Shown piece by piece: positions 1 through 64,000 of a DNA stretch of 64,000 nucleotides (positions are counted from its first letter, which is position 1; every line of letters begins with the position of its first letter). The stretch spans positions 1-64,000 of the forward strand of contig QPGO01000120.1 of the NCBI GenBank assembly GCA_008632985.1, in the 5' to 3' direction. The stretch comes from Psammoneis japonica (taxonomy: Eukaryota). The notes beneath the pieces were generated by a model, which saw nothing but the letters and a program-made list of their open reading frames with translations, had not been told where the DNA came from and made no database searches. The translations under genes were made by a program, and so were the position numbers.

Positions 1-1092
1 GCTCTTGAAAAGAGTCAGTCACCAACAACGGCAACAATGACATCCCTGCCTTGCAGGGAAAGTGTCTTGACAAAGACTCAGATGATGAAGATGACAAAAG
101 GAAGAAAACAATCAGCACACGCAAGGCTTCATTCGGTCGCTCCGACATGACACAGCGGGCCAGTCCGTCGAATCCAAGGTGGCTCATGTTGGTCCCCACC
201 AGCCTGATGTGATCAAGCACAGCATTGCACACCAAGCCACTTCACAAGTCCAGCCCAACCAGCAACTGCTCCTTGCCACCGCTTGGTGTTTTGACCATGG
301 ACAATGTGAATTTCTCCACAATCCAGAGATCAAATGTGGAGACATTGTTGACACTGTCAATGTTCGTTGCATGATTCTGTTTAAAGAATGACTCCAATGT
401 GCAATTGGGGAGGCAAGTGCAGTGTGCATTTTCATGTGCACATTCACAATTGTGAGTCATGAGTGTTGTGCACGTCATTTGCACCACAGTCGTGGGTGGA
501 CACAAAGGACAGATCGATCACACACACAGAGTTGACAGGATGTCAAGAGTTGCAAATGCAGTTGATCAATGACACTGACAGACAAGATGTCAATGCAAAT
601 CAAGTGTGGACAATCTGTTGTCATGATCAGATTCTCCAAGAGGCCTTCAGTTTGCAGAAGCAGTGCCAAGGCTTCAGGCCATTGAGGACCCCTTCAGAGA
701 ATCCCAAAACAGCAGAGTGAAATCTAATCTCATGATTTCTGCTTTTTGTGATTTGTTCCACTTTCATGCACACTTGTTCTTTGAGCACAGCGCGTGCTGG
801 CATTTGAAGCATCAAGTCATTTGGGTGGCTCTGGCACTTGTGGTGGTTGGAGCCTTTGCACTGCCACAGGCGGTGATGGCTGGAGTCTTGCACCAAACAA
901 CAGCCAAAGCAGCCAGCATCAAGTTGAGGGCAACACTTGCACTTCAAAGCACTTGAAACTTTGAGCTCAGAGGCTGTTTTGTTCAGGGTCATCCAAAGTG
1001 CCATCAGCCTGCAGCACATTGTCAACCCTGTTGAAAGAGTTGTCCGGCTTGCAAAGCTTGATCACAATGTGAGATTTTTCCTTTCACTCATT
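1..1092. mobile_element. Highly degenerate repeat/TE relic (TpA- and CpG-depleted)
   Basis: Almost no TA and few CG dinucleotides, no credible ORF. 1025-1080 (ccctgttgaaagagttgtc...gcaaagcttgat) resembles 10870-10920, so it is repeat-derived. Confidence 0.5.
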
Positions 1093-1097
1093 GGCAC

Positions 1098-1373
1098 TGA
1101 CAGGATTTGAACAGGATTTAGGTGCGCGCGAAGTATCGCGCGCTGTTTAGTTTACCGTGCACAGTTTTGTGTGCTTTAGTTCCGCGCGTTCACGCGCGAT
1201 GTAGTTTGCTTTCGAGCCACAAGGCTCACAAGAACAACAACAGTAGCCCGATTGTGCCGACTTACACGTCTTTCGGCTCCTGCAACGGTCTCTGAGCGGA
1301 GACTCATCTGCCATTTAGACAGCAGTAAGGAGTCATTGTTTGAATTCTTGCCATTTGCCTTCATTTTCTGTCA
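1098..1373 (+). repeat. 5' LTR of copia element
   Basis: Direct repeat of 7929-8204 with 13 mismatches and no indels; TG...CA termini. Confidence 0.97.
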
Positions 1374-2314
1374 GATTAACAGTCTTGCTCATTGTCAACC
1401 CATTGAGCAACCGCCATCGTCGTCGTTGATTTACCAACGACGCTATTTCAATTCTACGTGGACCTCCGTGTGTGTTCTACATACATCGGCAAGTCTACGC
1501 GCATTCAATACCAGGGCATCGGCAGGAAGTTAACGTCACCGTCAAGTCTCCTTACCGCTGGATATCTGGATTGATTGTACTGCCTTTGATCGCTGAAGAC
1601 TTGTGTTCAACGGTCATATCCAAGTCTATCCTTGATCAACATCCCTTGACACACCTGTTCCTCGGTTGACGGTCAAGAACCCTGCATGTTCAAGGATCTT
1701 AGTCGCTGAAGACACATGCATGTGTGTCACATCTTCACGGCCAAGAACCTTTATCCACTCTTCGGACTGCGGTTTTGCTGCCACTCTACAAGCACACCGA
1801 GTCCATTGCACCTGATCTACCCCGGACTGCTGGTGCTCTGCAGTTCCACTGGGTCCACGAGGACGACTGTGAGAGCAGGCAGCCGTGATTGCAGCCTGCG
1901 TTGGGGCGAGGGTGCTTTCCCGCGTTTGTTCGTTCGTCCACAGCGCCTGACGCCTGCGTCAACTGGCCAGCCTGATCGGGAAATCCAACCGACATAAAAC
2001 AAGAACGGTTCGGGGGTCTTGTCCACCTCTAGTCAGCTCACCTGCAGGGGTTTACAACCCGCTGCTCCGCTCGCAAGCAACCCAAAGCGCCACCAGCTGC
2101 GGGTTCGGACGTGCCGGCACAACTCTGCGGACCGGACAGGAAGTTTAGCACTTGACAACGAACGGGATGACAAACCCCGGCGACTTCTGATCTCAAGACA
2201 GTTCAAGATTTCAAGTCAAGTCCATTTCAAGTCAAGTCTGTTCTCACCCAAGTTTCGAGTCTACCTTCGCTTCCCAACCAGAATTGATTGTCCTGACACC
2301 ACTTTTTGTCTGCC

Positions 2315-5300
2315 ATGGTTCTCACTCGTCAGCAACAAACCGATGGTTTCGAGCACGTGGTTGGAACCGTGCTTGCCCAAGGTGCTGGGAGTCCTCTTCG
2401 TTTGGCTTTGGCCCAAGACGGCACGGACTCGCGTCAGGAACTGTTCACGTTCATGCCGTCCCAAATCGACTCGCTTGAGTGCGACAACGGCGCTAATGCA
2501 ATCCCTTTGCCCCGTGGTCATAAGAACATGTTAGCAGCACTGGTCAGTCTGTGCATTGTCAAAGCACACAAAGGTCTTGACGTTGCCAACGACTCCTCTT
2601 TGTTCACGCATGACGAGTTCCTTGCCACCGCCTCAGCCCCGACTGCATGTCTTCTGTGTCCATCGGCAGCTCACCCCTTGCACCTCCACATGTCACCAAC
2701 CCGACCAAGGCACGCGACCCGGTGCGGGACTTCAAGCGAGGCATCAAGCGTGATCCCACCGCTTTACGGCTCTCAAATCCGACAAGCAGTGGCACACTTG
2801 GCACACCTCACTTGTGGCACAAGCCCGTGCCCAAGACGTCGAGTGCATTCTAGACTCGTCGTACAAACCGACCAGCCCCGAAGACAAACTGCTCTTTGCT
2901 GAACAGCAAAAGTGCATGTTCGCCGTCTTCGAACGCATCCTTCTCACCGACAAGGGCAAGGCTCTCATTCGCGAAAATGTGGGGTCTTCTGACGCACAGA
3001 CCGTCTGCCGCTCCTTGTCTGAGTGCGCGCTTGCCTCCACCCGCGCATCTGTCGAGTCCTCCACCCTGCTCACATGCCTCACCACCGCGCGTCTTGGTGA
3101 TGGCACTTGGAAAGGTCCGACCCACGGGTTCATCCTTCATTGGCAAGATCAGTTGCGCAAGTGCGAGGCACTCATCCCGGCCAGTGACCACTTCTCTGAA
3201 GGACAGAAGCGCGTCATGCTCGAGAATGCCGTGCACCCTGTCGAGGAACTCCGTGCTGTCAAGAACCAAGCTGATCAGCATCGTACGCAGAGCGGCAAGA
3301 GCCTCACATGCGATCAATGCTGTGGCTTGCTCCTCTCCGCGGCAGCTCAGTGCGACAGCACGTTTCAACCCAAGACGACACCTCGAGCTCCCCGACGCGC
3401 CACATGCGCACACGACGTCTGCTCCGAGGAACCGTCCGACGATGTGTTCTACGACATTGACAGTGACGTTGATGTCCTTCAAGCCAATGCTGCCTGCACC
3501 CGCGGTCCCAGCCTCACCGGTGTCCAATGGAGACGTCTCCCTCCCGACCACCAACGGCTTTGGGATTCGTTGCCCGATTCCTCCAGGGCGATCATCCTTG
3601 AGCATTCTCGTCCACCTCCCCGCAACCCGCGAGCCAGCAACTGCCATGAGTCTGTTACGGCCAACCTTCATGACCAACGCCTTGGGAGTGACGGTGATGT
3701 CAACTTGTCCAACACGACTCCCGCTGACTCTGGTGACTCCGCTCCACATGTGGACGCCACTTCGGATAATCCCATCCTGGCGCACCTCACCAAGCGCAAG
3801 CCACTGCCACCCGGTGATCTGCAACGTCTGTTGTCTCCCAACCAAGCTCCCAATGCCAGTCGACCGGGGCCATCCGCCGCTTCCTCTACCCCGCCAGCTT
3901 CTGCAGATGACACAGAACTTAACGGCCGCACTTGCCACCGCGTTAACAACCACAATGTCATTTGCTCTGCCTCTGCTCATCGCTCCACACGCACTGGCGC
4001 TCTAGTCGATCGTGGGGCCAACGGCGGCATTGCTGGCGACGACGTTCGCGTCATTGCACGCACCTCTCGCCAAGTCGACGTTCAGGGCATTGACGATCAT
4101 CAATTGGTGGACATCCCCATTGTCACCGCTGGTGCCGTATTGAGACCCAGCGTGGTCCCGTCATCGCCATCCTCCATCAGTGCGCATGCACGGGAAAGGG
4201 CAAGACCATCCATTCCTGCGGCCAGCTCGAATGGTACAAACAGGATGTCAACGATCGCTCTGTCAAGGTGCCCAACGGCTTGCAACGCATTGCCACTCCT
4301 GATGGCTATGTCATCCCCATTGACATCAAGGCTGGCCTGCCTTGTGTTGCCATGCGACCTTACACTGACGCCGAATGGGACACCCTGCCCCATGTCATCC
4401 TCACCGGTGATGACACATGGGACCCTTCCGTCCTCGATCACTCTGTCACTGACGACGACCAGTGGTGCGACGCGATCTCTGACCTGCAGGACGATCCCAC
4501 TGCCAACCCATTTGACGAATGCGGCAACTGCCGTCATCGTGTCGTTGTCAACGAGACCATCATGTCCGCTTCCTTGTCTGCCGATCACGCGTCCGCCCTC
4601 GATGATCACCTCATTCCGAATGACGACGTGTTCTACGAGTGTCATCTGCATGCGCTTGGCCCCCAGGGCGATGACGTTCCACCTCCGGAGCGCACTGTAC
4701 AGCCCAAGGACCCCCCCTTCGAGTCTCTTCGGCCTCACTTTGGCTTCCCACCTGCCGATGCGGTCCGTCGTACTTTTGACTGCACCACGCAGTGCGCCCG
4801 CATGCCCGCTGGTGCACACCTTCGCAAGGCCCACAAATCACCCAACCCCGCCCTCAATGTGCACCGCCGCAACGAGCCTGTCGCCACTGACACCGTTCAT
4901 GCCGACACCCCGGCCGTCGACTCTGGTTGCACCAGCGCCCAACTGTTTGTTGGCACCGAGTCTGCCGTCACTGACGTCTACGGCACTAAGATGGACAAAG
5001 AGTTTGTCAACACACTCAAGGATCAGATCCGTGAACGTGGTGCCCCATCCAAACTCATTGGCGATCGTGCTCAAGTTGAGATCAGCAACAAAGTGCTCGG
5101 GATCCTGCGCGCCCTCTTCCTCTCTAGATGGCAAAGTGAGCCTCACCAGCAACACCAAAACTTTGCCGAGCATCGACACCAGACCGTGAAGCGCATGGCG
5201 AACACTGTCATGGATCGTTTTGGTTCACCCGCCCATGCATGGCTGCTGGCGCTCATGTGCGTGTGCTTCACACTCAACCATGCAGCGTCCCCACGTCTCC

Positions 5301-7981
5301 ACTGGCGCACGCCCCTCGAGACTCTCACTGGCTCCACCCCGGACATCAGCCCATTGCTTCGCTTTCACTGGTGGGAACCCGTGCACTTCCACCTCGATGA
5401 CTCCGATTGGCCGTCCGAATCCCGTGAGTTGCGTGGACGCTTCGTTGGCATTGCTGAGCATGTCGGCCACCAGATGACCTTCAAGATTCTCTCTGACGAG
5501 ACTCAGAAGATCCTCTGCCGGTCCAACGTCCGCTCCGCTACCCCCGATCCTGCCGTTCGAAACCTGCGTCTTGATCCTCCTGATGGGGAGCCACCTGAAC
5601 CCATCATCAAATCTCGCCATGACGACAACCCCGTCGACTCTCCTGATGGGGAGATCAGGACACCCAAGATGCCAGTTTTCGATCCGCAAGACATCATTGG
5701 ACGCACCTTCCTCATGCAGCCACAAGAGGACGGACAACGCCACAGAGCTCGCATCGTCAAGGCCGTCGAAGACCACGAATGGAAAGTGAACGGCAATCCC
5801 GAGCTCACTAAGTTCGTCTGCTCTGTCAACAATGACGAATACGAGGAAGTCCTTGCCTGCAATGACATCATGAATCACATTGAGCAAGAAGACGAAGACA
5901 CCACTGTTTGGAAATTTCGACGCATCGTGTCACACGAAGGACCTCTGAAGCCTCACGACCCAACCTGGAAAGGCTCCAGCTACAACATCATGCTTGAATG
6001 GGAAAGTGGGGAGATCACGTCCGAGCCTCTTGCCATCATCGCCAAGGACGACCCCGTCACCTGTGCCATCTATGCACGAGAGAACGGACTCCTCGACACG
6101 GATGGCTGGAAGCGGTTCCGCACCATCGCGAGGCGCCAAAAGAAGCCATTTCGCATGGCCAACCAAGCCAAGCTTCGCTCCTTCCGCACTGCACCTCGCT
6201 ACAAGCATGGACACGAAGTTCCCCGGAACTACAAACACGCCATGTCACTAGACGAACGCAACAGCAACCGCAAGTGGGGAGACGCAACTAATCTCGAGAT
6301 GGACCAACTCGACGAATACGAAGTCTTCCATGACTGCGGGCCCTTCAAGTCTTCCACTCCTCCTGCGGGACACAAGAAGATCCGAGTGCACCCAGTGTGC
6401 GACGTGAAACACGACGGTCGCCACAAGGCACGACTCGTAGCCGACGGGCACCTCACGGACGTACCTGTCGACAGTGTCCACTCCAGAGCAGTCTCCCTCC
6501 GTGGCCTTCGGCTGATGATTTTCCTGGCCGAACTCAACGAGTTGGAGACATGGGCCACCGACATTGGCAATGCCTGCCTTGAAGCCACCACCAAGGAGAA
6601 GCTTTACATTGCAGCTGGACCCGAGTTCAGCAAACTCGAAGGACACATCCTTGTCATCCACAAGGCACTGCATGGACTTCGCAGCTCCGGTCTCCGCTGG
6701 CACGAGCGCTTCGCCGACTGCCTGCGAGCTGAAGGCTTCTTCCCCTGCCGTGCCGAACCCGACATTTGGATGCGCAGGAACGGCGACCACTGTGAACACA
6801 TTGCCGTTTATGTGGATGACCTCGCCATTGCCATGAAGGACCCTCAATCTTTCGTCGACACTCTCACGGAAAAGCACAAGTTCAAGCTCAAGGGTGCGGG
6901 ACCCATTGAGTTCCATCTGGGTTGCGACTTTTCCCGGGAACCCGACGGAACCTTGTGCCTGTCTCCGCGCAAGTACATCGAGCGCATGGTCGACAGCTGT
7001 TCCCGACTGTTTGGGGAGAAACCTGCCACCAACGCCCTGTCACCTCTGGAGAAGGGTGACCACCCCGAACTGGACACTTCCGAACTGCTGGGACCCGATG
7101 GCATTCACAAGTTCCAGTCTCTTGTTGGTTCACTCCAATGGGCAGTGTCCCTTGGTCGAATTGACATTACCACGGCCGTCATGTCACTCTCCAGCTTCCG
7201 AGCTGCACCCCATCAAGGCCACTTGGATCGTGCCAAACGCGTCTGTGGGTGCCTCTCCAAGATGCGACACGGTGCTCTCCGCGTTCGCACGGAAGAGCCC
7301 GACCACTCGGATCTCCCTGCTCCGGCCTGTGAATGGATGCATTCCGTGTGTGGTGAAGCAGAAGAGATTGTCCCGAAGGACGCTCCACCGCCCCTTGGCA
7401 AGTTCGTCACTGCCACCCACTGCGTCGATGCAAACTTGTGCCATTGCATGCTCACCGGACGCTCTGTCATGGGAATGCTCCACTTCCTCAACAAATTCCC
7501 GGCTGATTGGTTCTCTAGGAAACAAGCCACCGTGGAGACTGCGACCTGCGGGTCTGAATTTGTTGCCGCAAGGACTTGTGTTGAGCAGATTATCGACCTG
7601 CGCATCACCCTGCGCTGCCTTGGCGTCCCGATCCGTAACGTCAGTTACATGTTCGGTGACAACAAGTCGGTTGTAGACAGTGCCACCATCCCGCACTCCA
7701 AGTTACACAAGCGACACACCGCACTGTCGTTCCACCGTGTGCGTGAGGCAATTGCCTCTGGTTGCCTTGAGTTCCACTTCATCGAAGGCTCCCGCAACCC
7801 TGCTGACATTCTCAGCAAGCATTGGGGTCACTCCCAAATCTGGGACCTTCTCCGCCCCCTCATGTTCTGGAACTTCATTCCATCCGAAGTCGAATCTGTT
7901 TCTGTGGCTCCTCAAGCAAACTGGGGAGTGACAGGATTTGAACAGGATTTAGGTGCGCGCGAAGTGTCGCGCGCTGTTTAG
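2315..7981 (+). pseudogene. copia gag-pol polyprotein, frameshifted and Tyr-depleted
   Basis: Protease LVDRGANGG, integrase (TDTV...SEPHQQHQNFAE), RT (KARLVADG, YVDD), RNase H (NPADILSK). Frameshifts near 2640, 2810 and 4140. Confidence 0.93.
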
Positions 7982-8204
7982 TTTGCCGTGCACAGTTTTG
8001 TGTGCTTTAGTTCCGCGCGTTCACGCGCGATGCAGTTTGCTTTCGAGCCACAAGGCTCACAAGAATAACAACAGTAGCCCGATTGTACCGACTTGCACGT
8101 CTTTCGGCTCCTGTGGCGGTCTCTGAGCGGAGACTCATCTGCTGTTTGGACAGCAGCAAGGAGTCATTGTTTGAATTCTTGCCATTTGCCTTCATTTTCT
8201 GTCA
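7929..8204 (+). repeat. 3' LTR of copia element
   Basis: Direct repeat of 1098-1373, preceded by the PPT and followed by TSD GGCAC. Confidence 0.97.
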
Positions 8205-10930
8205 GGCACCATGGTGTGGGCTGCTTTTCAGAGCCCGGAAAAAGTCAAAAAGAGGCATTCAAAGGTTGGGAGTGCAGCTGGCATTGCAAGCTGTTGAAAG
8301 CTTGGTCCAAAAGTTCCCGCAAAAAAGCTGAAAAATGTTGTGAGGTGCAGAAAATTCCAGCATTGCTGAAGAAAAAGAAGATGCAAGCCCAAGCTGCTTT
8401 GAGGCTGTTGGCAGCTGTTGACAGGCATTGCAGACAACAAAGTGGAAAGACAGCTCCAAAGCCTCCATGCAGCTGGGCTCATGTTGCCCTTTTGGCCCAG
8501 TGAAAGGCATCCAAGTGTGAGGAGGTCTCTGATGTTTCTTGGTCAAGAGCATGCAGCAGTGAGTTGGCTGGTGCTGGTGTGTCCCAAAAGGGTGCCCGCC
8601 TGGGCTTGGTGCTCCCCCAGCACAGGCCCATCCATGTGAGCAGTGTTTCTGGCAGAGGAAGAGAGCAGCAGCAGGGTCAGCAGTGCTGGAATGAGGAGGT
8701 GTTGAGTGGTCAAGCTTCTGACAAGCTTTGGCACACAAAAGAGAACCTTTAAAAGGTCTTTGCAGTGGCCTTGGGCAACAAGCCAGTCACAGAGCTGTGT
8801 GATGATCATGGAGAAATTGCTGAGATTTGCACTTTGAGCCCAGCATTGGCAAAGGCTGCCACACACAACACCCTGAAGGTTGGCTGAAGTTGGCAGAGCA
8901 CAGAGGTTGATGTCTTTCTGGCAGGTGCTTGTCTCCATTTGGCTGGCTGCTCCAACTGGCTTGAAAAGATCCAAGATGATTGCTTTGTCCTTCAAAGGGA
9001 AGTCACCACCCACACCTCAATGAGCCAACATCACCAAGCTCCCATTTGCTCTGTCTTGTTCACAAACTCCATCACATGGAGCTCAGCTGAACCAGTCTCA
9101 GCTGGGGGTGGGTGGAAAGCAGGTGGGATGCAGGGCTGTGCTCTTTGTTCTTGAGGTGCAGTTCAAAGTTCTGATGAAGCATTTCAAGCATGTGGAGCCA
9201 AATGTTGTGCACCTCATCTGTTGGGAGGCAAAGGCTGAGGTGACTTGACTCAAAACTTGTGGCTGAGACTTGGCAAAGATCCAGGCTTGGGGGATGGCCA
9301 GAGCCTTGTGCACAGTGCGCAGGATGTGGGAAGTCATGTTGCAGGTGCTGTTGCATTTTGGGGCACTCACACTGCCCCACAGCACATTTGCCTGTGTTGC
9401 CTCAAGGTGGCTTGTCTGGGTCAGGTGTGACAAAGCCATGAACTTGCTGGCAGTGCTCAGATGTCTCTTGGGTTGCTGCTGCAATGGGACAAATGGCTGC
9501 TTGGGGATGTGCGCCAGTCTCAACTGCAGAGCTGCTTCAGCAGCCCTTTTTTGCCCTGTGCCATGCCCCGTCCACCTTGGTTTGGTCTGCCTTTTTTTGG
9601 TTCACAGGTCTGGGCTTCAGCTTTTTGCAAGCTTGGCATGGGGTTTTGGGAGGTTGTGCTTTTGCTTCCCTTTTCTCTTTTTTTGCTTGGTTTTTGTGGT
9701 GAGTCTTTTGCAGATGTTGCCAATTTTGGGGCTCCCCAACAACACCGTTGGAGCTTTTTTTTTGTCTTGTTCAAAAGTTGTTGCTTGGCACATTTGGGCC
9801 CATCCTGTTCCAAGGCTGCACACACACACTGTCACACACAGTGGGACATGGTGCAACAAGTTTCTTGCATTCAAGGGTGGCAGTGGCAGCATGTGCAGCC
9901 TTGAGCTGTTTGCACGTTCTCTGCTTTGCAACGGCCTTGGCATTTGTCAGCTTCTGCTGCTCTTTCCAGCGCAGCAAGCTCTGGAGACCAAATGTGACAG
10001 AGCCTCAAAAAATTCCTCATTTTTTGGATCATGGCTGTTTCCATCTGCTTTTTGTTGCCTTGCATGCAGGTCACTGCACTGACTTCAAGCTGTGATGTCA
10101 ACAGAGTCCCTGGGAAAGTTTTGGAATCTTTGTGACAAGGAATCTTTCTGGCACTCCTTTGCAGTCAAGCTGGTGTGCAATTTCTTGGATGGCTTTGTTG
10201 TCAGCAATGCCAAGGCAGTCATTGTGCAGCATGGCAGCCAGCTCCCAGTCTGGCCAGGCACTTGGCAAGGAACACCCCTCCAAGGCATTTTGTGGCAATG
10301 TCACGTTGGCACAGCATCATTTTCTTTTTATTTTTAATGCAAAAAGTGCAGTGCTTGCAACAACAAATGCTTCAAGTCTCAGCTTCTTTGTGGCCTCCAA
10401 CTTTCACATGGCTGTTCAATGCACATGGTTCCCTGCTTCAAATTGGAAGCTGCCAATTGCCTTGTTGATGTTGGCAGCAAACTTTTTTGCTTTCTCACGT
10501 GGTCCCAAAGATTGTTGCTGAGTTGAACTTGACATTGATTCTGACAAGCTTGGTGATGAGGGGATGGTCTGCTGGGCCCGGGAATGCCAACCTGTGTGCT
10601 CAGATGTTGCCCCAACTTTGCAACCATGTGCAAGCAGCAAGTGATCCTGCAACACCCTGGAAAGCTGGAAGCTGTGCCTTGATTTGCTTGCGGCATGGTG
10701 ACAATTTGTCCAACTCACATTTTTCATCTGGTGTGCTGATGCTGATGGTTCAGCACCACATGCAAGGCCAAATTTGAGTGGGCGCACAGGCTGTTGCCAT
10801 CATCAAAGTTCACTGCACTGTTTTGGGGGTTGTCCAATGTGCAACCAGCATGCAGGAGCATGACAGCAGCCCTGTTAAAAGAGTTGTCTGGTGTGCAAAG
10901 CTTGATGATGTGAGCTTTTGCTTTCCTGGC
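8205..10930 (-). mobile_element. Ancient retroelement relic, probably Penelope-like
   Basis: ORF 8543-9013 (ILDL...TCQKDINL...GVVCGSLCQCW...WLVAQGH) recalls the C-terminal part of Penelope-like RTs with Y->C changes. Near-total loss of TA and CG. 10160-10215 is an inverted homolog of 25395-25450. Confidence 0.5.
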
Positions 10931-11219
10931 ATTGTCAAGTAGTGCGACAACACGGATGAAGCTTCCGCCTTGCCGTTGGTGTGGACCAGGGAACATCCCA
11001 AATATGTGTTGGCGGAAGAGTTCCCAGTGGAAAATATTGACTGAGCAAGGACCATCTCACAATAGACGACTATGACATACTGAAATAGATCTCATGACCA
11101 TGTCTGGTGCATGAAATTGGACCAAAGAAGATTGGCGTAACAAGCAAACTACCAGCATTCCACTGCCTAATTGACCGGAGAACTTAAACAAGAAACAGAG
11201 AAGGCAGCCCCACGCTGCG

Positions 11220-13175
11220 CTACGTCGCAGTCATCCCAGGCCGATTCATCATAATAATTGCCAAATGCCCATAGAATCTCTCAAAATCGAAACTGTTCTG
11301 ATCAGCCTGATTTCGAATGCTGATGCGATCTCCCTTCTTGATCTCCAACACCTCGTGAAAGAAATATTTAAGTCGAGAACTTCCGCCTTCGACGCGTTCG
11401 TTGGGTATCTTCGAAACGGCCAACTGGTCTTCGTTCAGAAACAGCGAACATCGGCAATCTCCACCGGTTGCTGGGACGTTTCCAATCACAATACACGGCG
11501 TTGGATCGTCCGTAAAAGAAGATGGAGAGGCCTCCAATGCAGAGTCGTCGTTCGAATTTTCGAAAATATGAAACAATGGCTCCAATACCTGGTCTCCCGT
11601 TGCCCTGGCGAAAGATAAAGAATGGGATGTTTCGGTATCAAGACGATATCGATCAACGCGGAGATCCGAAGAGAGCATAAGGAGGAACAAGTTCTGAGTT
11701 GGAAGCTTGCCAAACGCGACGGGAAGGGCGCCATGTGACGCCAGGTAGGACTCCTTGCTTCCGTTGTTTCCCACTGAGATGCGGGAATTGTTTTCGAGGA
11801 ACACAAGGTCATTAAGTGAGCCATAGTCGACAGTATCTGTATCGTGATCCCAATCATTGAACAAAAGTTTGTAGCAAATGCAACTACTGACTTGCAATGG
11901 ACGTCCACCTCGCGTTTCAACCTGCAAACGCACAGATTGTGACTCTGACTCGACCCACCCATCGCCTGGCTTGAAACTCGAGGCAATCCGGCCAAGTACA
12001 AGATGGTTTGCACTGTGATTATTACTGGATTCAATCATCGTCCCGCCCTTTACAAGCTTTGGGTCAAAGGTTGTGGGCGGAAAGTCAGTGTCGCTCTTTT
12101 CCCATGTGGCCACCGTGGGATGCTGGGGCGTTTTGTCGTTGATAATTCGATCATAACGAGCAAGCGTGTTTCCCTGTACTTTCACGAGTGTGACACGGTT
12201 CAAAGAATTTGGATGGATCCCCTCATGACTCTCCACAAGTGTGGAAATTTGCATACCATATTTGTTCGGTATTCTCACCTCCCCGTGCTCTATGTAAAGT
12301 ATGTCACCCTTTCGTAACGAGACGACCTCGGCTGCGGAAGCCGTGTACTGCAGGAAATAACTACCACCATCTTCGTTTTCACTAACTTGGCGGTCTTCTT
12401 TATCGCGTGGATCAAACACGCCACATCGGAGAATCGTGTGTGTCCAGTTATCGTGCGGCTCGGCATCGTGATTATTCGCTTTGAGCGTAAATCTACACAA
12501 CTTTGCAAATTCGTCATGACACTTTTCTACGTACCCAGAGCCAGGAGGCGGTGTTTCGCCTGCAACAGTAGCTAATCGAAAGAAGACAAGGTAAATTCCG
12601 CTTTCTTGAACTTCCATTCCCCAAGGAACTGACTTCTCTTTAGAGCCAACGGCTGTCAGCATATTTTGGTTTCCACCATGATATTCCCAGTTCCATCGCT
12701 GTCGAGTACCAGTGGCCGCGAACGAGACCCACTGATCAGACTGAAAGGTAACGGGCTCTTGACACAGGCCTAACTGTATGAGCTCTGAGCGAACCTCTGG
12801 AACCAAGAAATAATCTGCTTCCACCTCCAATCGATGGATTCTCAGTTTTGAATCTGCAATTTCTTGCAAAAACACCGAACCATAACGAAGATAAGAGAGC
12901 AAGTCGCGAAAGGCCGCGGGGTCGCGGTTCAGGTAGGTGCGATTTTCTTCATCCATGGGATTCAAGGGACTCCAAACATCCTTGAGCATACAACAAAGAG
13001 GCGAGCTCTCATCAAACTTTTCCAAGAGAGATTTTGGAAGGTTCACGCGTTCGCCGCCGTCATTGAGGTACAAAATCGGAGCTTGGGGATGAGAATCTGC
13101 AGCAGCTTTTAGCTTCTTGTTGTCGGAGCTCAAAGTACCGGTGGGCTCTCCTTCTCGTTTACCAGTCGACGCCAT
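11220..13175 (-). CDS. BTB/POZ (KCTD/T1-like) domain protein
   Basis: 651-aa ORF with N-terminal LNDGGE...LNRDPAAFRDLLSYLR...EADYFL motif; normal TA, CG and Tyr content. Confidence 0.85.
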   Translation of the reverse strand: MASTGKREGEPTGTLSSDNKKLKAAADSHPQAPILYLNDGGERVNLPKSLLEKFDESSPLCCMLKDVWSPLNPMDEENRTYLNRDPAAFRDLLSYLRYGSVFLQEIADSKLRIHRLEVEADYFLVPEVRSELIQLGLCQEPVTFQSDQWVSFAATGTRQRWNWEYHGGNQNMLTAVGSKEKSVPWGMEVQESGIYLVFFRLATVAGETPPPGSGYVEKCHDEFAKLCRFTLKANNHDAEPHDNWTHTILRCGVFDPRDKEDRQVSENEDGGSYFLQYTASAAEVVSLRKGDILYIEHGEVRIPNKYGMQISTLVESHEGIHPNSLNRVTLVKVQGNTLARYDRIINDKTPQHPTVATWEKSDTDFPPTTFDPKLVKGGTMIESSNNHSANHLVLGRIASSFKPGDGWVESESQSVRLQVETRGGRPLQVSSCICYKLLFNDWDHDTDTVDYGSLNDLVFLENNSRISVGNNGSKESYLASHGALPVAFGKLPTQNLFLLMLSSDLRVDRYRLDTETSHSLSFARATGDQVLEPLFHIFENSNDDSALEASPSSFTDDPTPCIVIGNVPATGGDCRCSLFLNEDQLAVSKIPNERVEGGSSRLKYFFHEVLEIKKGDRISIRNQADQNSFDFERFYGHLAIIMMNRPGMTAT

Positions 13176-13539
13176 ATCAGTATGACATCAAATGTCAGCA
13201 GTGTCCTTCTGATTTCTGATTGTGGGAAAAGAACAGAGAAAGAGTGATGAGAGACCACTGCTGAATCTACTTATTACTTGTAGCAACAACAGCTTTTTTG
13301 CCTCTTCTCTCCTCGAGATTTCCAGATTCGAGATCCTCGAGATCTTTCAAAAGAACCCGGATCTTCGTATCCACGGTTGGATCGAATCGTTCGACTCAAC
13401 ATCATGCGAACGAACCGCAATTTTTTGTTGGTCTGTCAGTTCCGTGATCATCCTGTCGCCATGCATGAGAGCTCATCTCGCCAAAGAGTGTGATCTTCTT
13501 CTTCTTCTTGCTCAACATTTTGGGATGGATCAGAAACCG

Positions 13540-15570
13540 TGATAAAGAAGCCTTGGTGATCAACACTCTGATCTGAGGAGCTGCCTCCCGAACTTTTGTG
13601 AAGAATGGCTTTGAAAGTGCACTTGACGTTGGGCACACTGGTGCTTTCCCAGAGGGGTCCAGTTTCCTTGCACAATTGTTTTGGCAAGGTTGATGAGGAT
13701 GGTCACCTTTGTGAGCAACAGATGGCCGCAGGCATCATGGCAAGTTTCTCTCTCGTCTCATCTCTGGCCTGCCCCCCCNNNNNNNNNNNNNNNNNNNNNN
13801 NNNNNNNNNNNNNNNNNNNNNNNNNNNNNNNNNNNNNNNNNNNNNNNNNNNNNNNNNNNNNNNGCAAGTGCCACACTGATGCCAGCCATCTCTTTGGTGT
13901 GCTTTTCCAATGATGAGGGCACAAATTCACAAATCATCAGCGGCGAAAATGGTGCTCGTCTCTGTGATGCTTGTTTCAAAAATGATTGTTTTGATGCCAC
14001 CAGCAATCCCTGTCCTGTGACTCATGTGTGTGACTTGTGGCATTGTGGCGAGAAAGTCAAGTGCTGTGTTGAATTGCAGTTGTGCATCTTGTGATGCAGT
14101 GTCATCTTTTGATGTTCTGGTGCAAGGTGTTGACATTCTGTTGTTCATGTCATTGGCACTTTGTGAGAGACATGGATTGAGCTGTGGATTGTGCAGTCAA
14201 CCTTGGCAACCAGTGCTGCTGACCAATCTGGGGTGCATCAGGAACCACTTCCCATGGATTGTGCACAATGGCTGGACTTGGAACTGGACAAAACACCTGG
14301 ACTGACAAGTCAAAAGGCCACCTTTTGGGAAGGCAGGCAAATGAACAATTTCCCCCCAAACAGCTTTCAGACAACACCTGCATGCAAAACTCCACACATG
14401 TCCAGGTTGTGGGTCCCTCTGCATTTGCTGGGTCCTGCGATGGAAGCACGCAGCAAGTGGGAATGAACATGATGAATGAACTCTGGGGCGTGCCCTTGAC
14501 GTGCATCTCAACATGGGGAAAATCCAAGAGGGAGGCCATGCAGTGGAGTTGAGGGATGCAATCAAAGTGAAACAGGATGACTGTCTCAAATGCGCTGCTC
14601 CTGTGCAGGCCAGCTGGCCATTTTTGAGAGTCCTGGCACTGCTCAGTCTCTCCCGGTGGAGTTTCCTGTTCAGGGACCATCAGTGGAGATGGGTGAATGG
14701 ATGCTTGTTCTGACTCACAAGACATTGAATGGTTTGAAAGTTTGGAAAGATGATGACAAATGCTGGGCTGGATCAACATTTGGCGGGGGGCTAACACCAG
14801 CAAACAAGAAGTTGAAAACATGCCGTTGCTTCCAACTGCAAAGAAAACCTTCTCCAGAGAAATGCAATGAAAACAATGTCATGGATGCAACCAAGATCCT
14901 TGCACAATTTGTAAAGGGTGTCACAGAAGTTCTGGATCATGAGGATCAAGAGAGAGCCAATGGCCAAATCGCGCCATCTGATTTGTTGCGGTGCAAGGAG
15001 AACTCAGACATGTGATTGCGAGCAACAAAAAAACATTCCTGTTGAGGCTCAAGGAACAGTTTTTGACTGATGGCAAAGTTGCCTCACCCATGCCAGCTGG
15101 CAGCAATCTGTCAAGGTTCAACCTGATGAAAGTCCACACACCCACAAACTGGATGGAGTTGATGGTGTCACTTTTCCCACGCTGCTGCTGCTTGCCATGA
15201 AGGCAGCCACCACTCAGTGTGGCCTCAACGACAGAGCAAAGATGGTTTCAAGCTCTTGTCAGCACCTGTGGCAATCCCAAGCCTGAGGAAGATCTGGCTG
15301 ATCAATGGGCCAGAGAGGCCCACAGAGACATGTCCGGTCTTCTTTGACCCATGGTTTGCGAGTCTGCAGATCAAAGATGACCACCCGCCTCCAAAGCCAA
15401 CCCGCTCTTTTTGCTCTTCAAAAGAATTTGCAAAAAGGAAAAGATTGCTTGCTCCCATGATTGTCAATGACATGAACTGCTTTTTGGTTTCCCAAACCAA
15501 AAACAACCGGACAAGTGCCAGCCTTCCAACAGCGCAGTTTGTCATTGCTTTTTGGCAACATCCTTTTTTT
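13540..15570. mobile_element. Degenerate repeat relic spanning an assembly gap
   Basis: TpA/CpG-depleted, CA/TG-rich, only Cys/His-rich spurious ORFs; family not identifiable. Confidence 0.45.
13779..13863. other. Assembly gap (N run)
   Basis: 85 Ns. Confidence 0.99.
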
Positions 15571-15779
15571 CCCTTACACACACATCCATCCGTTGCCCGA
15601 CCCTCCTTTCATGCTCATACTGTGGAATGTATTTCTAATGTATGGAGAAATCAAATTAGGTCATCCATAAAAATTAGTATTCGCAACTGGAGTATTCGAT
15701 TAGCACTCAACGGTCTTCTGGGCATCGCGGATTATTTCGCAAAGATCCCTTCATCTTCATCATTTTTCACACACTCAAC

Positions 15780-18700
15780 ATGACGTTGCTGGCCGCAACA
15801 AAGAATTGCACCAAAATGTTCTTGCGGTGTACCATTGTAGCACTTGTTTGTTTGTCATCGACTGCAGCACAAGAGCAACAACCTCTCGAATGCGGTTTAT
15901 ACTTGGCGGAATCGTCCATTCCCCATTCGGGTTGGGGCATGTACACGGGTATCCCTTTAAAAGATGGACAACGCATTGGACCGTCCGACGTTGTTGTGAA
16001 TGTTGCCGATTATAAAAAGCACGAGCATATCGGTAAACTTTTGGATAAACAAAATAACAAAGACATTCCAAGTTGGCTCATGCACGAATATTATTGGTTT
16101 TCACGTTGGCAGGGTGCAAGTTTTGAAGCGGAAAACATTGATACAATCATTGCTGGATTGGGCATGCTGGCCAACAGTCATACCGGTCTCGTCAATGCTT
16201 TGAATCGTGGTCCACGGAATCAAATTGGCGGCAACAAGAATCGCAGTAGTAATCCACAAGCGGGAGCCTTTACGTACAATACGGAATTGACCTTTCAAGC
16301 CAATCAGAATTTACCAGCGGGTATGGAACTCTTTGCCATGTACGGTGATGGATGGTTTGAAGAACGAAATGCAATTTTTGGAGATGATTTGCCTCTCAGT
16401 GGTGACTTTGAAATTGCTGACAAGTGGTTGCGTGATTATTTTAAAGGTGGATCACGACAAGAACATTGGCAAGCATGGCGTGATGAGATTCAAGACCGTG
16501 ACGATGTCAGTCCACGCATCAAACGAGCCCTGCCCAAATCCTATCAAGACGCTCATCATGTTTGGTTTCATCTCAAGGGTAGTACCGCCATGCATACCGT
16601 ACCCAATGTCATTCGATCCCAAGCGTGGTTGCAACAAAATGGATTGTGTCTCGATCACATGACAGTCAAGGAATCGACGATTGACGGTGCCGGCAAGGGT
16701 GCCTTTGCGTCTCGCAATTTACCCAAGGGCACAATCGTGACTCCCGCACCCTTGATTCATTTGCATCGTAGTCATTTGGATTTGTGGGTTGTCGATGAAC
16801 ACGATGAAGAAAAGGTTTATCATCGTGGTCATCAACTCTTGTACAATTATGTCTATGGCCATCTGTCGACATCCATGGTGTTTTATCCCTATGCACCCGC
16901 CACAAACACAATCAATCACGGAAGTAGCGAAAAGGCCAATGTCAAACTACGTTGGTCGTCTCGTCAATCACATCCGGAATGGTTGAATTGGACCACCACG
17001 AAAGTATTGGAAAACAATAAAAAAGCGGGACTCATGATGGAATTTGTTGCCACGAGGGATATTGCTGAGGGAGAGGAAATTTTAGTGGATTATGGTCACG
17101 ATTGGCAAGAAGCGTGGGACAAGCATGTTCAGGAATACAAGGCACCGACCAATTCACCACAAGACTACACCCCAGCAGCTGTCTTGAACAAGGAGCAACA
17201 CATTCGAACCAAAGACGAGCAGCCGCCATATCCCGCAAATGTCGAAACTCGGTGTTGGTTTGATGAATTGGAGGATCCAGCAGACGACACGAATGGAGAA
17301 TACACGTGGGTCGAATCGGATGATTTGGAATCCGACATGGTGTATTATCGTCACACGGATGAAACGGACGAGTGTACCGTGTTGGAACGACGAAATAATG
17401 ACAATACCTATACGGCACGCATTCGTTACAAGCCAGACGAAGACAAGGACGACGAGTGGTTGGAAAAGGTGGTTCGTGGTATACCACGTCAGGCCCTTGT
17501 CATTGTCGATTTGCCCTATACCAATGATTCGTATTTACGAAACGCCTTTCGTCATTACTTGGAATTACCGGATGACATGATTCCTCCTTCGTGGCGTGAT
17601 TTGGAACAAAAAAGCAAGGAAGAAAAAGATTTATCGTCGTCGTGTCAGTTGTATGTGGCGGAATCGTCCATTCCCAATGCAGGCATGGGAATGTACACGG
17701 CTGTGGAAATTCCAGAGAAAAGCGACATTTTCCATTCCGACGTTGTGGTACAAGTGGAAGATATCGAACTCAACCAAAAGTTGCGTCGATGGAAAGACAA
17801 AGAGTTTGGCAAAAACACGGAACCCGATTGGTTGATGCATAGCTATTACTGGGATCCCGACACGACGGGTGGAGAATTTGAGGCAGATGACGTACAATCC
17901 ATAGTGCCGGGTCTGGATATGCTTGCCAATAGCCACACGGGCTTGGTCAATGCCTTTATGCGTCCACCACACGTGGACACCATGGGAATGGATCGAAGTA
18001 AGGATCCGGGAACGGGTGCTTCCACAACCTATCATGGAGTAAGGTACACGGCGGAGAATAACATTCAGGCTGGAATGGAACTCTTTGTTCAATACGGAGA
18101 CACGTGGTTTAAAGACCGAGCCGAAAAGTTGGGTGTGATTCCCTTGAGTTATGATTTCAGAAACGCCGACAAGGTTTTGAGTAAATTTTGGGATCTCATT
18201 GACCACAATCCCAACACGGAATTCGCCAAGGACTTGTGGTCATTGCTCTGGTACAATGAGACGGATCCGAACGATGGCAATCGCGTCCGCTTGGCATTGC
18301 CCAGGGAGTTGTCCAAGGTAGAAGATGCGTTCACCCGAATGGCTCGAGGAGAATGGTGTCTGTCTTGACAATATCCGCCCCGACACGTCCACGCTCCCAC
18401 AGGCTGGAAAGGGAGCCTTTGCGACTCGTTTCATTGCACAGGGCAACATTATTGCTCCGTTACCCTTTGTTCAATTGCATCGTCGACACATGCAAGTGTA
18501 CGATAGTGACGACGTGGACGACAAGAATGTGGAACCGTACTACACGGGCCAACAGCTCTTGCTCAATTATTGTTATGGCCACCCCAAGTCAAACTTGTTG
18601 CTCTTTCCATACTCGCCCGTGACAAATTACCTGAATCATCATCACACGGAATTCAATGCCGAATTACGCTGGTCGTCCAAGCTGCCCAATCAGGCCGATT

Positions 18701-19335
18701 GGCTGGATCGACCGGTGGAGGAGCTCATGAACGAAAACCGCGCGGGTGTCATTATGGAAGTGGTTGCCACCCGCGACATTCAAGAGGGTGAAGAAGTGTT
18801 TTTGGATTATGGGCAGGAATGGGAGGATGCGTGGAATGCGCATTTGCAAAACTGGCAACCTCTTGATGACAATGAGGGGTATGTTTCGGCAGCCGAGCAC
18901 AATGACTTTTACGTTCCAGTCAAGACACTCGAAGAACAAGAAGCGGATCCATATCCCGAAAACTTTCAAACTATTTGTTATGTGGGCGATTTGGATGAAA
19001 AACAAACTCCGACGGGCGAACACAACAATGAGTACAACTGGGAATACTCTCCGCATATGTACATCACTGGAACGCAAGATGCCTATCGTTGTCAAGTGCT
19101 GCATCGTCATGGGGGCGATCCGTATCGAGCGGACACCACCGTTCCACCGCAAGATATGTACGTGGTTCGTGTGCATCGCACCCGTGATGACGATTGGATC
19201 GTAACGGACGTTCCGCGGCGAGCCATTGAGTTTGTGGATGACGAATACACGTCCGATATGTTTGTGCGAGCCGCGTTTCGACACGAAATTGGCATACCGG
19301 ACCATTTGTTTCCGCAAGCGTGGATGGATATGTGA
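15780..19335 (+). CDS. Signal-peptide-bearing multi-SET-domain protein (internally duplicated), split by a frameshift near 18330
   Basis: Hydrophobic N-terminus. Two copies of the module CxLYxAESSIPxxGxGMYT...MLANSH...ELFxxYG plus GKGAFA...NH...ATRDIxEGEExxxDYG. ORFs 15780-18368 and 18325-19335. Confidence 0.85.
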
Positions 19336-19584
19336 TGGAGGGATACTGTATGCGAACGTTACTAAACAAACTTGTTGTTACAGTTATGAGATCTTTTGCT
19401 ACTTGCTCGAAGTTGCGTCTTTCTCCAGAAATTCAGCACTTGAAAGTCTTTTGAAACCGATCGAGAGCTCTAAAACTATTTACCAATCTCGTTCAAAACT
19501 GAACGAGTGCTCCAACACTGTAGCCGTAGGAGCATTTTCTAAACACCAAAACCACATGACACAGGTTTCTCTCTTCTGCATGTT

Positions 19585-20736
19585 CTAATTCATCACTTCT
19601 TGCCCAAACGGCACCCCCATGATGGTGTCCAATCGCTTGGACGGTTGTCCCTTGTATTCGCCTTGTCGAATCCACACTTGACTAACAAACTTGGTATCGA
19701 CCGCCGGCAGTGCCGCATGCAAGGCCATTTTATCCAAGAGCCCATCAATGGTGGCTGGGAAAAACACCAGAGCCATGCCCTTGCGAGGCTGTACATTGAG
19801 ATCCAATAAGGGAAATCGTGTTTGACCTCCGTTGGCAACGTCATTGAGATAAATTAGCACGGTCACGGTCCGTTGTCCGCCATTGGTGGCAAACCGCAAT
19901 CCATCTTCCGTGGAAACATCAAAGGCATCAAAGTGTTGTAAATATTGTTGCGTCGGTTCGTACCGTCCCACTTGGGGCAATTCACACGTGTGCACGGGTT
20001 TGCCCGTGAGCACTGTCACTTTGCGCATCAGATCTGGAACATCCTCACGTGCTAAATAGCAAGTCGAGGAGGTTCGTGACGGCGAAATTTCGCCACTGCC
20101 CTTGCCCACCACGGGTGCGGGGGTGAAGGAATCGGATGCGGCCGCAATGAGAAAATCACACTCGTGCGGTGTCAAAAAATTCTCAACCGAAAAAATGGGA
20201 GGCGATCCGTGCACCATGGTGACGCCGGGATAGTTCGGATTGACGCCATTGTATATAGGAGGAACGAGTGGGCGGTCTTGAACCGTGAGAATAGGCTGAG
20301 GTTGTTGAATACGAATGGGTTGCTGCTGAGGTTGTTGAATAGTGGGCTGCTGAACTGTTGGAATAGGCTGTTGTGCTTCACTCGGCGGTGTACAAAATCC
20401 GGGAGGAATCAATACGGGATGGCCAGGAGTCCCATTCAGCAAGGACGCGGCAGCCAAGAGTTGTTGACTCTGAGCCGTGAAGGGATGAGGCATGAGATTG
20501 TGTGTCACGGGAGCGGCGGGTACTGGAAACTGGTTCGACGTAGAACCTGGTACTGCCGCTACGGCCGCCGATGGATGTATCATCGGCTCTTGTTGCATCG
20601 ATCCGTTGTTGTTATTGTTTGGTACAGTCAACGGAGACGGCGACTGTCGCGGTACTGCTGATTCACTGTCGACGCCGCTGCTTTGTGACTGTTGTGTGCC
20701 ATGCACAACGTTGCTGCCGCCGGTTACCCCCACCAT
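19585..20736 (-). CDS. Prolyl 4-hydroxylase-like 2OG-Fe(II) oxygenase
   Basis: RTSS, HFD, GQRTVTVLIYLNDV..GGQTRFP, distal His and K..SQVWIR motifs; low-complexity P/Q N-terminus. Confidence 0.92.
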   Translation of the reverse strand: MVGVTGGSNVVHGTQQSQSSGVDSESAVPRQSPSPLTVPNNNNNGSMQQEPMIHPSAAVAAVPGSTSNQFPVPAAPVTHNLMPHPFTAQSQQLLAAASLLNGTPGHPVLIPPGFCTPPSEAQQPIPTVQQPTIQQPQQQPIRIQQPQPILTVQDRPLVPPIYNGVNPNYPGVTMVHGSPPIFSVENFLTPHECDFLIAAASDSFTPAPVVGKGSGEISPSRTSSTCYLAREDVPDLMRKVTVLTGKPVHTCELPQVGRYEPTQQYLQHFDAFDVSTEDGLRFATNGGQRTVTVLIYLNDVANGGQTRFPLLDLNVQPRKGMALVFFPATIDGLLDKMALHAALPAVDTKFVSQVWIRQGEYKGQPSKRLDTIMGVPFGQEVMN

Positions 20737-21136
20737 CTTGAAACGTTAAAATTTTGACACGTGCACGAAATTTCACAACGGGAACTGGCGCGAGTAGGAT
20801 CTACGAACGCTGTCGTATGATTTCAACGCGCGCTTTTTGATTGGCTGGCATTATTTCTTGTTCAAAATTTCAAATATTGCAACGTGGCAACTTTGACGTC
20901 ATCTTCAACGTGATTGGTTGTTTCGGTTCGCATTTTCGTGAAAATTTTAAAACCTAATCATTGCGGAATAAAAATATAAAATTGAAAAGTAATTTGACAG
21001 AGGCGCTTGTGCTCTGTCGAACCTTTGAACGGCGCGCGAACGCGCACACTCGCGCTTTTCTTGCTTGCCGGCACTGAACTCTCCGCCAACCGATTTTCTT
21101 CACACACTCACTGCCCCAGATGCCCTCTCTAGTAGC

Positions 21137-22190
21137 TAGTGGTTATCCGTACAAATGCCATAATGTCATATATGGCATTTCTTTCTACGCCGGAACTGGT
21201 GCTGATTCTGCGCGCAATGCCACATAAAATGCCACATTTTGCACGTGAAAAAAGCGTGCCGGCGATTGATTCGTGGCCCCCGACTGCGACGAACTCATTT
21301 CTTGTGCATTCAGAAGCATTGGAATGCCATTTCCAGTCGGTTTTCCCTTGTGTGTTTCATGCGCCCCCATGCCCAGCGGTGTTTGACGCTTTGCTGTCAA
21401 CGGAAAAACAGCTGGGGTGGTCATCCGCACCCGCACAAATGCCATGTTTGCCCTGAATGTGGCATGAATGTGGCATTTTGATCCCAAATGCCACCACAAT
21501 TTTTCCAATGCTCCCCAGCTGTTTTTCCCTTTGACAGCAAAGCGTTGAACACTGCTGGGCATGGGGGCGCATGAAGTGCATGAGGGAAAACCGACTGGAG
21601 ACGCGTTCCAGCCCCAGGTGGGACTCCGTGTGACATTGGGCCCGTAGAATTCTACGTGCGAGCTCCGTAGTACGAGAATTTAATCAATGGACACATTTGT
21701 CTTCAACATCAAATAAACGGCCAAGTTTGTGGTGCAATTGTGCCTCTTGCCACTCGACGTTTTTGCAACTTCGCCTGCCCTGCGCGATTCTTAAGACATT
21801 AAAGAATCGCGCTGTAACAAAAAATGTCAAAAGTTGTTGGACGGATCGCTCAATGAGTGCACCGTAAAATGACACAAAATGTCGAAAAAATCACGTAGAA
21901 ATCTACGTGCGCGACATACGACGAGACTCAAAAAACTGTCGATGTCACAGTTCAGTGGTACGAGGTCCCACCTAGACCTGGAACACGTCTGGAAACGGCA
22001 CTCCAGGGCTTCTGAGTGCACAAGAAATGAGTTCGTCGCAGTCGGGGCGGGCCACGAATCAATCGCTGGTGCACTTTTTTCACGCGCAAAATGTGGCATT
22101 TTGCATGGCATCATGCAGAATCAGCACCAGTTCCGGCACAGAAGAAATGCCACACATGGCATCATGGCATTTGCGTGGGGACAACCACTG
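21137..22190. mobile_element. Non-autonomous foldback/TIR DNA element carrying a nested MITE
   Basis: Long inverted arms (TAGTGGTTATCCGTAC... versus ...GACAACCACTG); related to the MITE at 54236-54571. Confidence 0.85.
21600..21989. mobile_element. MITE (GACGCGTTCCAG TIR family), nested insertion
   Basis: TIRs GACGCGTTCCAG..AGGTGGGAC / GTCCCACCT..CTGGAACACGTC. TGGA is duplicated at both flanks and the host arm is reconstituted on removal. Confidence 0.88.
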
Positions 22191-22191
22191 G

Positions 22192-23155
22192 CAGTGTCCA
22201 GTCCACTGGGTTTTTTCCTCAATTGAGGCTGCAAAAAGCACCTCAATTGAGGCAGTCAAAACACACTGTGGACAGGGGGCAACATGCACCATTTTGGCAA
22301 ATGACACGACAGACAATGATGTCAATCTCATTGTGCAAAGCAGTCGCTGCAAGAACAATGAAGCCATTTCAATGCTCTCAACACCTTGCTCTGCATGCTC
22401 AATGTGGTCGCCTGTGCCCCACAAACATGTGATGCGAAAATGGCCCATCACATTCACAAAAAGCCCTTTGACACACTTTCAAAGACCGCATCGTCTTGCA
22501 CTTGGTGTGCTCCAATGCACCACGTGCTTGTTGTTGTTGACCGTTGCACTCTGATGACACAAATGGACACAAGGATTGGTGGTCTTGGTCGTTTGTCGCG
22601 ACAGCAATTCTGATGCTGTGATCACAAAAAATGCTCCTTTTGAAAGCTCTGCACACAATGCAGCAAGCTTCTCTTGCATGGAGAAGACACACTGCTGCGC
22701 ATGCAGAGTGCATTCACCATCGTTGCAGAGCTGAATTTTTGAGGTGCCATTTTTTGTGTTTTGTGCTTGAAGCCTCCTTTTCTTGACCATCGCTGCAATC
22801 TTGAGTCTCAGACTGCCATGACAAGGTTGCCCTTGTTGTGTTTAAAGGTGGATCGTTGAGAGAGTCCCAGAGTTTGTAAAACGGCGGTCGCATCATTGTC
22901 AAAGTGCGCCAAAATTCGCACATTTTTGGCATGCGCGTGTTTGCATGCCAACAAGGTGAAGAAGAAAATGTGTGGTCGAGTGCGAATGAAGAGCCGAGTT
23001 GTTGCCCCAAGAGGTTTTAAAGCGCATGCAGAACAACACTCTAATGGCTGTCACTTGAGGACTACGACGGTTTTAGCGATTTGGTGAGGGGGGTCGAAAA
23101 ACCACCTCAATTGAGGTTTTTACCTCAATTGAGGTGCTTGGTGGACCAGACACTA
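22192..23155. mobile_element. Non-autonomous TIR element with subterminal CCTCAATTGAGG palindromes
   Basis: Ends AGTGTCCAGTCCAC / GTGGACCAGACACT; two CCTCAATTGAGG copies near each end. Confidence 0.7.
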
Positions 23156-23421
23156 GCTGACCCCATCGACACAGCCCACTCTTCAGGAATGGAACCCACA
23201 ACACAAGCATGCAGGGCCCCACAGCATGTAACATTTATGATTTATCCTAAAGCAAGTGACGTCGAGTCTGTCCAGCGTTCACCAACCCCCCAACGCACAG
23301 ATTGACAGACTCTTTCTGTACAAATTCTATATCTACAGTATTTCTACACAAGATGATTCTTCAGTCAGCGGCGGCTGGTTGGAGACTTCCACCGCTCAAA
23401 CAAAAAGACACACCATGCCCA

Positions 23422-24823
23422 ATGCCTACGACCAAAAGGCACCAACGGCTGCTACCGGTACTTGTATTTCTCCTGTTTTCATTGTTTTTCATACTAATGG
23501 AATCCGCACATGCAGTTGAGGAGTGCAACAACAACACCAATGTCGACGAAACGAGAACTTGTTTGGCGGAAACTCGTGATAATTTACAAGAGAGTGCTGA
23601 TGAAGATGATTCAAAACAAGAAAAACGTTCGCTTTTCAGTGAAATACAATCGATGCTTGCAGTGTCTTATCTGATTCAAGATTTTGCCCTCTTCAACAAT
23701 TGGAGCAACCTTGTCGATGGGAAGAATACACTTGACGATCCTGATTTCTTTCGTACAACTCCAAGAACGGCATCGGAAACATTGGAGTGGCTCAAACGCA
23801 ACATGGACCGGTTGAAAAAATCCAGATGGAAATCGCTTTACAAATACGATCCCGAATTTGATTTGGAAATTTTACAGCACCTTGTCAATCAAAACTCCAA
23901 TGCAAAAGAAGAAGCAACGTATGAAGTGCTGGACGACCAGTTTGGATTTCACGGACGAAAATCGAGGCCAGTCTATGGGATGGCAAGGAATCCTGCACAA
24001 AAGCGAATAACCATTGCCTTTCGGGGAAGCATCAACATGAGAGATTGGGAACAAGATTTCAAGGCCCATGAACGAGACATTCCCTATACGCCCGAGGAGT
24101 TGGCGGTCATTCCCAATCCTACGGACGCGCTGAATGATTTTGACAATGTCACCGTGTGAGTCTCACATACACACGGAGAAAATCTGTCGTCCATAATGTG
24201 CTTTGTTCTTGCAGATTGCCCGTCATACAATTATGTCGCTCATTTATTGTTTGTTCAAATAACATCACAGTCACTATGGCTTTTACCAGTATTTGTTTGA
24301 ACCGGAAGGCGACAACAAAGAGATCAAGTACGTCAAAATTATTCATGAGATTTTGACGCGTCTCGAGGATCCAAGATACGAGGGGTATTCTCTTTATTTT
24401 GCAGGTCACAGTTTAGGAGGTGCCATGGCTACCATGGCAGCAACTGCCACGGCAATGAGCAACAATATTGATAAGAAGATTCATCTCATTACATTTGCGT
24501 CACCTCATGTTGGCAAGGCGGGATTTGCAGACGTCTTCGGCAAGCTACAAGAAATGGGAAGAGTTACTCACTTGAGGATTACCAACAATGATGATGTAGT
24601 GCCACAGGGAATGGAAGTTCTAGACTATGTCCATGTCGGTGTTCATGTGGAACTTGGTCCCAAACACCCCAAACTACTGACAATGCTCAAGTTGGTTTTT
24701 GGGAACCCCTCCCACAAATTACAGGAACACAAAAGGCGTCTCGACAAGTACAAGAAAGAGCTGGAACGTTACACGTTAGATTCATTCTTGGAAAAAGGCA
24801 CCAATTTGCGGCTCTCAAACTAG
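23422..24823 (+). CDS. Secreted class-3 lipase, two exons (intron 24156-24270)
   Basis: Signal peptide, IAFRGS, GHSLGG, TFASP, NDDVVP. The GTGAGT...ACAG intron splices in frame to restore VHYGF. Confidence 0.92.
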
Positions 24824-24899
24824 CCGAGTGATCAACAGAAAGTGACGCTAAACTGCGCTTACTACAAAATACTTCATTGCTAACCATAATTGTGCTTGG

Positions 24900-26270
24900 C
24901 GATCACGAGCAAGTGCGCCATCACTCTCTGTCCCTAACTTTTGAAAATGTCTCCAAACCATTCATTGCTTTGACAAGCTCCTCGATGTTGGCAGAGCACC
25001 TGTCTCTCCCAGGTGTGTCCAAAGCTCGAGTGGGGGACAATGCCAGTTGTTTCGATTCCAGCAAAGCACAGACAATCTGACACATTTTATTGTGAGACAT
25101 GTTTGAGCATTCTAGTTCCATGTGTGCATTGCTCGACTCTTTCGTCCATTTTTTTCTGAATTTGAGCTCCACTTGAGAATTGTCCTTGTCATCTTGTGAA
25201 CATGAGCTCCAAATGATCCCATCTTTAAGAACCTTCTTTGCAATGTTGCTGATTGAGAGTCTCGCCATCTCTCATCTCCCCCCCCCCCCCCGGCAATGGC
25301 CGATGCTCAAAATGGACTGTGAGGATGGACTGAGAGCTCTTGTTCATGTGACAAATGCCGCCTTTGCCACTGAGCATGAAGTTTTGAGATTTGATGACTG
25401 CCTTGGCATTGCTGATGACAAAGTTGTCCAAGAAATTGAGAGCAGATTGACTTTGCACCGCAGTGCCAGAGAGAGAGCCCTTGTCTCAAAGATCCCCGGA
25501 CTTAGAAGAACAGCTGGCAGTGCCAACAAGCAAGCAAGAAAGCTCACATTGTGGCCAAGCTTTGCACACTGGGCAACTCTTTTAGCGGGGTTGATGATGT
25601 GGTGCAGGCTGGGACAATCCCAAAAACAGCTTTTGCACTTCTGGTTTCAAGGGCTCACTGTGACATGGCAACTTTGGCATGATGGCTGCTTTGGCTGACA
25701 TTCAGTGAAACAAAAGAGTCTCCAACCACCGCGTGCATCAGCAGCACAAAGGTTCTAACTGCCACAAGTGCCAGCAGTCCAAAAGCTCCAAATGCTGGCA
25801 GTGCAACAAAGGCTCCCAACAGGAATCATTGGGGCTCTCTGAGTCATTGTGTGGAAATTGTGCAGAACAACACCATGAGCACCAAGAACAACTGTCATCA
25901 GTCTGTCTGTCCATCCACACCTGAGTGTCAACTTCTTGGAAAATCAATTGAAATGTTGTCTGATCAAAGGCATTGCTCTTCGCCATCTGAGTCATCAAAT
26001 TGCCTTTGATCAGATGACATTTCAGTGGAGTTTCCTGCAAAGTTGTCAGCTCCAGCCACTGTCCAGTGTGACATCATGTGCGTTTCCACACAATTTTGCA
26101 TTTTTCCTCTTGCAAGTGCCAACTGTGATTGATGCAACATTTTTGAATGATCACTCAAAAGATCCACTTCAGTCGCGGTGCACAAAGAAAGCATCAGCCG
26201 ATTGCATGCTGACAGAAGCCTGTTGTGTTCCATGCACTGAAAGGTGTCAAGAGATTTGCTTGACTGTCGG
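24900..26270. mobile_element. Degenerate repeat relic, partly homologous to the 8205-10930 relic
   Basis: TpA/CpG-depleted; gactgccttggcattgctga..caagaaattg shared (inverted) with about 10160-10215. Confidence 0.5.
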
Positions 26271-26278
26271 TGGTTCAA

Positions 26279-26765
26279 GGATGGATCTACGTGCTGCGGT
26301 CTAATTTAAAACAGCTCGTGTTTCCCGCACTTCACCGTGTCATTTGGACCTGCCTCGGAACACCCCGAACACTCATGCTTTCGTCAAACCCTCATGGGGG
26401 CTGTCAGACGGCTACAAGAGCTGCACATTCAGCGCTTCAAATGCCACTCCCTGTTGTCAGGTTGAAAAAACCGCCAATTTTTGCCAAAATCGTGCTTCTT
26501 GTGGGAGATTGGTGGCAACTTTCCGGGAAATGCCGACAAGTGGCATTTGACTGGCTGCAGACATGTCTTCAGTCGTTGAGGTAAAAGTCGCGCATGGTCA
26601 CACCCGTCGTTTGAGCATTCTGGGGTGTCTGGCAAACGGACAAAGTTCGACCGATCGCTGAAACTTTTTTTTGCGAACGCACGCGCATTTGCTGTGATGC
26701 ATCCGGGTTGTTTTTATGAAAATTACGAGCTCCCAAAAAACAGACCGCAGCACGTAGATCCATCC
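26279..26765. mobile_element. MITE with perfect 24-bp TIRs
   Basis: GGATGGATCTACGTGCTGCGGTCT ... AGACCGCAGCACGTAGATCCATCC; TCAA on both flanks. Confidence 0.88.
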
Positions 26766-27714
26766 TCAACCGCGTGCACGCACGCCTTGATTGAGCGAAC
26801 ACACATGCAGCAACAGTGTCACGCACAAATGCCAACGCGGCGGCAACAAGCGGCAGTGCCGGATTTGATGGCGGCTCCCGGCTCCCTCCAACATTGAGCT
26901 TAATCAAGCAAATTGCAATTGCCAACATTGAGCTCAATGAGCCATCAGCCAATCTGGAACTGCCAAGTGCATGCAATGGAATGAGGCTTCACTTCTTCAT
27001 CCGCGTCATTTGAGTGATGATGAGCATGAAGGAATTCTGGATGCCATCCAACAGCGGGAGGCAATGGATTGTTTTGAGGACTGTTTAGACGAGGTGGAGG
27101 AACAAGACATCGAAGCTGGTGAGTGGGGGGGAGAGAATGACGACATGGAAGACACTGTGGAGGATGATGAGAGTGTGGCAGGGGACAGTGACAGCGACAA
27201 TTCGGACAAATGAAATGGCAATGGGAAAAGGAACGAACACTGTGATTGTCATTTTACATTGTGCAACCAGATCAACCATCCAACACAAAAGCTTTCCTTT
27301 TTGCACACAACTTCTGCTGCACTGCCCCAGGAAGTTCGAACTGGTGCGCCATGAACACCACTTGTTGCAGACGCTTTTTTGCCACGCATTTCACCTCATG
27401 TTCCTCATTCCCAAGACACCAATTGAAACACTTGACGTCCTTTGCTGGCAATGCAAAAGGGTGGTTGGAATCAAAGATCCATCCACGGTGCAAGGCAATG
27501 CAGTGGTTGTTCACAAGACGGCACAAAGTCATGAAGTCATCATTGCAGGTCGTCACGTCAAATTCACCACCTGCTGCAAGGGAAATCGTTTGATGCACAC
27601 TGCCGCAAAACTTCATGTTTGAGTTCTCAGGCAGGAATTTTCCCTTCAAACAACTGTTCAACATGTTCTTTGCAAACAACGTGCGCTTGTTGTCAGCGTC
27701 AGCACAGCTGGCAG

Positions 27715-28109
27715 GACGCGTTCCAGCCCTAGGTGGGAGCTCGTAGTACTGACGTGTGACACAAATAATTTTTATCATCCGTGGTATGTTTTGCACGTAC
27801 ATTTCTACGTGTGATATTTAAAAAAATTGTCCAGACTCGCTGTTTTGCGAAGCCCCAGACGTTTTATATAACAAATTTATAGAAACAATAATGCGCCAGT
27901 TACATTCTTCAATGTCTGAAGAATGTAACTGGCTAAGTAAAAAATGATGTACTTCAATCATGTGCGAGTTTGTGCGTTCGCAAAATTGCCTCATTTTCTG
28001 TTGGCGATCATTGACATTTCAATTACCGTATAATTTTACTCCGGAGCTCGCACGTAGAAGTCTACGGGCCCAATGTCACACGGATTCCCACCTACGTCTG
28101 GAACGCGTC
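27715..28109. mobile_element. MITE (GACGCGTTCCAG TIR family), inverted relative to 21600-21989
   Basis: TIRs GACGCGTTCCAG / CTGGAACGCGTC with CAG on both flanks. 28037-28109 is the near reverse complement of 21600-21672. Confidence 0.88.
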
Positions 28110-28183
28110 CAGCGCCGGATTTGATGGCGGCTCCCGGCTCCCTCCATTCTGTTCACTTCCTTTCACAAAGCATCACTTTAGAC

Positions 28184-29043
28184 ATGGATTTAGACCAAGC
28201 ATTGGAAACAAGCGTGTTGGATCAAAGGGGCAGCACAGAAGATGTTCGACGTGCACTTTTGCACGGCGCCGAAGCATGTTTGTGAACGGCACGGGTGATG
28301 ATGTTCCAGCCCCCATCCTTTTTTTTGTTGTTGTTCCGCGTGGCACAACCGATCGCGATGCAAAAGCTCAACTCTTGCTGGATGCCGGAGCACGTGTGAT
28401 GGATCAGCCACATGGACTGGCGCCCTTGCACGGTGCAGCGGTCAATGACAAAGCTGACCGCAATGGTTTGACGCCCTTGCACATGGCTTCAATGCATGGT
28501 CATGATGATTTGTGTTTGTTTCTGCTGCAAAATGGTGCCGATGTAGATTTGAAGTCAACCACCTTGGGTGCAACAGCTCTTCATTGTGCTTCAAGTGCCA
28601 GAAGCGAAAACGCAGCACGAGTTCTCTTGGAGGATGGAGGAGTGGGAGTCAATGAGATTGACAGAAAGGGGCTTGCGCCTTTGCATCATGCAGCAGGCAT
28701 GTCAGGTGGTGAAAGCATTGCGAGACTCCTGTTGGTTCACGGTGCTGACATGGGTGCCGCAGATGTAGATGGAGAAACACCATTGGACGATGCTTTCGAG
28801 CGTGGCCATCAAGCTGCAGTCTCGGTGTTGATGGAAGCGCGTGGGCAACAACTTTTGAAACAAGACAGCATTCATCCAGCTCTCTGGGCACATGTCTTGG
28901 CCAAAGTGGGAGGACGTGGCAGTGCAGACATGTCCAGAATGGGCGTTGTTTGCTCCTTGCTTTGCGAAAAGCCGGATCTGTCAAGCTGCAGGAACACCGG
29001 AAGAAAAAGAAAGCGACCTGATCGTTTTGCACCAGGGATGTGA
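28184..29043 (+). pseudogene. Ankyrin-repeat protein pseudogene
   Basis: GLTPLHMA, GATALHCA, GETPLD repeats; frameshift near 28275; no Tyr in 255 aa; ends in RKRKRP. Confidence 0.8.
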
Positions 29044-29518
29044 AACAAGTGCTGCAGCTTTGTTTTACAAAAACAAAAAACTTTGATTGCACACGTGACA
29101 TGTTTGCTGCGGCAGACATTCAAACCAGCTGTGCTTCTGCCATGCTGTTTGTTTTTTTGTTTGCTGCTTGCTCAATTTGCTCGACAGCATCCAACCACCA
29201 CACGCAAAACAGAGACCTCAAGGTGTGCCTGCCCTCGAAAACTTTGTGAGTTTCTTGGCTGGCACAGAAGAGGTTTCAGCATGCTGGGTTTTTCTGGTTT
29301 CTGGCAAGAAAATGACGTTGGGCCTTGTGTGGCTTCCGGTGTGATCGGCTTTGTCAGCCAATCGACAACAGTCGTTTTGCACTTTGTTCATTTTGCCAAT
29401 CCCATTGGTGTAAATGCACTCACCAGTCAAGGACGTGAGCCCTGTTTGCAGTGTGATTACACCTGGCAGCAAGTTTGTCCTCTCTTTACAGCGCATGATT
29501 TGGCAAGATTGTCGTCGC

Positions 29519-30425
29519 TCAGTCGACAATTTCGTTTGGAAAGTGTTCCGCCAACAAATGTTCATGACAGTCCGTGCTCCACACCAAGGTCAAGGCGGGT
29601 GCTGCATCCGTGTTGTCGCACTTGACAGTGCCAGTCATTGTCTTTTCATCCAGCATGCCTTGAAAAATCGAGTCACCACCATCGTGCACGATTTTGACCT
29701 GGTCGTCAACATCAATCAAAAAGGACCAAATTGGCATGGGCAGATGACGACTCTGATCGGGAAGAAGCAGCTTTGGTTCCACAACATTGCCGTCCAACTT
29801 TTCCATTTGAACAACAACCAGCAGTGGAGGACACGGTGCATCTCCATCACAGGCATCATCATCTGGGCAGCCATGCCAACGGCCTTGCATCTCGATGATT
29901 GTCTCTGGATCTCCTGTCACTGCTTTTTCCATGGCAAACTGAATCTCACGAGGAATGATCATCTTCTTGTCTGGCGGTTTGCAATGACCACAATCCAGAG
30001 AAATGCTTCTGTGCCATGTTGCTTCTACATTCAGGTCATTTTATTTCCAGCCACATCATCAAGCTTTCCAATGTGCACACCATTGATGGCATCAAAAAAG
30101 AAAGATGAATCTCGTTGGCATCTGGATCAAACCTTGTTGCCATGGCGGGGATGAATTGACTCCCTGGTCCAGACTGTGTGTGAAGACTTGTCCGAAAATG
30201 GGAGAGATGCTTGAAAAATGAGGTGCAACTCTAAAGTGAAAGTGCCTTTCCAGTGTCCCACAACAGGCTCCCATTCGTCCTCATGATCAGTGTCCTGCTG
30301 CAGGCTTCAGCCTTCTTGAAAGGAGCAGAAATCGCACAATGACTCTTTGTCAACACCACCCTGAGGATTGTTCCATGCACGATTGTGAGAGCAGCAGTGA
30401 CAACAAAGGCTCCCGCTTTCTTCAT
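29519..30425 (-). pseudogene. Mutated duplicate of the gene at 35568-36494
   Basis: Collinear homology (CDGDAPCPPLLVV.QMEKLDGNVVEPKL) with frameshifts and Y->C/H changes. Confidence 0.92.
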
Positions 30426-31799
30426 GGTGTTGGTCAGCAAAGACATTCTTCAGAACAACCAAGTGACTCCAACAAACAACAAGAGAGATGCCTCAAAAGA
30501 TCTGGTGGCTGCTTCTCTCCATGTGAATGCATTGCTGCACCGATGTGACAGTTGGGAATTCCATTGAACAGGAGAACTTGCTCAGGCAGGAATGAAAGCT
30601 GAAGGTGCATTGGTGCCTTCAGAGTGCGCGCCGTTGCATTGTGTCACAGCTGATGAAGCAAAAAGAAGTGACTGTCTCTCACAAAGCCAACCACCCCTCC
30701 CACAATGCCATCCGCTCAACTCTCAAGTCCCTGGGATTGACACTGTGATGAATGAGTTGAGTCTCGAGTCAAGTCACATTCGCGGTTTGTGGTTTGTGAC
30801 ATTTTGAGTTCACTTTGCCTTCAATCTTTGGTCATCAACACACAAAAGGAAGGGGCCAGCACATGCCATTGCGCAGAGTGCCCCAGCTGCTGCTGCTGCC
30901 ACAAGAAATGGCATTCCCATGGCAAGAAAACAGCTTGCATGCTCAACAATTTCGGCACTGCCCTTGACCTTCCCTGTCAATGTCTGACTGCTGCAGTGCC
31001 AGTTGTCATTGCCCTGGGAATCAATGGAGCCCTCCCATGAATCAAGACCAGCACACTGTCTGGCACTGAAGAAATGTTGCAAGAGATGCTGCTGGCATCA
31101 CTTCTGGCTCCAAAAGGATCTCTCTATGCCAGAAGTCTCTCCAGCTGCTGCAAGCCACACCAGCTCCAAACTTGATGCATGCACAGTTGGGAGCCATCTG
31201 CTTCTGCACCAACTGCACTGCTGTGGCACCTGCTTCTGTCTCTGGCCACTCTTCATCAAGCTGCTGCAATGTCAAAAGCACAGCCCTTTCACCCCATCCC
31301 TGAGAAAGCAAGAGCAGCTGCACACAAGAGAGCTGCAAACCAATCATCATCTGGGACTTGGGAGCAAGTGTTCCAATCTCACATTGTGCTGCCAACTTTG
31401 TTGGACCCCTTGAGAAGCTGGCTGCAATGCCAAAGCTCCAACAAATCACCAAGGGGCAGGAGCCCCTCAGCAACAATGTCAGTGCCTTCACTTCAGCCAA
31501 TTGTTGCACCCACCTTCAAGCAATCTTCAATCAAAAGAAGTGTCAAAATTTGCCAGTGGTGCAGGTGCTCACCACCATCATTGCAGAATGTGCCACATGC
31601 ATGGTCATGTCCATTTCATGCACAATGATGTTGCATGTGCTGCAATTCATTGACCAGATCTTGCCAACACTGTGCTCTGGTCTTTTGCTGTCATCATTCT
31701 GTTGCCTTGCCCAATGCAGTGCCCGACCCCTCCTCCATTGGATTCAGCTCCCAGGATGTCTTCAAAAAGACTCATTGGCTGCATTTTTGATTCAAGGAT

Positions 31800-34200
31800 T
31801 GTCATGTTTGGGGGTGTCCAATTCATGTGCTTGAAAAGAAAATTGCTGTTAGAAAGAAATTGCCAAGGTGGCAATCCCACAGCACCAGCCAACACCACAT
31901 CGTGTGTGTGGGATGGGTTTCAGCACTGAGCGTGCATCCTTGGTCCCACCAGTGCTCAGCCTTGACTCAAGCATGATCGCCCCACAATTTGATGTTGTTT
32001 TTGACAACTGGTTTGCTGCTGTTGGATTAAATCAAGATAATTTGCCAGCCATTGACACCCCAGAATGGTGGTCTCTCTTTGGAGACAGTGTGAGCCAATG
32101 CACTGTGGATGAGGAAGATCAACTGGAAGGCAGCATTGAAGCACATGATGAATGTCATCATTGTCTGTGTGAAGTCCAAGCTGCCACCAAGTCATGACTG
32201 CCCCCAGCTCTGCCAAACATGACTCCTCCAGCTGTCCAAGCCCCACCCTCTGTTCCTGTGGCTCCCTCAAGTGCTCCAGCAGCATCAATGGTGGTGCCTC
32301 CCACTCAGAACAACCCACTGGCGCCACCATCCCAGACTTGCCTCAGAGGGAGAGGGCCCAACCGTTGCCACCTGGTGTTGATGCCAGTCCTCAATGAGAG
32401 CCCCATTCATCCCAAAATTTATCTCCCAGAGACTCAGTCAAGTGAGGGAGCCTCTCTCACACTCCAACAGAGGGAGCAAACTCCTCCTGCTGCCTTCAGA
32501 CATTCTGCTCATGATCAAGTCCCTCCAAAGCATCACATGCACAATGGCACCCATGGACATGACCACTTGGCTCATTTTTCTGACCTTCTTTGTGTGCGCA
32601 CATTCAATCATGGCTGTCCCATCACCACAACTGCTTCTTTGGTGTGCAAGGCTGAGGACCTGAGACACCCTGTCCTGGGATGAGGCTATGCACAGCCCGG
32701 AATGCAAAAAATTGTTGCACTTGGCAGAAGAAGAAATTGTTGCCCTTGTCCAGCAAGGTGCTTGGACCAAAGTTCCGCTGTCTGAAGCCAAGACCAGGAT
32801 GCTCCCTGGCACCTGGGTGTTCCATCACAAGTGCTCCTCTCCATCTGGCAAGATCAAAAAATGCAAGGCTTGCTGCCACAATGGCAGGGATTTGCAAGAT
32901 GGCATTTTTGACACCTGTGCTCCTGTTGTGACTTGGAGTGTGGCTTGATTGTTCCTTGCATTCAGTGTCATCATGGGTTGGATCGACATGTTGGCAGATT
33001 TTCAGCCTGCATTTGTGCAACAAGCTGTGCTCACAAAGCAAGAGAGCCAGTCTGGATTCATTTGCCTCAAGGATGCAGGTCTTCTCTTGGCCCCAGGATT
33101 TGTCTGAAGCTCAACAAGAGTCCAAGTGGACTCTCTTCTGCCCCAAAGTTGTGGCACAAGCACTGCACTTGAGCTCTTTTGGATCTGAGATTCATCCAGA
33201 GCAAGTTTGATCCCCGTCTCCTGCTCCATCACAACTGCATGGTCTGTCTCTGTGTTGATGATTGTGGGGGGTCAGTGCAGCACATGGCTGTGAGTCTGCC
33301 ATTGACCAGGTTGTCAAAGGACTCAGCAAGAAGGCTTTGAATTGACTGAGGAAGGCAGCTTCGCTGAGTTCCGGGGTGTCAAGTTTGAGAAGTTGGATGA
33401 TGTCACTGTCAAACTGCAGCAGCATCGGTCAATTAAACAGATTCTTGATGCCACTGCCACTGGTGCACAAGAGATTGCAAGCCCAATGTTTTGTGGTGAC
33501 CCCAGCTCTTGGCAGTGATCCTGATGATGAGTCCATGGAGATGAGGCTTGGAGCTGTCCCTCCACCATTGGCATGCTTCTGTGTCTGTCCACCAATGCTT
33601 GCCCTGACATTGCTTTGGCTGTCAGCCAAGTTGTGCAGCTCAGTTGGCTCAGCTTCCAAGCAGCCTCATGCTGCTGCTGTCAAGACCCTGATCCATTGCG
33701 TCAAAAAGACTTGTGCCAACAGGATGTTCTTGTCTCCAAAGGGCACTCTGGACCTTGACTTGTGGGTGAGCACCAATTTTGCTGGTCTCTTCCATCAAGA
33801 GCTGGACTCCAATCTGAGCTCAGTTTGATCTCACACATGCCACCTTGTCGCCCTCAACAGAGGTGCCTTTTGGTCTGGAAGTCACAGCTCCAGATGGCTT
33901 TGTCCTGCTCCACCATTGAAGGCAAGTGTCAAGCTGCTTCCTGTGCCCTCAGAACCCTCTTGCTCTTGAAGAGGACATTGCAGCAGATTGCATTGACACT
34001 TGATGCTTGTTGCGACCTCACGACATGTTGATCTGTGCATTGCGAGCATTTGAGGATGACAACCCCGGTGCCTTTTTCCCTGCCAAGTGTTTCCTCATCA
34101 AGCGGCATTGGTTTTGGCCCCATGGTCATGAGTTTGATGTCATCAAGGTTGAGTCAGCAGATCAACTCATGGATTTTCTCTCCAAGCCTTTGACAAGAGA
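31800..34200 (+). mobile_element. Heavily degenerate Ty1/copia remnant (end of IN, RT, RNase H)
   Basis: Relic motifs LPGTWVF, GKIKKCKA, LNKSPSGLSSAPKLW, CVDD (33251), CPDIALAVSQ, WKSQLQ, DQLMDFLSKPL; many stops. Confidence 0.8.
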
Positions 34201-34962
34201 GCTCTCTTTCTTCTTGCCAACAGGAAAATGCTCAGGGTTGGTGAGCTGTCAGGCTCAGCATTTGTTTGTTTCTCAGCACATGTTGTGGCTCAGTCAAGAT
34301 GCAGGAGCTTTGCTCTGATCTTGTGCCAATTGTGTGAGCATCAGCTTGTCTCTGAGAATTTTGAACTTTGATGACCAAATCTGTGAAAGAGAAGAAGAGC
34401 AACGGATCATCTGTCCAGTGACCCATGTTGGATCACATTGCCAGAGCCCATGGCTCAGCAACAGTTGTGCCACAAATGTTGCAAGGCCCAACTTGGTTCT
34501 TGTTTGGCACAGGATTGATTGTCGAGAACTTGGCAACTCCCGTGGTGCAACAGGCAGCGTGGATTCTAACACTGTGACTTGTCCAATCACACTCACCAGA
34601 TTTTGGCCCAGACAGCTCATGGTTTATTTAGTCAGTTGTGTTTCTGTAAAAGAGTTTTGACTAAATGCCGCATTGCTGCTCGACAGTGCAGAGTCTCTGC
34701 TCACCCTCCTGTCTGAGGTGTCATCTTGGAGTGGACCTCCAAGTGGAGAGTTGGAAGACAAACGAAGCTGCCGGTACACGCACTCGCGAGCTTCGACTAT
34801 CGTAGCCGTTCCGTCCCTGTGCGTGGTCATTTGCGCTGCACAGCTGCACAGCGTCGATTTTTCGAGCTTTGAGCCGAGTGGAGTTGACGACGAGGGCGGC
34901 ACAGTTATTCTTTTCTACTTCTTCACCCCACGGAGAATCACTTCTCATTATTAAAGAGAGCC

Positions 34963-35175
34963 ATGGATTTCGATTTTCTGTTGCGACACAGCGTGTTGTT
35001 TGAAAGGGACACGGAACACGTTCGACATGCTCTGCAACACGGTGCCGATCCGAATGTGACTGTGACGACTGATGGTGCTCCGTCCCCCATCCTTTTTATT
35101 GCTCTTTGTACTGAGGGGATAGGGATTCGTTGTCATGCATCCACATCATCAGTACGCACAAAATTTTTGTTTTGA
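34963..35175 (+). pseudogene. Truncated ankyrin-protein fragment, paralog of the 5' end of 28184
   Basis: VRHALQHGADPN motif; nucleotide similarity to 28184-28330. Confidence 0.5.
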
Positions 35176-35567
35176 ATCGTCTTTTCGTCAATTGCTACTC
35201 TATTTGCTCGACACATCCGTCCACCACATGCAGATCCTTTTGTCTCCATTCCTGGGAGACCTCGAGTTGTGCCTGGCCACGAGGGCTTCGTGTATTCTTT
35301 GCTGGCACAAAAGAGGTTTTAGCAGGCGGGTTTTCTGGTGAGAAAATGAAGTTGGGCCTTGTGTGGCCTCCCGTAGCATGGTCGGGTTCGCCAACCAATC
35401 AACAATAGTTCTTCGAGTCGTTGTGTACATTATTAATGTCGTCAATCCTGTTGGCGAAAATGCATTTGCCAGTCAAGGAAGTGAGCTGTACCATTTACAA
35501 CATGGTTGCACGTAGTAAGTTTGACCTCTATTATTTACAGTGTATGATGCGGCTAGATTGTCGTTGC

Positions 35568-36494
35568 TCAGTTGACAGTTTCCTTTGTAGACTGTTCCGC
35601 CAACACATGCTTAGGATAATCCTTACTCCACACCAAGGTCAAGGCCGATGCAGCATCCGTATTGTCGTACTTGACAGTGCCAGTCATTGTCTTTTCATCC
35701 AGCGTGCCTTGAAAAATCGAGTCACTACCATCGTGCACGATTTTGACATTTCCTTCAACGTCAATCAAAAAGGACCGAATTGGCACGGGCAGACGACTCT
35801 GATCGGGAAGAAACAGCTTTGGTTCCACAACATTGCCATCTAGCTTTTCCATTTGAATCACAACCAACAGTGGAGGACACGGTGCATCTCCGTCGCAGTC
35901 GTCATCATCTAGGTAGCCGTGCCAATAGCCTTCCATCCCAACAATCGTCTCTGGATCTCCTGTCAAAACTTTTTCCGCGGCAAACTGAATCTCACGAGGA
36001 ACGCTCATCTCCTTGTTTGGCGGATCGTAACGATCGTAATCTAGAGACATGCTTCTGCCGTGTTGCTTCCACGTTCCGGTCATTTTATTTCTAGTAGCAT
36101 CATCAAGCTTTCCAATGTACACACCATCGATGGTATCAAAAAAGAAATGAATCTCGTTGGTGTCTGGATTGAACCTTGTCGCCGTGGCGGGGATGAATTG
36201 ACCTCCCTGGTCGAGACTGTACGTAAAGACTTGTCCAAAAACAGGCGAGACACGAAAAATGAGGCGCAACTCCAAACTGGGTGGCACACCCAGAGTGCCT
36301 TTCCAGTATCCAACAAGAGGTTCCCAGTCGTCCTCATGATCAGTGTCCTGCTCTAGGTTTTGCCCTTGTTGATTGGAGTAGAAATCGAAAAAGGACTCTT
36401 TATCAACGCCACCCTGAGGATTCTTCCACACGGTAGCGGCAGCGTAAAAGACTGCTAGAGCAGCAGCAATAACAAAGGCTCCCACTTTCTTCAT
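35568..36494 (-). CDS. Uncharacterised signal-anchored/secreted protein
   Basis: Intact ORF from MKKVGAFVIAAALAV with normal Tyr content; two W.G.L beta-rich modules; conserved against its decayed duplicate. Confidence 0.75.
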   Translation of the reverse strand: MKKVGAFVIAAALAVFYAAATVWKNPQGGVDKESFFDFYSNQQGQNLEQDTDHEDDWEPLVGYWKGTLGVPPSLELRLIFRVSPVFGQVFTYSLDQGGQFIPATATRFNPDTNEIHFFFDTIDGVYIGKLDDATRNKMTGTWKQHGRSMSLDYDRYDPPNKEMSVPREIQFAAEKVLTGDPETIVGMEGYWHGYLDDDDCDGDAPCPPLLVVIQMEKLDGNVVEPKLFLPDQSRLPVPIRSFLIDVEGNVKIVHDGSDSIFQGTLDEKTMTGTVKYDNTDAASALTLVWSKDYPKHVLAEQSTKETVN

Positions 36495-37153
36495 GGTGTA
36501 TTCTTCAGAATAACTCCAACAGAACAAGAAGTGAGACGCCCAGAAAAGATCTGGCGGCTGTTTCTGTCCAAGTGAAAGCGTCGACGGTTGGGAATTCCAT
36601 TGAACAGTAGAACCCTGCTCAGGCAGGAATGAAAGGTGAAGGTGTATTCGGTATTGCGGCTATTATAAGGGCCCTCTATCGTGTATCGTGTTGCGTTGTG
36701 TCTGGCTGTGACAATGAAGCGAAAAGAAGTGGCGGGACTCAAGGCATGACTCGATTCCCCCGACTGTCTCTGAAACCGTAACAATCTTTCAAAAAGATAC
36801 CAAAAATTTTCGAAATTCATCAAAAATCCTATTTTGAACAGAAAATTCAAAATTCATAGTCATTGACACCCACGACTGAAGGAGACGCGGCAACAACAAT
36901 CACAACAATCACAAGGGATCAGCTCAGCTAAACTATTGCATCAAAACATACGATCTCTTTACCAGCTTCAGCACCCTTGAATGAGGAGGAGATGAAGGTG
37001 CAATTCTTGTTTGTTTCAAGTTGTTTGCTAGTGTGGGCGAGCGCAGCAACAGAAGACACCGCTCACACAAATCATCAATAGGGAGCATCCGCCGAAGAAG
37101 AAGAAGAAGAAGAAGAAGAAAAGGCTCATATTAGCTTCATACCGGCTCCTGGA

Positions 37154-37705
37154 GTGAATTACCCAATAGGAGACGAGCGCTTGGACTCCATGCCATGGGC
37201 GCCAAATCCCGAAACCGACGACATCATGCGCGAACAGCTCCTCACATTCTTTGGGTTTCAAGTGGTTCTTGCCAACGATGAGTGTAAATGTCCTGTTCAT
37301 GAAGGAAAAGAGTCGTGGTCGGAAGAAGAATTGAAGAAATCGATATTCGCAAAAATGGGTGTACGACCTTCGGTTGCCACTTTTCTCAAGCGTTTAATGG
37401 TTCAGAAGCGTCCGCCAGTGTCCAAGAAATGTTCGGACATGCTTCATGACATTCGCAAAGCCGGATATCTCTACCAAGTAAAAACAACTGGTAGTTACAA
37501 ACGGAGCGTACGAGATTGGATCCAGCTATTTCTATTACGACAGGCTCCAAAACTTGTCATACCAGGCTGGCCAGATCAGCCCATTATGACAGTTCAGGTG
37601 CAAAAGAAAGGAGTTGACAATGAATGGTTTCTTGATGTCCCATTGTACCTTGCGTTGGCGATCCCCATATACCTGTACAAACGAAGACAGCCACAACTTA
37701 CATAG
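37154..37705 (+). CDS. Hypothetical protein (probably 3' exon; true start uncertain)
   Basis: 183-aa ORF with normal composition and a C-terminal hydrophobic segment. Confidence 0.45.
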   Translation: MNYPIGDERLDSMPWAPNPETDDIMREQLLTFFGFQVVLANDECKCPVHEGKESWSEEELKKSIFAKMGVRPSVATFLKRLMVQKRPPVSKKCSDMLHDIRKAGYLYQVKTTGSYKRSVRDWIQLFLLRQAPKLVIPGWPDQPIMTVQVQKKGVDNEWFLDVPLYLALAIPIYLYKRRQPQLT

Positions 37706-38347
37706 CTACATGAGTAGATTAGAAACTGATCTTTTAAAAATGCTGACAAACAATGTCTCTGACGCAGAGAGCAGAACTTAGCCTCTCCCCAAGTCTGTTT
37801 GCAAACTGCACGTGGCGTTGCGTAAGAATATTGGCCTGTCGAATACAAGAATCGACGTCGCTGACATTTTAGACGTCGTTGATAAGATGCCCATAGCTAC
37901 AAGAACTAACTCTAGAGCTCTACGGTACTCTAGTAGAGTAGAAAGGGCCTAACTTTTAGCGAAACTAAACGATGCAAAATGGAACAAGGTGTGAAGCACA
38001 TGCACCTAAATCAGGCACGAAGCTTCAATCCGGCGCAGTGCTGAGTGCTGACTGCGTTGCTGTGTTGCAACTTGCAACACTCAATGAAAAAACCTAGTAT
38101 AGCATCTTGGGCACATTCATCCAAAGTTTGAGACTCTTCATTCGCTTCCAGCTTCGATTCGCTGCATTTCTTTGTCCAAAAGAGGTCAGGCAAAACCACT
38201 TCAGGAGAGCGATCCGGGGTTTTAAAATTATCATAGATTTCAGAGCGCTGCGGAAATTTCTGTGGGCGCAACGAGTACAGCAACAGTACAGCCATACTGG
38301 TAGAAAAGTTTAAAAACCCGGTAAAGAGAAGAACAAGAAGAAGAGTT

Positions 38348-39694
38348 ATGTCCCTCGTTTCATCGTCAAAAAAGATTGTCATTGTTGGCGGTGGTCCGAC
38401 GTCGCTGTTGCTAGCGCATTACTTGGTCCGCCGCCCCGGATACGAGGTGCACATTCACGAGAAGCGTCCCGATCCCCGAGAGCTCTCTCCAGAAGAGGTC
38501 CGGACATATCCCATTGCCCTGCAGCAGCGTCGAGGACTGGCTGCCATTCGACAAATCCCCGGCCTCGAGGCTGCGTTGGAAAAGCGAGGCGTTTGGGTCG
38601 CCGGCGCGGCGTTGCACGGCAAAACGAAGAAACCAATCAAAATTGCACGGCCCTTGTTTCTAAGCATTGATAGGAATGATATTCCGCTTACGTTATTGGA
38701 GGAGCTTTCTCAGGTCGAACATGCTCCAAAGAGTTCTGTGCAATCGCACTTTGATAGCGCTGTAGAGCAAGTGGATCTAGACCAAAAGGTAGTAACGGTG
38801 CGAACGGTGAAGGACGGTACCAACAAAGAGGTCACACGACAAGAATCGTTTGATCATCTTGTGGCCGCCGATGGCGCCCGCTCCGTCGTGCGTGAACTGC
38901 TGTTGGAACAAGAGGAATTGGAATGGTGTAAAACTGAGGAAATTACGGACAATTACAAGTCTTTGTATTGTGCGAGAACAAGTCGCAACGAAGGTGTCGA
39001 TCCACTCTTGTCGGACCATCTCAACAGTTGGATGCTACCCGGCAAAAAGACTGTGATAATGGCCCCCAGTGGACGCAACAAGGAGCATCTCAACGGCGTT
39101 ATTGTGTTTCCCGAAGAGGACGATCCTTTTGCTACGCTGGACGACGCCTCTGCCGTTAGGAAATATCTAAACGATCTGTCGCCGCACTTGGCAGGATTCA
39201 TGTCGGACGAAGAAGCGGAGAGTCTCCGGACGCGTCCCGTTTCCACGTTACAAACAGTCAAGTGCAGCTCCTTGCAGGTGCGAGATGGAACCGTCGTGTT
39301 GCTTGGTGATGCCGCTCACGCCGTGTCGGCCAGTCTGGGACAAGGATGCAATTCGGCATTGCAGGATGTCCAGATATTGGCTGGATATCTTGATCAGTTT
39401 GATGATGATTGGAGTCGAGCAGTGCCCGCCTTTGCAACTGAACGATTGCCTTGCGCTCATGCAATCAAGGAACTGTCTGACTGCAGCATGCCCCGGACCA
39501 AGTGGCTGCGACTGGAATTTGTGGTGAGACAAATCATGTGGAAGCTTTTGCCGTCTTGGCTGGGTCGTCGTTGTTTGCGGCCACTTCCAATGCAGCTTCT
39601 GACAGAAACCGACTTGAGCTATTCTGAAATATTGGAAAAGACCCAATGGTGGGTCGATCGTGTGAAGCGGTCTGTAGGGAAGAATGAAGAATAA
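38348..39694 (+). CDS. FAD-dependent monooxygenase, kynurenine 3-monooxygenase-like
   Basis: IVIVGGGP, EKRPDPR, AADGARS and LLGDAAH...GQGCNSALQD fingerprints. Confidence 0.88.
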   Translation: MSLVSSSKKIVIVGGGPTSLLLAHYLVRRPGYEVHIHEKRPDPRELSPEEVRTYPIALQQRRGLAAIRQIPGLEAALEKRGVWVAGAALHGKTKKPIKIARPLFLSIDRNDIPLTLLEELSQVEHAPKSSVQSHFDSAVEQVDLDQKVVTVRTVKDGTNKEVTRQESFDHLVAADGARSVVRELLLEQEELEWCKTEEITDNYKSLYCARTSRNEGVDPLLSDHLNSWMLPGKKTVIMAPSGRNKEHLNGVIVFPEEDDPFATLDDASAVRKYLNDLSPHLAGFMSDEEAESLRTRPVSTLQTVKCSSLQVRDGTVVLLGDAAHAVSASLGQGCNSALQDVQILAGYLDQFDDDWSRAVPAFATERLPCAHAIKELSDCSMPRTKWLRLEFVVRQIMWKLLPSWLGRRCLRPLPMQLLTETDLSYSEILEKTQWWVDRVKRSVGKNEE

Positions 39695-39947
39695 TGACAA
39701 TCTTTACGAGATCGCAATAGAAGAATGCTTGATGGTCTCACACTAGACCGCGCATTGTGACTAGGACGACTTTGCACCAGGTAGACGAAGATCCTTCGTA
39801 ATCGGGTAACTGTAAGCGAAGCAACTGCGTTACAGGTCGTTCGTCTAGCGGCAGAAACTCGTCGTTCGGAATTATTCTTGTAATAGCCCATGGGGACTAT
39901 CTGGAAACAAAAAAAAAACAAAAGAAGCAATTTGTAAACCACTAAAA

Positions 39948-40087
39948 TAGCAACAGCAGTCGCAATGGCAACAACAACAGTTGTAGTAGTAACAACAACA
40001 GTAGTAGTAGTAGTAGTAGTGGTAGTAGTGGTAGCTGTAGTAGTAGTAGTAGCAGCAGCAGTCGCAATATCAACAATAGCAGTAGTA
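39948..40087. repeat. Compound trinucleotide microsatellite (GTA/GCA/ACA)
   Basis: Direct inspection of the sequence. Confidence 0.9.
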
Positions 40088-40286
40088 CGTGGAAGAGGAT
40101 GGATCGTCATTGGAGAACTATTTGATTACTTCACGCTCGGCGTGGAACTAAAACATCACGCTTGGTTGCGTGGAACTAAGAAATCATCACGCTCAGTAGC
40201 GTGGAACTAAACTTGGAACGAAACATCACTCACACTCGGTATGTAGAATCGCCGCAGACGACCCCACCTTCCCGCACCGTGACAAT

Positions 40287-40850
40287 TCACTCTACATTGT
40301 AAACTTCGAACTCCGGATTTCCTGGAGTGTATTTGAGCCATGCAACTGGCATGGCAAAGCTACCACTGTAAACCCCGTAGAGGGCAAGGGATGGCAAAAC
40401 GGTTCTGTTGTTACCAGAACGAAACTGATGCCAATTCGGATCGCCCGGTTCAAACAATCCAATGAAAGCAGGATCGACTTTGTTCCAACCATGCTTGTTT
40501 TCTAAATGTGAAAAACCGGCTGCTACAGAAGTCGTACCCCAAATCACAGCATCACCTTTTTGCCAATCTTCAGAAGTGCGATTGGTCTCTGAAACCACTT
40601 CATTGGGAAGAAGCACTTTCTTTCCACTTGAATGAGGAATCCAATTTTCACCATTTGGATCAAGAAGTGTCATGTGAATGATAGTGTATGAATCTTTCAT
40701 ATCATCGAAGCGAACTTTTCTAACAAGATCCAGCGGTAACCCAAGCGACTGTAAAAAATCTTCCGTCGAACCATCTTGCAGTATGTTTGGATCAGCCATG
40801 TATAACTTTTTGCACAGGGTGTCTGCAATGGATGGATTTGCATCTTGCAC
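40287..40850 (-). CDS. Hypothetical protein (start uncertain)
   Basis: 187-aa ORF with protein-like composition; no recognised family. Confidence 0.5.
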   Translation of the reverse strand: MQDANPSIADTLCKKLYMADPNILQDGSTEDFLQSLGLPLDLVRKVRFDDMKDSYTIIHMTLLDPNGENWIPHSSGKKVLLPNEVVSETNRTSEDWQKGDAVIWGTTSVAAGFSHLENKHGWNKVDPAFIGLFEPGDPNWHQFRSGNNRTVLPSLALYGVYSGSFAMPVAWLKYTPGNPEFEVYNVE

Positions 40851-41097
40851 CGCTAAAGTGGCAGCAGCTGCATCTTCTGAAGTCTTGATACGTTGGGTAG
40901 TTCTTCGAAAAGAAATTCTCGTTGTGTCACGAGACCGTGATCCGTTTTCAGAGTTGACGGCGACAGCAAAATGTCTGGAGTATAATGTGCCATTTCTGCA
41001 ACCTGCAAAGACACTTGCACCGGGTCTCCTCTCTCTTTCTTTTTTTCTCTCCTTCCACTCTTCTGTTTTTGGATGCGAAATTCGATTCTTGTCTGGC

Positions 41098-41689
41098 TGT
41101 CACGTCGTGCTCATGACCCGACACTTCGAGACGTCATAAAGAACAATAGAGAACTACGGACAGAACCTATATACATCTACGTGAACATACATCAAGAGAC
41201 ACATGCATGCTACATCATGAACAATTATCCAACATCTTCCTCCTAAGTAAACAACCGGACACATGCGGAAAGCGATAGTAAACAACTGGACACGTGTATC
41301 ACTTCCTAAGTAAATCGAGAAGACATTATTTCTTAGCCGAACTTCAAGTTCCTTTTCAGCCAATCCGATTCTCACAAGAAAACGGTCGAAACGATGAAGA
41401 GCGAATCGGATCTCTCGATTTTTCCCGTGATACCTTCGGACACCATACGTGACCTCCTCAGAAGTCCCAAGACGTTCCCTTAGACGATATACACTTAAAG
41501 AAGAACCCAGGAACGTTCCTACATAACGAGAACAGAATTTCTCTGGAAAAGAAAGAATCGAAAGAACATTCCGCGAGATCACCGCTCCAGAAATTCACTT
41601 CATAATTTTACACTTTTATAGTCTCACTTTTCATGAACGACTCTTAAAATCACCACAATCACCCACAATAGGCCTTGTGCCACATGACA
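41098..41689 (+). repeat. 5' LTR of gypsy (TpA-intact)
   Basis: Direct repeat of 47122-47707. Confidence 0.96.
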
Positions 41690-41719
41690 TTTTGATCAAA
41701 CAGTGGCGTGTCATTATAA

Positions 41720-44700
41720 TGATGCCGCCTCTCAGCATGGTACTGAGCATTCTACTCAAGGCGAAGAAAGCCTGCGTACGCAGCCCCCAGTTCGACGGAA
41801 CTGAAGAATGGCACTTTAGAGCGTTACCTCAAGATAATACTTATACAGCACAGGAGGACATGACTAGTCAAGCGATTGTGAAGTTACACAAGTCGCACCC
41901 CCAAGTAGCGGACGACGTTGCGAGCCTAATCAAGTACAAGGTTGCGCCAGACCCGGGAGAACCGGAAGACACGGTGGCATTCTATATCCATCAGTGTGAT
42001 ACCTCCATCAAGGAGAAGTACCTAGTCTTTTTAAAAGACTTTAATGAGCTAAGAACGGTCAAGCACTGGACAACAGGACCAGCACTTCATTGCCAGATGT
42101 CACGCCTAACCAGAGGCTCCATCAAGGACCGATGTCAGAGAGCGGTAAGAGCTCTAGTTGAAAATCCAGAAGAACTTACCCCTGAACAGTTTGATGCAGC
42201 AGTGGAGACAGTCACTGCTGGACTGCTTCCTCGAGACTCAGCGGCAGTGCAGAAGCAGTACTTGCGCTCCATACGCAAGCCAAGAGAAACTACCTTCATT
42301 GAATTCACCTCCAGAATTTCGGAAATCAATGAGCTAGCACCCTACATGAGAGGCTCTGCAGAAGAGAGAGCCCCTCTCACGGACCAAGAGTTAACTTATG
42401 CAGCAGAGCATGCTGTGCCGGATGATTGGCGAGAGAGATTCCAACTGTCCGTCGGACACAGAGGTGAGTGTGGCATGGCAGACTTGGAGACATGCTATTC
42501 CACCATTGAATCCTTCCTACAGAAGAAGAAGGCCCAACAAGAGAGAAGGTTGTCAAACAACCAACGGCGATTCCAGAGACGTATCCCCACTCACGGCTAC
42601 CGAACCGCATACGGACATGGAGGCGACCGAGCGACACGACCGAGCAACAATAACAACAACAACGCCGGAGCTCCTCCCAACCAACCACATAGACATCCTA
42701 CTCGACACCAAGCCAACTTACAGCGTGGTGGGAACCGTCCTCAAGGCTATGGTCAACAGAGAGGACGTACCCGAACGAACCGGCAAGAAATGCGTGCCGC
42801 ACACGAGCCAGAAGAAGCTCCACCAGTCCAGAACCCGGACAACAGTATAGACTCAGCCCCAGCTGAACAACTGGAACAACTTAGCATAAGAGAGGATTCT
42901 GAACCTGAATCTTATGAACAAGAAGACGGACTTGAGATACCAGAAGACGATACGAGCTACTCTTATGAAGAATCAGACGGAGAATATGATACTTACGTGG
43001 AAGAGAACTATTGCGTTCTGTTGCCAGAAGACTTTGAGCTGCAACAGAGACAGAGACCTCCCATGGACCCAGCAGAAACAACTGATGCATCCAGCATGCC
43101 GGAATTCGTGCCGCACAGCGGATCAACATCGTCAGACAGCGATGATTTGTGGAGTACCGCCAGTAGTATGTCAACAGTATCGTCGACAACCTTACGTATG
43201 TCGTCTATGGACGAGCTGTCATCTTTTGGAGAAGATGCCGATGACGAGCATGAGGCTACAGCAGACAGCGCGGATGAGTGCGCATCTCTGACATCATCAA
43301 TTTTCGAGCATGACAACAGCACGGACGCCCAGGAGTTGATAGAAGCATTATATCCAGATGGAATGGACGATTGCGACTACGTAGTGTTCCCTCATGGGGG
43401 CACACATCCTACGAGAAGGAACTTGTGTGTTCCAGGTGACCCAGACGAATTCGAAGAAGAAGAAGGACATTCGAAAACGTCCGAAGACACCGAACCCTAC
43501 ACACATGAGCAATGTCGCTCACTTTCTCATCGAGCAACTGCCTCGAAGACGAAGCGAGCTGCATCGGCAGACGAACTCATGAACAGCGAGTCCGATGAGA
43601 AAATGTCAGCGGCTCCAGAGTCCGACACCGATGAAGAGAGCATCCACACGACGAATGAACTCATGCCAGCCGCAGCGCCTGAGCCACAACCAGCAGCACG
43701 AGTGCCTGAACCAGACCCTCAGAGTGATGGTTACGAGCATTTGAGTGCATCTAGTGGTCATGATTTCTTTTGCTGTGAACCTGGCACAGTGCACCTAGAT
43801 GATGAAGAGTGTCGCACTTGGTTCCACCAAGAAGAAGAAGTCTTTGGAGATGGCATGTCTGACCATCTCAGAGAACAAGAAGAGGAGCAAAGCAGCAACA
43901 AGAAGCCGAGAAGACACGCAGCACGAAAGCCTCAAAAATGTGGGTGGAAGAACCCCGGATGCATCGTGCGACTTCAACCACTCAATCCAGTTGATGGGAC
44001 TCGAGACAAAAGCAACAATGTTCCACTCGCCTCACTCGACAGCGGTGGCAGTCGAACAACAACAAAGAGAGATGTGCTCTCAAAAGAAGCACTGGACAAG
44101 GCCACCTTAGCACCAACAAGATGGGAGACCTTGTTTGCGCAGACCCATCAGACAACTCATGTCGCGCTCACTCGTTGTCGATTCCTTGATGCATCCTTGC
44201 ACAGACAATTCGATTTGTGCTTTTACATTTCATCATTGCAAGGAATCTGTGATGCCATTGCAGGACGAGATGTTCCATTCAAGCTTGGAATGAAGCTTGA
44301 TTTCCAGGAAAAAGTCATTGCTTGGGATGACTTGTCCTTTCTGATGAGATGTCCCGAGGATTTTTGGCACCGACCGACGACGCAAGAAGAGCTCATGGCG
44401 GCTCGTAAGGCCAAAGCTGTTCGCCCAAATGACTGTGGTCCCACAGAGGACTTACAAGAGTGTGCGCCCGAGCACTTGTCGAGAGAGCAAGGTGAAGCTC
44501 TCATTGCTTTGCCAGAAGACTTCTCCAGTCTCACGCAAGGAGAGCTCGGACAACATGTCAAGCGACCACCGGTCAACATTGAGCTCAAGCCCGGCACCGA
44601 GCCCACCTCACAGCACACCCCAGATCAACTGCAACATGGCAAAAGGAGAAGTGGAGAGATCATGCCGAGTGGGAGTTCTGAGAAGGATCTCAGACTCAGC

Positions 44701-47098
44701 TTGGGGATTTCCCTCAATGTTCGTGCCGAAGAAAGGCGGTGATTGCCGATTTGTCACCGACTTTCGGCTGTTAAATCAATGCATGCAACGACGCCCATGG
44801 CCTCTGCCTTTGACACCAACCATGCTCCGAAAGCTGCACGGCTGTGCTCATGTTACAGCGATTGATTTGAACATGGGATTTTTTACGATGCGGATCAGCC
44901 AGAAGAGTCAGCAGCATCTGACTGCTGTGCTGCCGTTCGGCAAATGTGCTCACTGCAGATTGCCAATGGGACTTGCACCAGCCCCAGACACACTCCAAGA
45001 AGTCATGACTGACTTGCCAGGACACTTGGAATTCGTTCTGATTTTTATCGACGACTTGTTGATTGTTGGCAAGGGATCCTTTGATGATCACCTCGCCCAA
45101 TTGCGCGAAGCATTTGTGCTTTTGAATGATGCAGGCTTTAGAGCAAACTTGCGAAAAACTTTCTTTTGCGCTCTAGAAACGGAGCACCTGGGGTTTGTCA
45201 TTGCTGGAAACGGAATCAAACCGCAACCCAAGAAAGTCAATGCGATTGTGAATTTGGTTTCACCCAAAACAAAGAAAGAACTCAGAGGTTTTGTTGGAAT
45301 GACAAACTTCTGTCGCGAGATGTGGTGACTTCGTGCCCATCTGTTGACACCTCTTTCGAGTGTGACCTCGAAAGCGGTCAAGTTCGAGTGGAAACCCGAA
45401 CACGAGCAAGTGTTTCAAGAAATTAAGAGACGGATCTCCACCGAGACGCTTCTTGCCCACCCTGATTTCAACAAGATGTTCCACATCTACACCGATGCTT
45501 CGAAATGCCAGCTGGGAAGCGTTGTCATTCAAGACAAGCGCCCGACAGCGTTCTGCTCCCGCAAACTCTCCGACACGCAAAAAAGACATCCAGTTGTCGA
45601 ACAAGAACCACTGTCGACAGTCATGACGCTACGAGAGTGTCGTGATGTCCTGTTGGGTCATAGGATCACGATCCACACGGATCACAAGAATCTGACCTTT
45701 GCAAATTTCAAGTCAGACCGCGCACGTCGTTGGCGACTGATCGTTGAGGAATTTGGTCCCACGATTCTTTACCTGCCGGGAGGAAAAAATGTGCTCGCGG
45801 ATTTCTCATCACGTGCCGCGACCATGACTGGCGACCCAGAGATGCCAGCTGCAGATCCAATGCTGGAAGAGTGTTTCGCCTTTGAATGCGACGACAACAC
45901 TCATTGTCCCATCTCGTTTGACACGATTGTTGAAGCACAGCAAGATGATGCTACGTGCAAAAAAGCATTGCAACTCACTCGAACCGACCCGAGTCGGAAA
46001 GAATTGTCTGACTGCAGTTGCATGGTGCAGGATGGACACCTGCGCCTGGTCCTTTTTAAGGACAAGATTGTTGTCCCTACAACTTTACAAGCACCTCTGT
46101 TGAACTGGCATCATGTCAATTTACGCCATCCAGGTGTCCAACGAATGGAAAAGACCCTCAGGCAGTGCTGTTGTTGGCAAGGTTTGACCCGAGACGTCAA
46201 GACCAAGGTGGACCAATGCCAGACCTGTCTACAGTCAAAAGAGAACCGCAGAGTGTATGGAAAAACACCTCTCAAGGACATGCAAGCCCTTGAGATCGAC
46301 CCCTGGTTGCAGGTGGCAGTCGACACTGTCGGACCGATTACCTTTGCTGCTGGTGCCGGCGCCAACCGACGAAGTTTGACGTCAACCGCCCTCACGATGG
46401 TAGATCTAGCTACTCATTGTTTTGGCATGGAGCAGATCTCCACAGTCTCAGCTCTGGAAGCTGCCAGAGCATTTGACCAAGCGTGGTTGTGCAAATTTCC
46501 GCGCCCGGTCTGTTGCACACACGACAACGGTGCGGAATTTACAGGCATTGAATTTCAAGAACCACCAGTTTCTCATGGGATTGAGTCTAAACCTGCGACA
46601 GTGTGGAACCCACAGGCGAATTCACTGCTTGAATGGACCCACGATGTTTTGTGGAGCTGCACACGGGCCCAACAAGTCGATGATCCCGACGCATTTAATC
46701 AACCGAATCCGTGGAGTGCGACAATGGCCTCAGCAACTTGGGCGATAAATTCGACGGCACATGCCGTCATGCAAGCCTCTGCTGGCCAACTTGCTTTTGG
46801 AAGAGATGTGATCCTTCCCTTGCAATGCAACGTCCACTGGCCGACCATTTGTGCTCGCCGCCGACAACAAGCGCAAGCAGATGACGCGCGTGAAAACTCT
46901 CGGCGACTCGACCATGACTTCAAAGCAGGAGACCTTGTTTCTCTCCGAAACGACAACCCTCGTCGATCCAAACTCGCCTTACGCCGACTTGGCCCATGCG
47001 AGATGCATGAAGTAAAGTCCAATGGCACCGTCATCATCCAAAAAGGAAATTACCTCGAGACCGTCAACACGCGGCGTCTCGTTCCTTTCTCTCCCTGA
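41720..47098 (+). pseudogene. gypsy gag-pol, disrupted
   Basis: PR LDSGGS; RT RFVTDFRLLN, LPMGL, FIDD; RH YTDAS, TDHKNL; IN HPG...CQTC, VAVD, DNGAEF. Frameshift near 44620 and a TGA stop at 45326. Confidence 0.92.
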
Positions 47099-47121
47099 TG
47101 CGATTCATTGGAGGAGGCGCG

Positions 47122-47707
47122 TGTCACGTCGTGCTCATGACCCGACACTTCGAGACGTCATAAAGAACAACAGAGAACTACGGACAGAACCTGTGTGCAT
47201 CTACGTGAACATACATCAAGAGACACATGCATGCTGCATGAACAATTGTCCAACATCTTCCTCCTAAGTAAACAACCGGACACATGCGGAAAGCGACAGC
47301 AAACAACTGGACACGTGCATCACTTCCCAAGTAAATCGAGAAGACATTTCTTAGCCGAACTTCAAGTTCCTTTTCAGCCAATCCGATTCTCACAAGAAAA
47401 CGGTCGAAACGATGAAGAGCAAATCGGATCTCTCGATTTTTCCCGTGACACCTTCGGACACCATACGTGACCTCCTCAGAAGTCCCAAGACGTTCCCTTA
47501 GACGATGTACACTTAAAGAAGAACCCAGGAACGTTCCTACATGACGAGAACAGAATTTCTCTGGAAAAGAAAGAATCGAAAGAACATTCCGCGAGATCAC
47601 CGCTCCAGAAATTCACTTCATAATTTTACACTTTTACAGTCTCACTTTTCATGAACGACTCTTAAAATCACCACAATCACCCACAATGGGCCTTGTGCCA
47701 CATGACA
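47122..47707 (+). repeat. 3' LTR of gypsy (TpA-mutated)
   Basis: 16 substitutions and two 3-bp deletions relative to the 5' LTR. Confidence 0.96.
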
Positions 47708-49746
47708 TGTCATCTGGGTCACATCCACGAATGGCCACCTTCACCGTGACGCTCCAAATCTTCGTGCAGCTGCGCAAACTGCCCTCCCACTGGTCAGGGT
47801 TGGTGCCATTAAAAATTTCGGATACTCTAGGATGAATATCCTCATTTCCGCACTCTCTCACCAACTCTCTTCTGTTTGGTAGTATGTCAGCAAAATTCCG
47901 CATCTTTCTGTCGCGTGCCTCTCGTAAGTGCTGAAAAAACAAAGCTTGCAGGTGAGGGACAAGCTGTCCCAAAAGACCGGTGACGAACACACATGTGTTG
48001 CGCCATTTTCCATACACAGCGTGAGTTCCTCTTCCATTTGAAATCGCTTTCACTTCTCGATTTCCCTGAAGGCGATCATCACATCTGGGACAAGGACAAT
48101 AGGGCTGGCATCTGTTGAACACGGGCGGATCGCACGAAGAGCAGACGAACAAAAAGGATCCAGTTAGTCGAGTCGTGTATTCAAGTTCATCCGAGTAGCA
48201 CGATCGCCCAGATGGAAACAGTATAGTAGGTCACGCCCCGACGCGCGCGATCGGGCAATAGTAGATATATGGAAAAACACCAGTCACGACCTCGTTCATG
48301 ATTCACGCGTTCGCATACATGGACAATGACGCTCCGAAAATGCCAATAAACCGCATCACCGACCCTTGAACCAAAGTCATCAACAAGACGAATACAAGGT
48401 AGAGACAAACGTTGTTGTATGCATACAACAAAAACCAAATGAATCCATCAACAGAGTCGACAATCAATTGTCAGAATTCCGCCACGGAAACAATGGTCCA
48501 TGGCCGTGGAAATACCAAACTTGCAATCGACGGTATCAAACAACGATAATAACAACATGTCGACGAGACGTGCGTCGTCGCCTTGATATGACAATCAAAT
48601 GAATGATTCACAAGCATCGACGATTACACCCGTAGAATCAAAAGTCTACAGAACATCATGGACCCACGGTGGAATGTCGGGATTTTCGAACTTTGAAACG
48701 ACGGTATCGAAACAGTGACGATAACAATACGACGACAACACATACACAACAAGCGTCGTGATATTTGTGCAACAATCAAATGAAGAAATTGATAGCGACG
48801 ACACAAAAGAGTTCGTCAAACCGCGCGCGAAAAACCACAAAAGCTTCCACGGACGATGTACGCCGAATCAATGAATGGAGCCTCCGAAAAACGATTCGTA
48901 CTGCTAGCCCTTACCTTGACAGAGTTGGGTGTGTAGTACAATGGCGTAAGAAGAGGTGTCAATGAAGCAATGCTAACTTCCTTGCGATTCGATGGCGAAC
49001 GCGAGAAAGTGTGTGTTCGGCTTGATGTGTGTTGCGTGTTGCGTGAAGATTTTAGCGCGCACGTCTTAGCTACGTACTTTGGGCGGTCGTGCTTTTGGAG
49101 CTGGAGAACGATCTCCGTAAACCGAGACATTAGGACAAAAAAAAATGACAAGGAAAGCACGTGCGGAATCGCTACAGGAACATTGTATGAGACTGGACCC
49201 AGTCCAATCCACGACGTCGGGGCCAAAAATGAAGAACCAAATGACAAGACTAACTTTGTAGCATCTGAGCAGGAGCCAAGTGACAATGAAGCAAACGGCA
49301 GAACGAATCCGTGGCGATATGACGAAGTATAAATGACGCCCGAAGTAACATGACAGGCGCGATTTGCATTGTCTTATGCTATCGGTTGGACGAGAATATT
49401 GCATTGAAGGAAATCCCATTATTTTGATTCACCACCTCTTGAATATCAGCCACATTTGGTACATTGTAATAAGCAGTAATGTTGCCTCGTCGAGCATTGT
49501 CGGGTCGGATGCGACAAGCCATCATGCAAGCGTCTTTGGCGGCCTTCAAGTAATCGTCACGATCCGAAACAATCAAGAGTATTTCCGGTGGTCCTTTTCA
49601 GACAAGTCGTCTCGAAACTCGTCTCATTGATATGGGTGCGTGCATGGCCGAGGAATTGAACCGAAACAATCCAAAACATCCAGCATGGCACCACCTTTCA
49701 AGGGCAGGTGAACCCTGTAGCAACAGAGATTCGGATCGACGGTTCT

Positions 49747-50892
49747 TCAGCGGTAACTCGTCCTAGAATTACCGCTGTCGAGCCTCCCCGGGGTGACCAG
49801 CCCTGGCTCTCGTAAGCCGCCATGCAGAATTTGAAATGCAGCCAGGGAGTCGCTGCAGACAACTCCAAGACAGCCACCTGTAATGTTGGAGACCCAGGTG
49901 GACAGGTCTGCCGACCAAGTAGTCAATATCGCCATCTCCGTGCAGCATGGACATCCGTTAGATTGTCCCGATGCCGCTAGTCCGTAAGAATGTGTGACGT
50001 CGACGGGTATTCCCAAGTCAGCGACCCGATCTACATAGTCAATCTTTTGGCTTGCCTCTTCTTCATTTTCCAGCATCCGTTCCTGAAAGGCATCAGGTGC
50101 TGTTTTCCCACACACATCACAAGCAGTCAGATCCGGAGGATCATCAATGTCAACTTGTTGCACCAGATGGTACCCTCTACAATGCTTGTCGTGGCAGCGG
50201 AAGCGCCGGGAGTCGTCTCCAGTCAATGACATGCATCTATCGCATCTGCAGTCAAAGTCCTTCACTCTCTTTAGCTCGGCTCGACGGAGGAACATGGGCT
50301 TTTCCAGGTACTTTTGGTCAAGATAGTTGATAGTTAGCATCTCTCCAGACTGGATGGGCGCAATCACTCGCACTATCTTAGAGCAACCGTCTTGGGAGCT
50401 AAACCAGACACAGTTGGGACGACATGAGTGTGCCATTCGACATGCGACTTCAAAGAGACCGTGCCCCTTGTAGCTTCCGGGCCCACCGCCGTCAGCATTG
50501 ACTGGTTGAACGGCCACAGTATTGAATTTGATCACCATGAAAAGACGAGTGAAGCGCTCGGCACATTCCTGAGACTCGACGTATTCAGACACAAACTCAT
50601 GTACTCGACGAGCATCGGCACATTCCATGTCAACATAAAACGACAAAACCTTTTCTTGGATGTCCTCGGGTTGCTCCAAAAAGTACAAATAGTCCGGCCA
50701 GCTTCGCTCATGCAGCTCTCTTCTCGATCGTCCCCACAGTGGTGAGACTGTACGGTCGTGAGGAGGGAAGACAATCAAAGCCTTTTCTCGAAAGGCTTCC
50801 AGCCCTAAAGTGCCTGGAATCAAATCGGTCTGGGCAACAACAGCATTCCCAAAGCCTTCGACCTCCTGGATTTTGACAAGTTCCATTTTCAT
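49747..50892 (-). CDS. SMYD-like SET-domain protein, C-terminus probably rearranged
   Basis: GFGNAVVA, RMAHSCRPNC, GEMLTINY and post-SET FDCRCDRC motifs. Confidence 0.8.
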   Translation of the reverse strand: MKMELVKIQEVEGFGNAVVAQTDLIPGTLGLEAFREKALIVFPPHDRTVSPLWGRSRRELHERSWPDYLYFLEQPEDIQEKVLSFYVDMECADARRVHEFVSEYVESQECAERFTRLFMVIKFNTVAVQPVNADGGGPGSYKGHGLFEVACRMAHSCRPNCVWFSSQDGCSKIVRVIAPIQSGEMLTINYLDQKYLEKPMFLRRAELKRVKDFDCRCDRCMSLTGDDSRRFRCHDKHCRGYHLVQQVDIDDPPDLTACDVCGKTAPDAFQERMLENEEEASQKIDYVDRVADLGIPVDVTHSYGLAASGQSNGCPCCTEMAILTTWSADLSTWVSNITGGCLGVVCSDSLAAFQILHGGLREPGLVTPGRLDSGNSRTSYR

Positions 50893-51625
50893 TCTCTTGT
50901 CTTGTTCATCGAGATTGCAGTGTGCTCAATGCGTTGTTTCTGCTGGGATGTTTTCGGGTTTTAATGTGAACGATGTCTCCGCGTGATGATGATGTGTTGG
51001 TTGCACTCAACGGACGGACGTGATAGACATACCGTGCCGTCGTGGAGACGATGCTCTTCGGTTTACAATTGTGTGCCAGAGTAAAGAAAAGAGACTATGA
51101 AAAGCACTTCCCCATTCTCCATTATATCTGAGAATGGGCTCTTCTTTGGAAGCGCTCTAGGTTGATGACTGATGCGACGGTCTTTGATTCGATTTTCCCA
51201 GGGTGAAATATGTCGTCTCGAGGAAGAGCTTGCCTTGGACCCAAGCCAGGCTTCAACCGTCTCTCAGCTGATTTCAGACGGCCGTCATGCTTGCTGCATT
51301 TGGTAAATCAAAGCCTCGTTGAAAAGCTACAAAATGTTCTCCTTGGCATGGAAGGGATGCATTTACGATAGAAGCACAGGGTTTCATTCAAAACTCACAT
51401 TTCAGAACAAAAAGAAAATTGCTATTGAGACATTTCTGTCTGTTTTGGCACCGGTACGATACTGTAGAAGAACGAAATGATCCGTGCTCCGAGTCGGGTC
51501 GATCTATCTAGCCGTTGTTGACCTCGAGCAAAACCAGTTGAAACTTTCACGAGCAACACCCCATGCAACATTACACAAGCTGTTGCCCCACCAGAAAGAG
51601 TCAGGATGGAGATGGCAATGTTTCA

Positions 51626-52369
51626 CTAGTCGTTCTTATCTCGCTTGACAAGAGGAAACAGTTCTCTTTTCCATTCTACACAAGGGACGGGATACTTTTT
51701 CTGGTCCAGGTAGTTTGGCATCATGCGAAGCAGTAGAAAGACAAATGTATTGTAGGTCCACATGATGGTATTGAGGACTGCCAGAATCAATCCGAGTTGA
51801 ACCACCTTTGCATTTCGATATTTCAAAAACTGTTTGTGGGCAGCTGTCGTCCATCGTAGCAAAGACGCTTGCCGGTACACACTGAAACCAATCGGCACCA
51901 AGCACTGAATGTACCCATGACAATCCAAATATCCAACAACATGTTCCATTATGATCTGAGACAGCAACAAAAAGAGATGCGGAGCTGCAGCGGTCGCTGC
52001 CATTTCGGCTGCTGCTGAGTTGTCATCTTGTTGCGTATATCGCAGATAGGCCGTACACGCGAGAAGACTCAAAGGTCCCAGCACCCCCACTACAGCATAG
52101 CAACCAATATAAATGTCAAAGAATCCTTGGTGCTGTCCCCTTTCCTCATCGGGTTCAAATTGCAGTCCTCTGTTGGGCTTGTCGGCTTGTTTTGCTAGAC
52201 GATTGCGATCAAAGCGAAGGAAATCGGCCGCCAAGACATACAGGGAATAAGCGACGGCAAAGACTCTGTCAGAAATGGGAATATCATAATAGTACAATAG
52301 CACAACAAGAATCACAGCAAACGGATAGGGCGGTGGTGCATTCTCAATGAATTCGTTCTGGCCCGCCAT
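51626..52369 (-). CDS. Multi-pass membrane protein of unknown function
   Basis: 247-aa ATG-started ORF, several hydrophobic helices, Tyr-rich normal composition. Confidence 0.75.
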   Translation of the reverse strand: MAGQNEFIENAPPPYPFAVILVVLLYYYDIPISDRVFAVAYSLYVLAADFLRFDRNRLAKQADKPNRGLQFEPDEERGQHQGFFDIYIGCYAVVGVLGPLSLLACTAYLRYTQQDDNSAAAEMAATAAAPHLFLLLSQIIMEHVVGYLDCHGYIQCLVPIGFSVYRQASLLRWTTAAHKQFLKYRNAKVVQLGLILAVLNTIMWTYNTFVFLLLRMMPNYLDQKKYPVPCVEWKRELFPLVKRDKND

Positions 52370-52579
52370 GGTGATAGGTATTCTGGAGTTCTGAGTTCAT
52401 CAATCGCCAACGAGTAGGGACGGACAGACCAGCGATGGCCAGCATCTAAGCTGCTCTACTCTACCGTAGCTACCGGCAGCTAGCTACAGCAGCTAGAGCT
52501 CTAGCTGCTGCTCTAGAGTAGCATCTATCTATCTATCTATGGCATGGACATGTTATGTCGATCAGAGCGAGTGTTAGAG

Positions 52580-54150
52580 TGCTTGAAGCCAGAGCTCCAG
52601 GCAGGGAAGAAATGCACTGGCTAAAGTGGCGGAGAGGGGCATGGACTTGACCAGAGTGGGACCCCATTTGCTCCTCACTTTGTGGAAAGCCACATCTGTT
52701 TGGTTGCAAGAAGAATGACAGGGAATGATGCGCAAGCGACCCCATTGATTTTTGCCCGTGGTGGCAGAGTGACCCTGTGAGTTGGTCTCTGTGCTCTGTT
52801 TCAAGAAACACAGTTGGAACAAACTCTCTCTTGTCCACTTCACTGGGTGCATCTAGCATTGCCTCTTTAGATGTGCAGTGTCATGCCACAATGGCTCACA
52901 TGCAAAAACAACAATGGAGTGAGCCTCTTTCCGTTCCGGTTGAGGCAGCAGACAGCAGACAATTCACAGGCATCATCTGCCGGGTGCAAGCCTCAATTCA
53001 AAGAGTCAATGGCAGCTGTGCTTTCAGCTGCTGGCTTCTGCTTTGGCAGTGGGTTTCCTTTTTGATTCATTCTTTTTTTGCTTTGCTGCTGGTGGCTGGT
53101 GCATGGGGGTGCCAAAAGCGCTTCCTGAGCCGGACCCACTGCTGTGTTTTGAATCATTAAGAGGCAACCACTGGTTTGTGTGCAAAGGAGAAAGCAAAAT
53201 GCTTGTGAGATGTGTGCAACTTTAAATCCATGCCTTTGGTCTGACATGCAATGACATTGCTTGATTCACCAATGGGAAAGTTGTCATCTGTCACTGTCAA
53301 TGGAGAGCAGAGTTTGCAACCCAACTGCTGGCAAGTTGAAAGAGAGTCACATCATTGGCTCCCAACATCAACCAGACAGCGCTGCCAGCTCCAATCAACT
53401 CAAGTCATGACTCACATTGACACCCACTTCTTTGTGCAGCTCACAAGTGGCTCTCATTTTGTTGGCAAAGAGCAGCTGGTCCTTGGCAGCTCCTCTGCAC
53501 TCTGGGCTGCTTGAACAAACTTGGGTTTGTCAGTGTGTCTGCCTGGAAGCTGAAGGTGGGGACCCTTTTTTCTTGCATGTGCAATTCAAGAGCAACAGCC
53601 CATGAATGCTGTGGACTGCAATGTGTGCAAAACAAAACAAAACAAAAAGTTGGAGGTTGCCATGGTGACAACAAACAATGTGGCAACACTTTGACCAGAG
53701 AGTCACTCACCAATGAAAGTGAACCCACTGCAGCAGCATCCCACATGGCCCACCAGGCTTGGCTTTTCTGAAAGGTCTTGAGGAGTGGCACTCTCACCAC
53801 TTGGCTTTTCTGAAACATTCTGAGGACCAGCATTTTTGAGACTTGACATTTCTGAATCATCTCAAGGAACAGCATTGTCAATGCCTGGCTTTTCCAAAAT
53901 TTTCAGGGGAATGTCACTTTTCTCACTTGAGCTTTCCAAAACATCCTGAGGAAAGGTGTTGTCAATCTGTGCTTGATGCTTGACAAGAGTTTTGCATGCA
54001 ACCTCTTCTCATCTGTGACACTCAGTGCACATGGTTCATGACAAAAGTTCTTGACGTTGACTGTGCTGCCCATTTTTGCAAGCATTTGACAATTGTGCAA
54101 GAGCTGGTGGGTCACTTCACTCCTTTGCTTCTTATTTTCTTGGAATCCAT
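52580..54150. mobile_element. Degenerate repeat relic containing a decayed 42-bp tandem repeat (53761-53970)
   Basis: TpA/CpG-depleted; ggcttttctgaaa....tgagga unit recurs about 5 times at a 42-bp period. Confidence 0.5.
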
Positions 54151-54235
54151 TGAATTTTTGATGCCTGTAAAAACTCATCCAAGTCCACCACAATCGTTCT
54201 ACCTCTTTGTTGATGCAGTAACAGGCCTCTACTCC

Positions 54236-54571
54236 AGTGGTTATCCGTACAGATCCTGGTGTTGATTCTACGAGACACAATATAAGACACCATAGATTTC
54301 GCGCGAAAAGAAGCGTGCCGGCGATTGATTCGTGGCCCCAGACTGCGACGAACTCATTTCTTATGTATTCAGAAGCCTTCAAATGCCACTATAAATCGAT
54401 TTTCCCTTATGTTATCCATAAGCCCCTATGCCCTGTGGTGTTTAACGCTTTGCTGTCAACGGCAAAACAATTAGGGAGCATTGGAAAAATTGTGGTGGCG
54501 TTTTGGATTGAGATACCACACTGACACCATATTTTATCCAAACATGGTATCTGGCTGTACGGATAACCACT
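54236..54571. mobile_element. MITE with AGTGGTTATCCGTACAG TIRs, TpA-intact
   Basis: Perfect TIRs; internal homology to 21137-21590. Confidence 0.88.
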
Positions 54572-54943
54572 AGAAGCATCTCATTGGTTGTATTCGCGCC
54601 ATCGTACTAAGACTGTGAGTGGCTGAGCCTGTCCGGCAGCTAGATTTACTCGCTTCATCAGAGCCAAGTCGTTAACTCAGGTTTAGTTTGACGAAAAGCA
54701 TTGAACAACTGTGAAGAGATGATCGCACCAAGATGGCAGGGTTGTGATGACGAATGCCGGTCGATCGAAGGGTGCATGATGATCATCGTCACCTGGCATC
54801 AGTGAATGAACAAGCAGTGAGGAGACATGGCCAGTTCCATGCTTCTAATGGCCATGTGTTGTTGTCAACACAGACCGAGACATCCTTTTTTTAATTTGTG
54901 ATTTCTCACATGACTCTGTTTTCCCACTGGCACAGGCACCACC

Positions 54944-57900
54944 ATGGCGGCTGCTCCTCCGGATCCTGTCGAGACAGCACTCGAATGGATCGGATTTGTT
55001 GATCCAGCTCAACGAGTCTCGCTTGTGGCGGACTTTGCGTCTTTTGACGATTTAGAAGACCTCAAGGAAGAAGACATCGACTCCCTTGCATCATCACACG
55101 CTGGGAGGACGGTTGCTGAAGGGCGCATTCATTTTGGTTTGGCCCGCAGTCGTCGACTCAAAGCTCTCATCCATTGGGCACAGGACTTTGGTCATGTGAG
55201 CGAGAACCCCACTCTGGATGGGCTTGACCAGGCCACTTTCCGCACTGCTCTCCAGACGGCACTCAGTCGTGCTGAGATCCGTTCCCAGACCAAGACCACT
55301 GCTGACTCTTTTGGTGAAGAGGCGTCACCCGGGATGTTGGAGAGTGAAAAGGATTGGGTCAAGTGGAGCACTGGCTTGACGAATGTGCTTGGTGTTGTGC
55401 CAGGAGTCTCTGGCATGCTGTTGGTGCATTGCACGCGTCAAAACGATGCACCTGAACCTCAAGGCCACAACACTTTTGTCCAGAAGTGCATTGCATGTGC
55501 ACCCCTCCAAGGCCCAGCCTTCAAGGCTGACACTTGTGCGGTTCATTTGCTCATCAAGTCCCTTGCCACGGGCACACCCAGTGAGCAATGGTTGAAAGAC
55601 CACAAGAATGAGCAGAACGGACGAGTTGACTTTGGGGCGTTGTGTGACCATTGCCAGGGGGAAGGGAATGCCTCCCCACCGCATCTCTGAAGCCGAGCGC
55701 ATGGAGAACACCCTCCATTGCAAGAGTGAATGCGCCATGCCGTTTGAGTTGTTTGTCAACAAGCTTCAAGAAATGTTCAACATTTTTGAAGAGAACAACG
55801 AACCGAAAATGGAGGCCCAGAAATTGTGGATTCTTTTTGAGAAGACGCAGCACCAACCACTGCAAGCAGCAGTTGAGACCTTGAAGGCACAGAATGAGTT
55901 TGGAGGAGGCATCACATTCACCACGGCGGCCAATCATCTTGCTGCAAAAGTTGCCACCCTTCCAGAGATGATTGCGCATTGTCGCGCGATTGCCGCAGTC
56001 ACCTCTGGAGGAGGAAAAGAGGGTGGTGCCATTTACAATGAGGATGGATCCATTGACACTGGATGCCACAAAAATTGGTGCCAGTTGAGCAAGGAGGACA
56101 AACAGAAGGTTGTCGACGAGCGCGTGCGTCTGGGTGTTGCCAAACTACCCAAACCAACCAAACGCCGTGCTGCATCCGTTAAGTCGCTCAAGAAGAAGAA
56201 TGGAAGCTGTCATCGCAGCTCAAAGAAGCCAACCGCAAAATCTCCACCCTGAACACTGATGCCAGCGCCGATTCTGGCGATGATGAATCAAGGGCTGGTG
56301 GCAAAGACGGAGATGATGCCGGAGACGCATTTGGTGGTTGCAGTGAAAAGCGCAGAGGAAAGAACAAATGACTGCCAAGCTGGACCCTGCTTTGTTGCAT
56401 CATGAACTTCTTGTTGTGGTTGCTGCAATGGGGTGGGGGACAGCCGCATCCATCAAAGGAGCAGCACACACGTGGCTGTGACAAACGCGTCTGTGAGGTC
56501 GTCACCTCAACATGGCGTGTCTCTTGGCAATGCGGTCTGACACCACACGAATCACTCACATCCGTGACATGAGCAAGGTGCAGCATGGATGCCTTGAAAT
56601 GGATTCGCATGCTGACACCACTGTTTTTGGTCAAAACTTTACCCTCTTGGTTGCAATTCCACCAAGAGTGTCCCAATCATCTCGGCAGCCACGGCGTGGA
56701 CGTCACCGACATTGGGAGCAACATTTGTTCTGGTCTTCCACGAGGGCTTGTGGATGCCAGATTCCATGGAGCACTTGCTGGTTAACCCAAACCAGCTGCG
56801 GCACTTTGGTGTTAAGGTTCAGGACAACCCCTGCTCTGATTCACCACTGCACATCCTTGCAGAGGACAGATCTTTCATGATGCCACTTGAAGCCATGGGG
56901 ACCAACATTGTTGCGGCAACTTGCACTCCCACAGAGCAGGAATTGCACAAATGCCCCAAGATCCAGATGACCTCCCAACAACCTTGGGATCCACAGACCG
57001 TTGCATTCAAACCTGTTGGAACTTGACAATCTGCGGAGGAGGAAATGGAGCTAGTTTGGTCAATTGCGATGATCCATGCCAATCTGACACACACGAGTTC
57101 AAAGCTGATCCTGCCTGCAGCAACCCTCAATCCAGGGACTGTTGCAATGAGCGATTCATTTGTGCAGTCGATCAAGTCCAATCAAGGCTCATGGCTGCCG
57201 TCAATGTGGAATCGGAGTCAACAGTCCAGATCTCTGCCACAGAAACAATCGGCAAAGGACCTGAAGACTCAGCACTCCCAAAGACATTCATGTCTGAGGA
57301 GAGACACAGTGATGTGTCGACTGCTGACTCAAGTGAACGATGGTGCATGGGACTCAAGCAAGCAGCAAGCATGCTCAAGAAGACTGCGCAAAAGCTCATC
57401 AGGTCAGCGTTGATGCCAATGGGTTGACGCTGTCGGGCCGATCGGATGTTCACGAAGCCTGGGTTACGTGGTGAATGGGCAACCGACACGGTTGATGGCA
57501 AGGTGGTCTTGCTGGAGGGCAATTGATGTGCTCAGATCTTCACAAACAAACAACACTTTGCTGCGATTTATCCCATGGACAAGAAGAGCAAGGCTGGCGA
57601 GGCTCTCAAGATGTTTTGCCAGGAATTTGGCGTGCCAGAGAAACTCCTGATGGATGGATCTAAGGAGCAAATGAAACCTGGTGCGGAGTTCATGAAGACC
57701 GTGCGCAAGGAGGGCACAGATTGTCATGTCATCAAACCCGATCGACACAACCAGAATCCTGCAGAAGGAGTTGTGCGCAAGGCCAGACGCAAGTGGTTCC
57801 GCATCATGGTCAAGAAGCAAGTGCCGCGGCGACTGTGGGACTGCGGATTTACGTGGACATGTGAGACCATGTCTCACACATTCCTTAGAGCACATCATTT

Positions 57901-60430
57901 GGATGCTGGAGTGCCACCAGAGAACATTGTTGGAGAGACCGTGGACATCTCGGAGTGCCTTGACTTTGGATTTTATGATTGGGTCTGGCACAGGGAGAAT
58001 GCTGGTCCAGGGGACGAGAAGCTCGGCAGGTGGCTTGGTGCATCTCACAGAACAGGGAGTCTCATGTCGTGCTGCGTTCTGACACAGACAGGCGTGTATT
58101 TTGAGAACTTCTGTTCAACGAGTCACCAATTTGGAAGCCGCTGCTCAAGAGAAAAAGGCAAAGTTTGACAGTTTTGATGAGGAGATCAAGCGACGGTTTT
58201 GAAGGAGCAAGACTTCCCCGATGACGGGGATCGCAAGATCAGTCCCGAAGACTGGAAAGACCACCTTGAATACGACGATGAATTCCTCGATGAGCATGAT
58301 CGTGTCACATCCTCAGAGGAGGCAGCAAATGACGATGACGATGGGAAAGACGAGGAAGCCTCACCGGAGGCGGCGGACTGGGGACACCTTGACATGGAAG
58401 TTGCGCTTCCAAGAGATGACAATGGTCCTGAGTTTGCTCATGTCATGAAGAGGTTGAGAGATGCCAACAGTGTTCCGATGGGAACAGCCAATGACAATCC
58501 CATCCTTGACACAAGGATGCATGAGGTAGAGTGCCCTGATGGGCACCATGCTGCGCTCTCTGCTGACTCCATCGCCATGAATGTGTTTGCTCAGATCGAC
58601 GAGGACGGAAACCGGCATGTCTCATTTGACGAGATTGTTGATTGCCACACCAACGGGGACGTTCCTGAGTCCGAGTTCTTTGAGACCAAGCAAGGCGTTC
58701 AGAAGAGGCGCAAGACTGCCAAAGGATGGGAACTCCTGTTCCAATGGAAGGACGGAAGTGCGACTTGGATCGACTTGAAGATTACAAAGGAGAGCTTCCC
58801 AGTCCAAGTTGCCAAGTTTGCCATTCAGCGCAAGATCTCGAATGAGGCGGCGTTTGCCAGGTGGGTCCCTCATGTCATGAAAACCCGCAAGCGTTCCATT
58901 GCGAAGGTCAAGTCAAAGCATTGGCTTCGGACACACAAATTTGGCACACGGATCCCAAAGAGTGTCAAGGAGGCGATCCAGATCGATCGCGCAAATGGCA
59001 ACACCCTGTGGTGGGATGCCATTTGCATGGAGATGAAGAATGTGCGGGTTGCTTTTGACAAGTGTGAAGGGGAGCTTAAGGACATGGCACCTGGTTTCCA
59101 GGAAGTGAAGTGTCACATGATTTTTGACATCAAATTGGGAGAAAACTTCCGCCGTAAAGCTCGCATGGTGGCTGGAGGCCACACTGCTGAACCCCCCGCA
59201 CACATCACTTGCTCCTCTGTTGTCTCTTGGGAGATGGCAAGGATTGCACTGACGCTGGCTGCACTCAATGACTTGCAAGTCTTTGCATGTGACATCCAGA
59301 ACGCCTGCTTTGCTGCCCCTTGCAGGGAGAAGATTTGGACCAGAGCAGGTTCCGAGTTTGGCGAGGATGAAGGTTGCATCATGATTGTGGTCAGAGCCCT
59401 GTGCGGATTGAAGAGCTCCGGAGCAGCGTTCAGGGCATTCCCAGCGGAGACGCTTTATGATCTAGGGTGCAAACCGAGCAAGGCTGATCCGGATGCATGG
59501 ATGCGACCTGCGGTGAAACCCGACGGATTCGAGTGCTGCGAATGCGTTCTAGTTTATGTGGACGACGTGCTGTCGATCAGTCATGAACCCATGAAGACGA
59601 TGGATGGCATCAGGTCCAAGTTCAAGCTCAAGGGTGACAAGGCAGCCGAACCGGATTCTCATCTCGGTGCTGCGCTTTCCAAGATGATTTTAGCCGATGG
59701 GACCACCTGTTGGGCAATGTCTGTGGAGAAGTGCTGCAAGGCTGCTGTCCACAATGTAGAGGACAGGCTTGGCAAGGAGGGGAAACATCTGCCCAGCAAG
59801 GCAACAACCCCACTGAGCAGTGGATGCAAACCCGAGTCTGACACTGCTGGCAAACTGGACGCTGAAGGACTTCACTGCTGTCAAGAGCTTGTTGGCACAC
59901 TGGTTTGGGCTGTGGAACTCGGCAGAGTGGACATCCATTTGGAGGTTTCGTCAATGTCTGCTCACCTCGCTCTTCCTTGCGTTGGTCATCTGGAACAGGT
60001 GTTGCACATCTTTGCATGCCTCAAACAGGTTCCAAAGCGCCAAGTGGCATTTGATCCGGCTCATCCAAGATCGATGAATCGCGATTCGTGAAGTGTGACT
60101 GGCGCGACTTCTGCCGAGATGCAAGAGAAGCCATTCCGACAAATGCACCACCAGCTCAAGGTAATGTGGCATCGACACATTGTTTTGTGGATGCTGACCA
60201 TGCCGGAAATGTTGCCGATCGTCGCAGCCATGCAGGTGTCTTGATGTTTGTCAATCGGGCACCCATCGTGTGGCACTCAAAGCGTCAGAATGCCATGGAG
60301 GCTGGCACATTTGGGGCTGAGATCGTTGCACTCAAGAATGCCATCGAGCTCACAGAGGGTCTACGATGCAAGCTTCGAATGTTTGGGGTGCCGATCGAAG
60401 GGCCAACAAATGTCTTCTGTGACAATGAGG
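54944..60430 (+). mobile_element. Second Ty1/copia element (different family), 3'-truncated, gag-pol pseudogene
   Basis: Gag; PR MDSHADT; IN HNQNPAE; RT KARMVAGGH, YVDD; RH FVDADHAG, FCDN. Multiple frameshifts and stops; no 3' LTR seen. Confidence 0.92.
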
Positions 60431-60434
60431 CAGC

Positions 60435-61630
60435 GAGGCTTTGTTTTGCCAAACGCAGCAAGCATGCAACAGCCAACTCAAAATGCACCGAATCTTGCAC
60501 GCCATCATGAACGGCCCGCGACCACATCATGACCAACAACTCATTGACTCATGACTGCCGTCTGAAATCAGCTGAGAGATGGTTGAAGCCTGGCTTGGGT
60601 CCAAGGCAAGCTCTTCCTTGAGATGACATGTTTCACCCTGGGAAAATTGAAGCTAAGACAGTCGCATCAGTCATCAACCTCGTGCTTCCAAAGAACAGCC
60701 CATTCTCAGATACAATGGAGAATGTGGAAGTGCTTTCACAGTCTCTTGTCTCTGCTCTGGCACACAATTGCAAACTGATGAGCATCGTCTCCACTCGGCA
60801 TGGCATGTCTGTCACGTCCCGTCTGTTGAGTGCAACCAACACATCATCATTGCGCAGAGACACAGTTTGCTCAAAACCCAAAAATGTCCTGGAACAAACA
60901 ACGCATTGAGCACATTGCAATCTTGATGAACAAGAAAAGAGAGAAACAATGGCGGACTGTTTGCACTTTTTGGAGCAACCCAAGGACATCCAAAAACAGG
61001 TTTTGTTGTTTCATGTTGACATGGAAAATGCCGATGCTCGTCGAGTGCATGAGTTTGTGTCTGAACACTGCGTTGAGTCTCAGGAATGTGCCGAGCGCTT
61101 CACTCATCTTTTCATGGTGATCAAATTCAATGCTGTGGCTGTTCAACCAGTCAATGCTGATGGCAGTGGGCCCACAAGCTGCAAGGGGCATGGTCTCTTT
61201 GAACTGTGTCTGGTTTGGTTCCCCAAGACAGTTGCTCTGAGACAGTGCGAGTGACTGCGGCCCATCCCAGTCTGGAGAAATGGCTGCCTCAAGCAGAAGC
61301 ACTTGGAAAAGCCCATGTTCCTTCACCAAGCCAAGCTGAAAAGCACTGAGAACTTTGACTGCAGATGCAGCAGATGCATGTCATTGAATGGAGATGACTC
61401 TCAGTGCTTCCGCTGGGCTTCCATGACAAGCACTGCAGAGGGTGCCGTCTGGCGCAATGAGTTGACATTGATGATCGTCCGGATCTGACTGCTTGTGGTG
61501 TGTGCAGGAAAACAGCACCTGATGCTTTTCAGGAATGGATGCTGGAAAATGAAACAAGAGGCAAGCCAAAAAATTGACTGTGCAGATCGGGTCACTGACT
61601 TGGGCACACCCGTTAATGTTGCACATTGTT
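60435..61630 (+). pseudogene. Inverted, mutated duplicate of the SET gene region about 49990-51320
   Basis: Reverse-complement homology including upstream sequence; ADARRVHEFVSE..VESQECAERFT shared; deletions and Y->C/H changes. Confidence 0.92.
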
Positions 61631-62616
61631 CCATCTGATCACTCAAGCCTCCATGCAGTGAACATGATGGGGTTGCTCTCCCAACACATCAGGCACAGGT
61701 TGATCTCTGCTTGGAACTCAATTAATTTTCAAAGGCTGTCACCATGGCACAACTCTTTTTCAGCGCGACCAAGTTGATTTTCAATCTCCATCATTTCAGA
61801 CCGTATTCTCGTTATTGCCTCAGCTATTGCGTCGTTGACATCAACTGGCGGTGACGGAAGCACTGGATCGTTTGTAGTGGCATGATTTTGAGCTGCAACA
61901 ATTCGTTTGCTACTCGATAGCGTCTTCTGGCCATTGGAGACTTCGCTCTTGTCCTTGCTCGTTTCCTGTGCTTCTTGGCCTTTACTAGGTCTATCGGTAG
62001 GACAACAAGGTATTCGTCAAAACAAGAAATGCAATCCAAACTAAAAAGCATTAGAATCAGTATCCCATCCTCACCTACCTCAGGATCGCAGTTCCTGCTT
62101 GAACAGTCGTATGAGAAGGGGGGAGTGGTGTCGGAGTCGATGAGTCGTCCTCGTCTACATCGGGCGAAATTGGATACTGCTCGAGAATATGATTTATAAC
62201 GTCCGAAGCTCCAGGAGGCTTTGTGCATTTGTAAGGGACTCTTGTCATTTTGAGAGACGAGTCTACAGGTAGAGGGAGGCTTCGAATTGAGATACTGATG
62301 CGTTGCCAGCGGCGAGAAAGATGAATGAGAACACATACGTACCATAAGGCTTTAGATCTGATTTTCGTTGAGTGTAGCCATAATCGAATTCACTAGTCTC
62401 CTCATAGTTGAATCCAGACTGGATGTCGCCGTTGGCACCTAATACTACCAAATTGTGAAACATGAGAAAGACACAAAGAGACTTCCCCCTTTTTCTGATA
62501 TACTTACTACACTCGTCGAGCTGCTTTTTCGGCACGCAAGGATTTTGTTGAGGTCGCTAGAATGAGATGACTTGGAATTCTTACTTTATTAAGACCTACG
62601 GTATCGGTGCAGTAAT

Positions 62617-63198
62617 CTAAAGTTCTGATTGGGCTGCAAAAGACTCATTCGAAGCGGCTTTATCAATGATGATGTTCTCATTCTCATCAAAGGTCAAGAT
62701 TCCATCATTCTCCTCAAAACTTCTACACAAGGTGAACAAAACATGAATGCAAAAGTTCGCAAAGGCCGATATTAGCATTGTTTTGGGCCCAGACCTGCAG
62801 CTACCCAAAGCTCCAGCGGGCAAGCTAAGAAGCAACCTCACGCCCGAGTCGAGTACAATATGGGAGCCAAAGAGTAGTAGAATGCTATAACAGAGGACTT
62901 GGTGAAGCATTCCGAATTTTGCAACTGCCCACCCCCACTGTTTTCCTTTCAAGTGCATACCCTTTATCCAATTGCTAGGAAGTGCAATTATTCGAAGAAT
63001 GCCACCGACTATCCAAGGAATGGAAAGGAACCACTTGTACACGTATCCAATACAGAAGAGATACAACCATCCAATCAATGCCAAGAAAACTCCATAACAA
63101 GTCATGAAGGAAACGGTAAGTTCGGTGTTCTGGAACACATGTTGAATCAAGTCAGGATCATAGATCATGCCTGTTTTCGAAAGCACGATTTCCGCCAT
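62617..63198 (-). CDS. Hypothetical membrane protein
   Basis: 193-aa ATG-started ORF with several hydrophobic segments and normal composition. Confidence 0.55.
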   Translation of the reverse strand: MAEIVLSKTGMIYDPDLIQHVFQNTELTVSFMTCYGVFLALIGWLYLFCIGYVYKWFLSIPWIVGGILRIIALPSNWIKGMHLKGKQWGWAVAKFGMLHQVLCYSILLLFGSHIVLDSGVRLLLSLPAGALGSCRSGPKTMLISAFANFCIHVLFTLCRSFEENDGILTFDENENIIIDKAASNESFAAQSEL

Positions 63199-64000
63199 GA
63201 TGGTGTCGAGGTTACGGCAAGCCAGGAAGCAGCCTTTGCGACATCAACATGATTGGTTGGGAAGTGCCGGGTAATGCTGAAAACGAAAAACCCGACTTTC
63301 ATGTTTCTCGTTCTCTGCCCTCGTCTTCCCCTCTCGTTTCGCCCCTGTGCTGTTTGCTCCTTGCGCCTCTGATGATGAAGAATGCGCGCGAAATTTCAAA
63401 ATTTCGATTTGAAGATAACCAGCCTGCAAGGAGCATTGACCACTTGTCTTTGTTTGTGGGTGTGGGTGTGTGCCGTTGCATGCAGTATTGCCTGTACGTA
63501 CGCAGGCCCCCACCGCGCGCCGGGCTGGCATTGTGGCGGCAGGGTGGCGTGGCCACCGCACCGGTGACGCGGATGACCGTTATATTTTATGGCTCATGCC
63601 ATTTTTGGGGCTGTAGCGAGGTGCAGGGACACTCTTTTTTGTCCAATTTACCGCCGAAATAGCGCATCTCACAAACCTTCTTATTGTTCGATATGTTTTC
63701 TCCAATATGACCGTTTCGCGTACAACTCACGAAAAATAATATCTATTAAGAACTGGATGTATCGTCGAACATCCCACGCCGGCAATCCCAATTTTACTGC
63801 ATTTTCGAGCTCTTCTGAAAAACCGTACCACGTACCCGTCGTAGGGATTTTATCGCTTTTTTAGGAAGTCCCCGCGAAACCCAATGTCCATAACAATCAT
63901 TCTAACAACACGAATAACACACCTGCACTAAACAAATCATACCGTTTCGAATGCCGAGGGACACTCTCACAATCGCCGACATCCCGACCCACCGACCGAC

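Follow-up and report, generated by a model that had tools for sequence, protein, structure and literature searches.

Hypermutation confined to TpA has been shown directly in mutation-accumulation lines of the alga Bigelowiella natans (Mettrop et al., bioRxiv 10.64898/2026.01.13.699255). Of the 231 mutations in two viral insertions there, 230 were A→G or T→C and each of these lay at TpA, and TpA-depleted coding sequences are enriched for RT and DDE domains. The same preprint cites only a few cases of adenine deaminase activity on DNA, and its text mentions neither diatoms nor stramenopiles. Fungal RIP proceeds by C→T, mainly CpA→TpA, and makes TA, whereas the process described below destroys it (PMC2621366, PMC7296669). 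The decay of methylated transposons by 5-methylcytosine deamination gives TG and CA products, and is found in the older blocks of the present locus, but it cannot remove TpA. In addition, ADAT2/TadA deaminases and laboratory adenine base editors convert A to I, which is read as G, where a 5′ U or T lies beside the edited A. In tRNA the natural substrate is U33-A34, and early adenine base editors prefer YAC. The natural enzymes work on tRNA, however, while the candidate role considered here would be on DNA.

Here we analyse a 64-kb stretch of the genome of the diatom Psammoneis japonica (positions 1 to 64,000 of contig QPGO01000120.1; hereafter the window). A diatom affiliation is also what the named matches of one host protein suggest, at 44-47% identity. 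We consider it likely that, as in B. natans, a context-specific process converts TpA to TpG or CpA in silenced or repeated chromosomal DNA after its insertion. The two cases share A:T→G:C change solely at TpA, giving TpG and CpA, a limitation to foreign or mobile DNA in an otherwise normal genome, and a lasting footprint of TpA-poor, CpA- and TpG-rich clusters with patchy, non-constitutive action. They also differ. The B. natans host is a rhizarian, and most of the new mutations seen there fell in two inserts that retain many TA, one a single-copy giant virus and the other a virophage; here the process is read from sequence and is often complete, and its targets are LTR retrotransposons, copied fragments of host genes and a TIR-like family. 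Moreover, the CpG loss and 3′ pyrimidine preference seen here are absent from the preprint's Results and Discussion. The original prediction for this DNA knew of no description of the process in diatoms. Its kind is already described in B. natans, and what the window would add is its occurrence in diatom transposons; a literature search for TpA hypermutation in diatoms found no report.

Results

TA loss in the window is patchy and often nearly complete. Overall observed/expected ratios (O/E) are 0.32 for TA, 1.45 for TG, 1.40 for CA and 0.74 for CG, and TA O/E ranges from 0.00 to 0.70 among 1-kb bins. A two-state Poisson HMM fitted to TA counts segmented the window into 11 depleted blocks, summing to 35,700 nt (TA O/E 0.087, CpG 0.565, TG 1.64, CA 1.57, GC 51.2%), and a normal remainder of 28,300 nt (TA 0.568, CpG 0.994, TG 1.20, CA 1.20, GC 47.2%). 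One of these blocks, 39201-39600, lies within an intact host gene and is probably noise. The depleted DNA comprises the body of a copia element, the 3′ two thirds of a gypsy element, a second copia, degenerate versions of two host genes, members of a short inverted-repeat family and DNA that could not be identified (Table 1), and many of the blocks are also strongly short of CpG (O/E 0.05-0.3). The longest runs without TA measure 1,579 nt (8750-10329), 1,249 nt and 1,133 nt; at normal-state TA density the first has a chance of about e^-62. Consistent with the original prediction that single-copy genes are normal in TA and Tyr, long host ORFs of the normal blocks have TA O/E 0.50 and 1.8-6.6% Tyr. 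Normal DNA of the window outside ORFs and TEs, at 0.63, likewise does not share the depletion. The TA-depletion signature is confirmed as real.

Table 1. Features of the window, with TA and CpG content where given
Feature	Coordinates	Strand	TA O/E	CpG O/E	TA count	Basis or remarks
Old unidentifiable block, left flank of nested copia	1-1100		0.03	0.27	2 in 1,100 nt	Pfam search of the single ORF tested: no match
Target-site duplication flanking copia	1093-1097 and 8205-8209					5 bp, GGCAC, read from sequence
Copia-type LTR retrotransposon	1098-8204	+	0.25			RVT_2 match, E 2.8e-24
Copia LTRs	1098-1373 and 7929-8204	+				95.3% identical; termini TGACAG...CTGTCA
TA-depleted block: copia body, 3′ LTR, older right flank	1801-11000		0.14		63 in 9,200 nt	
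Copia pol open frame, Tyr to Cys/His	4094-7981	+	0.19			Conserved-column comparison
Block short of TA and CpG	13301-15600		0.04	0.36	5 in 2,300 nt	Contains an N run, 13779-13863 (assembly gap)
Short inverted-repeat (TIR-like) family copies without TA	21135-23000					Self-matches; HMM-depleted parts 21201-21600 and 22001-23000
TA-depleted block, origin unassigned	24901-27700		0.10	0.55		Pfam search of block: no matches
Largest block short of both TA and CpG	28201-34600		0.04	0.29	17 in 6,400 nt	Contains 29212-30611, degenerate copy of the 35256-36648 gene
Intact TA-normal host gene, unmutated partner of 29212-30611	35256-36648	-				ORF 35568-36494, 308 aa, ATG start
Gypsy-type LTR retrotransposon	41098-47708	+				RVT_1, RNase H, integrase zinc-binding domains
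Gypsy LTRs	41098-41690 and 47122-47708	+				LTR pair
Hypermutated tract within gypsy	43501-47000		0.16	0.84		
Gypsy pol	44348-47098	+				Domain matches
Intact MYND/SET-type host gene	49747-50925	-	0.47			SET domain; relatives with MYND and SET
Block short of TA and CpG	52601-54100		0.05	0.13	5 in 1,500 nt	
Unmutated inverted-repeat family copy	54256-54570					In 600-nt TA-normal island (TA O/E 0.76) between depleted blocks
TA-depleted block with second copia and degenerate MYND/SET copy	54701-61800		0.08	0.59	34 in 7,100 nt	
Second copia pol frame	58181-60091	+				RVT_2 match
Degenerate MYND/SET copy	60550-61630	reverse orientation				Partner comparison

The LTR pairs are informative about the change itself. 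The gypsy LTRs, the youngest pair, differ by 16 substitutions, 15 at TpA and one at CpG, so that change has reached 15 of 65 TpA and 1 of 64 CpG sites and none of the 456 remaining A and C sites; all 15 TpA sites are TA in the 5′ LTR and either TG (8) or CA (7) in the 3′ LTR. Along the element, TA per 200 nt drops at about 43400, from 7-13 to 0-3, and is back at 5-10 past 47800, with a milder depletion running on beyond the hypermutated tract until the 3′ LTR ends at 47708. The first 2.4 kb are unmutated. A target-site duplication sought at the gypsy ends was not found. Similarly, 8 of the 13 differences between the copia LTRs, which the 5-bp target-site duplication bounds, are at TA, and the 5′ LTR and first 0.7 kb of that element are unmutated. 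That the LTRs within one element differ, and mainly at TpA, indicates that mutation follows insertion.

Duplicated host genes and the inverted-repeat family tell the same story outside retrotransposons. The intact gene at 35256-36648 retains 49 TA against 6 in its copy, the two being 78% identical, and transitions between them affect 38 of 88 TpA and 33 of 118 CpG sites as compared with 2-11% in other contexts. The MYND/SET gene and the DNA upstream of it as far as 51289 are likewise unmutated, and their degenerate copy has changed at 27 of 58 TpA and 34 of 111 CpG sites. In each duplicate one copy is mutated and the other intact. Copies of the inverted-repeat family at 21-22 kb show 25 TA-versus-TG/CA differences from the copy at 54256-54570 and none in the reverse direction (TA counts of 1, 0 and 0 against 13, 12 and 6). 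Pairwise differences in LTRs, gene duplicates and inverted-repeat copies are thus mainly TA against TG/CA, as originally predicted.

Conserved protein columns speak to direction. For the copia pol residues encoded by 4382-7978, compared with 12 relatives, 25 conserved Tyr columns hold 7 Tyr, 9 Cys (TGY) and 5 His (CAY), while residue classes other than Tyr are 68-100% kept. The second copia keeps 2 of 23 conserved Tyr (7 Cys, 3 His) and the gypsy RH-IN region 3 of 14 (4 His, 2 Cys), as compared with 5 of 7 in a small host control with one Tyr→Cys. The predicted use of Tyr→Cys/His to fix direction therefore held for both copia and gypsy pol. In the MYND/SET outgroup test, 38 of 50 amino-acid differences favour the intact copy and 5 the degenerate one, with 7 ties; at TA codons 11 of 12 favour the TA-bearing intact copy and 1 of 12 the degenerate copy. 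The Tyr columns, these outgroups and 80 environmental copia relatives agree on a direction from TA to TG/CA. The 80 environmental loci have TA O/E 0.33-1.0, as compared with 0.19 in the copia pol frame of the window and 0.25 in the element as a whole, although these loci are best matches to mostly intact queries, among which mutated copies are under-sampled. A RIP-like C→T change at CpA that made TA in the "normal" copies could be argued from a single LTR pair, which alone is symmetric for TA versus TG/CA. All three polarity tests are contrary to it, however, the TA-bearing partners stand at the ordinary genome level (TA O/E 0.5-0.7) and not above, and TA-free kilobases are impossible as an ancestral state for host-gene copies. 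This opposite polarity, the least credible of all the explanations considered, was rejected on the copia pol Tyr columns and the MYND/SET outgroup test.

Sequence context was counted by pooling five within-window pairs, in which A→G affected 86 of 231 TpA, 21 of 512 ApA, 36 of 479 CpA and 10 of 490 GpA sites (TpA versus ApA, Fisher p = 2e-30); in the gypsy LTRs none of 101 ApA changed, as against 15 of 65 TpA (p = 3e-7). The excess is accordingly TpA-specific among A sites. Pol eta-type error-prone synthesis recruited to heterochromatin had been an original candidate, since the A→G errors of this polymerase favour WA motifs. However, WA covers ApA, which changes like CpA, and the young pairs carry no accompanying transversions, so that the context data largely refute a reading that we regard as highly improbable. 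The higher GC content of the depleted blocks might suggest that gene conversion among repeats is biased towards GC, or else that selection acts against TA. Conversion would lift A→G in every context, yet non-TpA A sites change at just 2-7.5%, and selection cannot yield 15 TpA changes with no other A or C change outside CpG between two young LTRs; we accord both scant credence.

Only 1 of 83 mutated TA changed at both bases to CG, implying a strict 5′ T requirement, and T-A-Y (63/118) is preferred over T-A-R (21/110; p = 7e-8). TG:CA products in three pairs (8:7, 9:10 and 11:20) place the change on both strands, and a test for strand-coordinated clustering, which might be expected of a processive deaminase working on single strands, saw none (54 runs observed, 54.0 expected). 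The strand balance bears on editing before integration, whereby retrotransposon RNA or cDNA would be deaminated during reverse transcription, APOBEC/ADAR-style, and elements arrive mutated. Both LTR elements do have an unmutated 5′ end, reminiscent of retroviral cDNA, which is edited in a 5′→3′ gradient, and the gypsy tract also ends at the element's 3′ end. Such editing is nonetheless quite improbable, given that strands are equally affected in the gypsy LTR and in copia pol (9 Cys against 5 His), that non-retroelement DNA is affected (copies of two host genes, the inverted-repeat family and blocks of unidentifiable DNA), and that in B. natans DNA viruses acquire the mutations in situ, once integrated. 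The evidence from LTR pairs, Tyr columns and outgroups instead points, as predicted, to A:T→G:C change at TpA that follows insertion and affects both strands.

TA is its own reverse complement, so that A→G on one strand cannot be distinguished from T→C on its complement. Thymine might therefore be the mutated base, T in TpA being modified, for example to 5-hydroxymethyluracil (5hmU) by a TET/JBP-type dioxygenase, and misrepaired or miscopied to C. The palindromic TA would give the same products, the 5′-TAY preference equals 5′-RTA on the opposite strand, and dinoflagellate DNA carries 5hmU preferentially at TpA. However, 5hmU:A pairs are not known to be strongly mutagenic. Within the window there is no TET/JBP gene (the 2OG oxygenase at 19585-20745 belongs to another family, with a match to PF13640), and the only direct study, in B. 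natans, proposes adenine deamination. We consider a thymine origin unlikely.

It is worth noting that CpG depletion of the older blocks was overlooked in the original prediction. Between paired copies 68 of 333 CpG sites show transitions, and in older blocks CpG O/E is as low as 0.05; in the right flank of the copia (8206-11000), for example, TA is about 0 and CpG 0.1-0.25. These values indicate that CpG→TpG/CpA decay acts there too. In contrast, CpG is nearly normal in the copia body and 3′ LTR, and in the two young LTR elements, gypsy and copia, TA has been lost while CpG O/E is still 0.84-1.0, so TA loss is faster than CpG decay.

The signature is not peculiar to this assembly, being found in public metagenomes. 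In three metagenome proteins, conserved Tyr was kept in 0/10 (P0316), 0/12 (P0274) and 4/13 (P0221) columns, with Cys or His at 8, 12 and 8, and three loci (L065, L039 and L053) show the Tyr→Cys/His signature at the DNA level too. A sequencing, base-calling or assembly artefact limited to repeats, such as unpolished miscalls at modified bases, could be suspected from the assembly gap in the window. The k-mer contigs of one sequencing run cover 30/30 bins of 41001-61000, depleted low-copy parts included, and 692 of 3,040 contigs are at least 99% alike; the run was compared as contigs and may be the assembly's own source, so this agreement is not independent. Over the same 30 bins contig depth correlates inversely with TA O/E (Spearman -0.52, p = 0.003), in keeping with a repeat association. 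Moreover, the changes follow element boundaries and differ between LTRs of one element, the metagenome assemblies are unrelated, and the B. natans study, which is Illumina-based, found the same spectrum. We therefore give an artefact very little weight.

Discussion

The process we favour would change A:T to G:C at TpA on either strand of integrated chromosomal DNA, in kilobase-scale tracts. Its targets would be transposons, gene fragments that have been captured or duplicated, and further DNA that is presumably silenced. As to mechanism, we tentatively prefer enzymatic deamination, whose chemistry we infer: an ADAT2/TadA-type or other deaminase acting on DNA would turn adenine into hypoxanthine, having been brought to silenced DNA through chromatin or small RNAs. 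For the CpG loss of older blocks, the simplest account is probably the usual decay of 5-methylcytosine in those silenced regions.

The original prediction had called the process repeat-restricted, a "reverse RIP". Its limitation to transposon and duplicated DNA stands, but the label was overstated, since not every repeat is affected and only one copy per duplicate is mutated. Targeting looks regional, without homology pairing, because one copy per duplicate is mutated and the 5′ parts of the LTR elements and the 54256-54570 copy are spared. Targeting is also imperfect, in that the first 2.4 kb of gypsy, the first 0.7 kb of copia and 54256-54570 are repeated and yet unmutated. In fungal RIP both copies of a duplication are mutated, whereas here one per pair is intact (PMC2621366, PMC7296669).

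Expressed single-copy genes and ordinary intergenic DNA would escape this process, while at saturation essentially every TA would be gone from its targets, with the loss of Tyr codons and of TAA and TAG stops and a rise in GC. Like RIP, such heavy context-specific transitions would cripple repeats and leave a dinucleotide footprint, and they are plausibly a form of genome defence (PMC2621366, PMC7296669).

Discrete blocks of the window have lost TA

Across the window (GC 49.4%) the observed/expected (O/E) ratios are 0.32 for TA, 1.45 for TG, 1.40 for CA and 0.74 for CG, and the shortage of TA is uneven, with O/E ranging from 0.00 to 0.70 among 1-kb bins. Segmentation with a two-state Poisson hidden Markov model of TA counts per 100 nt placed 35,700 nt in a depleted state (TA O/E 0.087, CpG 0.565, TG 1.64, CA 1.57, GC 51.2%) and 28,300 nt in a normal state (TA O/E 0.568, CpG 0.994, TG and CA 1.20, GC 47.2%). 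Both the model blocks and the 1-kb bins bear out the original prediction that TA had been lost from repeats in the window. The normal-state DNA that is neither ORF nor transposon has a TA O/E of 0.63, and single-copy intergenic DNA within these 64 kb is therefore free of the loss. The longest TA-free run extends for 1,579 nt (8750-10329), the chance of which at normal-state TA density is about e^-62. A depleted call at 39201-39600, inside an intact host gene with 3 TA in 400 nt, is probably noise. An 85-nt run of N (13779-13863), an assembly gap, lies within a block depleted in TA and CpG.

Transposable elements, host genes and duplicated sequences of the window
Feature	Position	Content	Strand	Source
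Copia element	frame 4094-7981	RVT_2	+	Pfam
Gypsy element	44348-47098	RVT_1, RNase H, integrase zinc-binding domains	+	Pfam
Second copia frame	58181-60091		+	Pfam
Host genes		BTB, SET, 2OG oxygenase, ankyrin, kynurenine-monooxygenase-like flavoprotein, MYND/SET, DUF7733		Pfam
Copia LTR pair	1098-1374 with 7929-8205			self-comparison
Gypsy LTR pair	41098-41690 with 47122-47708			self-comparison
Host-gene duplication 1	35256-36648 with 29212-30611			self-comparison
Host-gene duplication 2	49986-51289 with 60550-61630	MYND/SET	reverse	self-comparison
Short inverted-repeat family	near 21.1-22.2 kb and 54256-54570			self-comparison

The copia element has the termini TGACAG...CTGTCA and an intact flanking 5-bp target-site duplication, GGCAC; a search around the gypsy element found no such duplication. 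An older block (1-1097 and 8206-11000), from which nearly all TA and most CpG are gone, encloses the copia element, which is thus nested in an older element already short of both dinucleotides at insertion. The gypsy pol frame is open from 44348 to 47098 save for one in-frame stop (45326-45328) between its reverse transcriptase and RNase H parts. Much of the depleted DNA is unidentifiable, because a Pfam scan of 66 ORFs of at least 110 aa from depleted blocks returned no matches.

Among the host genes, the flavoprotein has its closest named relatives in the diatoms Helicotheca, Seminavis and Amphora (44-47% identity), and its top match overall is a metagenome protein (80% identity); on these slender grounds the source organism is taken to be a probable diatom. 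An ankyrin-repeat ORF at 28015-29043 (Ank_2, E 6e-24) spans the edge of the largest depleted block and has a TA O/E of 0.19, with 0.9% Tyr and 5.2% His; it is possibly a host gene, or else a pseudogene, overtaken by the depleted tract. Two adjoining SET-domain frames (15678-19335) and a 2OG-Fe(II) oxygenase (PF13640; 19585-20745) are TA-normal host genes, and neither the SET frames nor the oxygenase is a known deaminase or a TET/JBP-type enzyme. As had been noted before, no candidate for a causal gene is evident among the genes of the window.

The direction of change is from TA to TG or CA

Since one pair of copies alone cannot separate TA to TG/CA from a RIP-like change of CA to TA, three tests of polarity were applied. 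The first was an alignment of copia pol (4382-7978) and 12 near-full-length relatives. At 25 conserved Tyr columns the element keeps 7 and carries Cys (TGY) at 9 and His (CAY) at 5, while retention in each of the remaining residue classes is 68-100%. Similarly, the gypsy RNase H-integrase region compared with 18 relatives keeps Tyr in 3 of 14 columns, with 4 His and 2 Cys, and a host control gene keeps 5 of 7. In the second test, 50 amino-acid differences between the MYND/SET duplicates were judged against seven outgroup proteins, which sided with the intact, TA-bearing copy at 38 and with the degenerate copy at 5, with 7 ties; at TA-containing codons the corresponding counts were 11 and 1. 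The third test drew on 80 environmental copia loci (412 kb), which have TA O/E ratios of 0.33-1.0 and a longest TA-free run of 378 nt; as best matches to mostly intact queries they under-sample mutated copies. The copia element of the window stands at 0.19 in its pol frame and 0.25 as a whole, and the range among the environmental loci indicates that the family is not natively TA-poor. On these three sequence comparisons, all of which agree with the direction first proposed, the polarity is settled as TA to TG/CA.

TpA sites change on both strands after insertion

Neighbour contexts were counted in five LTR or duplicate pairs within the window, taking the TA-bearing copy as reference and tallying transitions by neighbouring base.

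Transitions by sequence context in five internal pairs
Change	Context	Changed sites/total
A to G	TpA	86/231
A to G	ApA	21/512
A to G	CpA	36/479
A to G	GpA	10/490
C to T	CpG	68/333
C to T	CpA	31/483
C to T	CpC	13/303
C to T	CpT	22/398

The gypsy LTR pair is the cleanest case, with 16 substitutions and no transversions in 587 aligned positions, whereas older pairs carry background changes besides those at TpA. Fifteen of the 16 pair a TA of the 5′ LTR with TG (8) or CA (7) in the 3′ LTR and the other is at CpG, while none of 456 other A and C sites changed; the frequency of change at TpA sites is therefore at least about 35-fold that at the rest (15/65 against 0/456). The two LTRs of a retrotransposon are identical at integration, and these changes must accordingly have arisen in the chromosome. 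The predicted context and timing were thus both recovered, with A to G at 86/231 TpA sites against 2-7.5% elsewhere and post-insertion change in the gypsy LTRs.

The base 3′ of the adenine also matters: A was changed at 34/65 T-A-C, 29/53 T-A-T, 8/51 T-A-A and 13/59 T-A-G sites, a preference for a 3′ pyrimidine over a purine (Fisher p = 7e-8). In line with this preference for TAY, the TA remaining in depleted bins shows an excess of TAA and is scarce in TAT. Only 1 of 83 mutated TA reached CG, indicating that the first change removes the target. Changes fall about equally on the two strands. Strand-coordinated runs might be expected of a processive deaminase that works on single strands; overall there were no such clusters (54 runs against 54.0 expected), though the gypsy LTR hints at clustering (6 against 8.5). 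The change is therefore from A:T to G:C, depends on a 5′ T, is favoured by a pyrimidine 3′ of the A, affects both strands, follows insertion and is regional.

These properties bear on several alternatives. Error-prone synthesis by Pol eta, a candidate in the original prediction, has a WA motif and does not fit, because A to G is raised at TpA and not at ApA (86/231 against 21/512, p = 2e-30). Biased gene conversion or selection, as another account of the same differences, is contradicted by the context specificity. APOBEC/ADAR-type editing of retroelement cDNA or RNA was rejected, as the changes have no strand bias and are not limited to retro-copied sequence. Editing of elements before integration is favoured by the spared 5′ ends of the LTR elements, but the strands are used equally and DNA that is not of retroelement origin is mutated too.

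CpG loss is a probably separate and slower signature

An aspect missed by the original prediction is the loss of CpG from old blocks, where O/E falls to 0.05-0.3 (9-11 kb, 14 kb, 30-34 kb and 53 kb). By contrast, TA has been lost from the copia element and the young gypsy tract although their CpG O/E is still 0.84-1.0. Neither the 1-kb bins nor the model revealed a block of the window that is CpG-poor yet TA-normal. Diatom transposons are CpG-methylated, and deamination decay of 5-methylcytosine could explain the CpG loss of the old blocks; as a sole cause it was rejected, since young elements are TA-poor with CpG intact. The simplest reading is that two processes act in the same silenced DNA, a faster one at TpA and a slower methyl-cytosine decay, although one enzyme may act on A and C alike.

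Mutated tracts spare one duplicate and the 5′ parts of LTR elements

Comparisons of intact with degenerate duplicates gave TA counts of 49 against 6, 21 against 1 and 10 against 2, and the intact partners at 35256-36648 and 49747-51289 retain normal TA. A RIP-like pairing mechanism is argued against on this ground, as one copy is intact and TA-normal in both host-gene duplications. Summed contig depth over the MYND/SET fragment (49672-50338 and 60344-61000) is about 430, compared with about 100-150 in its neighbours, indicating that this piece of a host gene is itself repeated in the genome; it was perhaps captured by a transposon adjoining the second copia frame.

Within both LTR elements, which lie on the + strand, the 5′ parts are spared: the 5′ LTR and first 0.7 kb of copia (1098-1800) and the 5′ LTR and first 2.4 kb of gypsy (41098-43500). 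The remainder is mutated through the 3′ LTR, and the gypsy tract ends at the 3′ end of the element. Possible causes of this pattern are an active 5′ LTR that sets a chromatin border, recombination among copies, and chance. In addition, the inverted-repeat copy at 54256-54570 retains TA where copies near 21-22 kb do not, with 25 TA-versus-TG/CA differences and none reversed. The intact duplicate partners, spared 5′ parts, unmutated repeat copy and normal non-transposon DNA therefore indicate a process that works over tracts of kilobases in part of the mobile or silenced DNA. Accordingly, the original claim of restriction to repeats holds in that the change is confined to mobile or copied DNA, but was overstated, as one duplicate copy, the 5′ parts of elements and one repeat copy escaped.

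Copy number and signatures in other sequence data

Contigs of sequencing run X1, which share their sample with the likely source of the assembly and are not independent of it, cover 30/30 bins of 41001-61000. Single-copy parts have a depth of about 45-70 with few or no differences, and transposon parts reach summed depths of 500-3,200, which identifies the latter as multi-copy families. Depth is negatively correlated with TA O/E (Spearman -0.52, p = 0.003, 30 bins). Between the contigs and the window there are 1,352 differing places, of which 1,121 are transitions; among the 40 rows listed out of 1,378 there were 15 of TA/TG/CA type, 9 of CG/TG/CA type, 6 other transitions and 10 transversions. 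At three places the window has CA and other copies have TG, a pattern given no weight, as it fits separate changes of an ancestral TA but may instead stem from CG. Run X3, from another organism, gave one contig that matched in short pieces only, and run X4 gave none.

Public metagenome data provide support that does not depend on this assembly. Three metagenome copia proteins keep few conserved Tyr (P0316 0/10, P0274 0/12, P0221 4/13, with 8, 12 and 8 Cys/His), in contrast to the high-Tyr proteins P0184 (17/19), P0204 (14/15) and P0212 (8/9). Among the 80 environmental loci the median fraction of Tyr kept is 0.88, and L065, L039 and L053 keep 5/19, 11/22 and 12/21, with 14, 6 and 6 Cys/His. 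Those three loci, with P0316, P0274 and P0221, show the combined Tyr to Cys/His and low-TA signature in unrelated public metagenome assemblies. The same signature in these copia relatives points to the process occurring in other environmental eukaryotes, and it counters the alternative that the pattern is an artefact of this assembly.

Discussion

The first description of TpA hypermutation dates from 2026 and concerns a rhizarian; the present case adds a probable diatom. In mutation-accumulation lines of Bigelowiella natans, 231 of 302 nuclear mutations fell in integrated giant-virus and virophage regions, and 230 of these 231 were A to G or T to C, every one at TpA; these were new mutations of resident DNA, at rates of about 1e-7 to 1e-6 per site and generation, and TpA-poor coding sequences were enriched in reverse transcriptase and DDE domains (Mettrop et al., bioRxiv 10.64898/2026.01.13.699255). 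As in B. natans, the changes reported here are almost exclusively A to G or T to C (15/16 in the gypsy LTRs), are limited to TpA, giving TpG and CpA (86/231, against 10-36 per about 480-510 at other 5′ neighbours), are limited to foreign or mobile DNA with ordinary host ORFs and intergenic DNA (within 64 kb), and are patchy, the action in B. natans being line-dependent. The text of that preprint does not mention diatoms or stramenopiles (bioRxiv 10.64898/2026.01.13.699255), and our data go beyond it in the targeting of LTR elements and copied host-gene fragments, the TA-free kilobases, the 5′-TAY preference, the spared 5′ ends and the environmental contigs. A full-text search of literature that includes few subscription journals found no description of TpA hypermutation in diatoms. 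By term search, a 2025 diatom transposon preprint (10.1101/2025.10.24.684338) is silent on hypermutation, dinucleotides, RIP, deaminase and methylation.

The process also invites comparison with fungal RIP. RIP changes C to T at CpA, creates an excess of TpA, mutates both duplicate copies, and is premeiotic and dependent on RID/DIM-2-type methyltransferases. Here, by contrast, the direction is TA to TG/CA, affected DNA has a TA O/E of 0.087, and one copy of each duplication is intact. Fungal RIP is thus a functional analogue, from which the present case departs in direction and in sparing one copy.

As to mechanism, tRNA adenine deaminases act in a U/T-A context, which fits a TpA target. A deaminase of the ADAT2/TadA type, or of another type, that acts on DNA and is recruited where DNA is silenced would deaminate adenine in TpA, leaving hypoxanthine, a possibility to which we give a little under an even chance; adenine deamination is also the hypothesis advanced for B. 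natans (bioRxiv 10.64898/2026.01.13.699255). Modification of thymine followed by mis-repair is an alternative that would look the same, because TA is self-complementary and sequence cannot tell the two apart. Iyer et al. (2011, PMC3239186) list deaminase clades of stramenopiles, among them a deaminase-SAM-Tudor form of oomycetes, which offer a lead for candidate enzymes rather than evidence. More speculatively, diatoms, and perhaps SAR protists generally, might possess a guided DNA adenine-editing defence in which chromatin or small RNAs would steer a natural deaminase to mobile DNA under silencing, where it would convert 5′-TAY adenines on both chromosomal strands and disable transposons faster than methyl-cytosine decay.

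There are practical consequences for genome annotation. Saturated elements escape domain searches, as with the 0/66 ORFs of depleted blocks that match Pfam. TAA/TAG-type triplets on both strands fall to 6.6 per kb in depleted blocks (2297-8000 and others) against 33.8 elsewhere, and their loss leaves TGA as the only stop, giving long, overlapping false ORFs in several frames on both strands, a trap for gene prediction. Dating by LTR divergence is inflated, as none of the 16 gypsy LTR substitutions lies outside TpA and CpG, and local GC is shifted by about 4 points in depleted blocks.

A process known from one rhizarian alga is now seen in a second, distant and ecologically dominant lineage, and together with the same signature in unrelated environmental contigs this indicates that it is probably widespread. 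As diatoms include genetically tractable species, the enzyme behind it should be findable. A natural, TpA-specific A to G editor of DNA would be relevant to research on genome defence and base editing, and guided adenine editing, if true, would mirror fungal RIP in function and represent in nature what adenine base editors are in the laboratory.

Follow-up and report, generated by a model that had tools for sequence, protein, structure and literature searches.

Loss of TpA from transposon and repeat DNA in a diatom-like genome, probably by regionally targeted hypermutation after insertion

A dead Ty1/Copia-type LTR retrotransposon in a diatom-like genome carries, in the differences between its two LTRs, what is probably the record of a DNA-level process that acts after insertion, is targeted to chromosomal regions and hypermutates TpA to TpG or CpA. 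We put the probability of this reading at about 0.78. Within the window (the whole 64-kb stretch of DNA analysed here), local TpA loss affects transposon and repeat DNA, and host genes are spared. A TpA-targeted mutation mark on DNA has previously been described in one 2026 preprint alone, on an unrelated alga.

Results

The element has direct LTRs with TG..CA ends, a 5-bp target-site duplication and a Copia-type reverse transcriptase. It is nested inside an older repeat island and its reading frame is broken at least twice. The features of the element and its flanks are:

1..1092, no strand: left flank, older island in which the element is nested; TpA observed/expected 0.03, CpG 0.27-0.28, CA/TG excess
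1093..1097, no strand: left copy of the target-site duplication, GGCAC, by direct reading; the five bases recur after the 3' LTR
1098..1373, + strand: 5' LTR, 276 b, TG..CA ends, 10 TpA, 20 CpG
1135..1326 (5' LTR coordinates): span of the 13 LTR differences; 3' LTR counterparts lie at +6831
1374..7928, + strand: internal region; TpA observed/expected 0.23, CpG 0.92, GC 0.57
2315..4142, + strand: N-terminal part of the polyprotein, gag/protease-like, by tblastn with the intact relative P0003
4139..7891, + strand: pol part, third reading segment; ORF 4094-7981 (P0002), 66% identity to P0003
6362..6997, + strand: Copia-type reverse transcriptase, Pfam RVT_2 (PF07727), E 2.8e-24, P0002 residues 757-968
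7923..7928, + strand: purine run GGGGAG adjoining the 3' LTR, by direct reading
7929..8204, + strand: 3' LTR, 276 b, TG..CA ends, 6 TpA, 20 CpG
8205..8209, no strand: right copy of the target-site duplication, GGCAC, by direct reading
8210..11000, no strand: right flank, same older island; TpA 0.00-0.08, CpG 0.11-0.25 per kb

The duplication is intact, as the initial annotation had stated. The tblastn reference, P0003, is an intact relative of 1859 aa in one ORF. The gag/protease-like part of our element is broken into two frames (2315-2626 and 2664-4142) and matched no Pfam family; RVT_2 is the sole Pfam match in P0003 as well. Pfam searches up to E 5 returned no integrase family for this copy or for the intact relative L001, and a PDB sequence search likewise returned none. 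About 300 residues lie C-terminal of RVT_2 in P0003, and the gene order would fit that of Copia. The purine run resembles a polypurine tract and may function as one. There are 41 listed ORFs of at least 80 aa across the element, and the window holds no further copy of it.

Reverse transcription makes the two LTRs of an insertion identical, so any differences must have arisen afterwards. The Copia LTRs differ at 13 of 276 bases with no gaps, and all 13 differences are transitions. This alignment bears out the earlier count of 13 mismatches in 276 bp, nearly all at TpA: there are eight single-site differences between TA and TG or CA, two dinucleotide sites with CA against TG, and one A/G difference, located as follows:

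1135, 1154, 1202, 1264, 1317, 1326: TA in the 5' LTR
1235, 1256 (5' LTR coordinates): TA in the 3' LTR
1283-1284, 1312-1313: CA in the 5' LTR, TG in the 3' LTR
1285: adjacent A/G difference, non-TpA

Four TA dinucleotides are common to both LTRs, out of 10 in the 5' LTR and 6 in the 3' LTR. Changes between TA and CA or TG make up 22.5% of the possible transitions in the 5' LTR and 21% in the 3' LTR, and the chance of drawing at least 8 of 13 from this class is 0.0028. With both CA/TG sites taken as TA-derived, the chance of at least 12 of 13 is 1.7e-7. TpA has then changed in 12 of 28 site-copies, CpG in 0 of 40 copies; all 20 CpGs of each LTR are common to both. The apparent sparing of the 5' half of the 5' LTR (0/6 vs 4/8) was non-significant (P 0.085), as was strand bias between the two LTRs (P 0.22), and same-strand changes were not clustered when tested for it.

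By itself, the LTR alignment gives no direction, and the differences sit in repeated DNA. Both points would suit cytosine deamination of the kind seen in repeat-induced point mutation (RIP), with CpA/TpG ancestral, C mutated to T at CpA to give TpA, and the two CA/TG sites derived from CpG. In the part of the RIP literature that we draw on, RIP prefers CpA, changes C:G to T:A and leaves TpA enriched (PMC2621366).

The coding sequence of pol speaks for the opposite direction. We took 29 alignment columns where 80% or more of 60 homologs have Tyr, and applied the same test to each homolog as a control. At these columns pol has Tyr in 8, Cys in 11, His in 8 and Phe in 2. Conserved Tyr has thus been replaced by Cys or His at 19 of 29 positions, compared with at most 1 in each of the 60 homologs (mean 0.17), and the 19 lost codons now read TGY or CAY. 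There are no His/Cys-to-Tyr changes and no in-frame stops in 1295 codons. (Four frameshifted loci, L004, L014, L036 and L044, were left out of the Tyr counts because their single-frame translations contain many stops.)

The single-base departures of pol from the family consensus tell the same story. The 51 such departures include 26 TA>TG/CA changes and a further ambiguous one, but no CA/TG>TA change; the interior also carries 15 transversion departures. Seven of the 51 are CpG>CpA/TpG, so that the initial annotation's description of the CpGs as untouched holds for the LTR pair but not for the element interior. The TA changes are of both strand classes (16 TA>TG, 10 TA>CA) and their order is random (14 runs, 13.6 expected). 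Moreover, TpA in pol DNA is at 0.19 of expectation, whereas 49 metagenomic relatives have a median of 0.69.

The two CA/TG sites and the public-run contigs also point to TA as the ancestor. A CG ancestry would require both LTRs to have changed at the same 2 of 22 CpGs while 20 stayed intact (P = 0.004), whereas under TA ancestry at least 2 double hits are expected (P = 0.52-0.83). Among the 40 variant positions listed of 451 in public-run contigs, none of them within an LTR, 13 have TA elsewhere and TG or CA here and 0 show the reverse, with context classes assigned per single site and approximate where neighbours vary (for example at 3074-3076). Judged from these sequences, the LTR sites themselves would have changed from TA to TG/CA. 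The initial annotation had proposed an ancestral TA that was lost, once the element had inserted, on both strands of both LTRs, and the Tyr codons, double hits and variant positions all lend it support. Loss of TA is greater internally (∼66-72%) than in the LTRs (12/28 site-copies); the excess may be partly inherited, or the rate may vary along the element.

A RIP-like origin is very improbable on this evidence. It fails because His/Cys-to-Tyr changes and in-frame stops are both absent, although RIP creates TAA and TAG; in addition, 19 of 29 conserved Tyr have gone to Cys or His, TpA is depleted (0.19-0.23 vs 0.69 in relatives) and the CG ancestry that it needs at both CA/TG sites has a probability of 0.004.

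The window holds another LTR pair, of Gypsy type, that bears the same mark:

41098-41690: Gypsy 5' LTR
47122-47708: Gypsy 3' LTR

These LTRs are separated by 16 substitutions, of which 15 have TA in the 5' LTR and CA or TG in the 3' LTR, and 1 has CG against CA. Every TA-class change therefore lies in one LTR (15:0, P 6e-5). In the 3' LTR, 15 of 32 TpA and 1 of 32 CpG have changed, and on the sense strand T>C and A>G are balanced, 7 against 8. The Gypsy ORF has 3.5% Tyr before 43 kb, and beyond that point 0.3-1.0%. The 15:0 split and the Tyr drop point to a process that is regional and not driven by homology, because two identical LTRs were affected unequally. RIP mutates both copies of a duplication and would have altered both LTRs, yet one of the two is unchanged.

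The mark extends beyond retroelements. By ORF class, TpA observed/expected is 0.47-0.62 in host-like genes (CpG ∼1), 0.10-0.23 in transposons and 0.00-0.08 in islands. In paralog pairs with one island copy and one gene-like copy, TA losses in the island copy outnumber those in the gene-like copy by 34:3, 19:0 and 8:0; the corresponding CpG losses are 35:8, 21:2 and 11:0, and the older islands of the window have CpG observed/expected of 0.05-0.3. Pfam matched no family in the one left-flank ORF of at least 110 aa or in the right-flank ORFs, and a Lipase_3 ORF was the sole match among 86 ORFs taken from flanks and islands poor in TA. The closest named relatives of the host gene in the window are diatoms.

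Could these patterns arise with no special process, from genome-wide TpA avoidance or GC-biased gene conversion combined with chance clustering? Even the window's host genes have mildly low TpA (0.47-0.62), as do relatives (median 0.69). Against this stand the LTR pattern (P 0.0028 to 1.7e-7), a second LTR pair in which 15 of 16 substitutions are TA-class, and island TpA of 0.00-0.08; confinement to TpA would also be unexpected of GC-biased conversion. We regard this explanation as scarcely tenable, the least probable of those considered.

A further possibility is that the TpA changes preceded integration, through ADAR-like A-to-I editing of RNA or a mutated master copy, and that the LTR differences came from gene conversion or mosaic assembly. 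Copies of the family are very numerous, with 14,706 contig pieces matching it in one public run, and the best public run contains 66% of sampled words from the stretch. Unique junction contigs extend only ∼26-28 b into each LTR, leaving the LTR bodies outside them. With so many polymorphic copies and so short a reach, the assembled LTRs could be mosaics of several copies. The greater internal loss of TA would also fit, as would the 5' U preference of ADAR (as cited in the portion of bioRxiv 10.64898/2026.01.13.699255 used here).

However, RNA editing predicts A>G on the sense strand alone and identical LTRs, whereas pol has T>C and A>G in numbers of 10 and 16 and the Gypsy 3' LTR likewise has both classes (7 vs 8). 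Loss of the same kind is seen in flanks without a recognisable retroelement and in island copies of host-like genes. A master copy with 19 of its 29 conserved Tyr destroyed is hard to square with transposition competence. Moreover, the changes described in the preprint arise de novo in DNA (bioRxiv 10.64898/2026.01.13.699255, in the part consulted). Taken together, pre-integration editing is improbable.

An exact-pattern scan with a 45-b invariant LTR stretch gave 0 matches in viral contigs and 0 in genome contigs. Among the metagenome relatives, seven loci have terminal repeats, but five of these are 100% identical overlaps of 103-127 b that are probably assembly ends. The terminal repeats of L010 have 4 differences, 0 of them TA-class, and those of L001, used as a control only, have 20, with 2 TA-class.

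Discussion

We propose that, after insertion, a local and context-specific process would convert TpA to TpG or CpA on either strand (A:T to G:C transitions). The two LTRs would be mutated independently of each other, which would make the LTR pair a record of the process. It would be the chromosomal region, and not the sequence as such, that is acted on, with adjoining host genes escaping; silent chromatin or an RNA guide probably provides the targeting signal. What the sequences themselves show is the signature and its direction, its presence on both strands, its confinement within this window to transposon and repeat DNA, and the divergence of two LTRs of a single element; the chemistry and the targeting signal are conjectural. 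Change at TpA would be much faster than CpG decay, the latter becoming visible only in older islands.

By analogy with the proposal made for Bigelowiella natans, the best candidate for the chemistry is an enzyme that deaminates adenine in DNA to hypoxanthine and that would prefer a 5' T. The changes show a tentative flank preference, which is T-A-Y if read as A>G and equally R-T-A if read as T>C; A>G after T is inseparable from T>C before A because TpA is self-complementary. No deaminase family was found among the scanned ORFs of the window.

The same regional process might instead act on the thymine of TpA, through modification (for example TET/JBP-type oxidation) that lets it pair with G and so yields T>C. 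Oxidised thymine mispairs with G, and since TpA is palindromic, TA>TG is TA>CA on the opposite strand and the base struck is indistinguishable. The preprint, in the text available to us, favours adenine deamination by ADAT2 analogy, without an assay (bioRxiv 10.64898/2026.01.13.699255). We consider thymine modification doubtful, if the least improbable of the alternatives.

The closest known system to the proposed TpA hypermutation is that of B. natans, in which integrated NCLDV and virophage DNA undergoes TpA-restricted hypermutation (Mettrop et al., bioRxiv 10.64898/2026.01.13.699255). So far as the preprint's main account goes, the likenesses are several. The changes are exclusively A:T-to-G:C transitions at TpA, giving TpG or CpA by strand; foreign DNA is affected and the remaining genome is normal; and the long-term outcome is TpA depletion with CpA and TpG excess. 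Reverse transcriptase and DDE domains are over-represented there among TpA-poor coding sequences. The process also appears independent of copy number in both, since single-copy NCLDV DNA is hit in B. natans and one of two identical LTRs is spared here.

The differences, with the same limit on the source, are equally clear. B. natans is a chlorarachniophyte, and the present genome is diatom-like, from another supergroup. Here it is LTR retrotransposons and island copies of host-like genes that are hit, unlike in B. natans. Our evidence is historical (LTR pairs and Tyr codons), whereas mutation-accumulation lines of B. natans show de novo TpA>TpG/CpA in integrated viral DNA (bioRxiv 10.64898/2026.01.13.699255). 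Older islands here have also lost CpG, and the tentative T-A-Y preference is a further difference; the preprint text, supplements aside, contains 0 mentions of CpG and 0 occurrences of diatom, LTR or retrotransposon. Our literature search found no description of TpA hypermutation in diatoms.

RIP, known from Neurospora and other ascomycetes, resembles the process in being a context-specific transition hypermutation at the DNA level, by which transposons are killed and a dinucleotide scar is left. It differs in affecting both duplicates, where an LTR pair and paralog pairs here each have one member spared, and in making stop codons, where the process here removes TAA and TAG. Its direction is the opposite, C:G to T:A at CpA with TpA enriched (PMC2621366, in the part cited).

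Animal retroelements are edited by ADAR (A-to-I, on RNA) and APOBEC (C-to-U, on cDNA; for example PMC4866542). These deaminases likewise leave clusters of transitions in LTR retrotransposons, and ADAR shares the 5' U/T preference (as cited in bioRxiv 10.64898/2026.01.13.699255). Their editing precedes integration, is single-stranded and leaves the LTRs identical, whereas here both strands are affected and the LTRs differ; non-retroelement DNA is affected here too, and the APOBEC direction is opposite.

Methylation-driven decay of CpG shares the end products TpG and CpA, and diatom transposons are CpG-methylated. Such decay cannot yield changes at TA, and it is much slower here (0/40 and 1/32 CpG against 12/28 and 15/32 TpA in the Copia and Gypsy LTRs).

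More speculatively, genomes of the diatom lineage might defend themselves with a natural 'A-to-G base editor' of DNA: an adenine deaminase with T-A-Y preference, directed by chromatin domain and not by homology. Soon after a transposon had inserted, the enzyme would clear it of TpA, and so of TAA/TAG stops and Tyr codons. The proposed T-A-Y preference resembles the substrate of the tRNA wobble-adenosine deaminase. If both a stramenopile and a rhizarian possess the system, it would be old and widespread in the SAR lineages, a mirror image of fungal RIP. We hold this extension to be tentative, and on balance unlikely.

The finding has practical consequences. The initial annotation warned that LTR-divergence dating would overestimate the age of the element, and indeed the 13 differences (4.7%) shrink to 1 (0.36%) without the TpA class. 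Dating is thus inflated ∼13-fold here, and such genomes would be affected generally. Erasure of TAA and TAG gives rise to long spurious ORFs in all frames, and mutated transposon proteins are missed by domain searches. LTR pairs, on the other hand, offer a built-in before-and-after record of a process that is post-integration, acts on both strands and falls unequally on identical LTRs. An enzyme, if found, would be a natural editor of adenine (or thymine) in DNA. With the present genome, TpA-specific hypermutation of mobile DNA would be known from two unrelated eukaryotic lineages, and the observation of a single preprint would become a candidate general defence.

Results

The Copia element at 1098-8204 is bounded by an LTR pair with the coordinates of the initial annotation; its ends and flanking GGCAC were read directly from the sequence:

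1098-1373: Copia 5′ LTR, 276 bases, TG..CA ends, GGCAC directly before
7929-8204: Copia 3′ LTR, 276 bases, TG..CA ends, GGCAC directly after

Self-comparison of the window found no third copy of this LTR or element. The ungapped 276-base alignment contains 13 mismatches, and 13 of 13 are transitions. TA lies on the 5′ LTR side at six single sites (1135, 1154, 1202, 1264, 1317 and 1326) and on the 3′ LTR side at two (1235 and 1256, 5′ LTR coordinates); at two dinucleotide sites, 1283-1284 and 1312-1313, CA in the 5′ LTR faces TG in the 3′ LTR. The sole difference outside the TpA rule is an A/G mismatch at 1285, adjoining 1283-1284. Because, among the transitions that these LTRs could undergo, just 21-22.5% interconvert TA and CA/TG, the excess is improbable whether at least 8 of 13 differences (P = 0.0028) or at least 12 of 13 (P = 1.7e-7) are counted as TA-class. 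The annotated count of 13, mostly at TpA, is thus accurate and not a product of chance. Each LTR has 20 CpGs and, as also claimed, all 20 are common to both.

The two CA/TG sites had been read as TA changed oppositely in each LTR, with CG as another candidate ancestor. A CpG origin needs the same 2 of 22 CpGs to have changed in both LTRs (P = 1/231 = 0.004), and single-hit CpG differences occur nowhere in the pair. Under a TA origin, with 14-17 ancestral TAs of which one LTR took 4-7 hits and the other 8-11, 2.3-4.5 shared sites are expected, so that the observed overlap is ordinary (P 0.52-0.83). Descent from TA is much the stronger reading.

By itself the alignment gives no direction of change. 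The claim that TA is ancestral and TG/CA probably derived is supported by four independent lines. Firstly, we aligned the pol ORF (4094-7981) with the best 60 of 120 listed homologs, taking columns shared by at least 80% of homologs as conserved. It departs from the family at 66 of 587 such columns. At the 29 conserved-tyrosine columns it has Tyr 8 times, Cys 11, His 8 and Phe 2; the same test on each of the 60 homologs gave at most one Tyr-to-Cys/His change (mean 0.17), and pol contains no His/Cys-to-Tyr change.

Secondly, a single base step accounts for 51 of the 66 departures, namely 16 TA>TG, 10 TA>CA, one ambiguous, 6 CG>CA, one CG>TG, two other A:T>G:C and 15 transversions. None of the 51 goes from CA/TG to TA. 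Moreover, all five first-position A>G changes at codons other than Tyr are preceded by the T of the previous codon, and no in-frame stop occurs over 1295 pol codons.

Thirdly, the TpA observed/expected ratio of pol DNA is 0.19 versus a median of 0.69 (range 0.15-1.23) in 49 metagenomic relatives, L050 being excluded because its match spans just 165 bases. We counted tyrosines in 18 of 50 loci, hand-picked, four frameshifted ones being discarded. The two TA-poorest in-frame relatives have Cys or His at 15 of 18 (L030) and 12 of 16 (L035) conserved tyrosines, and Tyr is kept in TA-normal relatives, for example at 28 of 28 in L003. L030 (2-1615; TpA 0.26) and L035 (3-1487; TpA 0.15) are environmental Copia relatives 62-63% identical to pol; environmental assemblies thus carry traces of the process as well.

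Finally, among 40 of 451 variant rows compared with other copies in a public run, all outside the LTRs, 13 have TA elsewhere and TG/CA in this copy, with none in the opposite direction. CG elsewhere faces TG/CA here in 12 rows (opposite direction, 3); the remainder are 6 transitions in other contexts and 6 transversions.

The LTR pair of one TA-normal relative, L001 (1-537 and 7493-8029), shows 20 differences; 19 are transitions, 2 being TA-class and 13 falling in other contexts. The contig may be a mosaic, or a different mutational bias may be at work.

A single template serves for both LTRs of an insertion, and they are identical at integration; the intact target duplication ties the two Copia LTRs to one insertion. 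Editing of RNA, or of cDNA at reverse transcription, predicts identical LTRs, but these differ. It also predicts changes on one strand, yet the sense strand of pol has 16 A>G and 10 T>C in random order (14 runs, 13.6 expected); and a copy still able to move is hard to square with the loss of 19 of 29 conserved tyrosines. Editing thus fails on its defining features, and the view that the changes arose after insertion holds. The LTR bodies of the assembly could, on the other hand, be a mosaic of copies, because 14,706 contig pieces of this highly abundant family occur in one public run and unique junction contigs, at depth 63-71, enter the LTRs by only ~26-28 bases. Just 66% of sampled words of the stretch were found in the best public run.

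Post-insertion change distorts dating, as had been foreseen. The 13 differences amount to 4.7%, and setting the TpA class aside leaves one (0.36%); standard LTR dating would overstate the age ~13-fold.

A Gypsy-type element (RVT_1, RNase H, integrase zinc domain) provides a second LTR pair:

41098-41690: Gypsy-type 5′ LTR
47122-47708: Gypsy-type 3′ LTR

No clear target duplication was identified around this pair. It has 16 substitutions and two 3-base gaps. Fifteen substitutions are TA (5′) versus CA/TG (3′), with A>G at 8 sites and T>C at 7; the remaining one is CG versus CA, and 17 TA and 31 CpG are common to both. All TA-class changes are in the 3′ LTR (15:0, P 6e-5): the process acted differently on two copies of one sequence lying 6 kb from each other. 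The mutated domain also has an abrupt edge inside the element (41527-47098) near 43 kb, where Tyr falls from 3.5% to 0.3-1.0%, Cys rises from 1.2% to 2.8-3.7%, and TpA per kb falls from 0.68-0.70 to 0.12-0.14. Because of this split and this internal fall, targeting is by place, not homology.

Paralogous stretches tell the same story:

29212-30611 and 35256-36648
49986-51289 and 60550-61630 (inverted)
21135-21339 and 21986-22192 (inverted)

One copy is gene-like (in one case with a SET-domain ORF) and the other lies in an island. TA was lost to CA/TG in island versus gene-like copies at 34:3, 19:0, 8:0 and 8:0, and CpG at 35:8, 21:2, 11:0 and 5:2.

Observed/expected ratios per ORF and per kb describe the window as a patchwork of TpA/CpG domains. 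Host-like ORFs (BTB, three SET-domain, 2OG oxygenase, monooxygenase) have TpA 0.47-0.62 and CpG ~1; in ORFs of recognisable transposons the ratios are 0.10-0.23 for TpA and 0.68-0.97 for CpG; older islands have TpA 0.00-0.09, mostly CpG 0.05-0.3, and CA+TG 1.7-1.9. CpG is ~0.6 in the islands at 22001-23000, 29001-30000 and 55001-56000. The Copia element is nested in an older island (1-1097 and 8205 to ~11000). No Pfam family was found in island ORFs of at least 110 residues.

TpA-poor islands: 1-1097, 8205-11000, 14001-15000, 22001-23000, 25001-26000, 29001-34000, 53001-54000, 55001-56000

TA is lost first and CpG later, because transposon ORFs keep CpG while older islands have lost both. Across the Copia LTR pair 12 of 28 TpA site-copies were hit and none of 40 CpG copies had changed; in the Gypsy 3′ LTR, changes affect 15 of 32 TpA and 1 of 32 CpG.

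Several other features lie in the window. A kynurenine-monooxygenase-like host ORF (38237-39694) has an unnamed protein as top match (80%); its closest named relatives are from diatoms (Helicotheca 47%, Seminavis 44%, Amphora), then cyanobacteria. This single gene suggests a diatom host and speaks against Bigelowiella. An ankyrin-repeat ORF (28015-29043; Ank_2, E 6e-24) sits in TA-poor DNA (TpA 0.19, Tyr 0.9%, His 5.2%) and is possibly a host-like gene overtaken by a mutated domain. Another Copia-type remnant, unrelated to the first element, occupies 58181-60091 (RVT_2, E 1e-9; TpA 0.10, Tyr 0.5%, Cys 3.6%), and 85 consecutive N at 13779-13863 mark an assembly gap or masked stretch.

In an exploratory analysis of flanks, we combined the single-hit sites from the Copia and Gypsy LTR pairs (22 hits). 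TA>TG is followed by a pyrimidine 9 times versus a purine 3, and TA>CA by a purine 8 times versus a pyrimidine 2 (Fisher P 0.03). The fewest hits fall on Y-TA-R sites (2 of 20 site-copies). On the strand with the A>G change, 19 of 23 cases fit the motif T-A-Y. Tyrosine codons lean the same way, non-significantly. A T-A-Y rule is tentatively suggested.

The Copia internal region encodes a Copia-type polyprotein (RVT_2, E 2.8e-24) with 1779 database relatives (top identity 71%), mostly single ORFs of ~1850-1900 residues in metagenomes of marine and freshwater origin. Here it runs over three reading segments:

2315-2626: first segment
2664-4142: second segment
4139-7891: third segment

At least two frame shifts thus interrupt this copy; in public-run contigs an additional base is present both at 2626/2627 and at 4138. 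Integrase was not recognised by Pfam and PDB sequence searches, either here or in an intact 1859-residue relative. The stretch 1000-8300 contains 41 stop-to-stop ORFs, each 80 residues or longer, spread over all six frames, because TAA and TAG have been erased. Such spurious ORFs will mislead gene finders.

Discussion

The most economical reading is that a regional DNA mutator turns TpA into TpG/CpA. Silent chromatin or small RNA would supply the targeting signal, as the domain structure suggests. Thymine-directed chemistry fits as well as adenine deamination, because TpA is its own complement and A>G and T>C chemistry are indistinguishable. RIP was rejected, its defining features being absent here; RIP is targeted by homology, whereas the process in the window acts by place.

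The closest known system is that of Bigelowiella natans, whose signature, as described in the text of a preprint, arises de novo in mutation-accumulation lines, ~1000-fold over background and in some lines only (bioRxiv 10.64898/2026.01.13.699255). In two integrated viral regions 230 of 231 changes are A>G or T>C; its authors place every such GC-biased change on TpA and propose an ADAT2-like adenine deaminase (bioRxiv 10.64898/2026.01.13.699255). On that description, it is like the window signature in direction, context, strandedness and locality. The preprint's text makes no mention of diatoms, LTRs, retrotransposons or CpG (bioRxiv 10.64898/2026.01.13.699255), and a full-text literature search found no description of TpA hypermutation in diatoms.

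The window thus presents the known B. natans signature in a second lineage and on retrotransposons. What the window adds is TpA loss far faster than CpG decay, positional targeting within one element and, possibly, a T-A-Y rule.

Follow-up and report, generated by a model that had tools for sequence, protein, structure and literature searches.

The window, a stretch of 64,000 nucleotides from the diatom Psammoneis japonica, contains a Ty1/copia LTR retrotransposon, of which the frame at 4268-7981 is the pol part (Table 1). Membership in Ty1/copia is given by the paired TG...CA LTRs with their target-site duplication, and by the RVT_2 domain with the integrase upstream. The element is young and has many near-identical copies; the siblings compared here are the best-scoring 39 of 371 candidates, not a random sample, and with the window copy they make up 40 copies. 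A strong indication that the host is a diatom comes from 24 silicon-transporter matches in the genome (best E 2e-208). The element resembles the diatom CoDi groups, as the available text of PMC2806351 describes them, in its copia domain order, in LTRs that are at least 95% alike and in a gag-pol that is one long frame in homologues; that text does not mention hypermutation for diatom Ty1/copia.

Table 1. Features of the retrotransposon and its flanks in the window
Feature	Coordinates	Strand	Remarks
Left flank, older DNA	1..1092	.	TA rho 0.03, CG 0.27
Target-site duplication, 5' copy, 5 bp	1093..1097	.	Identical bases at 8206-8210
5' LTR, TG...CA, 277 bp	1098..1374	+	95% identity with 3' LTR
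Spared 5' zone (first ~660 bp)	1098..1760	+	>70% of TA kept in 20/33 copies
gag and protease part of gag-pol	2315..4139	+	Broken by single-base gaps near 2627, 2766 and 4140
pol frame, stop to stop, 1295 aa	4094..7981	+	End falls within 3' LTR
Integrase core, approximate limits	4880..5180	+	Upstream of reverse transcriptase (copia order); weak profile match
Reverse transcriptase, RVT_2	6362..6997	+	PF07727, E 2.7e-24
RNase H region, approximate	7415..7840	+	Contains three of the earlier note's motifs
Short polypurine tract	7923..7928	+	Adjoins 3' LTR; read from sequence
3' LTR	7929..8205	+	TA erased more heavily than in 5' LTR
Target-site duplication, 3' copy	8206..8210	.	Matches 1093..1097
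Right flank, older DNA	8211..11000	.	TA rho 0-0.08, CG 0.10-0.25

An earlier note, made from the sequence alone, had described 4268-7981 as a stop-free pol frame of 1237 residues with about 14 Tyr. Translation of the plus strand gives 1237 residues and a stop, with exactly 14 Tyr (1.13%), 34 Cys and 65 His, and the identification as pol stands. However, the GTG at 4268 is internal to the 1295-residue frame and is not the real start, nor is the 1237-residue unit a whole; it is the piece behind the last frame gap of a gag-pol of about 1900 codons that starts at 2315. The three single-base gaps of the assembled window copy lie upstream of this piece; at each of them 34-35 sibling copies carry one extra base, and tblastn with an 1859-residue homologue switches frame there. 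The limits of the integrase core are those of what we take to be the D-D-E motif. A profile of 27 homologues matches solved integrases weakly (E 0.008), and P0001 as a single query found no meaningful match among solved structures. In the reverse transcriptase the YVDD motif is intact, while the NAYL position reads Cys and the KALY position His. The RNase H region is placed approximately, by copia motifs.

The distinctive feature of the translation is its shortage of Tyr, which makes up 3.93±0.36% of residues in the 120 best homologues, with a minimum of 3.13%. At the 31 columns that are Tyr in at least 80% of these homologues, the window copy has 8 Tyr, 11 Cys, 9 His, 2 Phe and 1 Trp, whereas it retains 521 of 569 other conserved columns (Fisher p=5e-17). 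Four of these replacements, three to Phe or Trp and one to His, are family traits. The homologues themselves read Tyr 3321 times, His 24 times and Cys twice at these columns, and the signature is absent from all 120 proteins, each having at most three Cys or His across the 31. Since both Tyr codons begin with TA, and TG in its place encodes Cys and CA encodes His, loss of TA converts Tyr to one or the other; this route accounts for the loss of 759 of 1101 conserved-Tyr codons across the copies. The gag and protease pieces are likewise poor in Tyr (1/202 and 2/462 residues). Judging from this conservation, Pol was probably inactivated through Tyr loss.

The six motifs in which the earlier note had read a replaced Tyr are all present. 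Five are strong, with Tyr in 107-120 homologues (NACLEA, KALHGL, ETATCGSEF, THCVDANLCH and HWGHSQ), while VHPVCDVK is weak, its position being Phe in 88 homologues and Tyr in 32. The outcome of Cys or His for Tyr is thereby borne out, and the result that would have refuted the note, Cys or His at the same positions of intact homologues, was not obtained. Scored against TA-keeping siblings, the replacements are 19 Y>C, 11 Y>H, 9 T>A, 4 L>P and 2 V>A, with one S>G, one I>V, 11 silent changes and 8 unpolarised ones. Y>C, Y>H, L>P and V>A had been predicted; L>S, I>T and I>M, also predicted, do not occur among the replacements so scored, and T>A had not been foreseen.

Over the 40 copies (the 39 best of 371 and the window copy), TA sites read TA 3625 times, TG 2877 times and CA 1693 times, with CG in just 7 of about 8,280 readings, and at 164 of 223 sites each of the three states TA, TG and CA is found in two or more copies. 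Because these three states share the same sites almost without CG, TA is ancestral, and the change runs from TA to TG or CA, in both forms and almost exclusively at TpA. Pairwise differences between XA and XG amount to 0.182 for TA, 0.024 for CA, 0.008 for AA and 0.006 for GA. About two thirds of the window copy's TA steps are now TG or CA; the mean loss of TA sites across copies is 62%, ranging per copy from 22% to 80%. Recurrent TG or CA alleles in otherwise spared copies, for example at 1455 and 1604, may have been inherited from source elements, in which case per-copy loss is inflated and the LTR-pair clock is unaffected.

The direction proposed in the earlier note, loss of TA, holds, and it is fixed by Tyr in homologues and by the three-state pattern. 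TA loss cannot convert a sense codon into a stop, and the note had argued from absent stops; that argument is insufficient by itself, since an intact gene shows an open frame too. Where the window copy reads CAA, CAG or TGG, none of 2161 codons compared across copies has become a stop. Ten of the 40 copies contain 11 stops between them, all CGA>TGA and none of the RIP type. The phrase "missense, not nonsense" therefore holds for the TA process but not overall, because CpG decay makes CGA>TGA stops in siblings. The two losses differ greatly in extent (mean 62% for TA vs 5% for CG), and per copy they are correlated (rho 0.38, p=0.015). Within the 5' zone, spared copies have lost 11/840 CG and unspared ones 29/546 (p=2e-5); the window copy itself keeps just 47% of its TA in this zone.

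The two LTRs of each copy provide a relative clock. In 34 copies, LTR pairs differ at 352 of 1216 bases at TA sites (29%), at 47 of 1355 at CG sites and at 26 of 6765 elsewhere (0.4%), so TA sites change about 75 times as fast as other sites. TA is retained in the 5' LTR and lost from the 3' LTR 222 times, and the reverse is seen 18 times. In the window copy 12 of 13 LTR differences are at TA sites, and in a Gypsy LTR pair 15 of 16 are TA gone from the 3' LTR. TA loss takes place after insertion, in chromosomal DNA, and outpaces the local background about 75-fold. Since 352 of 425 LTR-pair differences are at TA sites, LTR-based ages are inflated in such genomes.

The 40 near-identical copies reveal the sequence rules of the process and map it along the element. 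The preferred context is TAY, while TnTA and TAnA sites are spared. On the sense strand TG and CA stand at 63:37 before correction for context; after correction the strand term is 0.12±0.11, which is no strand bias. Adjacent hits fall on the same strand at a frequency of 0.522 vs 0.531 when permuted, and the TG or CA state is common to copy pairs at 0.668 vs 0.679 expected. Both strands are hit independently, without strand-coordinated tracts. Residual clustering of hits falls from 0.063 at <50 bp to 0.005 at 1.6-3.2 kb. Loss of TA from the element body is not predicted by the state of the 1.1-kb flanks (rho -0.19, p=0.31, n=31), so that simple spreading from neighbours is unsupported.

The process reaches beyond the element. 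Both flanks are nearly devoid of TA (Table 1), and in hand-picked blocks of the window TA density is 3.6/kb in erased blocks vs 38/kb in gene blocks. In two pairs of non-LTR duplicates just one member is hit, the TA counts being 6 against 47 and 21 against 1; non-LTR duplicates are thus also affected, and neighbouring genes are spared. Short-read run contigs, compared over 6200-13500 in four runs that represent one sample, possibly the assembly's own, agree with the assembly, and both TG and CA states are present inside the element. One run contig of 2747 nt matches the right flank with 3 differences, none of which gives TA back. Among 50 metagenome relatives, 3 show the signature, in two unrelated element families and three metagenome assemblies, and 47 loci are without it. 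In a metagenome pair, the 3' base of single-step changes is G in 10 cases, A in 8, T in 4 and C in 4, with no pyrimidine preference, and one of the three loci has no bias among surviving TA; the TAY rule is for these reasons unconfirmed outside this genome.

These features are, with high probability, the work of a host mutator that converts TpA after insertion and leaves the same signature as that in Bigelowiella. It would act on inserted chromosomal DNA and change single TpA sites, on whichever strand, to TpG or CpA. Targeting is probably guided by silenced chromatin and not by repeat pairing, because TA and CpG loss co-vary and one member of each duplicate pair is hit. Chemically, A>G and T>C are indistinguishable in these data because TA is its own reverse complement; the likeliest chemistry, with about an even chance, is deamination of adenine to hypoxanthine, which is fixed as G at replication. 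The tRNA deaminase ADAT2/3 may be named as a candidate, though a tentative one. An ADAT2 orthologue (L075) has the HAE and PCIMC motifs and carries Asn where TadA has residue 108, with an intron read by eye; since ADAT2 is a housekeeping tRNA enzyme, its presence does not discriminate. Deaminase searches gave 9 and 5 family matches, in which no additional or novel adenine deaminase was conspicuous. The genes found include a bacterial-type TadA (Asp at 108), dCMP-deaminase-like and RibD-like genes and a deaminase/dioxygenase fusion; no link from any of them to the process could be established.

Two alternatives also place the change in chromosomal DNA. A targeted process with a thymine lesion, in which an oxidised or alkylated T at TpA mispairs with G so that C becomes fixed, would give the same outcome as A>G at the palindromic TA, and its agent might be a protein of the C5-methyltransferase family, such as the RID-related diatom DNMT4. 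TA loss does parallel CpG loss, and the genome has 27 C5 DNA methylase matches, but we know of no precedent for T>C by an enzyme of this type; a Tet_JBP search gave no match, its control being equally blank. The available text of PMC9998398 allows that diatom DNMT4 may group with fungal RID, its function being unknown. On balance this explanation is unlikely. Still less likely is an error-prone polymerase of the Pol eta type that fills repair patches at deaminated 5-methyl-CpG in silenced repeats. Pol eta leaves A>G at WA, and the co-variation of TA and CG loss, the short-range clustering of hits and an AA value marginally above that of GA are all in its favour; yet AA is about 20 times lower than TA, strand-coordinated tracts are absent and TA loss far exceeds CG loss.

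ADAR- or APOBEC-like editing that acts on RNA or cDNA while the element retrotransposes is largely refuted and has very little probability left. The target is a retroelement and the uncorrected sense-strand excess of TG would fit, but that excess disappears after context correction, the LTRs of one copy differ in a strongly asymmetric way, and flanks and non-LTR duplicates are affected too; one-strand clustered changes common to both LTRs were not found. A base-calling or assembly artefact, for instance through long reads in which a modified TpA base is misread, is equally improbable. The runs are one sample and may have served in polishing, but the run contig fits the TA-free flank without restoring TA, the signature recurs in two unrelated families from three metagenome assemblies, and the B. 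natans mutations are Sanger-confirmed in the available text of bioRxiv 10.64898/2026.01.13.699255. The opposite direction, by RIP (CA/TG to TA) or by Cys and His native to the family, is refuted by Tyr in the homologues, by the zero stops in the 2161 copy-codons and by the coexistence of TA, TG and CA; on the same grounds fungal RIP is excluded, as the earlier note had held.

RIP in ascomycetes changes C to T at CpA/TpG, wrecks repeats after insertion, hits both members of a duplication, creates stops and spares genes; it depends on RID and acts before meiosis. The process in P. japonica is similar in that dinucleotide-specific transitions wreck repeats after insertion while genes are spared, but its chemistry is opposite, as RIP yields TA from CA/TG plus stops; neither such creation nor mutation of both members of a pair was found here, and strand coordination is absent. 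TadA prefers a 5' T/U neighbour for A>G. The change seen here is like that of TadA/ADAT and ADAR in lying beside a 5' T/U, but those enzymes, like APOBEC, act on one strand, of RNA or cDNA, whereas here integrated DNA is altered on both strands equally, site by site. The 5' T/U preference of ADAR is cited in bioRxiv 10.64898/2026.01.13.699255.

The closest known system is TpA hypermutation of integrated NCLDV/virophage DNA in Bigelowiella natans (Mettrop et al., bioRxiv 10.64898/2026.01.13.699255). In the available text of that preprint, the spectrum measured de novo is A:T>G:C at TpA only, about 1000-fold above background in some of the lines, no homologous copy is needed, ADAT2 is proposed as a candidate, and TpA-poor reverse-transcriptase sequences are reported. 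Both systems change TpA to TpG or CpA far above background, hit foreign or presumably silent DNA and spare genes, and the diatom has an ADAT2 that carries the HxE and PCxxC motifs plus Asn at TadA position 108. The host, however, is a stramenopile and not a rhizarian, the target is a young multicopy LTR family, and the rate is that of a relative LTR clock. The preprint text available does not mention TAY, TnTA/TAnA protection, a spared 5' zone, a CpG link, Tyr stripping, diatoms, stramenopiles, LTRs or stop codons. Our literature search found no report of TpA hypermutation in diatoms, and the available text of a 2025 diatom transposon preprint (10.1101/2025.10.24.684338) has no mention of dinucleotides, RIP or deamination. 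The process, previously known among the literature searched from one preprint on a rhizarian alga, is now found in a diatom, on young retrotransposons.

It is possible, though speculative, that diatoms and rhizarians share an ancient chromatin-guided defence by a DNA adenine deaminase, which would act on CpG-methylated transposon bodies through an extended duplex motif, TAY, that T at -2 or A at +2 would block, keep off the LTR promoter as long as this is unmethylated, and kill elements by stripping Tyr instead of making stops. Such a defence, if real, would edit A to G naturally in chromosomal DNA and would stand as a counterpart to RIP throughout the SAR supergroup. A natural enzyme for A to G in chromosomal DNA is of interest to the genome-defence and base-editing fields, and since diatoms are amenable to knockout, according to the available text of PMC9998398, the enzyme should be findable. 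In dead repeats of this kind long frames without stops persist or arise, and gene callers will take them for proteins; they can be flagged by low Tyr together with high Cys and His.

The frame at 4268-7981 is part of a complete Ty1/copia LTR retrotransposon (table) in a diatom, the host being identified as such by 24 silicon-transporter matches. Its translation of 1237 aa has 14 Tyr, the number that the earlier note had estimated. The frame is not a separate gene, because a 1859-aa homologue can be aligned over 2315-7891, with frame changes, and an additional base is present in 34-35 sibling copies at the apparent single-base gaps near 2627, 2766 and 4140. The siblings come from a search of the own genome, in which the best 40 of 371 candidates were scored, giving 39 places besides the window copy; they are 95-97% identical over their longest matches, and seven of the 39 have long open frames of 1895-1965 aa. 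The CoDi groups are defined in the available text of PMC2806351.

Features of the element that holds the 1237-aa frame
Feature	Position	Remark
LTRs	1098-1374 and 7929-8205	flanked by 5-bp target-site duplication
RVT_2	residues 699-910 of the frame	profile match
Integrase	upstream of RVT_2	weak match

Compared with the best 120 of 1975 matches, the protein is poor in Tyr, 1.13% against 3.93 ± 0.36%. In the 31 columns where at least 80% of these 120 homologues have Tyr, it has Cys 11 times, His nine times, Tyr eight times, Phe twice and Trp once, while 521 of 569 conserved non-Tyr columns are unchanged (p = 5e-17 for the difference). Replacement of Tyr by Cys or His, as the earlier note had proposed, is seen at 20 of the 31 columns. 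The three Phe and Trp columns are fixed throughout the element family. The remaining 28, pooled over all 40 copies, contain Cys 494 times, Tyr 342, His 265 and Gln once, with 18 gaps, and between 1 and 18 Tyr are left per copy (counted in the 39 copies that cover 24 or more of these columns).

At the 223 sites where at least two copies have TA, the states are TA (3625), TG (2877), CA (1693) and CG (7), the rest amounting to fewer than 60 combined, and TA, TG and CA are all present at 164 sites. Since TG and CA differ by two steps and TA is the sole intermediate seen, TA is the ancestral state, and a site once changed is no longer a target. This three-state pattern, with CG nearly absent, upholds the claimed direction from TA to TG or CA. 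When 32 further TG/CA sites, at which no more than one copy still has TA, are added, the mean TA loss is 62% (22-80%; 67% in the window copy), against 5% for CG. The description of the decay as missense rather than nonsense is right for the TA process, with no RIP-type stop in 2161 CAA/CAG/TGG copy-codons, but CpG decay adds nonsense. Because all 11 stops in register with the window frame, spread over 10 of the 40 copies, are CGA>TGA, the logic applies to the TA process only.

The A>G change varies about twofold with the following base (C 0.45 and T 0.46, against A 0.22 and G 0.19), and this preference for a 3′ pyrimidine leads to the excess of TG and of Cys over His. No strand term is left after context correction (0.12 ± 0.11), and no strand coordination of the changes was seen when looked for. 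A T two bases before TA, or an A two bases after it, protects both strands: TA retention is 0.25, 0.40 and 0.71 with zero, one and two protective flanks, based on 98, 65 and 10 sites respectively. This was one of 12 position/base tests and gives p = 3e-4. The protection replicates outside the element, where such a flank accompanies 55 of the 72 TA that survive in erased blocks, compared with 277 of 636 TA in gene blocks, all blocks being of our own choosing. The YVDD Tyr, retained in 38 of 40 copies, is consistent with a protected flank, selection being unnecessary.

The insertions are young yet heavily mutated at TA: comparison of the two LTRs, possible in 34 copies, gives differences at 352 of 1216 TA-site bases, 47 of 1355 CG-site bases and 26 of 6765 others. 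TG/CA states common to copy pairs have a frequency of 0.668, against 0.679 expected from site frequencies. Since this test absorbs alleles shared by many copies, and a few TG/CA alleles recur in copies otherwise spared, some of the loss may already have been present in the source elements.

The loss is uneven along the element. TA is retained in the 5′ LTR and lost from the 3′ LTR 222 times, and the opposite is seen 18 times. In the first 660 bp, 20 of 33 copies retain more than 70% of TA and the remaining 13 retain 16-69%; CG loss there runs parallel, with 11/840 in spared and 29/546 in other copies. The TA state of the flanks does not predict loss in the element. At loci L089-L118, most of the 5′ flanks are TA-erased, roughly one in three 3′ flanks is normal and TA rho is below 0.15 in 42 of 62 flanks; insertion at block edges with an orientation bias is possible.

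A gypsy LTR pair at 41098/47122 has a like polarity, 15 of its 16 differences being TA lost from the 3′ LTR. This element (41098-47700; LTRs 96% identical) has a spared 5′ zone of about 2 kb, with TA normal up to about 43300 and falling thereafter, and its RT frame has one Tyr in 327 aa. A second copia RT frame (58181-60091), within a TA-erased block, has three in 637 aa. In two non-LTR duplicates, only one member of each pair is changed. The inverted duplicate (49986-51289 and about 60550-61630) overlaps a SET-domain gene, and its distant copy has TA changed to TG/CA at 19/21 and 8/10 sites and has lost about half its CG; a copy of a host gene is affected here. The tandem duplicate (29212-30611 and about 35260-36650) carries a 363-aa frame that matches nothing in Pfam, with 6 TA in the upstream copy against 47 in the other. 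An ankyrin-repeat frame (28015-29043; three Tyr in 343 aa, 10.7 TA/kb) borders an erased block and is possibly a partly affected gene copy.

Run evidence comes from one public sample covering the stretch, which may be the assembly's own. A 2747-nt run contig across 8177-10923 differs from the assembly three times, twice by CG>CA and never by restoring TA, and run contigs within the element have both TG and CA states. At 9916 and 10305 the run contig has CA and the assembly CG; CpG decay may differ between DNA samples or alleles there.

Three of 50 metagenome relatives have Cys or His at 14/25, 15/18 and 12/16 conserved-Tyr columns. Two of these loci, as copies of a single family, are 94.5% alike, and 66 of their 93 differing bases are TA/TG/CA states. 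When two of the three were compared with the 40 scored places in this genome, identity reached no more than 71% and 74%, so they belong to two other families. These metagenome loci lend independent support to the signature. It is not universal; it is missing from 47 of the 50 loci and all 120 protein homologues. The metagenome relatives L129, L131, L152, L160 and L164-L167 are strongly depleted in CG (rho of 0.13-0.30) with normal TA, so CpG decay without TA loss can occur in other hosts.

These data show a TpA-specific A:T>G:C process that acts on integrated DNA, on both of its strands; it is real and was correctly read by the earlier note. The closest precedent is Bigelowiella natans, with the same mutation spectrum: according to the available text of bioRxiv 10.64898/2026.01.13.699255, in two regions of integrated viral DNA 230 of the 231 mutations are A:T>G:C, all at TpA, at about 1000 times the background rate. 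That text puts forward ADAT2 as the enzyme; neither diatoms nor LTRs are mentioned in it. No report of a TpA process in diatoms was found in the literature searched, with most subscription papers outside its coverage; a diatom LTR retrotransposon is a new host and target class for a process with one preprint precedent.

Silenced chromatin probably guides the process. Its chemistry has a roughly even chance of being adenine deamination. TA is palindromic, so that the sequence does not distinguish an attacked A from an attacked T, and a thymine lesion in place of adenine deamination is an unlikely source of the change; an error-prone polymerase seems less likely still. An ADAT2 orthologue carrying the motifs stressed in the Bigelowiella preprint is present in the genome, as are a bacterial-type TadA and 27 C5-methylase matches. 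None of these is linked to the process. From the available text of PMC9998398, DNMT5 performs CG methylation of diatom transposons, and DNMT4 is RID-related with no function assigned. Of the 27 methylase matches, three C5 DNA-methylase gene copies (loci L084, L085 and L086) are themselves TA-erased, with rho of 0.07-0.10 and hardly any Tyr. A single frame at another locus, L074:313-1785 (-), fuses a TadA/guanine-deaminase-like domain with a 2OG-Fe(II) dioxygenase, for which thymine dioxygenase is among the best solved-structure matches; this fusion, though unusual, probably serves nucleobase salvage. Two neighbouring dCMP-deaminase-like frames at locus L070:309-1989 (+) are also present on a second contig.

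What the first reader, a model, noticed from the sequence alone, without database searches (positions are those of the whole stretch)
28150..36740. Host-gene duplication in which only one copy is hypermutated
About 29170-30690 duplicates about 35200-36740. The intact copy reads catcatctaggtagccgtgccaatagcc and the other catcatctgggcagccatgccaacggcc; the protein changes from GYWHGYL to GRWHGCP, KYDN to KCDN and DYPKH to DCHEH. A few AA->AG changes also occur, compatible with a WA preference. Fungal RIP mutates both partners, whereas here only the copy among TEs is hit. This argues for chromatin-context targeting rather than homology pairing, although selection could also preserve one copy.
Basis: partly seen in the sequence, partly recalled or inferred. 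Interest (0 to 1): 0.75.

Follow-up and report, generated by a model that had tools for sequence, protein, structure and literature searches.

The report
Position decides which duplicate is mutated
In this alga-like genome, of eight near-full-length copies of one small gene only the copy lying among working genes has kept its T-A steps, while the copies in transposon-rich DNA have had nearly all of them rewritten to T-G or C-A, which points to a mutation process guided by location rather than by copy-matching, similar to one recently reported in an unrelated alga.

Summary
The duplication and the asymmetry are real. Copy A (29151-30670) keeps 2 of copy B's 47 TpA; 34 read TG/CA. B (ORF 35568-36494) is spared at synonymous sites: 18/64 TpA, against 141/600 in other host genes and 2/58 in A. 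Three corrections. (1) There is no WA preference: AA>AG is at background. (2) CpG also decays, but later. (3) This is not a lone pair: six more near-full copies elsewhere are all erased, including both members of the same tandem pair. B's distal 3' flank looks partly hit, so the non-coding test alone is inconclusive. Independent controls favour position over pairing. In five young gypsy insertions the 3' LTR lost 58 TpA against 0 in the 5' LTR. A 2.7-kb paralogue pair at 90% identity shows no directional loss in either copy. A third paralogue shows loss fading away from an erased block. Best reading: a strictly TpA-specific DNA A>G process in silent domains, like that of Bigelowiella natans (bioRxiv 2026); enzyme and chromatin mark are inferred. 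A homology-seeded heterochromatin route is not excluded. The scan has noted this process, one-copy-spared duplicates and LTR asymmetry before in this genome.

The parts
27715..28110 (.). About 400-bp high-copy short insertion (MITE-like), TpA-rich, sitting inside the erased domain; probably younger than the erasure (inference)
   Evidence: TpA o/e 0.84; copies at window 21587-21989 and inside the C165 copy of gene X; very high contig depth in run X1
28150..29050 (+). Decayed ankyrin-repeat gene, upstream part of duplicated unit A; TpA erased, CpG largely kept
   Evidence: Pfam Ank_2 6e-24; TpA o/e 0.07, CpG o/e 0.70; intact 303-aa paralogue on C300
29151..30670 (-). Copy A of gene X with its flanks: pseudogene, TpA erased, CpG about half lost
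   Evidence: 2 of 47 TpA and 20 of 66 CpG of B kept; stops and frameshifts
31160..34420 (+). Decayed copia LTR retrotransposon body; no 5' LTR found; TpA and CpG both erased
   Evidence: Less decayed relatives match 31163-34338 and carry gag_pre-integrase, rve and RVT_2; TpA o/e 0.03, CpG o/e 0.12 over 31531-34420
34423..34760 (+). Copia 3' LTR (approximate limits); the edge of the erased domain falls inside it
   Evidence: Matches at about 34423-34760 in many loci, purine tract before it, ends in CA; TpA at 34647 and 34662 read TG/CA in most other copies, while 34480, 34489 and 34609 are lost here
34761..35567 (.). 3' flank of gene B with an ankyrin remnant (34959-35106); mostly spared, distal part apparently partly hit
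   Evidence: TpA o/e 0.56; of supported ancestral TpA, 1 kept and 4 lost in 35130-35350, 6 kept and 2 lost (poorly aligned) in 35351-35567
35568..36494 (-). Gene X copy B, intact, 308 codons from ATG, N-terminal hydrophobic stretch; function unknown
   Evidence: 5 homologues, four at 37-48% identity over 78-99% of its length; Pfam only a weak DUF4923 hit, E 0.014; synonymous TpA 18/64; exact contigs in runs X2 and X3
37082..39694 (+). Intact neighbours (207-aa frame; FAD monooxygenase) that were co-duplicated to C276/C165, where they are erased too
   Evidence: FAD_binding_3 1.5e-19; their copies keep 0-3 TpA per aligned piece and lose up to 40
41098..47708 (+). Young gypsy retrotransposon used as a control: 5' LTR 41098-41690 keeps TpA, 3' LTR 47122-47707 has lost 14
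   Evidence: RVT_1, RNase H, integrase; 14 of 16 LTR mismatches are TA against TG/CA
49750..61630 (.). Second asymmetric duplicate in the window: SET-domain gene 49986-51289 against an erased inverted copy at 60550-61630
   Evidence: TpA 27 lost, 0 reverse, 1 shared; SET 1.1e-6

Best explanation
An ankyrin + gene X unit was duplicated in tandem and the cluster was copied again to another locus. Copies that came to lie in silent, transposon-rich domains were exposed to a DNA-level mutator that turns the A of TpA into G on either strand, one site at a time, fast relative to other changes, until TpA is almost gone; ordinary decay of methylated CpG follows more slowly. What is hit is set by position: kilobase patches that fade towards active genes. 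Copy B lies just outside such a domain. Selection probably acts on where the domain edge sits (one working copy must survive), not site by site. SHOWN: the spectrum, strict TpA context, both strands, patchiness, asymmetry between identical-at-birth LTRs, TpA loss before CpG loss. INFERRED: that the domains are methylated or heterochromatic, that transcription or open chromatin shields B, and that the chemistry is adenine deamination (about 0.5) by an unidentified enzyme.
For: B synonymous TpA 18/64, like 141/600 in eight other host frames (p=0.44) and unlike A 2/58 (p=0.0002). Among 83 coding TG/CA sites of B that could be scored in both pseudogene lineages, none showed a lineage with the opposite state. 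LTR pairs of five young gypsy insertions, TpA kept only in the 5' LTR against only in the 3' LTR: 14:0, 0:0, 9:0, 19:0, 16:0; in three of the four asymmetric ones the 3' flank is TpA-poor (o/e 0.12-0.24) and the 5' flank is not (0.57-0.67). Paralogous loci on C300 and C499 (2,724 bp, 90.4% identical, different flanks) show 11:10 discordant and 81 shared TpA. The C293 paralogue loses TpA in a gradient away from an erased block (6/14, 5/19, 2/13, 1/7, 0/5, 0/2 per 400 bp after a first bin of 0/2), with 6 of 101 CpG lost. Hits cluster along each of 5 of 5 gypsy copies (p<=0.007) without strand runs (182 against 177 expected, p=0.32) and with no TA>CG doubles. A keeps 5 of 63 TpA against 45 of 110 CpG among kept-or-TG/CA sites (p=2e-6). 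In B. natans the TpA-hypermutated giant-virus region is single-copy and silent (10.64898/2026.01.13.699255). Diatom TEs are CG-methylated islands with repressive histone marks (PMC9998398, passages).
Against: No methylation, histone or verified RNA data were obtained. B's non-coding flank is not clean: per-strand TA>TG against the unmutated paralogues is 8/31 for B and 22/71 for A, and the same-site test gives p=0.10. Two older gypsy relatives do not show the 5'-spared pattern (C282 5:3, C525 1:5). The window's own gypsy has TpA-normal DNA on both flanks (0.60, 0.52) yet an asymmetric LTR pair, and its target-site duplication matches at only 3 of 4 bases. Every erased stretch studied here is repeated somewhere, so a role for homology in seeding the domain is not excluded. 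The deaminase search showed only ordinary-looking housekeeping types.
Confidence: 0.72

Rival explanations
1. Homology-seeded, chromatin-executed mutation, like the DIM-2/DIM-5 route of RIP: pairing of close repeats nucleates a silent domain that mutates the linker and its surroundings, and an active gene or promoter shields one partner.
For: In Neurospora this route mutates mainly the single-copy linker between close direct repeats (10.1101/344036). Here the DNA between A and B is the most erased, and the gypsy interior is hit harder than the 5' end. At C276/C165 both tandem partners are erased with no copia between them.
Against: Erasure runs at least 3 kb upstream of A (25000-27700, o/e 0.09). 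Along the gypsy the loss is lopsided: the first 2.4 kb is mostly spared in 4 of 5 copies. The dispersed 90% pair is spared. The B. natans target is single-copy.
Confidence: 0.17
2. Both copies are mutated alike (canonical RIP-like pairing) and selection purges the changes from B.
For: B has the shortest branch among the full copies and is the only intact copy among the 16 matches. Its distal non-coding flank lost 4 of 5 supported ancestral TpA.
Against: Selection on the protein cannot keep 18 synonymous-escapable TpA, at the host-gene rate. The two LTRs of one insertion have no such selection and differ 58:0.
Confidence: 0.04
3. Same positional targeting, different chemistry: error-prone patch repair (Pol eta-like, WA motif) started at T:G mismatches from deaminated 5mC.
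For: TpA and CpG loss occupy the same domains in old DNA. WA is the A/T hotspot of somatic hypermutation and depends on mismatch repair (PMC6423074, two passages).
Against: AA>AG equals GA>GG, and TA>TC/TT is 0 of 2740. There are no same-strand runs such as long repair patches should leave. TpA loss runs far ahead of CpG loss.
Confidence: 0.1
4. RNA editing (ADAR-like) or reverse-transcription errors fixed at insertion.
For: ADAR favours a U before the edited A (as stated in 10.64898/2026.01.13.699255).
Against: Changes fall on both strands (A: 13 TG, 21 CA). They hit DNA-duplicated multi-gene clusters with their intergenic DNA and differ between the two LTRs of one insertion.
Confidence: 0.02

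Closest known systems
TpA-restricted A:T>G:C hypermutation of integrated giant-virus and virophage DNA in Bigelowiella natans (Mettrop et al., bioRxiv 10.64898/2026.01.13.699255; parts 1-3 of 5 read; term search of the whole text)
   Same: TpA>TpG/CpA on both strands, confined to regions, silent target, enzyme unknown (ADAT2-like proposed there).
   Different: There: measured in mutation-accumulation lines, two viral regions, TpA only partly depleted, no mention of CpG or diatoms in the main text. Here: inferred from copies; hits host-gene duplicates and LTR retrotransposons, goes to near-completion, is followed by CpG loss, and 52 of 128 500-bp bins of the window have TpA o/e under 0.15. Supplements of that preprint could not be seen and may bear on overlap.
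Repeat-induced point mutation of Neurospora, RID and DIM-2 routes (10.1101/344036; passages and section 9 read)
   Same: Dense dinucleotide-specific transitions on both strands that destroy repeats and duplicates; the DIM-2 route acts through heterochromatin.
   Different: RIP is C>T (creates TpA); this removes TpA. The RID route mutates the repeats themselves with modest left-right differences; here one LTR is untouched while its twin loses up to 19 of 31 TpA.
DNMT5 CG methylation of diatom transposons (PMC9998398; passages read)
   Same: TE islands in an unmethylated genome; would explain the CpG>TpG/CpA part.
   Different: Does not give A>G. Methylation was not measured here.
Pol eta A/T mutagenesis at WA in somatic hypermutation (PMC6423074; two passages read)
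   Same: A:T mutation with T before A favoured.
   Different: AA is not hit here, there are no transversions at TA and no strand runs.

Membership tests
B. natans-type TpA hypermutation | A>G/T>C restricted to TpA | tested here: met
   TA>TG 359/2740; AA>AG 9/4515; GA>GG 13/5050; TA>TC/TT 0. The apparent CA>CG excess came from 72 TG/CA switch sites; 3 remain once these are set aside.
B. natans-type TpA hypermutation | Both strands, DNA level | tested here: met
   A: 13 TG, 21 CA; every gypsy copy shows both.
B. natans-type TpA hypermutation | Confined to regions, host genes spared | tested here: met
B. natans-type TpA hypermutation | Target of viral origin | tested here: not met
   Targets here are host-gene duplicates and copia/gypsy elements; the preprint only suggests TEs as further targets.
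B. natans-type TpA hypermutation | About 1000-fold raised rate, on in some lines only; same enzyme | not testable with these tools
   Needs mutation-accumulation lines and knockouts; relative excess over AA/GA in young copies is about 50-65-fold.
RIP (RID route) | C>T at CpA, TpA gain | tested here: not met
   TpA is lost.
RIP (RID route) | Both paired repeats mutated | tested here: not met
   LTR pairs 58:0; A against B; SET pair 27:0. Both partners are hit at C276/C165, where the whole cluster is erased.
RIP (DIM-2 route) | Homology seeds heterochromatin; linker mutated most | tested here: inconclusive
   Linker DNA is heavily hit, but so is DNA outside the pair, and the profile is lopsided.
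Pol eta WA mutagenesis | AA hit as well as TA | tested here: not met
   In one polarisation of A, AA>AG was 6/143 against GA>GG 1/144; in the other 17/162 against 14/142.
5mC deamination of methylated TEs | CpG methylation in the erased domains | not testable with these tools
   Only the footprint (CpG>TG/CA) is seen.

The most novel reading that the evidence does not exclude
This lineage has a dedicated, chromatin-guided DNA adenine deaminase pathway that acts on anything entering a silent domain, host-gene duplicates included, ahead of CpG decay and possibly ahead of frameshifts. It would be a natural base-editor-like genome defence that decides the fate of gene duplicates by their address, leaving one survivor, and could be shared between stramenopiles and Rhizaria.
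Probability: 0.35. Interest if true: 0.85.

Novelty: new variant of a known kind. Interest (0 to 1): 0.62.

Why it matters
Fungal RIP is the model for mutational genome defence and depends on finding homology. An A>G process of opposite polarity that reads position would be a second design, and the targeting rule is exactly what the B. natans preprint leaves open. This locus offers natural controls (erased, spared and half-erased paralogues; twin LTRs) that make the rule testable with one methylome and one transcriptome. It also bears on how duplicates die in such genomes and on dating: LTR-divergence ages are badly inflated here, since 14 of 16 LTR differences are TpA hits. A natural DNA adenine deaminase would interest base-editing work.

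Tried and rejected
WA preference: rejected. Strand-coordinated tracts: not found, pooled p=0.32. Function of gene X: Pfam gave only DUF4923 at E 0.014, below cut-off; Atlas hits all under 0.9, leads only; no fold was run. A 5' LTR for the copia between A and B: none found. Expression: no RNA holder listed; runs X2 and X3 have no contig of A or of the copia, but uncovered parts are no evidence, and the runs were found with B's region. Enzyme: PF00383 search gave 9 matches that look like dCMP deaminase, TadA/ADAT2-like, RibD and guanine-deaminase types by my reading of the frames; other deaminase families were not searched. Literature: searches for diatom + TpA + TE + A-to-G, diatom + TpA + hypermutation + repeat, TpA + CpG depletion + A-to-G + RIP + TE and diatom + 'TpA depletion' + TE each gave 0 papers; one search gave only the B. 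natans preprint. The library lacks most subscription journals. Rows left out: of 9 stretches fetched for the gypsy family 6 were analysed; C281 (two stretches) and C342 were not. C282 and C525 were kept out of the five-copy spectrum as more distant (608-684 differences) but are reported. The fragment at window 10926 was left out of the multiple alignment. A 'shared early erasure' of A and c is only suggestive: 28/36 concordant, but unrelated pairs reach 52-69%.
Full report
1. The observation. Self-comparison and alignment show A (29151-30670) and B (35179-36731) as a direct duplication with 241 mismatches in 1,460 columns. B encodes an intact 308-codon protein of unknown function with five database relatives. 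A is broken; the quoted protein changes are as stated. Of 47 aligned TpA in B, A keeps 2, and 34 read CA (21) or TG (13). Of 66 CpG, A keeps 20 and 39 read TG/CA. AA>AG is balanced by AG>AA (6 and 6), so the WA remark has no support in the pair.

2. Surroundings. A lies in a TpA-poor block from about 25000 to 34560 that holds a decayed ankyrin gene, A, and a decayed copia. A 400-bp TpA-rich high-copy insertion interrupts it (27715-28110). The block ends inside the copia 3' LTR (about 34423-34760): outer TpA at 34647 and 34662 survive here but read TG/CA in most other copies (few sites). B's stop codon is about 800 bp further on, so B is beside a TE too. That the organism is a diatom comes from earlier notes of the scan and was not tested here.

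3. The family. B's coding DNA has 16 matches in the genome. Six near-full copies lie on C276 and C165, three each, with copies of B's neighbours. The two contigs differ by 3.6-6.4% and may be haplotypes: a contig carrying the C165-specific 54-bp deletion has about 60% of the local depth in run X1. Each of the six keeps only 3-4 of 43-45 TpA and 2-7 of 63-67 CpG. One pair there repeats the A-B tandem arrangement without the copia, and both members are erased. TG/CA outcomes in A agree with the a and b copies at 61-63% (chance 51-53%), so these erasures are largely independent; A and c are sisters (93% support) and agree at 28/36. A and c share no frameshift in the coding region by my reading of the alignment, which suggests erasure began before the frame broke; this is suggestive only, since unrelated pairs reach 69%.

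4. Is B spared at neutral sites? Synonymous positions: yes. TpA is used at 18/64 positions where it could be lost silently, against 141/600 in eight other host frames (p=0.44) and 2/58 in A (p=0.0002). Non-coding 3' flank: only partly. With three unmutated paralogues as reference, B has 7 kept and 6 TG/CA, A 2 and 10 (p=0.10). Supported losses in B sit mainly in the part nearest the LTR: 4 of 5 in 35130-35350, against 2 of 8 (both in a poorly aligned stretch) in 35351-35567.

5. Controls free of protein selection. The window's young gypsy (41098-47708) has LTRs that differ at 16 of 587 columns, 14 being TA in the 5' LTR against TG/CA in the 3' LTR. Four close relatives with matching 4-bp target-site duplications give 0:0, 9:0, 19:0 and 16:0, 58:0 in all. 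They were found with the intact LTR as query, which favours elements with one intact LTR but not which one. Two older relatives give 5:3 and 1:5. A SET-domain gene and its inverted copy in the window give 27:0. Conversely, two paralogous DnaJ + ankyrin loci, 2,724 bp at 90.4% identity with different flanks, show no directional loss (11:10, 81 shared); selection may help there, but the stretch includes a dead remnant of gene X. A third, broken paralogue on C293 loses TpA in a gradient over about 2 kb from an erased block while keeping 95 of 101 CpG.

6. Mechanism. In the five young copies TA>TG is 359/2740 per strand (an underestimate, since 72 further sites read only TG or CA), AA>AG 9/4515, GA>GG 13/5050, TA transversions 0. 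TAC and TAT (0.16-0.17) are preferred over TAG (0.10) and TAA (0.07). Hits cluster in each copy but show no strand runs and no TA>CG doubles. This fits single A>G lesions fixed one at a time over many divisions inside local patches, as a deaminase or another TpA-specific lesion would give, and fits patch repair by Pol eta poorly. CpG loss lags (A: 5/63 TpA kept against 45/110 CpG) and is most simply decay of methylated CpG, known for diatom TEs (PMC9998398). Run X1, which may be the source sample, differs from the window in A at 4 sites of a 650-bp contig, all in TA or CG/TG steps, two being TA>TG; four contigs over 35806-40000 show none. This hints that the process is recent or ongoing; an assembly artefact is not excluded. 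Contigs of X2 and of X3 (RNA is a guess) match B's frame exactly; expression is not shown.

7. Known systems. The signature matches that measured in B. natans, where the main target is single-copy and silent. It is not RIP by chemistry or symmetry, though the DIM-2 route shows that homology can act through chromatin on DNA other than the repeats, so a hybrid stays open. Five searches found no description in diatoms; bioRxiv supplements could not be seen. The scan has earlier notes on this process, on one-copy-spared duplicates and on LTR asymmetry in the same genome; they gave me the B. natans lead and are not used as support.

8. Verdict. Real asymmetry; position-guided targeting is the best reading (0.72); WA rejected; enzyme and chromatin state untested. 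New variant of a known kind, interest 0.62.

Noticed in passing
window 41098-47708 and relatives on C59, C13, C71, C295: The first 2.4 kb (5' LTR and gag) is mostly spared while pol and the 3' LTR are hit; LTR-based ages would be inflated many-fold.
   Followed up: yes
window 49986-51289 against 60550-61630: SET-domain gene with an inverted, erased copy: TpA 27:0, CpG 31:2.
   Followed up: partly
window 1093-1374 and 7929-8205: A 282-bp direct repeat pair, probably LTRs of a GC-rich element; TpA 6:2, CpG unchanged (20 shared).
   Followed up: partly
window 27715-28110, 21587-21989; C165:143374-143763: High-copy 400-bp insertion that keeps TpA inside erased DNA and interrupts one copy of gene X; usable as a clock for domain age.
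   Followed up: partly
window 21135-21417, 21986-22192, 54256-54570: Short dispersed repeats with one-sided TpA loss (0:10 and 8:0).
   Followed up: partly
C276 and C165 gene clusters: Probable haplotype pair; a four-gene cluster (ankyrin, X, 207-aa gene, FAD monooxygenase) copied there is erased throughout.
   Followed up: partly
window 30671-31160: Fully erased stretch with no match elsewhere in the DNA search; a candidate single-copy target, or the decayed 5' end of the copia.
   Followed up: no
host genes of the window: Ordinary genes also avoid TpA: T at third positions is rarer before A than before C or T.
   Followed up: no
L081 (C26:119851-120054) and L078 (C38:7368-7679): ADAT2-like and TadA-like deaminase frames; candidates for a knockout, nothing unusual seen.
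   Followed up: no
window 13779: A run of 85 N (assembly gap), outside the finding.
   Followed up: no

What the first reader, a model, noticed from the sequence alone, without database searches (positions are those of the whole stretch)
41098..47707. Gypsy LTR pair: 15 of 16 substitutions are TA->TG/CA, all in the 3' LTR
Examples are cctatatacat->cctgtgtgcat, gcgatagta->gcgacagca, ttcctaag->ttcccaag, acataacg->acatgacg and caatagg->caatggg. The remaining change is CG->CA. The 5' LTR holds TA at every such site. This is the cleanest measure of specificity in the window and suggests TpA loss far exceeds CpG decay in a CpG-rich LTR.
Basis: seen in the sequence. Interest (0 to 1): 0.85.

Follow-up and report, generated by a model that had tools for sequence, protein, structure and literature searches.

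The report
TA-erasing mutation recorded by retrotransposon ends
The two end-repeats of a young jumping gene, identical when it inserted, now differ almost only where TA in one has become CA or TG in the other, a snapshot of a fast, locally aimed DNA-rewriting process reported so far in only one unrelated alga.

Summary
The LTRs are 41098-41689 and 47122-47707. They differ by 16 substitutions, all transitions, plus two 3-nt indels. Fifteen substitutions are TA in the 5' LTR against CA (7) or TG (8) in the 3' LTR; one of these depends on the alignment beside an indel. The sixteenth is CG against CA. No TA is unique to the 3' LTR (15:0, p=6e-5). TA loss is 15 of 33 against 1 of 32 CpG.

No family consensus of the LTR could be obtained, so polarity at the LTR sites is inferred. 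The 3' LTR adjoins a TA-stripped interior tract (about 43424-47121). There 8 of 20 conserved pol tyrosines are Cys or His (TGY/CAY) and only 3 are kept. A pseudogene copy of a host SET gene elsewhere in the window shows the same Tyr-to-Cys/His changes against its intact paralogue. Fungal RIP runs in the opposite direction.

Best reading: after insertion, a DNA-level TpA-to-CpA/TpG hypermutation aimed by position hit the 3' 4.3 kb and spared the identical 5' LTR. It matches the signature reported in Bigelowiella natans (Mettrop et al., bioRxiv 2026). The host here is probably a diatom. This scan has already noted the same process many times on other DNA of this genome.

The parts
41098..41689 (+). 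5' LTR (592 nt, TG...CA). It keeps all 33 TA and shows no detectable post-insertion TA loss. A TATA-like run lies at 41168-41173.
47122..47707 (+). 3' LTR (586 nt). Here 15 of 33 TA are converted (7 to CA, 8 to TG) and 1 CpG to CpA. The TATA-like run reads TGTGTG at 47192-47197.
41690..43423 (+). 5' interior, which is only partly TA-depleted: TA/(TA+CA+TG) = 73/333 = 0.219.
   Evidence: at 11 listed sites most other copies read TA
43424..47121 (+). TA-stripped interior tract: TA/(TA+CA+TG) = 37/672 = 0.055. TA observed/expected is 0.00-0.36 in 300-nt bins.
   Evidence: change-point 43424-43500, 2dLL = 57
41527..44742 (+). Long open frame of 1071 codons (stop to stop) in the gag/protease position. 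It has no Pfam match.
44348..45328 (+). Reverse transcriptase (RVT_1, E=1e-16). All 5 conserved Tyr columns are changed (2 to Cys/His, 3 to Phe). The frame ends at an in-frame TGA at 45326-45328.
45329..47098 (+). RNase H, integrase zinc-binding domain and a decayed integrase core (rve at 19.6 bits, below the 32.6 cut-off). Of 15 conserved Tyr columns, 3 are kept and 6 are Cys/His.
47110..47117 (+). Purine run GGAGGAGG, 4 nt upstream of the 3' LTR (polypurine-tract-like).
   Evidence: read from the sequence

Best explanation
A Ty3/gypsy retrotransposon inserted recently, with two identical LTRs. Afterwards a DNA-level process that changes the A of 5'-TpA-3' to G, on either strand, acted on a tract of about 4.3 kb. 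On the + strand this reads as TA to TG or TA to CA. The tract covers the 3' interior from about 43.42 kb and fades out through the 3' LTR. About three quarters of the TA in the 3' interior and 15 of 33 in the 3' LTR were converted, while the 5' LTR, which has the same sequence, was not touched. This killed pol through Tyr-to-Cys/His changes and erased a TATA-like run in the 3' LTR. What is shown: the spectrum, the one-sidedness, the tract and its edge, and the direction of change in pol and in a gene pseudogene. What is inferred: that the LTR changes belong to the same tract-wise event or events; that aiming is by chromosomal position or chromatin state and not by sequence likeness; and that the chemistry is adenine deamination in double-stranded DNA, as Mettrop et al. 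propose for Bigelowiella. No enzyme was identified here.
For: Spectrum and asymmetry: 15 of 16 substitutions are TA against CA/TG, and all TA lie in the 5' LTR. Both strands are hit, 8 A-to-G and 7 T-to-C on the + strand. Non-TA divergence is 1 substitution in about 520 nt, so the insertion is young. Tract: there is an interior change-point at 43424-43500, with a TA fraction of 0.219 on the left and 0.055 on the right; the 3' LTR is at 0.162, the 5' LTR at 0.311 and the flanks at 0.18-0.23. Direction: only 3 of 20 conserved Tyr columns in pol are kept, against 228 of 324 other conserved columns (p=1e-6). Eight Tyr columns are TGY/CAY, including 4 of 4 invariant ones, and Trp is kept at 7 of 7. 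The host KMO-like gene next door keeps 5 of 6 conserved Tyr. The SET pseudogene at 60955-61626 shows at least 6 Tyr-to-Cys/His changes against the intact copy. Other repeat pairs in the window keep TA and CG in the same copy (31:3 with 35:8, and 27:0 with 31:2). Across the whole window rho(TA) is 0.32 and rho(CA/TG) is 1.42. The same signature (only TpA, A-to-G and T-to-C, regional, more than 1000-fold elevated) was measured in mutation-accumulation lines of B. natans (bioRxiv 10.64898/2026.01.13.699255; abstract, Results and Discussion read).
Against: No outgroup LTR was obtained, so polarity at the 15 LTR sites is indirect. Sub-repeats inside the LTR give a split vote, read by eye: two sites favour TA as ancestral and one favours C. 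No matching target-site duplication was found (CTGGC against TGTCA), so a simple single insertion is not proven. The interior stripping could partly predate the insertion, because the 5' interior already differs from most other copies at TA sites. The decline in conversion along the 3' LTR (10/17 then 5/15) is not significant (p=0.18). No strand-coherent runs were found, which speaks against a processive single-strand deaminase but does not identify the chemistry.
Confidence: 0.8

Rival explanations
1. The element is a recombinant or gene-conversion product. Its 3' part, from about 43.4 kb and including the 3' LTR, came from another, already hypermutated copy of the family. The LTR differences would then be differences between two insertions, not changes made in place.
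For: There is a sharp interior change-point. No matching target-site duplication was found. The family is multi-copy, with 933 contigs laid and a depth of about 300-1400 against 60-110 in the flanks.
Against: Apart from TA sites, the LTRs differ by one substitution and two 3-nt indels, so both parents would have to be equally young. The 3' LTR is less converted (0.162) than the adjoining interior (0.055), which suits a fading tract. This rival still requires the same TA-erasing process and does not change the direction of change.
Confidence: 0.12
2. RIP-like C-to-T mutation at CpA/TpG created TA in the 5' LTR, and the 3' LTR is the ancestral form.
For: The dinucleotides involved are those of fungal RIP, and a pairwise comparison alone cannot give direction. 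One LTR sub-repeat site (41297) favours C.
Against: TA is strongly depleted, not enriched (rho 0.32 for the window; 0.04 in three of the 2-kb bins). Conserved Tyr codons read TGY/CAY and Trp is intact at 7 of 7. The SET pseudogene lost Tyr relative to the intact gene. TA observed/expected in the 5' LTR is 0.69, like the host-gene-rich bins.
Confidence: 0.03
3. ADAR-like A-to-I editing of the element's RNA, fixed by reverse transcription.
For: A preference for a 5' U resembles the ADAR preference, as discussed by Mettrop et al..
Against: Edits in the RNA would be copied into both LTRs and would appear only as A-to-G on the sense strand. Here the LTRs differ and 7 of the 15 changes are T-to-C. 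A gene pseudogene is also affected.
Confidence: 0.02
4. Ordinary context-dependent mutation or GC-biased gene conversion, with no dedicated mechanism.
For: TpA is under-represented in most genomes (recalled general knowledge, from no call). The bins of this window that hold host genes also have rho(TA) of about 0.5-0.66.
Against: The odds ratio is about 150 for TA nucleotides against the rest of one LTR, with none of the changes in its twin. The change is restricted to TA alone, and the edges are sharp on a kb scale.
Confidence: 0.03

Closest known systems
TpA-restricted hypermutation of integrated NCLDV and virophage DNA in Bigelowiella natans (Mettrop et al., bioRxiv 10.64898/2026.01.13.699255; abstract, Results and Discussion read)
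   Same: The changes are only A-to-G and T-to-C, only at TpA, and on both strands. They are confined to regions of integrated foreign DNA and run far above the background rate. The long-term trace is TpA depletion with CpA+TpG enrichment. In that study, coding sequences depleted in TpA were enriched for reverse-transcriptase and DDE domains.
   Different: The host here is probably a diatom (stramenopile), not a chlorarachniophyte. The target is an LTR retrotransposon, and elsewhere in the window a gene pseudogene. Depletion goes almost to completion in older blocks (rho(TA) 0.04), and those blocks have also lost CpG. The tract edge falls inside a single element. Nothing was measured in real time here.
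Repeat-induced point mutation (RIP) of Neurospora and other ascomycetes (features recalled; mentioned in Mettrop et al.)
   Same: It involves the same three dinucleotides (TA, CA, TG), consists of transitions only, disables transposons, and gives one-sided LTR or repeat comparisons.
   Different: The direction is opposite: TA is destroyed, not created, so AT goes to GC. A sequence-identical twin (the 5' LTR) is spared, so repeat pairing does not explain the aim. Stop codons are removed, not created.
APOBEC/ADAR-type editing of retroelements in animals (recalled; discussed)
   Same: It is hypermutation of mobile elements with a dinucleotide preference, and ADAR favours a 5' U.
   Different: Those processes act on RNA or nascent cDNA before integration and on one strand. 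The changes here arose after integration, on both strands, and differ between the two LTRs.

Membership tests
TpA-specific A:T-to-G:C regional hypermutation (as in B. natans) | Substitutions are almost only A-to-G and T-to-C | tested here: met
   15 of 16 LTR substitutions; the other is G/A at a CpG
TpA-specific A:T-to-G:C regional hypermutation (as in B. natans) | Every such change falls on a TpA, on either strand | tested here: met
   15 of 15 (one depends on the alignment), split 8 TG and 7 CA
TpA-specific A:T-to-G:C regional hypermutation (as in B. natans) | Confined to a region of integrated foreign DNA, with neighbouring genes spared | tested here: met
   Tract 43424-47707. The flanks have TA fractions of 0.18-0.23. 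The KMO-like gene keeps 5 of 6 conserved Tyr.
TpA-specific A:T-to-G:C regional hypermutation (as in B. natans) | [quoted passage not shown] | tested here: met
   Window rho(TA) 0.32 and rho(CA/TG) 1.42; individual bins go down to 0.04 and up to 1.8
TpA-specific A:T-to-G:C regional hypermutation (as in B. natans) | Rate elevated about 1000-fold, measured in living lines | not testable with these tools
   Only the indirect ratio from the LTR pair is available: odds ratio about 150 for TA nucleotides against other nucleotides
Fungal RIP | C-to-T at CpA (and TpG), creating TpA | tested here: not met
   The direction is opposite: Tyr to Cys/His, Trp kept at 7 of 7, TA depleted
Fungal RIP | Aimed by sequence duplication, so both copies of a repeat are exposed | tested here: not met
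   The 5' LTR has 0 changes and its twin has 15. The tract edge lies inside a multi-copy element.
Ty3/gypsy LTR retrotransposon | LTRs ending TG...CA, and pol in the order RT, RNase H, integrase | tested here: met
Ty3/gypsy LTR retrotransposon | Matching target-site duplication of 4-6 bp | tested here: not met
   CTGGC against TGTCA. A shared TCTGG lies 1 nt before the 5' LTR and 5 nt after the 3' LTR.
ADAR-type RNA editing fixed by retrotransposition | A-to-G on the sense strand only, and the same in both LTRs | tested here: not met
   7 of the 15 changes are T-to-C, and the LTRs differ

The most novel reading that the evidence does not exclude
Diatoms possess a dedicated genome-defence mutator that is aimed by chromosomal position. 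It converts the A of every TpA in double-stranded DNA to G within kb-scale patches of silenced DNA. It is shared with chlorarachniophytes and is therefore old within the SAR lineages. It acts far faster than CpG decay and disables elements by removing Tyr codons and TATA boxes while also erasing TAA/TAG stops. Functionally it is a mirror image of RIP with a different way of choosing targets.
Probability: 0.4. Interest if true: 0.9.

Novelty: new member of a known kind. Interest (0 to 1): 0.7.

Why it matters
An LTR pair is a built-in before-and-after experiment, because both copies start identical. This pair shows three things. TA erasure outruns every other kind of substitution by about two orders of magnitude. 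It can hit one copy of a sequence and spare its identical twin 6 kb away. It has a sharp edge inside a single element. Together these rule out aiming by sequence likeness at this scale and point to a position- or chromatin-guided A:T-to-G:C mutator. If the process in this probable diatom is the same as the one measured in Bigelowiella, then a major group of marine primary producers has a transposon-disabling system that is still undescribed for it. There are also practical consequences: long false open frames, recoded tyrosines and distorted LTR dating.

Tried and rejected
- **Whole genome for a family consensus.** None is held.
- **Laying public contigs.** The family is multi-copy, but the table of differing letters was cut (977 rows not shown) and none of the 16 LTR sites is listed. 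Only position 41209 in the LTR appears; there the single covering contig reads TA where both window LTRs read TG.
- **Protein search with the LTR's open frame, both LTR versions aligned.** It gave 311 candidates, none with E<=0.001.
- **Two metagenome scans with LTR patterns.** Both returned 0 matches.
- **Other copies of the element in the window.** None found.
- **Earlier notes looked up by LTR sequence.** None found.
- **Sub-repeats inside the LTR as internal outgroups (read by eye).** Two sites favour TA and one favours C, which is inconclusive.
- **Strand-coherent runs of TG against CA events.** This pair has 6 runs against 8.0 expected (p=0.21). Four pairs combined give p=0.66, so there is no support for a processive single-strand mechanism.
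- **Flanking-base preference beyond TA.** The nominal p-values of 0.007-0.12 rest on 20 kept sites counted in both orientations. This is exploratory only and is not claimed.
- **Gradient of conversion along the 3' LTR.** 10/17 then 5/15, p=0.18.
- **My first guess of a dinoflagellate with modified thymine.** Dropped: every hit named after a eukaryote in the two protein searches is a diatom (three for the host gene; one for pol).
- **Literature searches for a diatom description.** Nothing relevant appeared in the listings. Subscription journals are not covered.
Full report
**Observation**

The repeat finder and MAFFT place a direct repeat pair at 41098-41689 and 47122-47707. Both copies start TGTCACG and end CATGACA. 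A scripted alignment gives 16 substitutions and two 3-nt indels. All 16 substitutions are transitions.
- Seven are T in the 5' LTR against C in the 3' LTR, followed by A.
- Seven are A against G, preceded by T.
- One further TA/TG site, next to the indel at 41212-41214, is a TA/TG site in the MAFFT alignment but a transversion in the Biopython alignment.
- The last is CG against CA at 41403.

Of the 33 TA in the 5' LTR, 15 are CA/TG in the 3' LTR, 17 are kept and 1 is in an indel. No TA is found only in the 3' LTR, and there are no CA-against-TG double differences.

The statistics are as follows.
- TA specificity: p=7e-14.
- One-sidedness (15:0): p=6e-5.
- TA loss 15/33 against CpG loss 1/32: p=8e-5.
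- TA nucleotides against all other nucleotides: odds ratio about 150.

**What the element is**

The interior encodes RVT_1 (E=1e-16), two RNase H-like domains, the integrase zinc-binding domain and a weak integrase core. This is the Ty3/gypsy order. RT and RNase H-integrase lie in one frame, broken by a TGA at 45326-45328. A purine run lies 4 nt upstream of the 3' LTR. No matching target-site duplication was found (CTGGC against TGTCA). No second copy lies in the window. Public contigs of one sample show that the family is multi-copy: 933 contigs were laid, with a depth of about 300-1400 against 60-110 in the flanks.

**Context**

The whole window has rho(TA) 0.32, rho(CA/TG) 1.42 and rho(CG) 0.74. 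The 2-kb bins at 8001-10000 and 30001-34000 have rho(TA) 0.04 and rho(CG) 0.09-0.18. These are complex sequence, not satellites. This is the opposite of fungal RIP.

Inside the element the TA content is not uniform. In 300-nt bins, TA observed/expected is 0.46-1.02 from 41100 to 43499 and 0.00-0.36 from 43500 to 47099. It is 0.40 in the 3' LTR and 0.36-0.70 downstream. A likelihood change-point analysis on TA/(TA+CA+TG) puts the edge at 43424-43500. The fraction is 73/333 = 0.219 on the left and 37/672 = 0.055 on the right (2dLL = 57). The 5' LTR is at 0.311, the 3' LTR at 0.162, the flanks at 0.18-0.23 and two host genes at 0.16-0.18. The converted LTR is therefore the one attached to the stripped tract.

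**Direction**

A protein search with the RNase H-integrase frame found 48 relatives at 51% identity or less, and 43% or less among those that cover most of the query. All of them belong to other families.

I aligned the window to 24 of them. Of 14 columns with conserved Tyr, 3 keep Tyr, 6 are His or Cys encoded CAY/TGY, 3 are Phe and 2 are other residues. Trp is kept at 7 of 7 columns.

I then aligned RT through integrase to 13 relatives that extend into RT. There are 20 conserved Tyr columns. Three are kept, 8 are Cys/His and 7 are Phe, and all 4 invariant Tyr columns are Cys/His. Other conserved columns are kept at 228 of 324 (p=1e-6). The Tyr content of the frame is 0.7%, against 3.1-4.5% in the eight relatives tabulated.

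As a control, the neighbouring host gene (38237-39694, KMO-like) keeps 5 of 6 conserved Tyr and 160 of 188 conserved columns.

A second determination of direction comes from within the window. The intact SET-domain gene at 49747-50925 has a decayed copy at 60955-61626, inside a stripped block. In the copy at least six Tyr of the intact gene read Cys or His.

The laid contigs add further support. At 11 listed sites between 42134 and 42800 the window reads TG or CA where 57-100% of the depth of other copies reads TA. Four listed sites show the reverse, with the window reading TA and 14-100% of the depth reading CA or TG. That table is a truncated selection.

In two older repeat pairs of the window the copy that keeps TA also keeps CG (31:3 with 35:8, and 27:0 with 31:2). 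This fits one ancestral-like copy and one decayed copy.

**What could not be done**

Polarity at the 15 LTR sites is therefore inferred from continuity with the tract and from the direction shown elsewhere. Sub-repeats within the LTR vote 2:1 for TA as ancestral, which is weak evidence.

**Mechanism**

- LTRs are identical at integration (established knowledge of reverse transcription), so the differences arose in chromosomal DNA.
- Changes on both strands (8 against 7) and differences between the two LTRs exclude editing of the RNA before reverse transcription.
- Sparing of the sequence-identical 5' LTR, together with an edge inside a multi-copy element, argues against aiming by homology, as in RIP. 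It argues for aiming by position.
- The choice of strand looks independent from site to site: 6 runs against 8.0 expected (p=0.21), and p=0.66 for four pairs combined. This fits recognition of the palindromic TpA in duplex DNA better than a processive single-strand enzyme.
- CpG decay is much slower (1/32), but it has run to near completion in the older stripped blocks.
- Adenine deamination to hypoxanthine is the simplest chemistry and is what Mettrop et al. propose. Nothing here tests it.

The remaining structural rival is that the 3' part came from another hypermutated copy by recombination. The sharp edge and the missing target-site duplication fit this. It changes neither the direction nor the process.

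**Comparison with what is known**

Mettrop et al. (bioRxiv 10.64898/2026.01.13.699255; abstract, Results and Discussion read) report mutation-accumulation lines of Bigelowiella natans. In these, 230 of 231 mutations in two integrated viral regions are A-to-G or T-to-C. All of those GC-biased mutations fall on TpA, at about 6e-7 per site per generation, and only in some lines. Genome-wide, TpA-poor and CpA+TpG-rich clusters and coding sequences were enriched for RT and DDE domains.

The signature here is the same. The host is different. In the two protein searches the only hits that carry a eukaryote's name are diatoms: three for the host gene (a name truncated to 'Helicot...', Seminavis robusta and Amphora coffeaeformis) and one for pol (the tag CCRYP, which I recall as Cyclotella cryptica). 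Two full-text searches for a diatom description listed nothing relevant.

Earlier notes of this scan describe the same process on many other pieces of this genome, including one-sided LTR pairs and sharp edges. They gave me the lead to the preprint and the word 'diatom', and I checked both. They are not independent evidence.

**Verdict**

The pair is a clean, young instance of TpA-erasing regional hypermutation in a probable diatom. The kind is known from one 2026 preprint in another lineage, so I file this as a new member of a known kind, of high interest.

Noticed in passing
window 60955-61626 (+) against 49747-50925 (-): A decayed copy of a host SET-domain gene lies inside a TA- and CG-stripped block (56-62 kb, rho(TA) 0.11-0.12). 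At least six Tyr of the intact gene read Cys or His in the copy, and the copy has stops and gaps. The DNA arms differ at 27 TA sites (all TA in the intact copy) and at 33 CpG sites (31 CG in the intact copy).
   Followed up: partly
window 8001-10000 and 30001-34000: These blocks of complex sequence have almost no TA (rho 0.04) or CG (rho 0.09-0.18), with CA/TG at 1.7-1.8. They look like the end state of the process.
   Followed up: partly
window 1093-1374 / 7924-8205, interior 2754-7981: A copia-type element (RVT_2) with an LTR pair at 95% identity. Of its 13 differences, 8 are TA against CA/TG (6 with TA in the first LTR, 2 in the second), 4 are CA-against-TG double differences and 1 is another transition.
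   Followed up: partly
window 29212-30611 / 35256-36649: An older repeat pair (about 85% identity). The second copy keeps TA (31:3) and CG (35:8). The first copy adjoins the fully stripped block at 30-34 kb.
   Followed up: partly
window 39300-39599, within the KMO-like gene 38237-39694: One 300-nt bin of the host gene has only 2 TA (observed/expected 0.13). The single changed conserved Tyr of the gene (TGC at 39482, where 20 of 21 relatives have Tyr) lies in it. This could be a stray hit or chance.
   Followed up: no
window 41093-41097 and 47708-47718: There is no matching target-site duplication (CTGGC against TGTCA). The five letters after the 3' LTR repeat the first five letters of the LTR, and TCTGG occurs 1 nt before the 5' LTR and 5 nt after the 3' LTR.
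   Followed up: partly
window 41000-47800: There are 22 open frames of 100 or more codons across all six frames in 6.8 kb. This is probably a by-product of erasing TAA and TAG, and gene callers will over-predict here.
   Followed up: no
window 44097-44098 and 44554-44555: The window reads CA where every laid contig of other copies reads TG (6 and 3 contigs). Different copies were hit on opposite strands at one ancestral TA, or possibly CG.
   Followed up: no
window 13779-13863: A run of N, which is an assembly gap.
   Followed up: no
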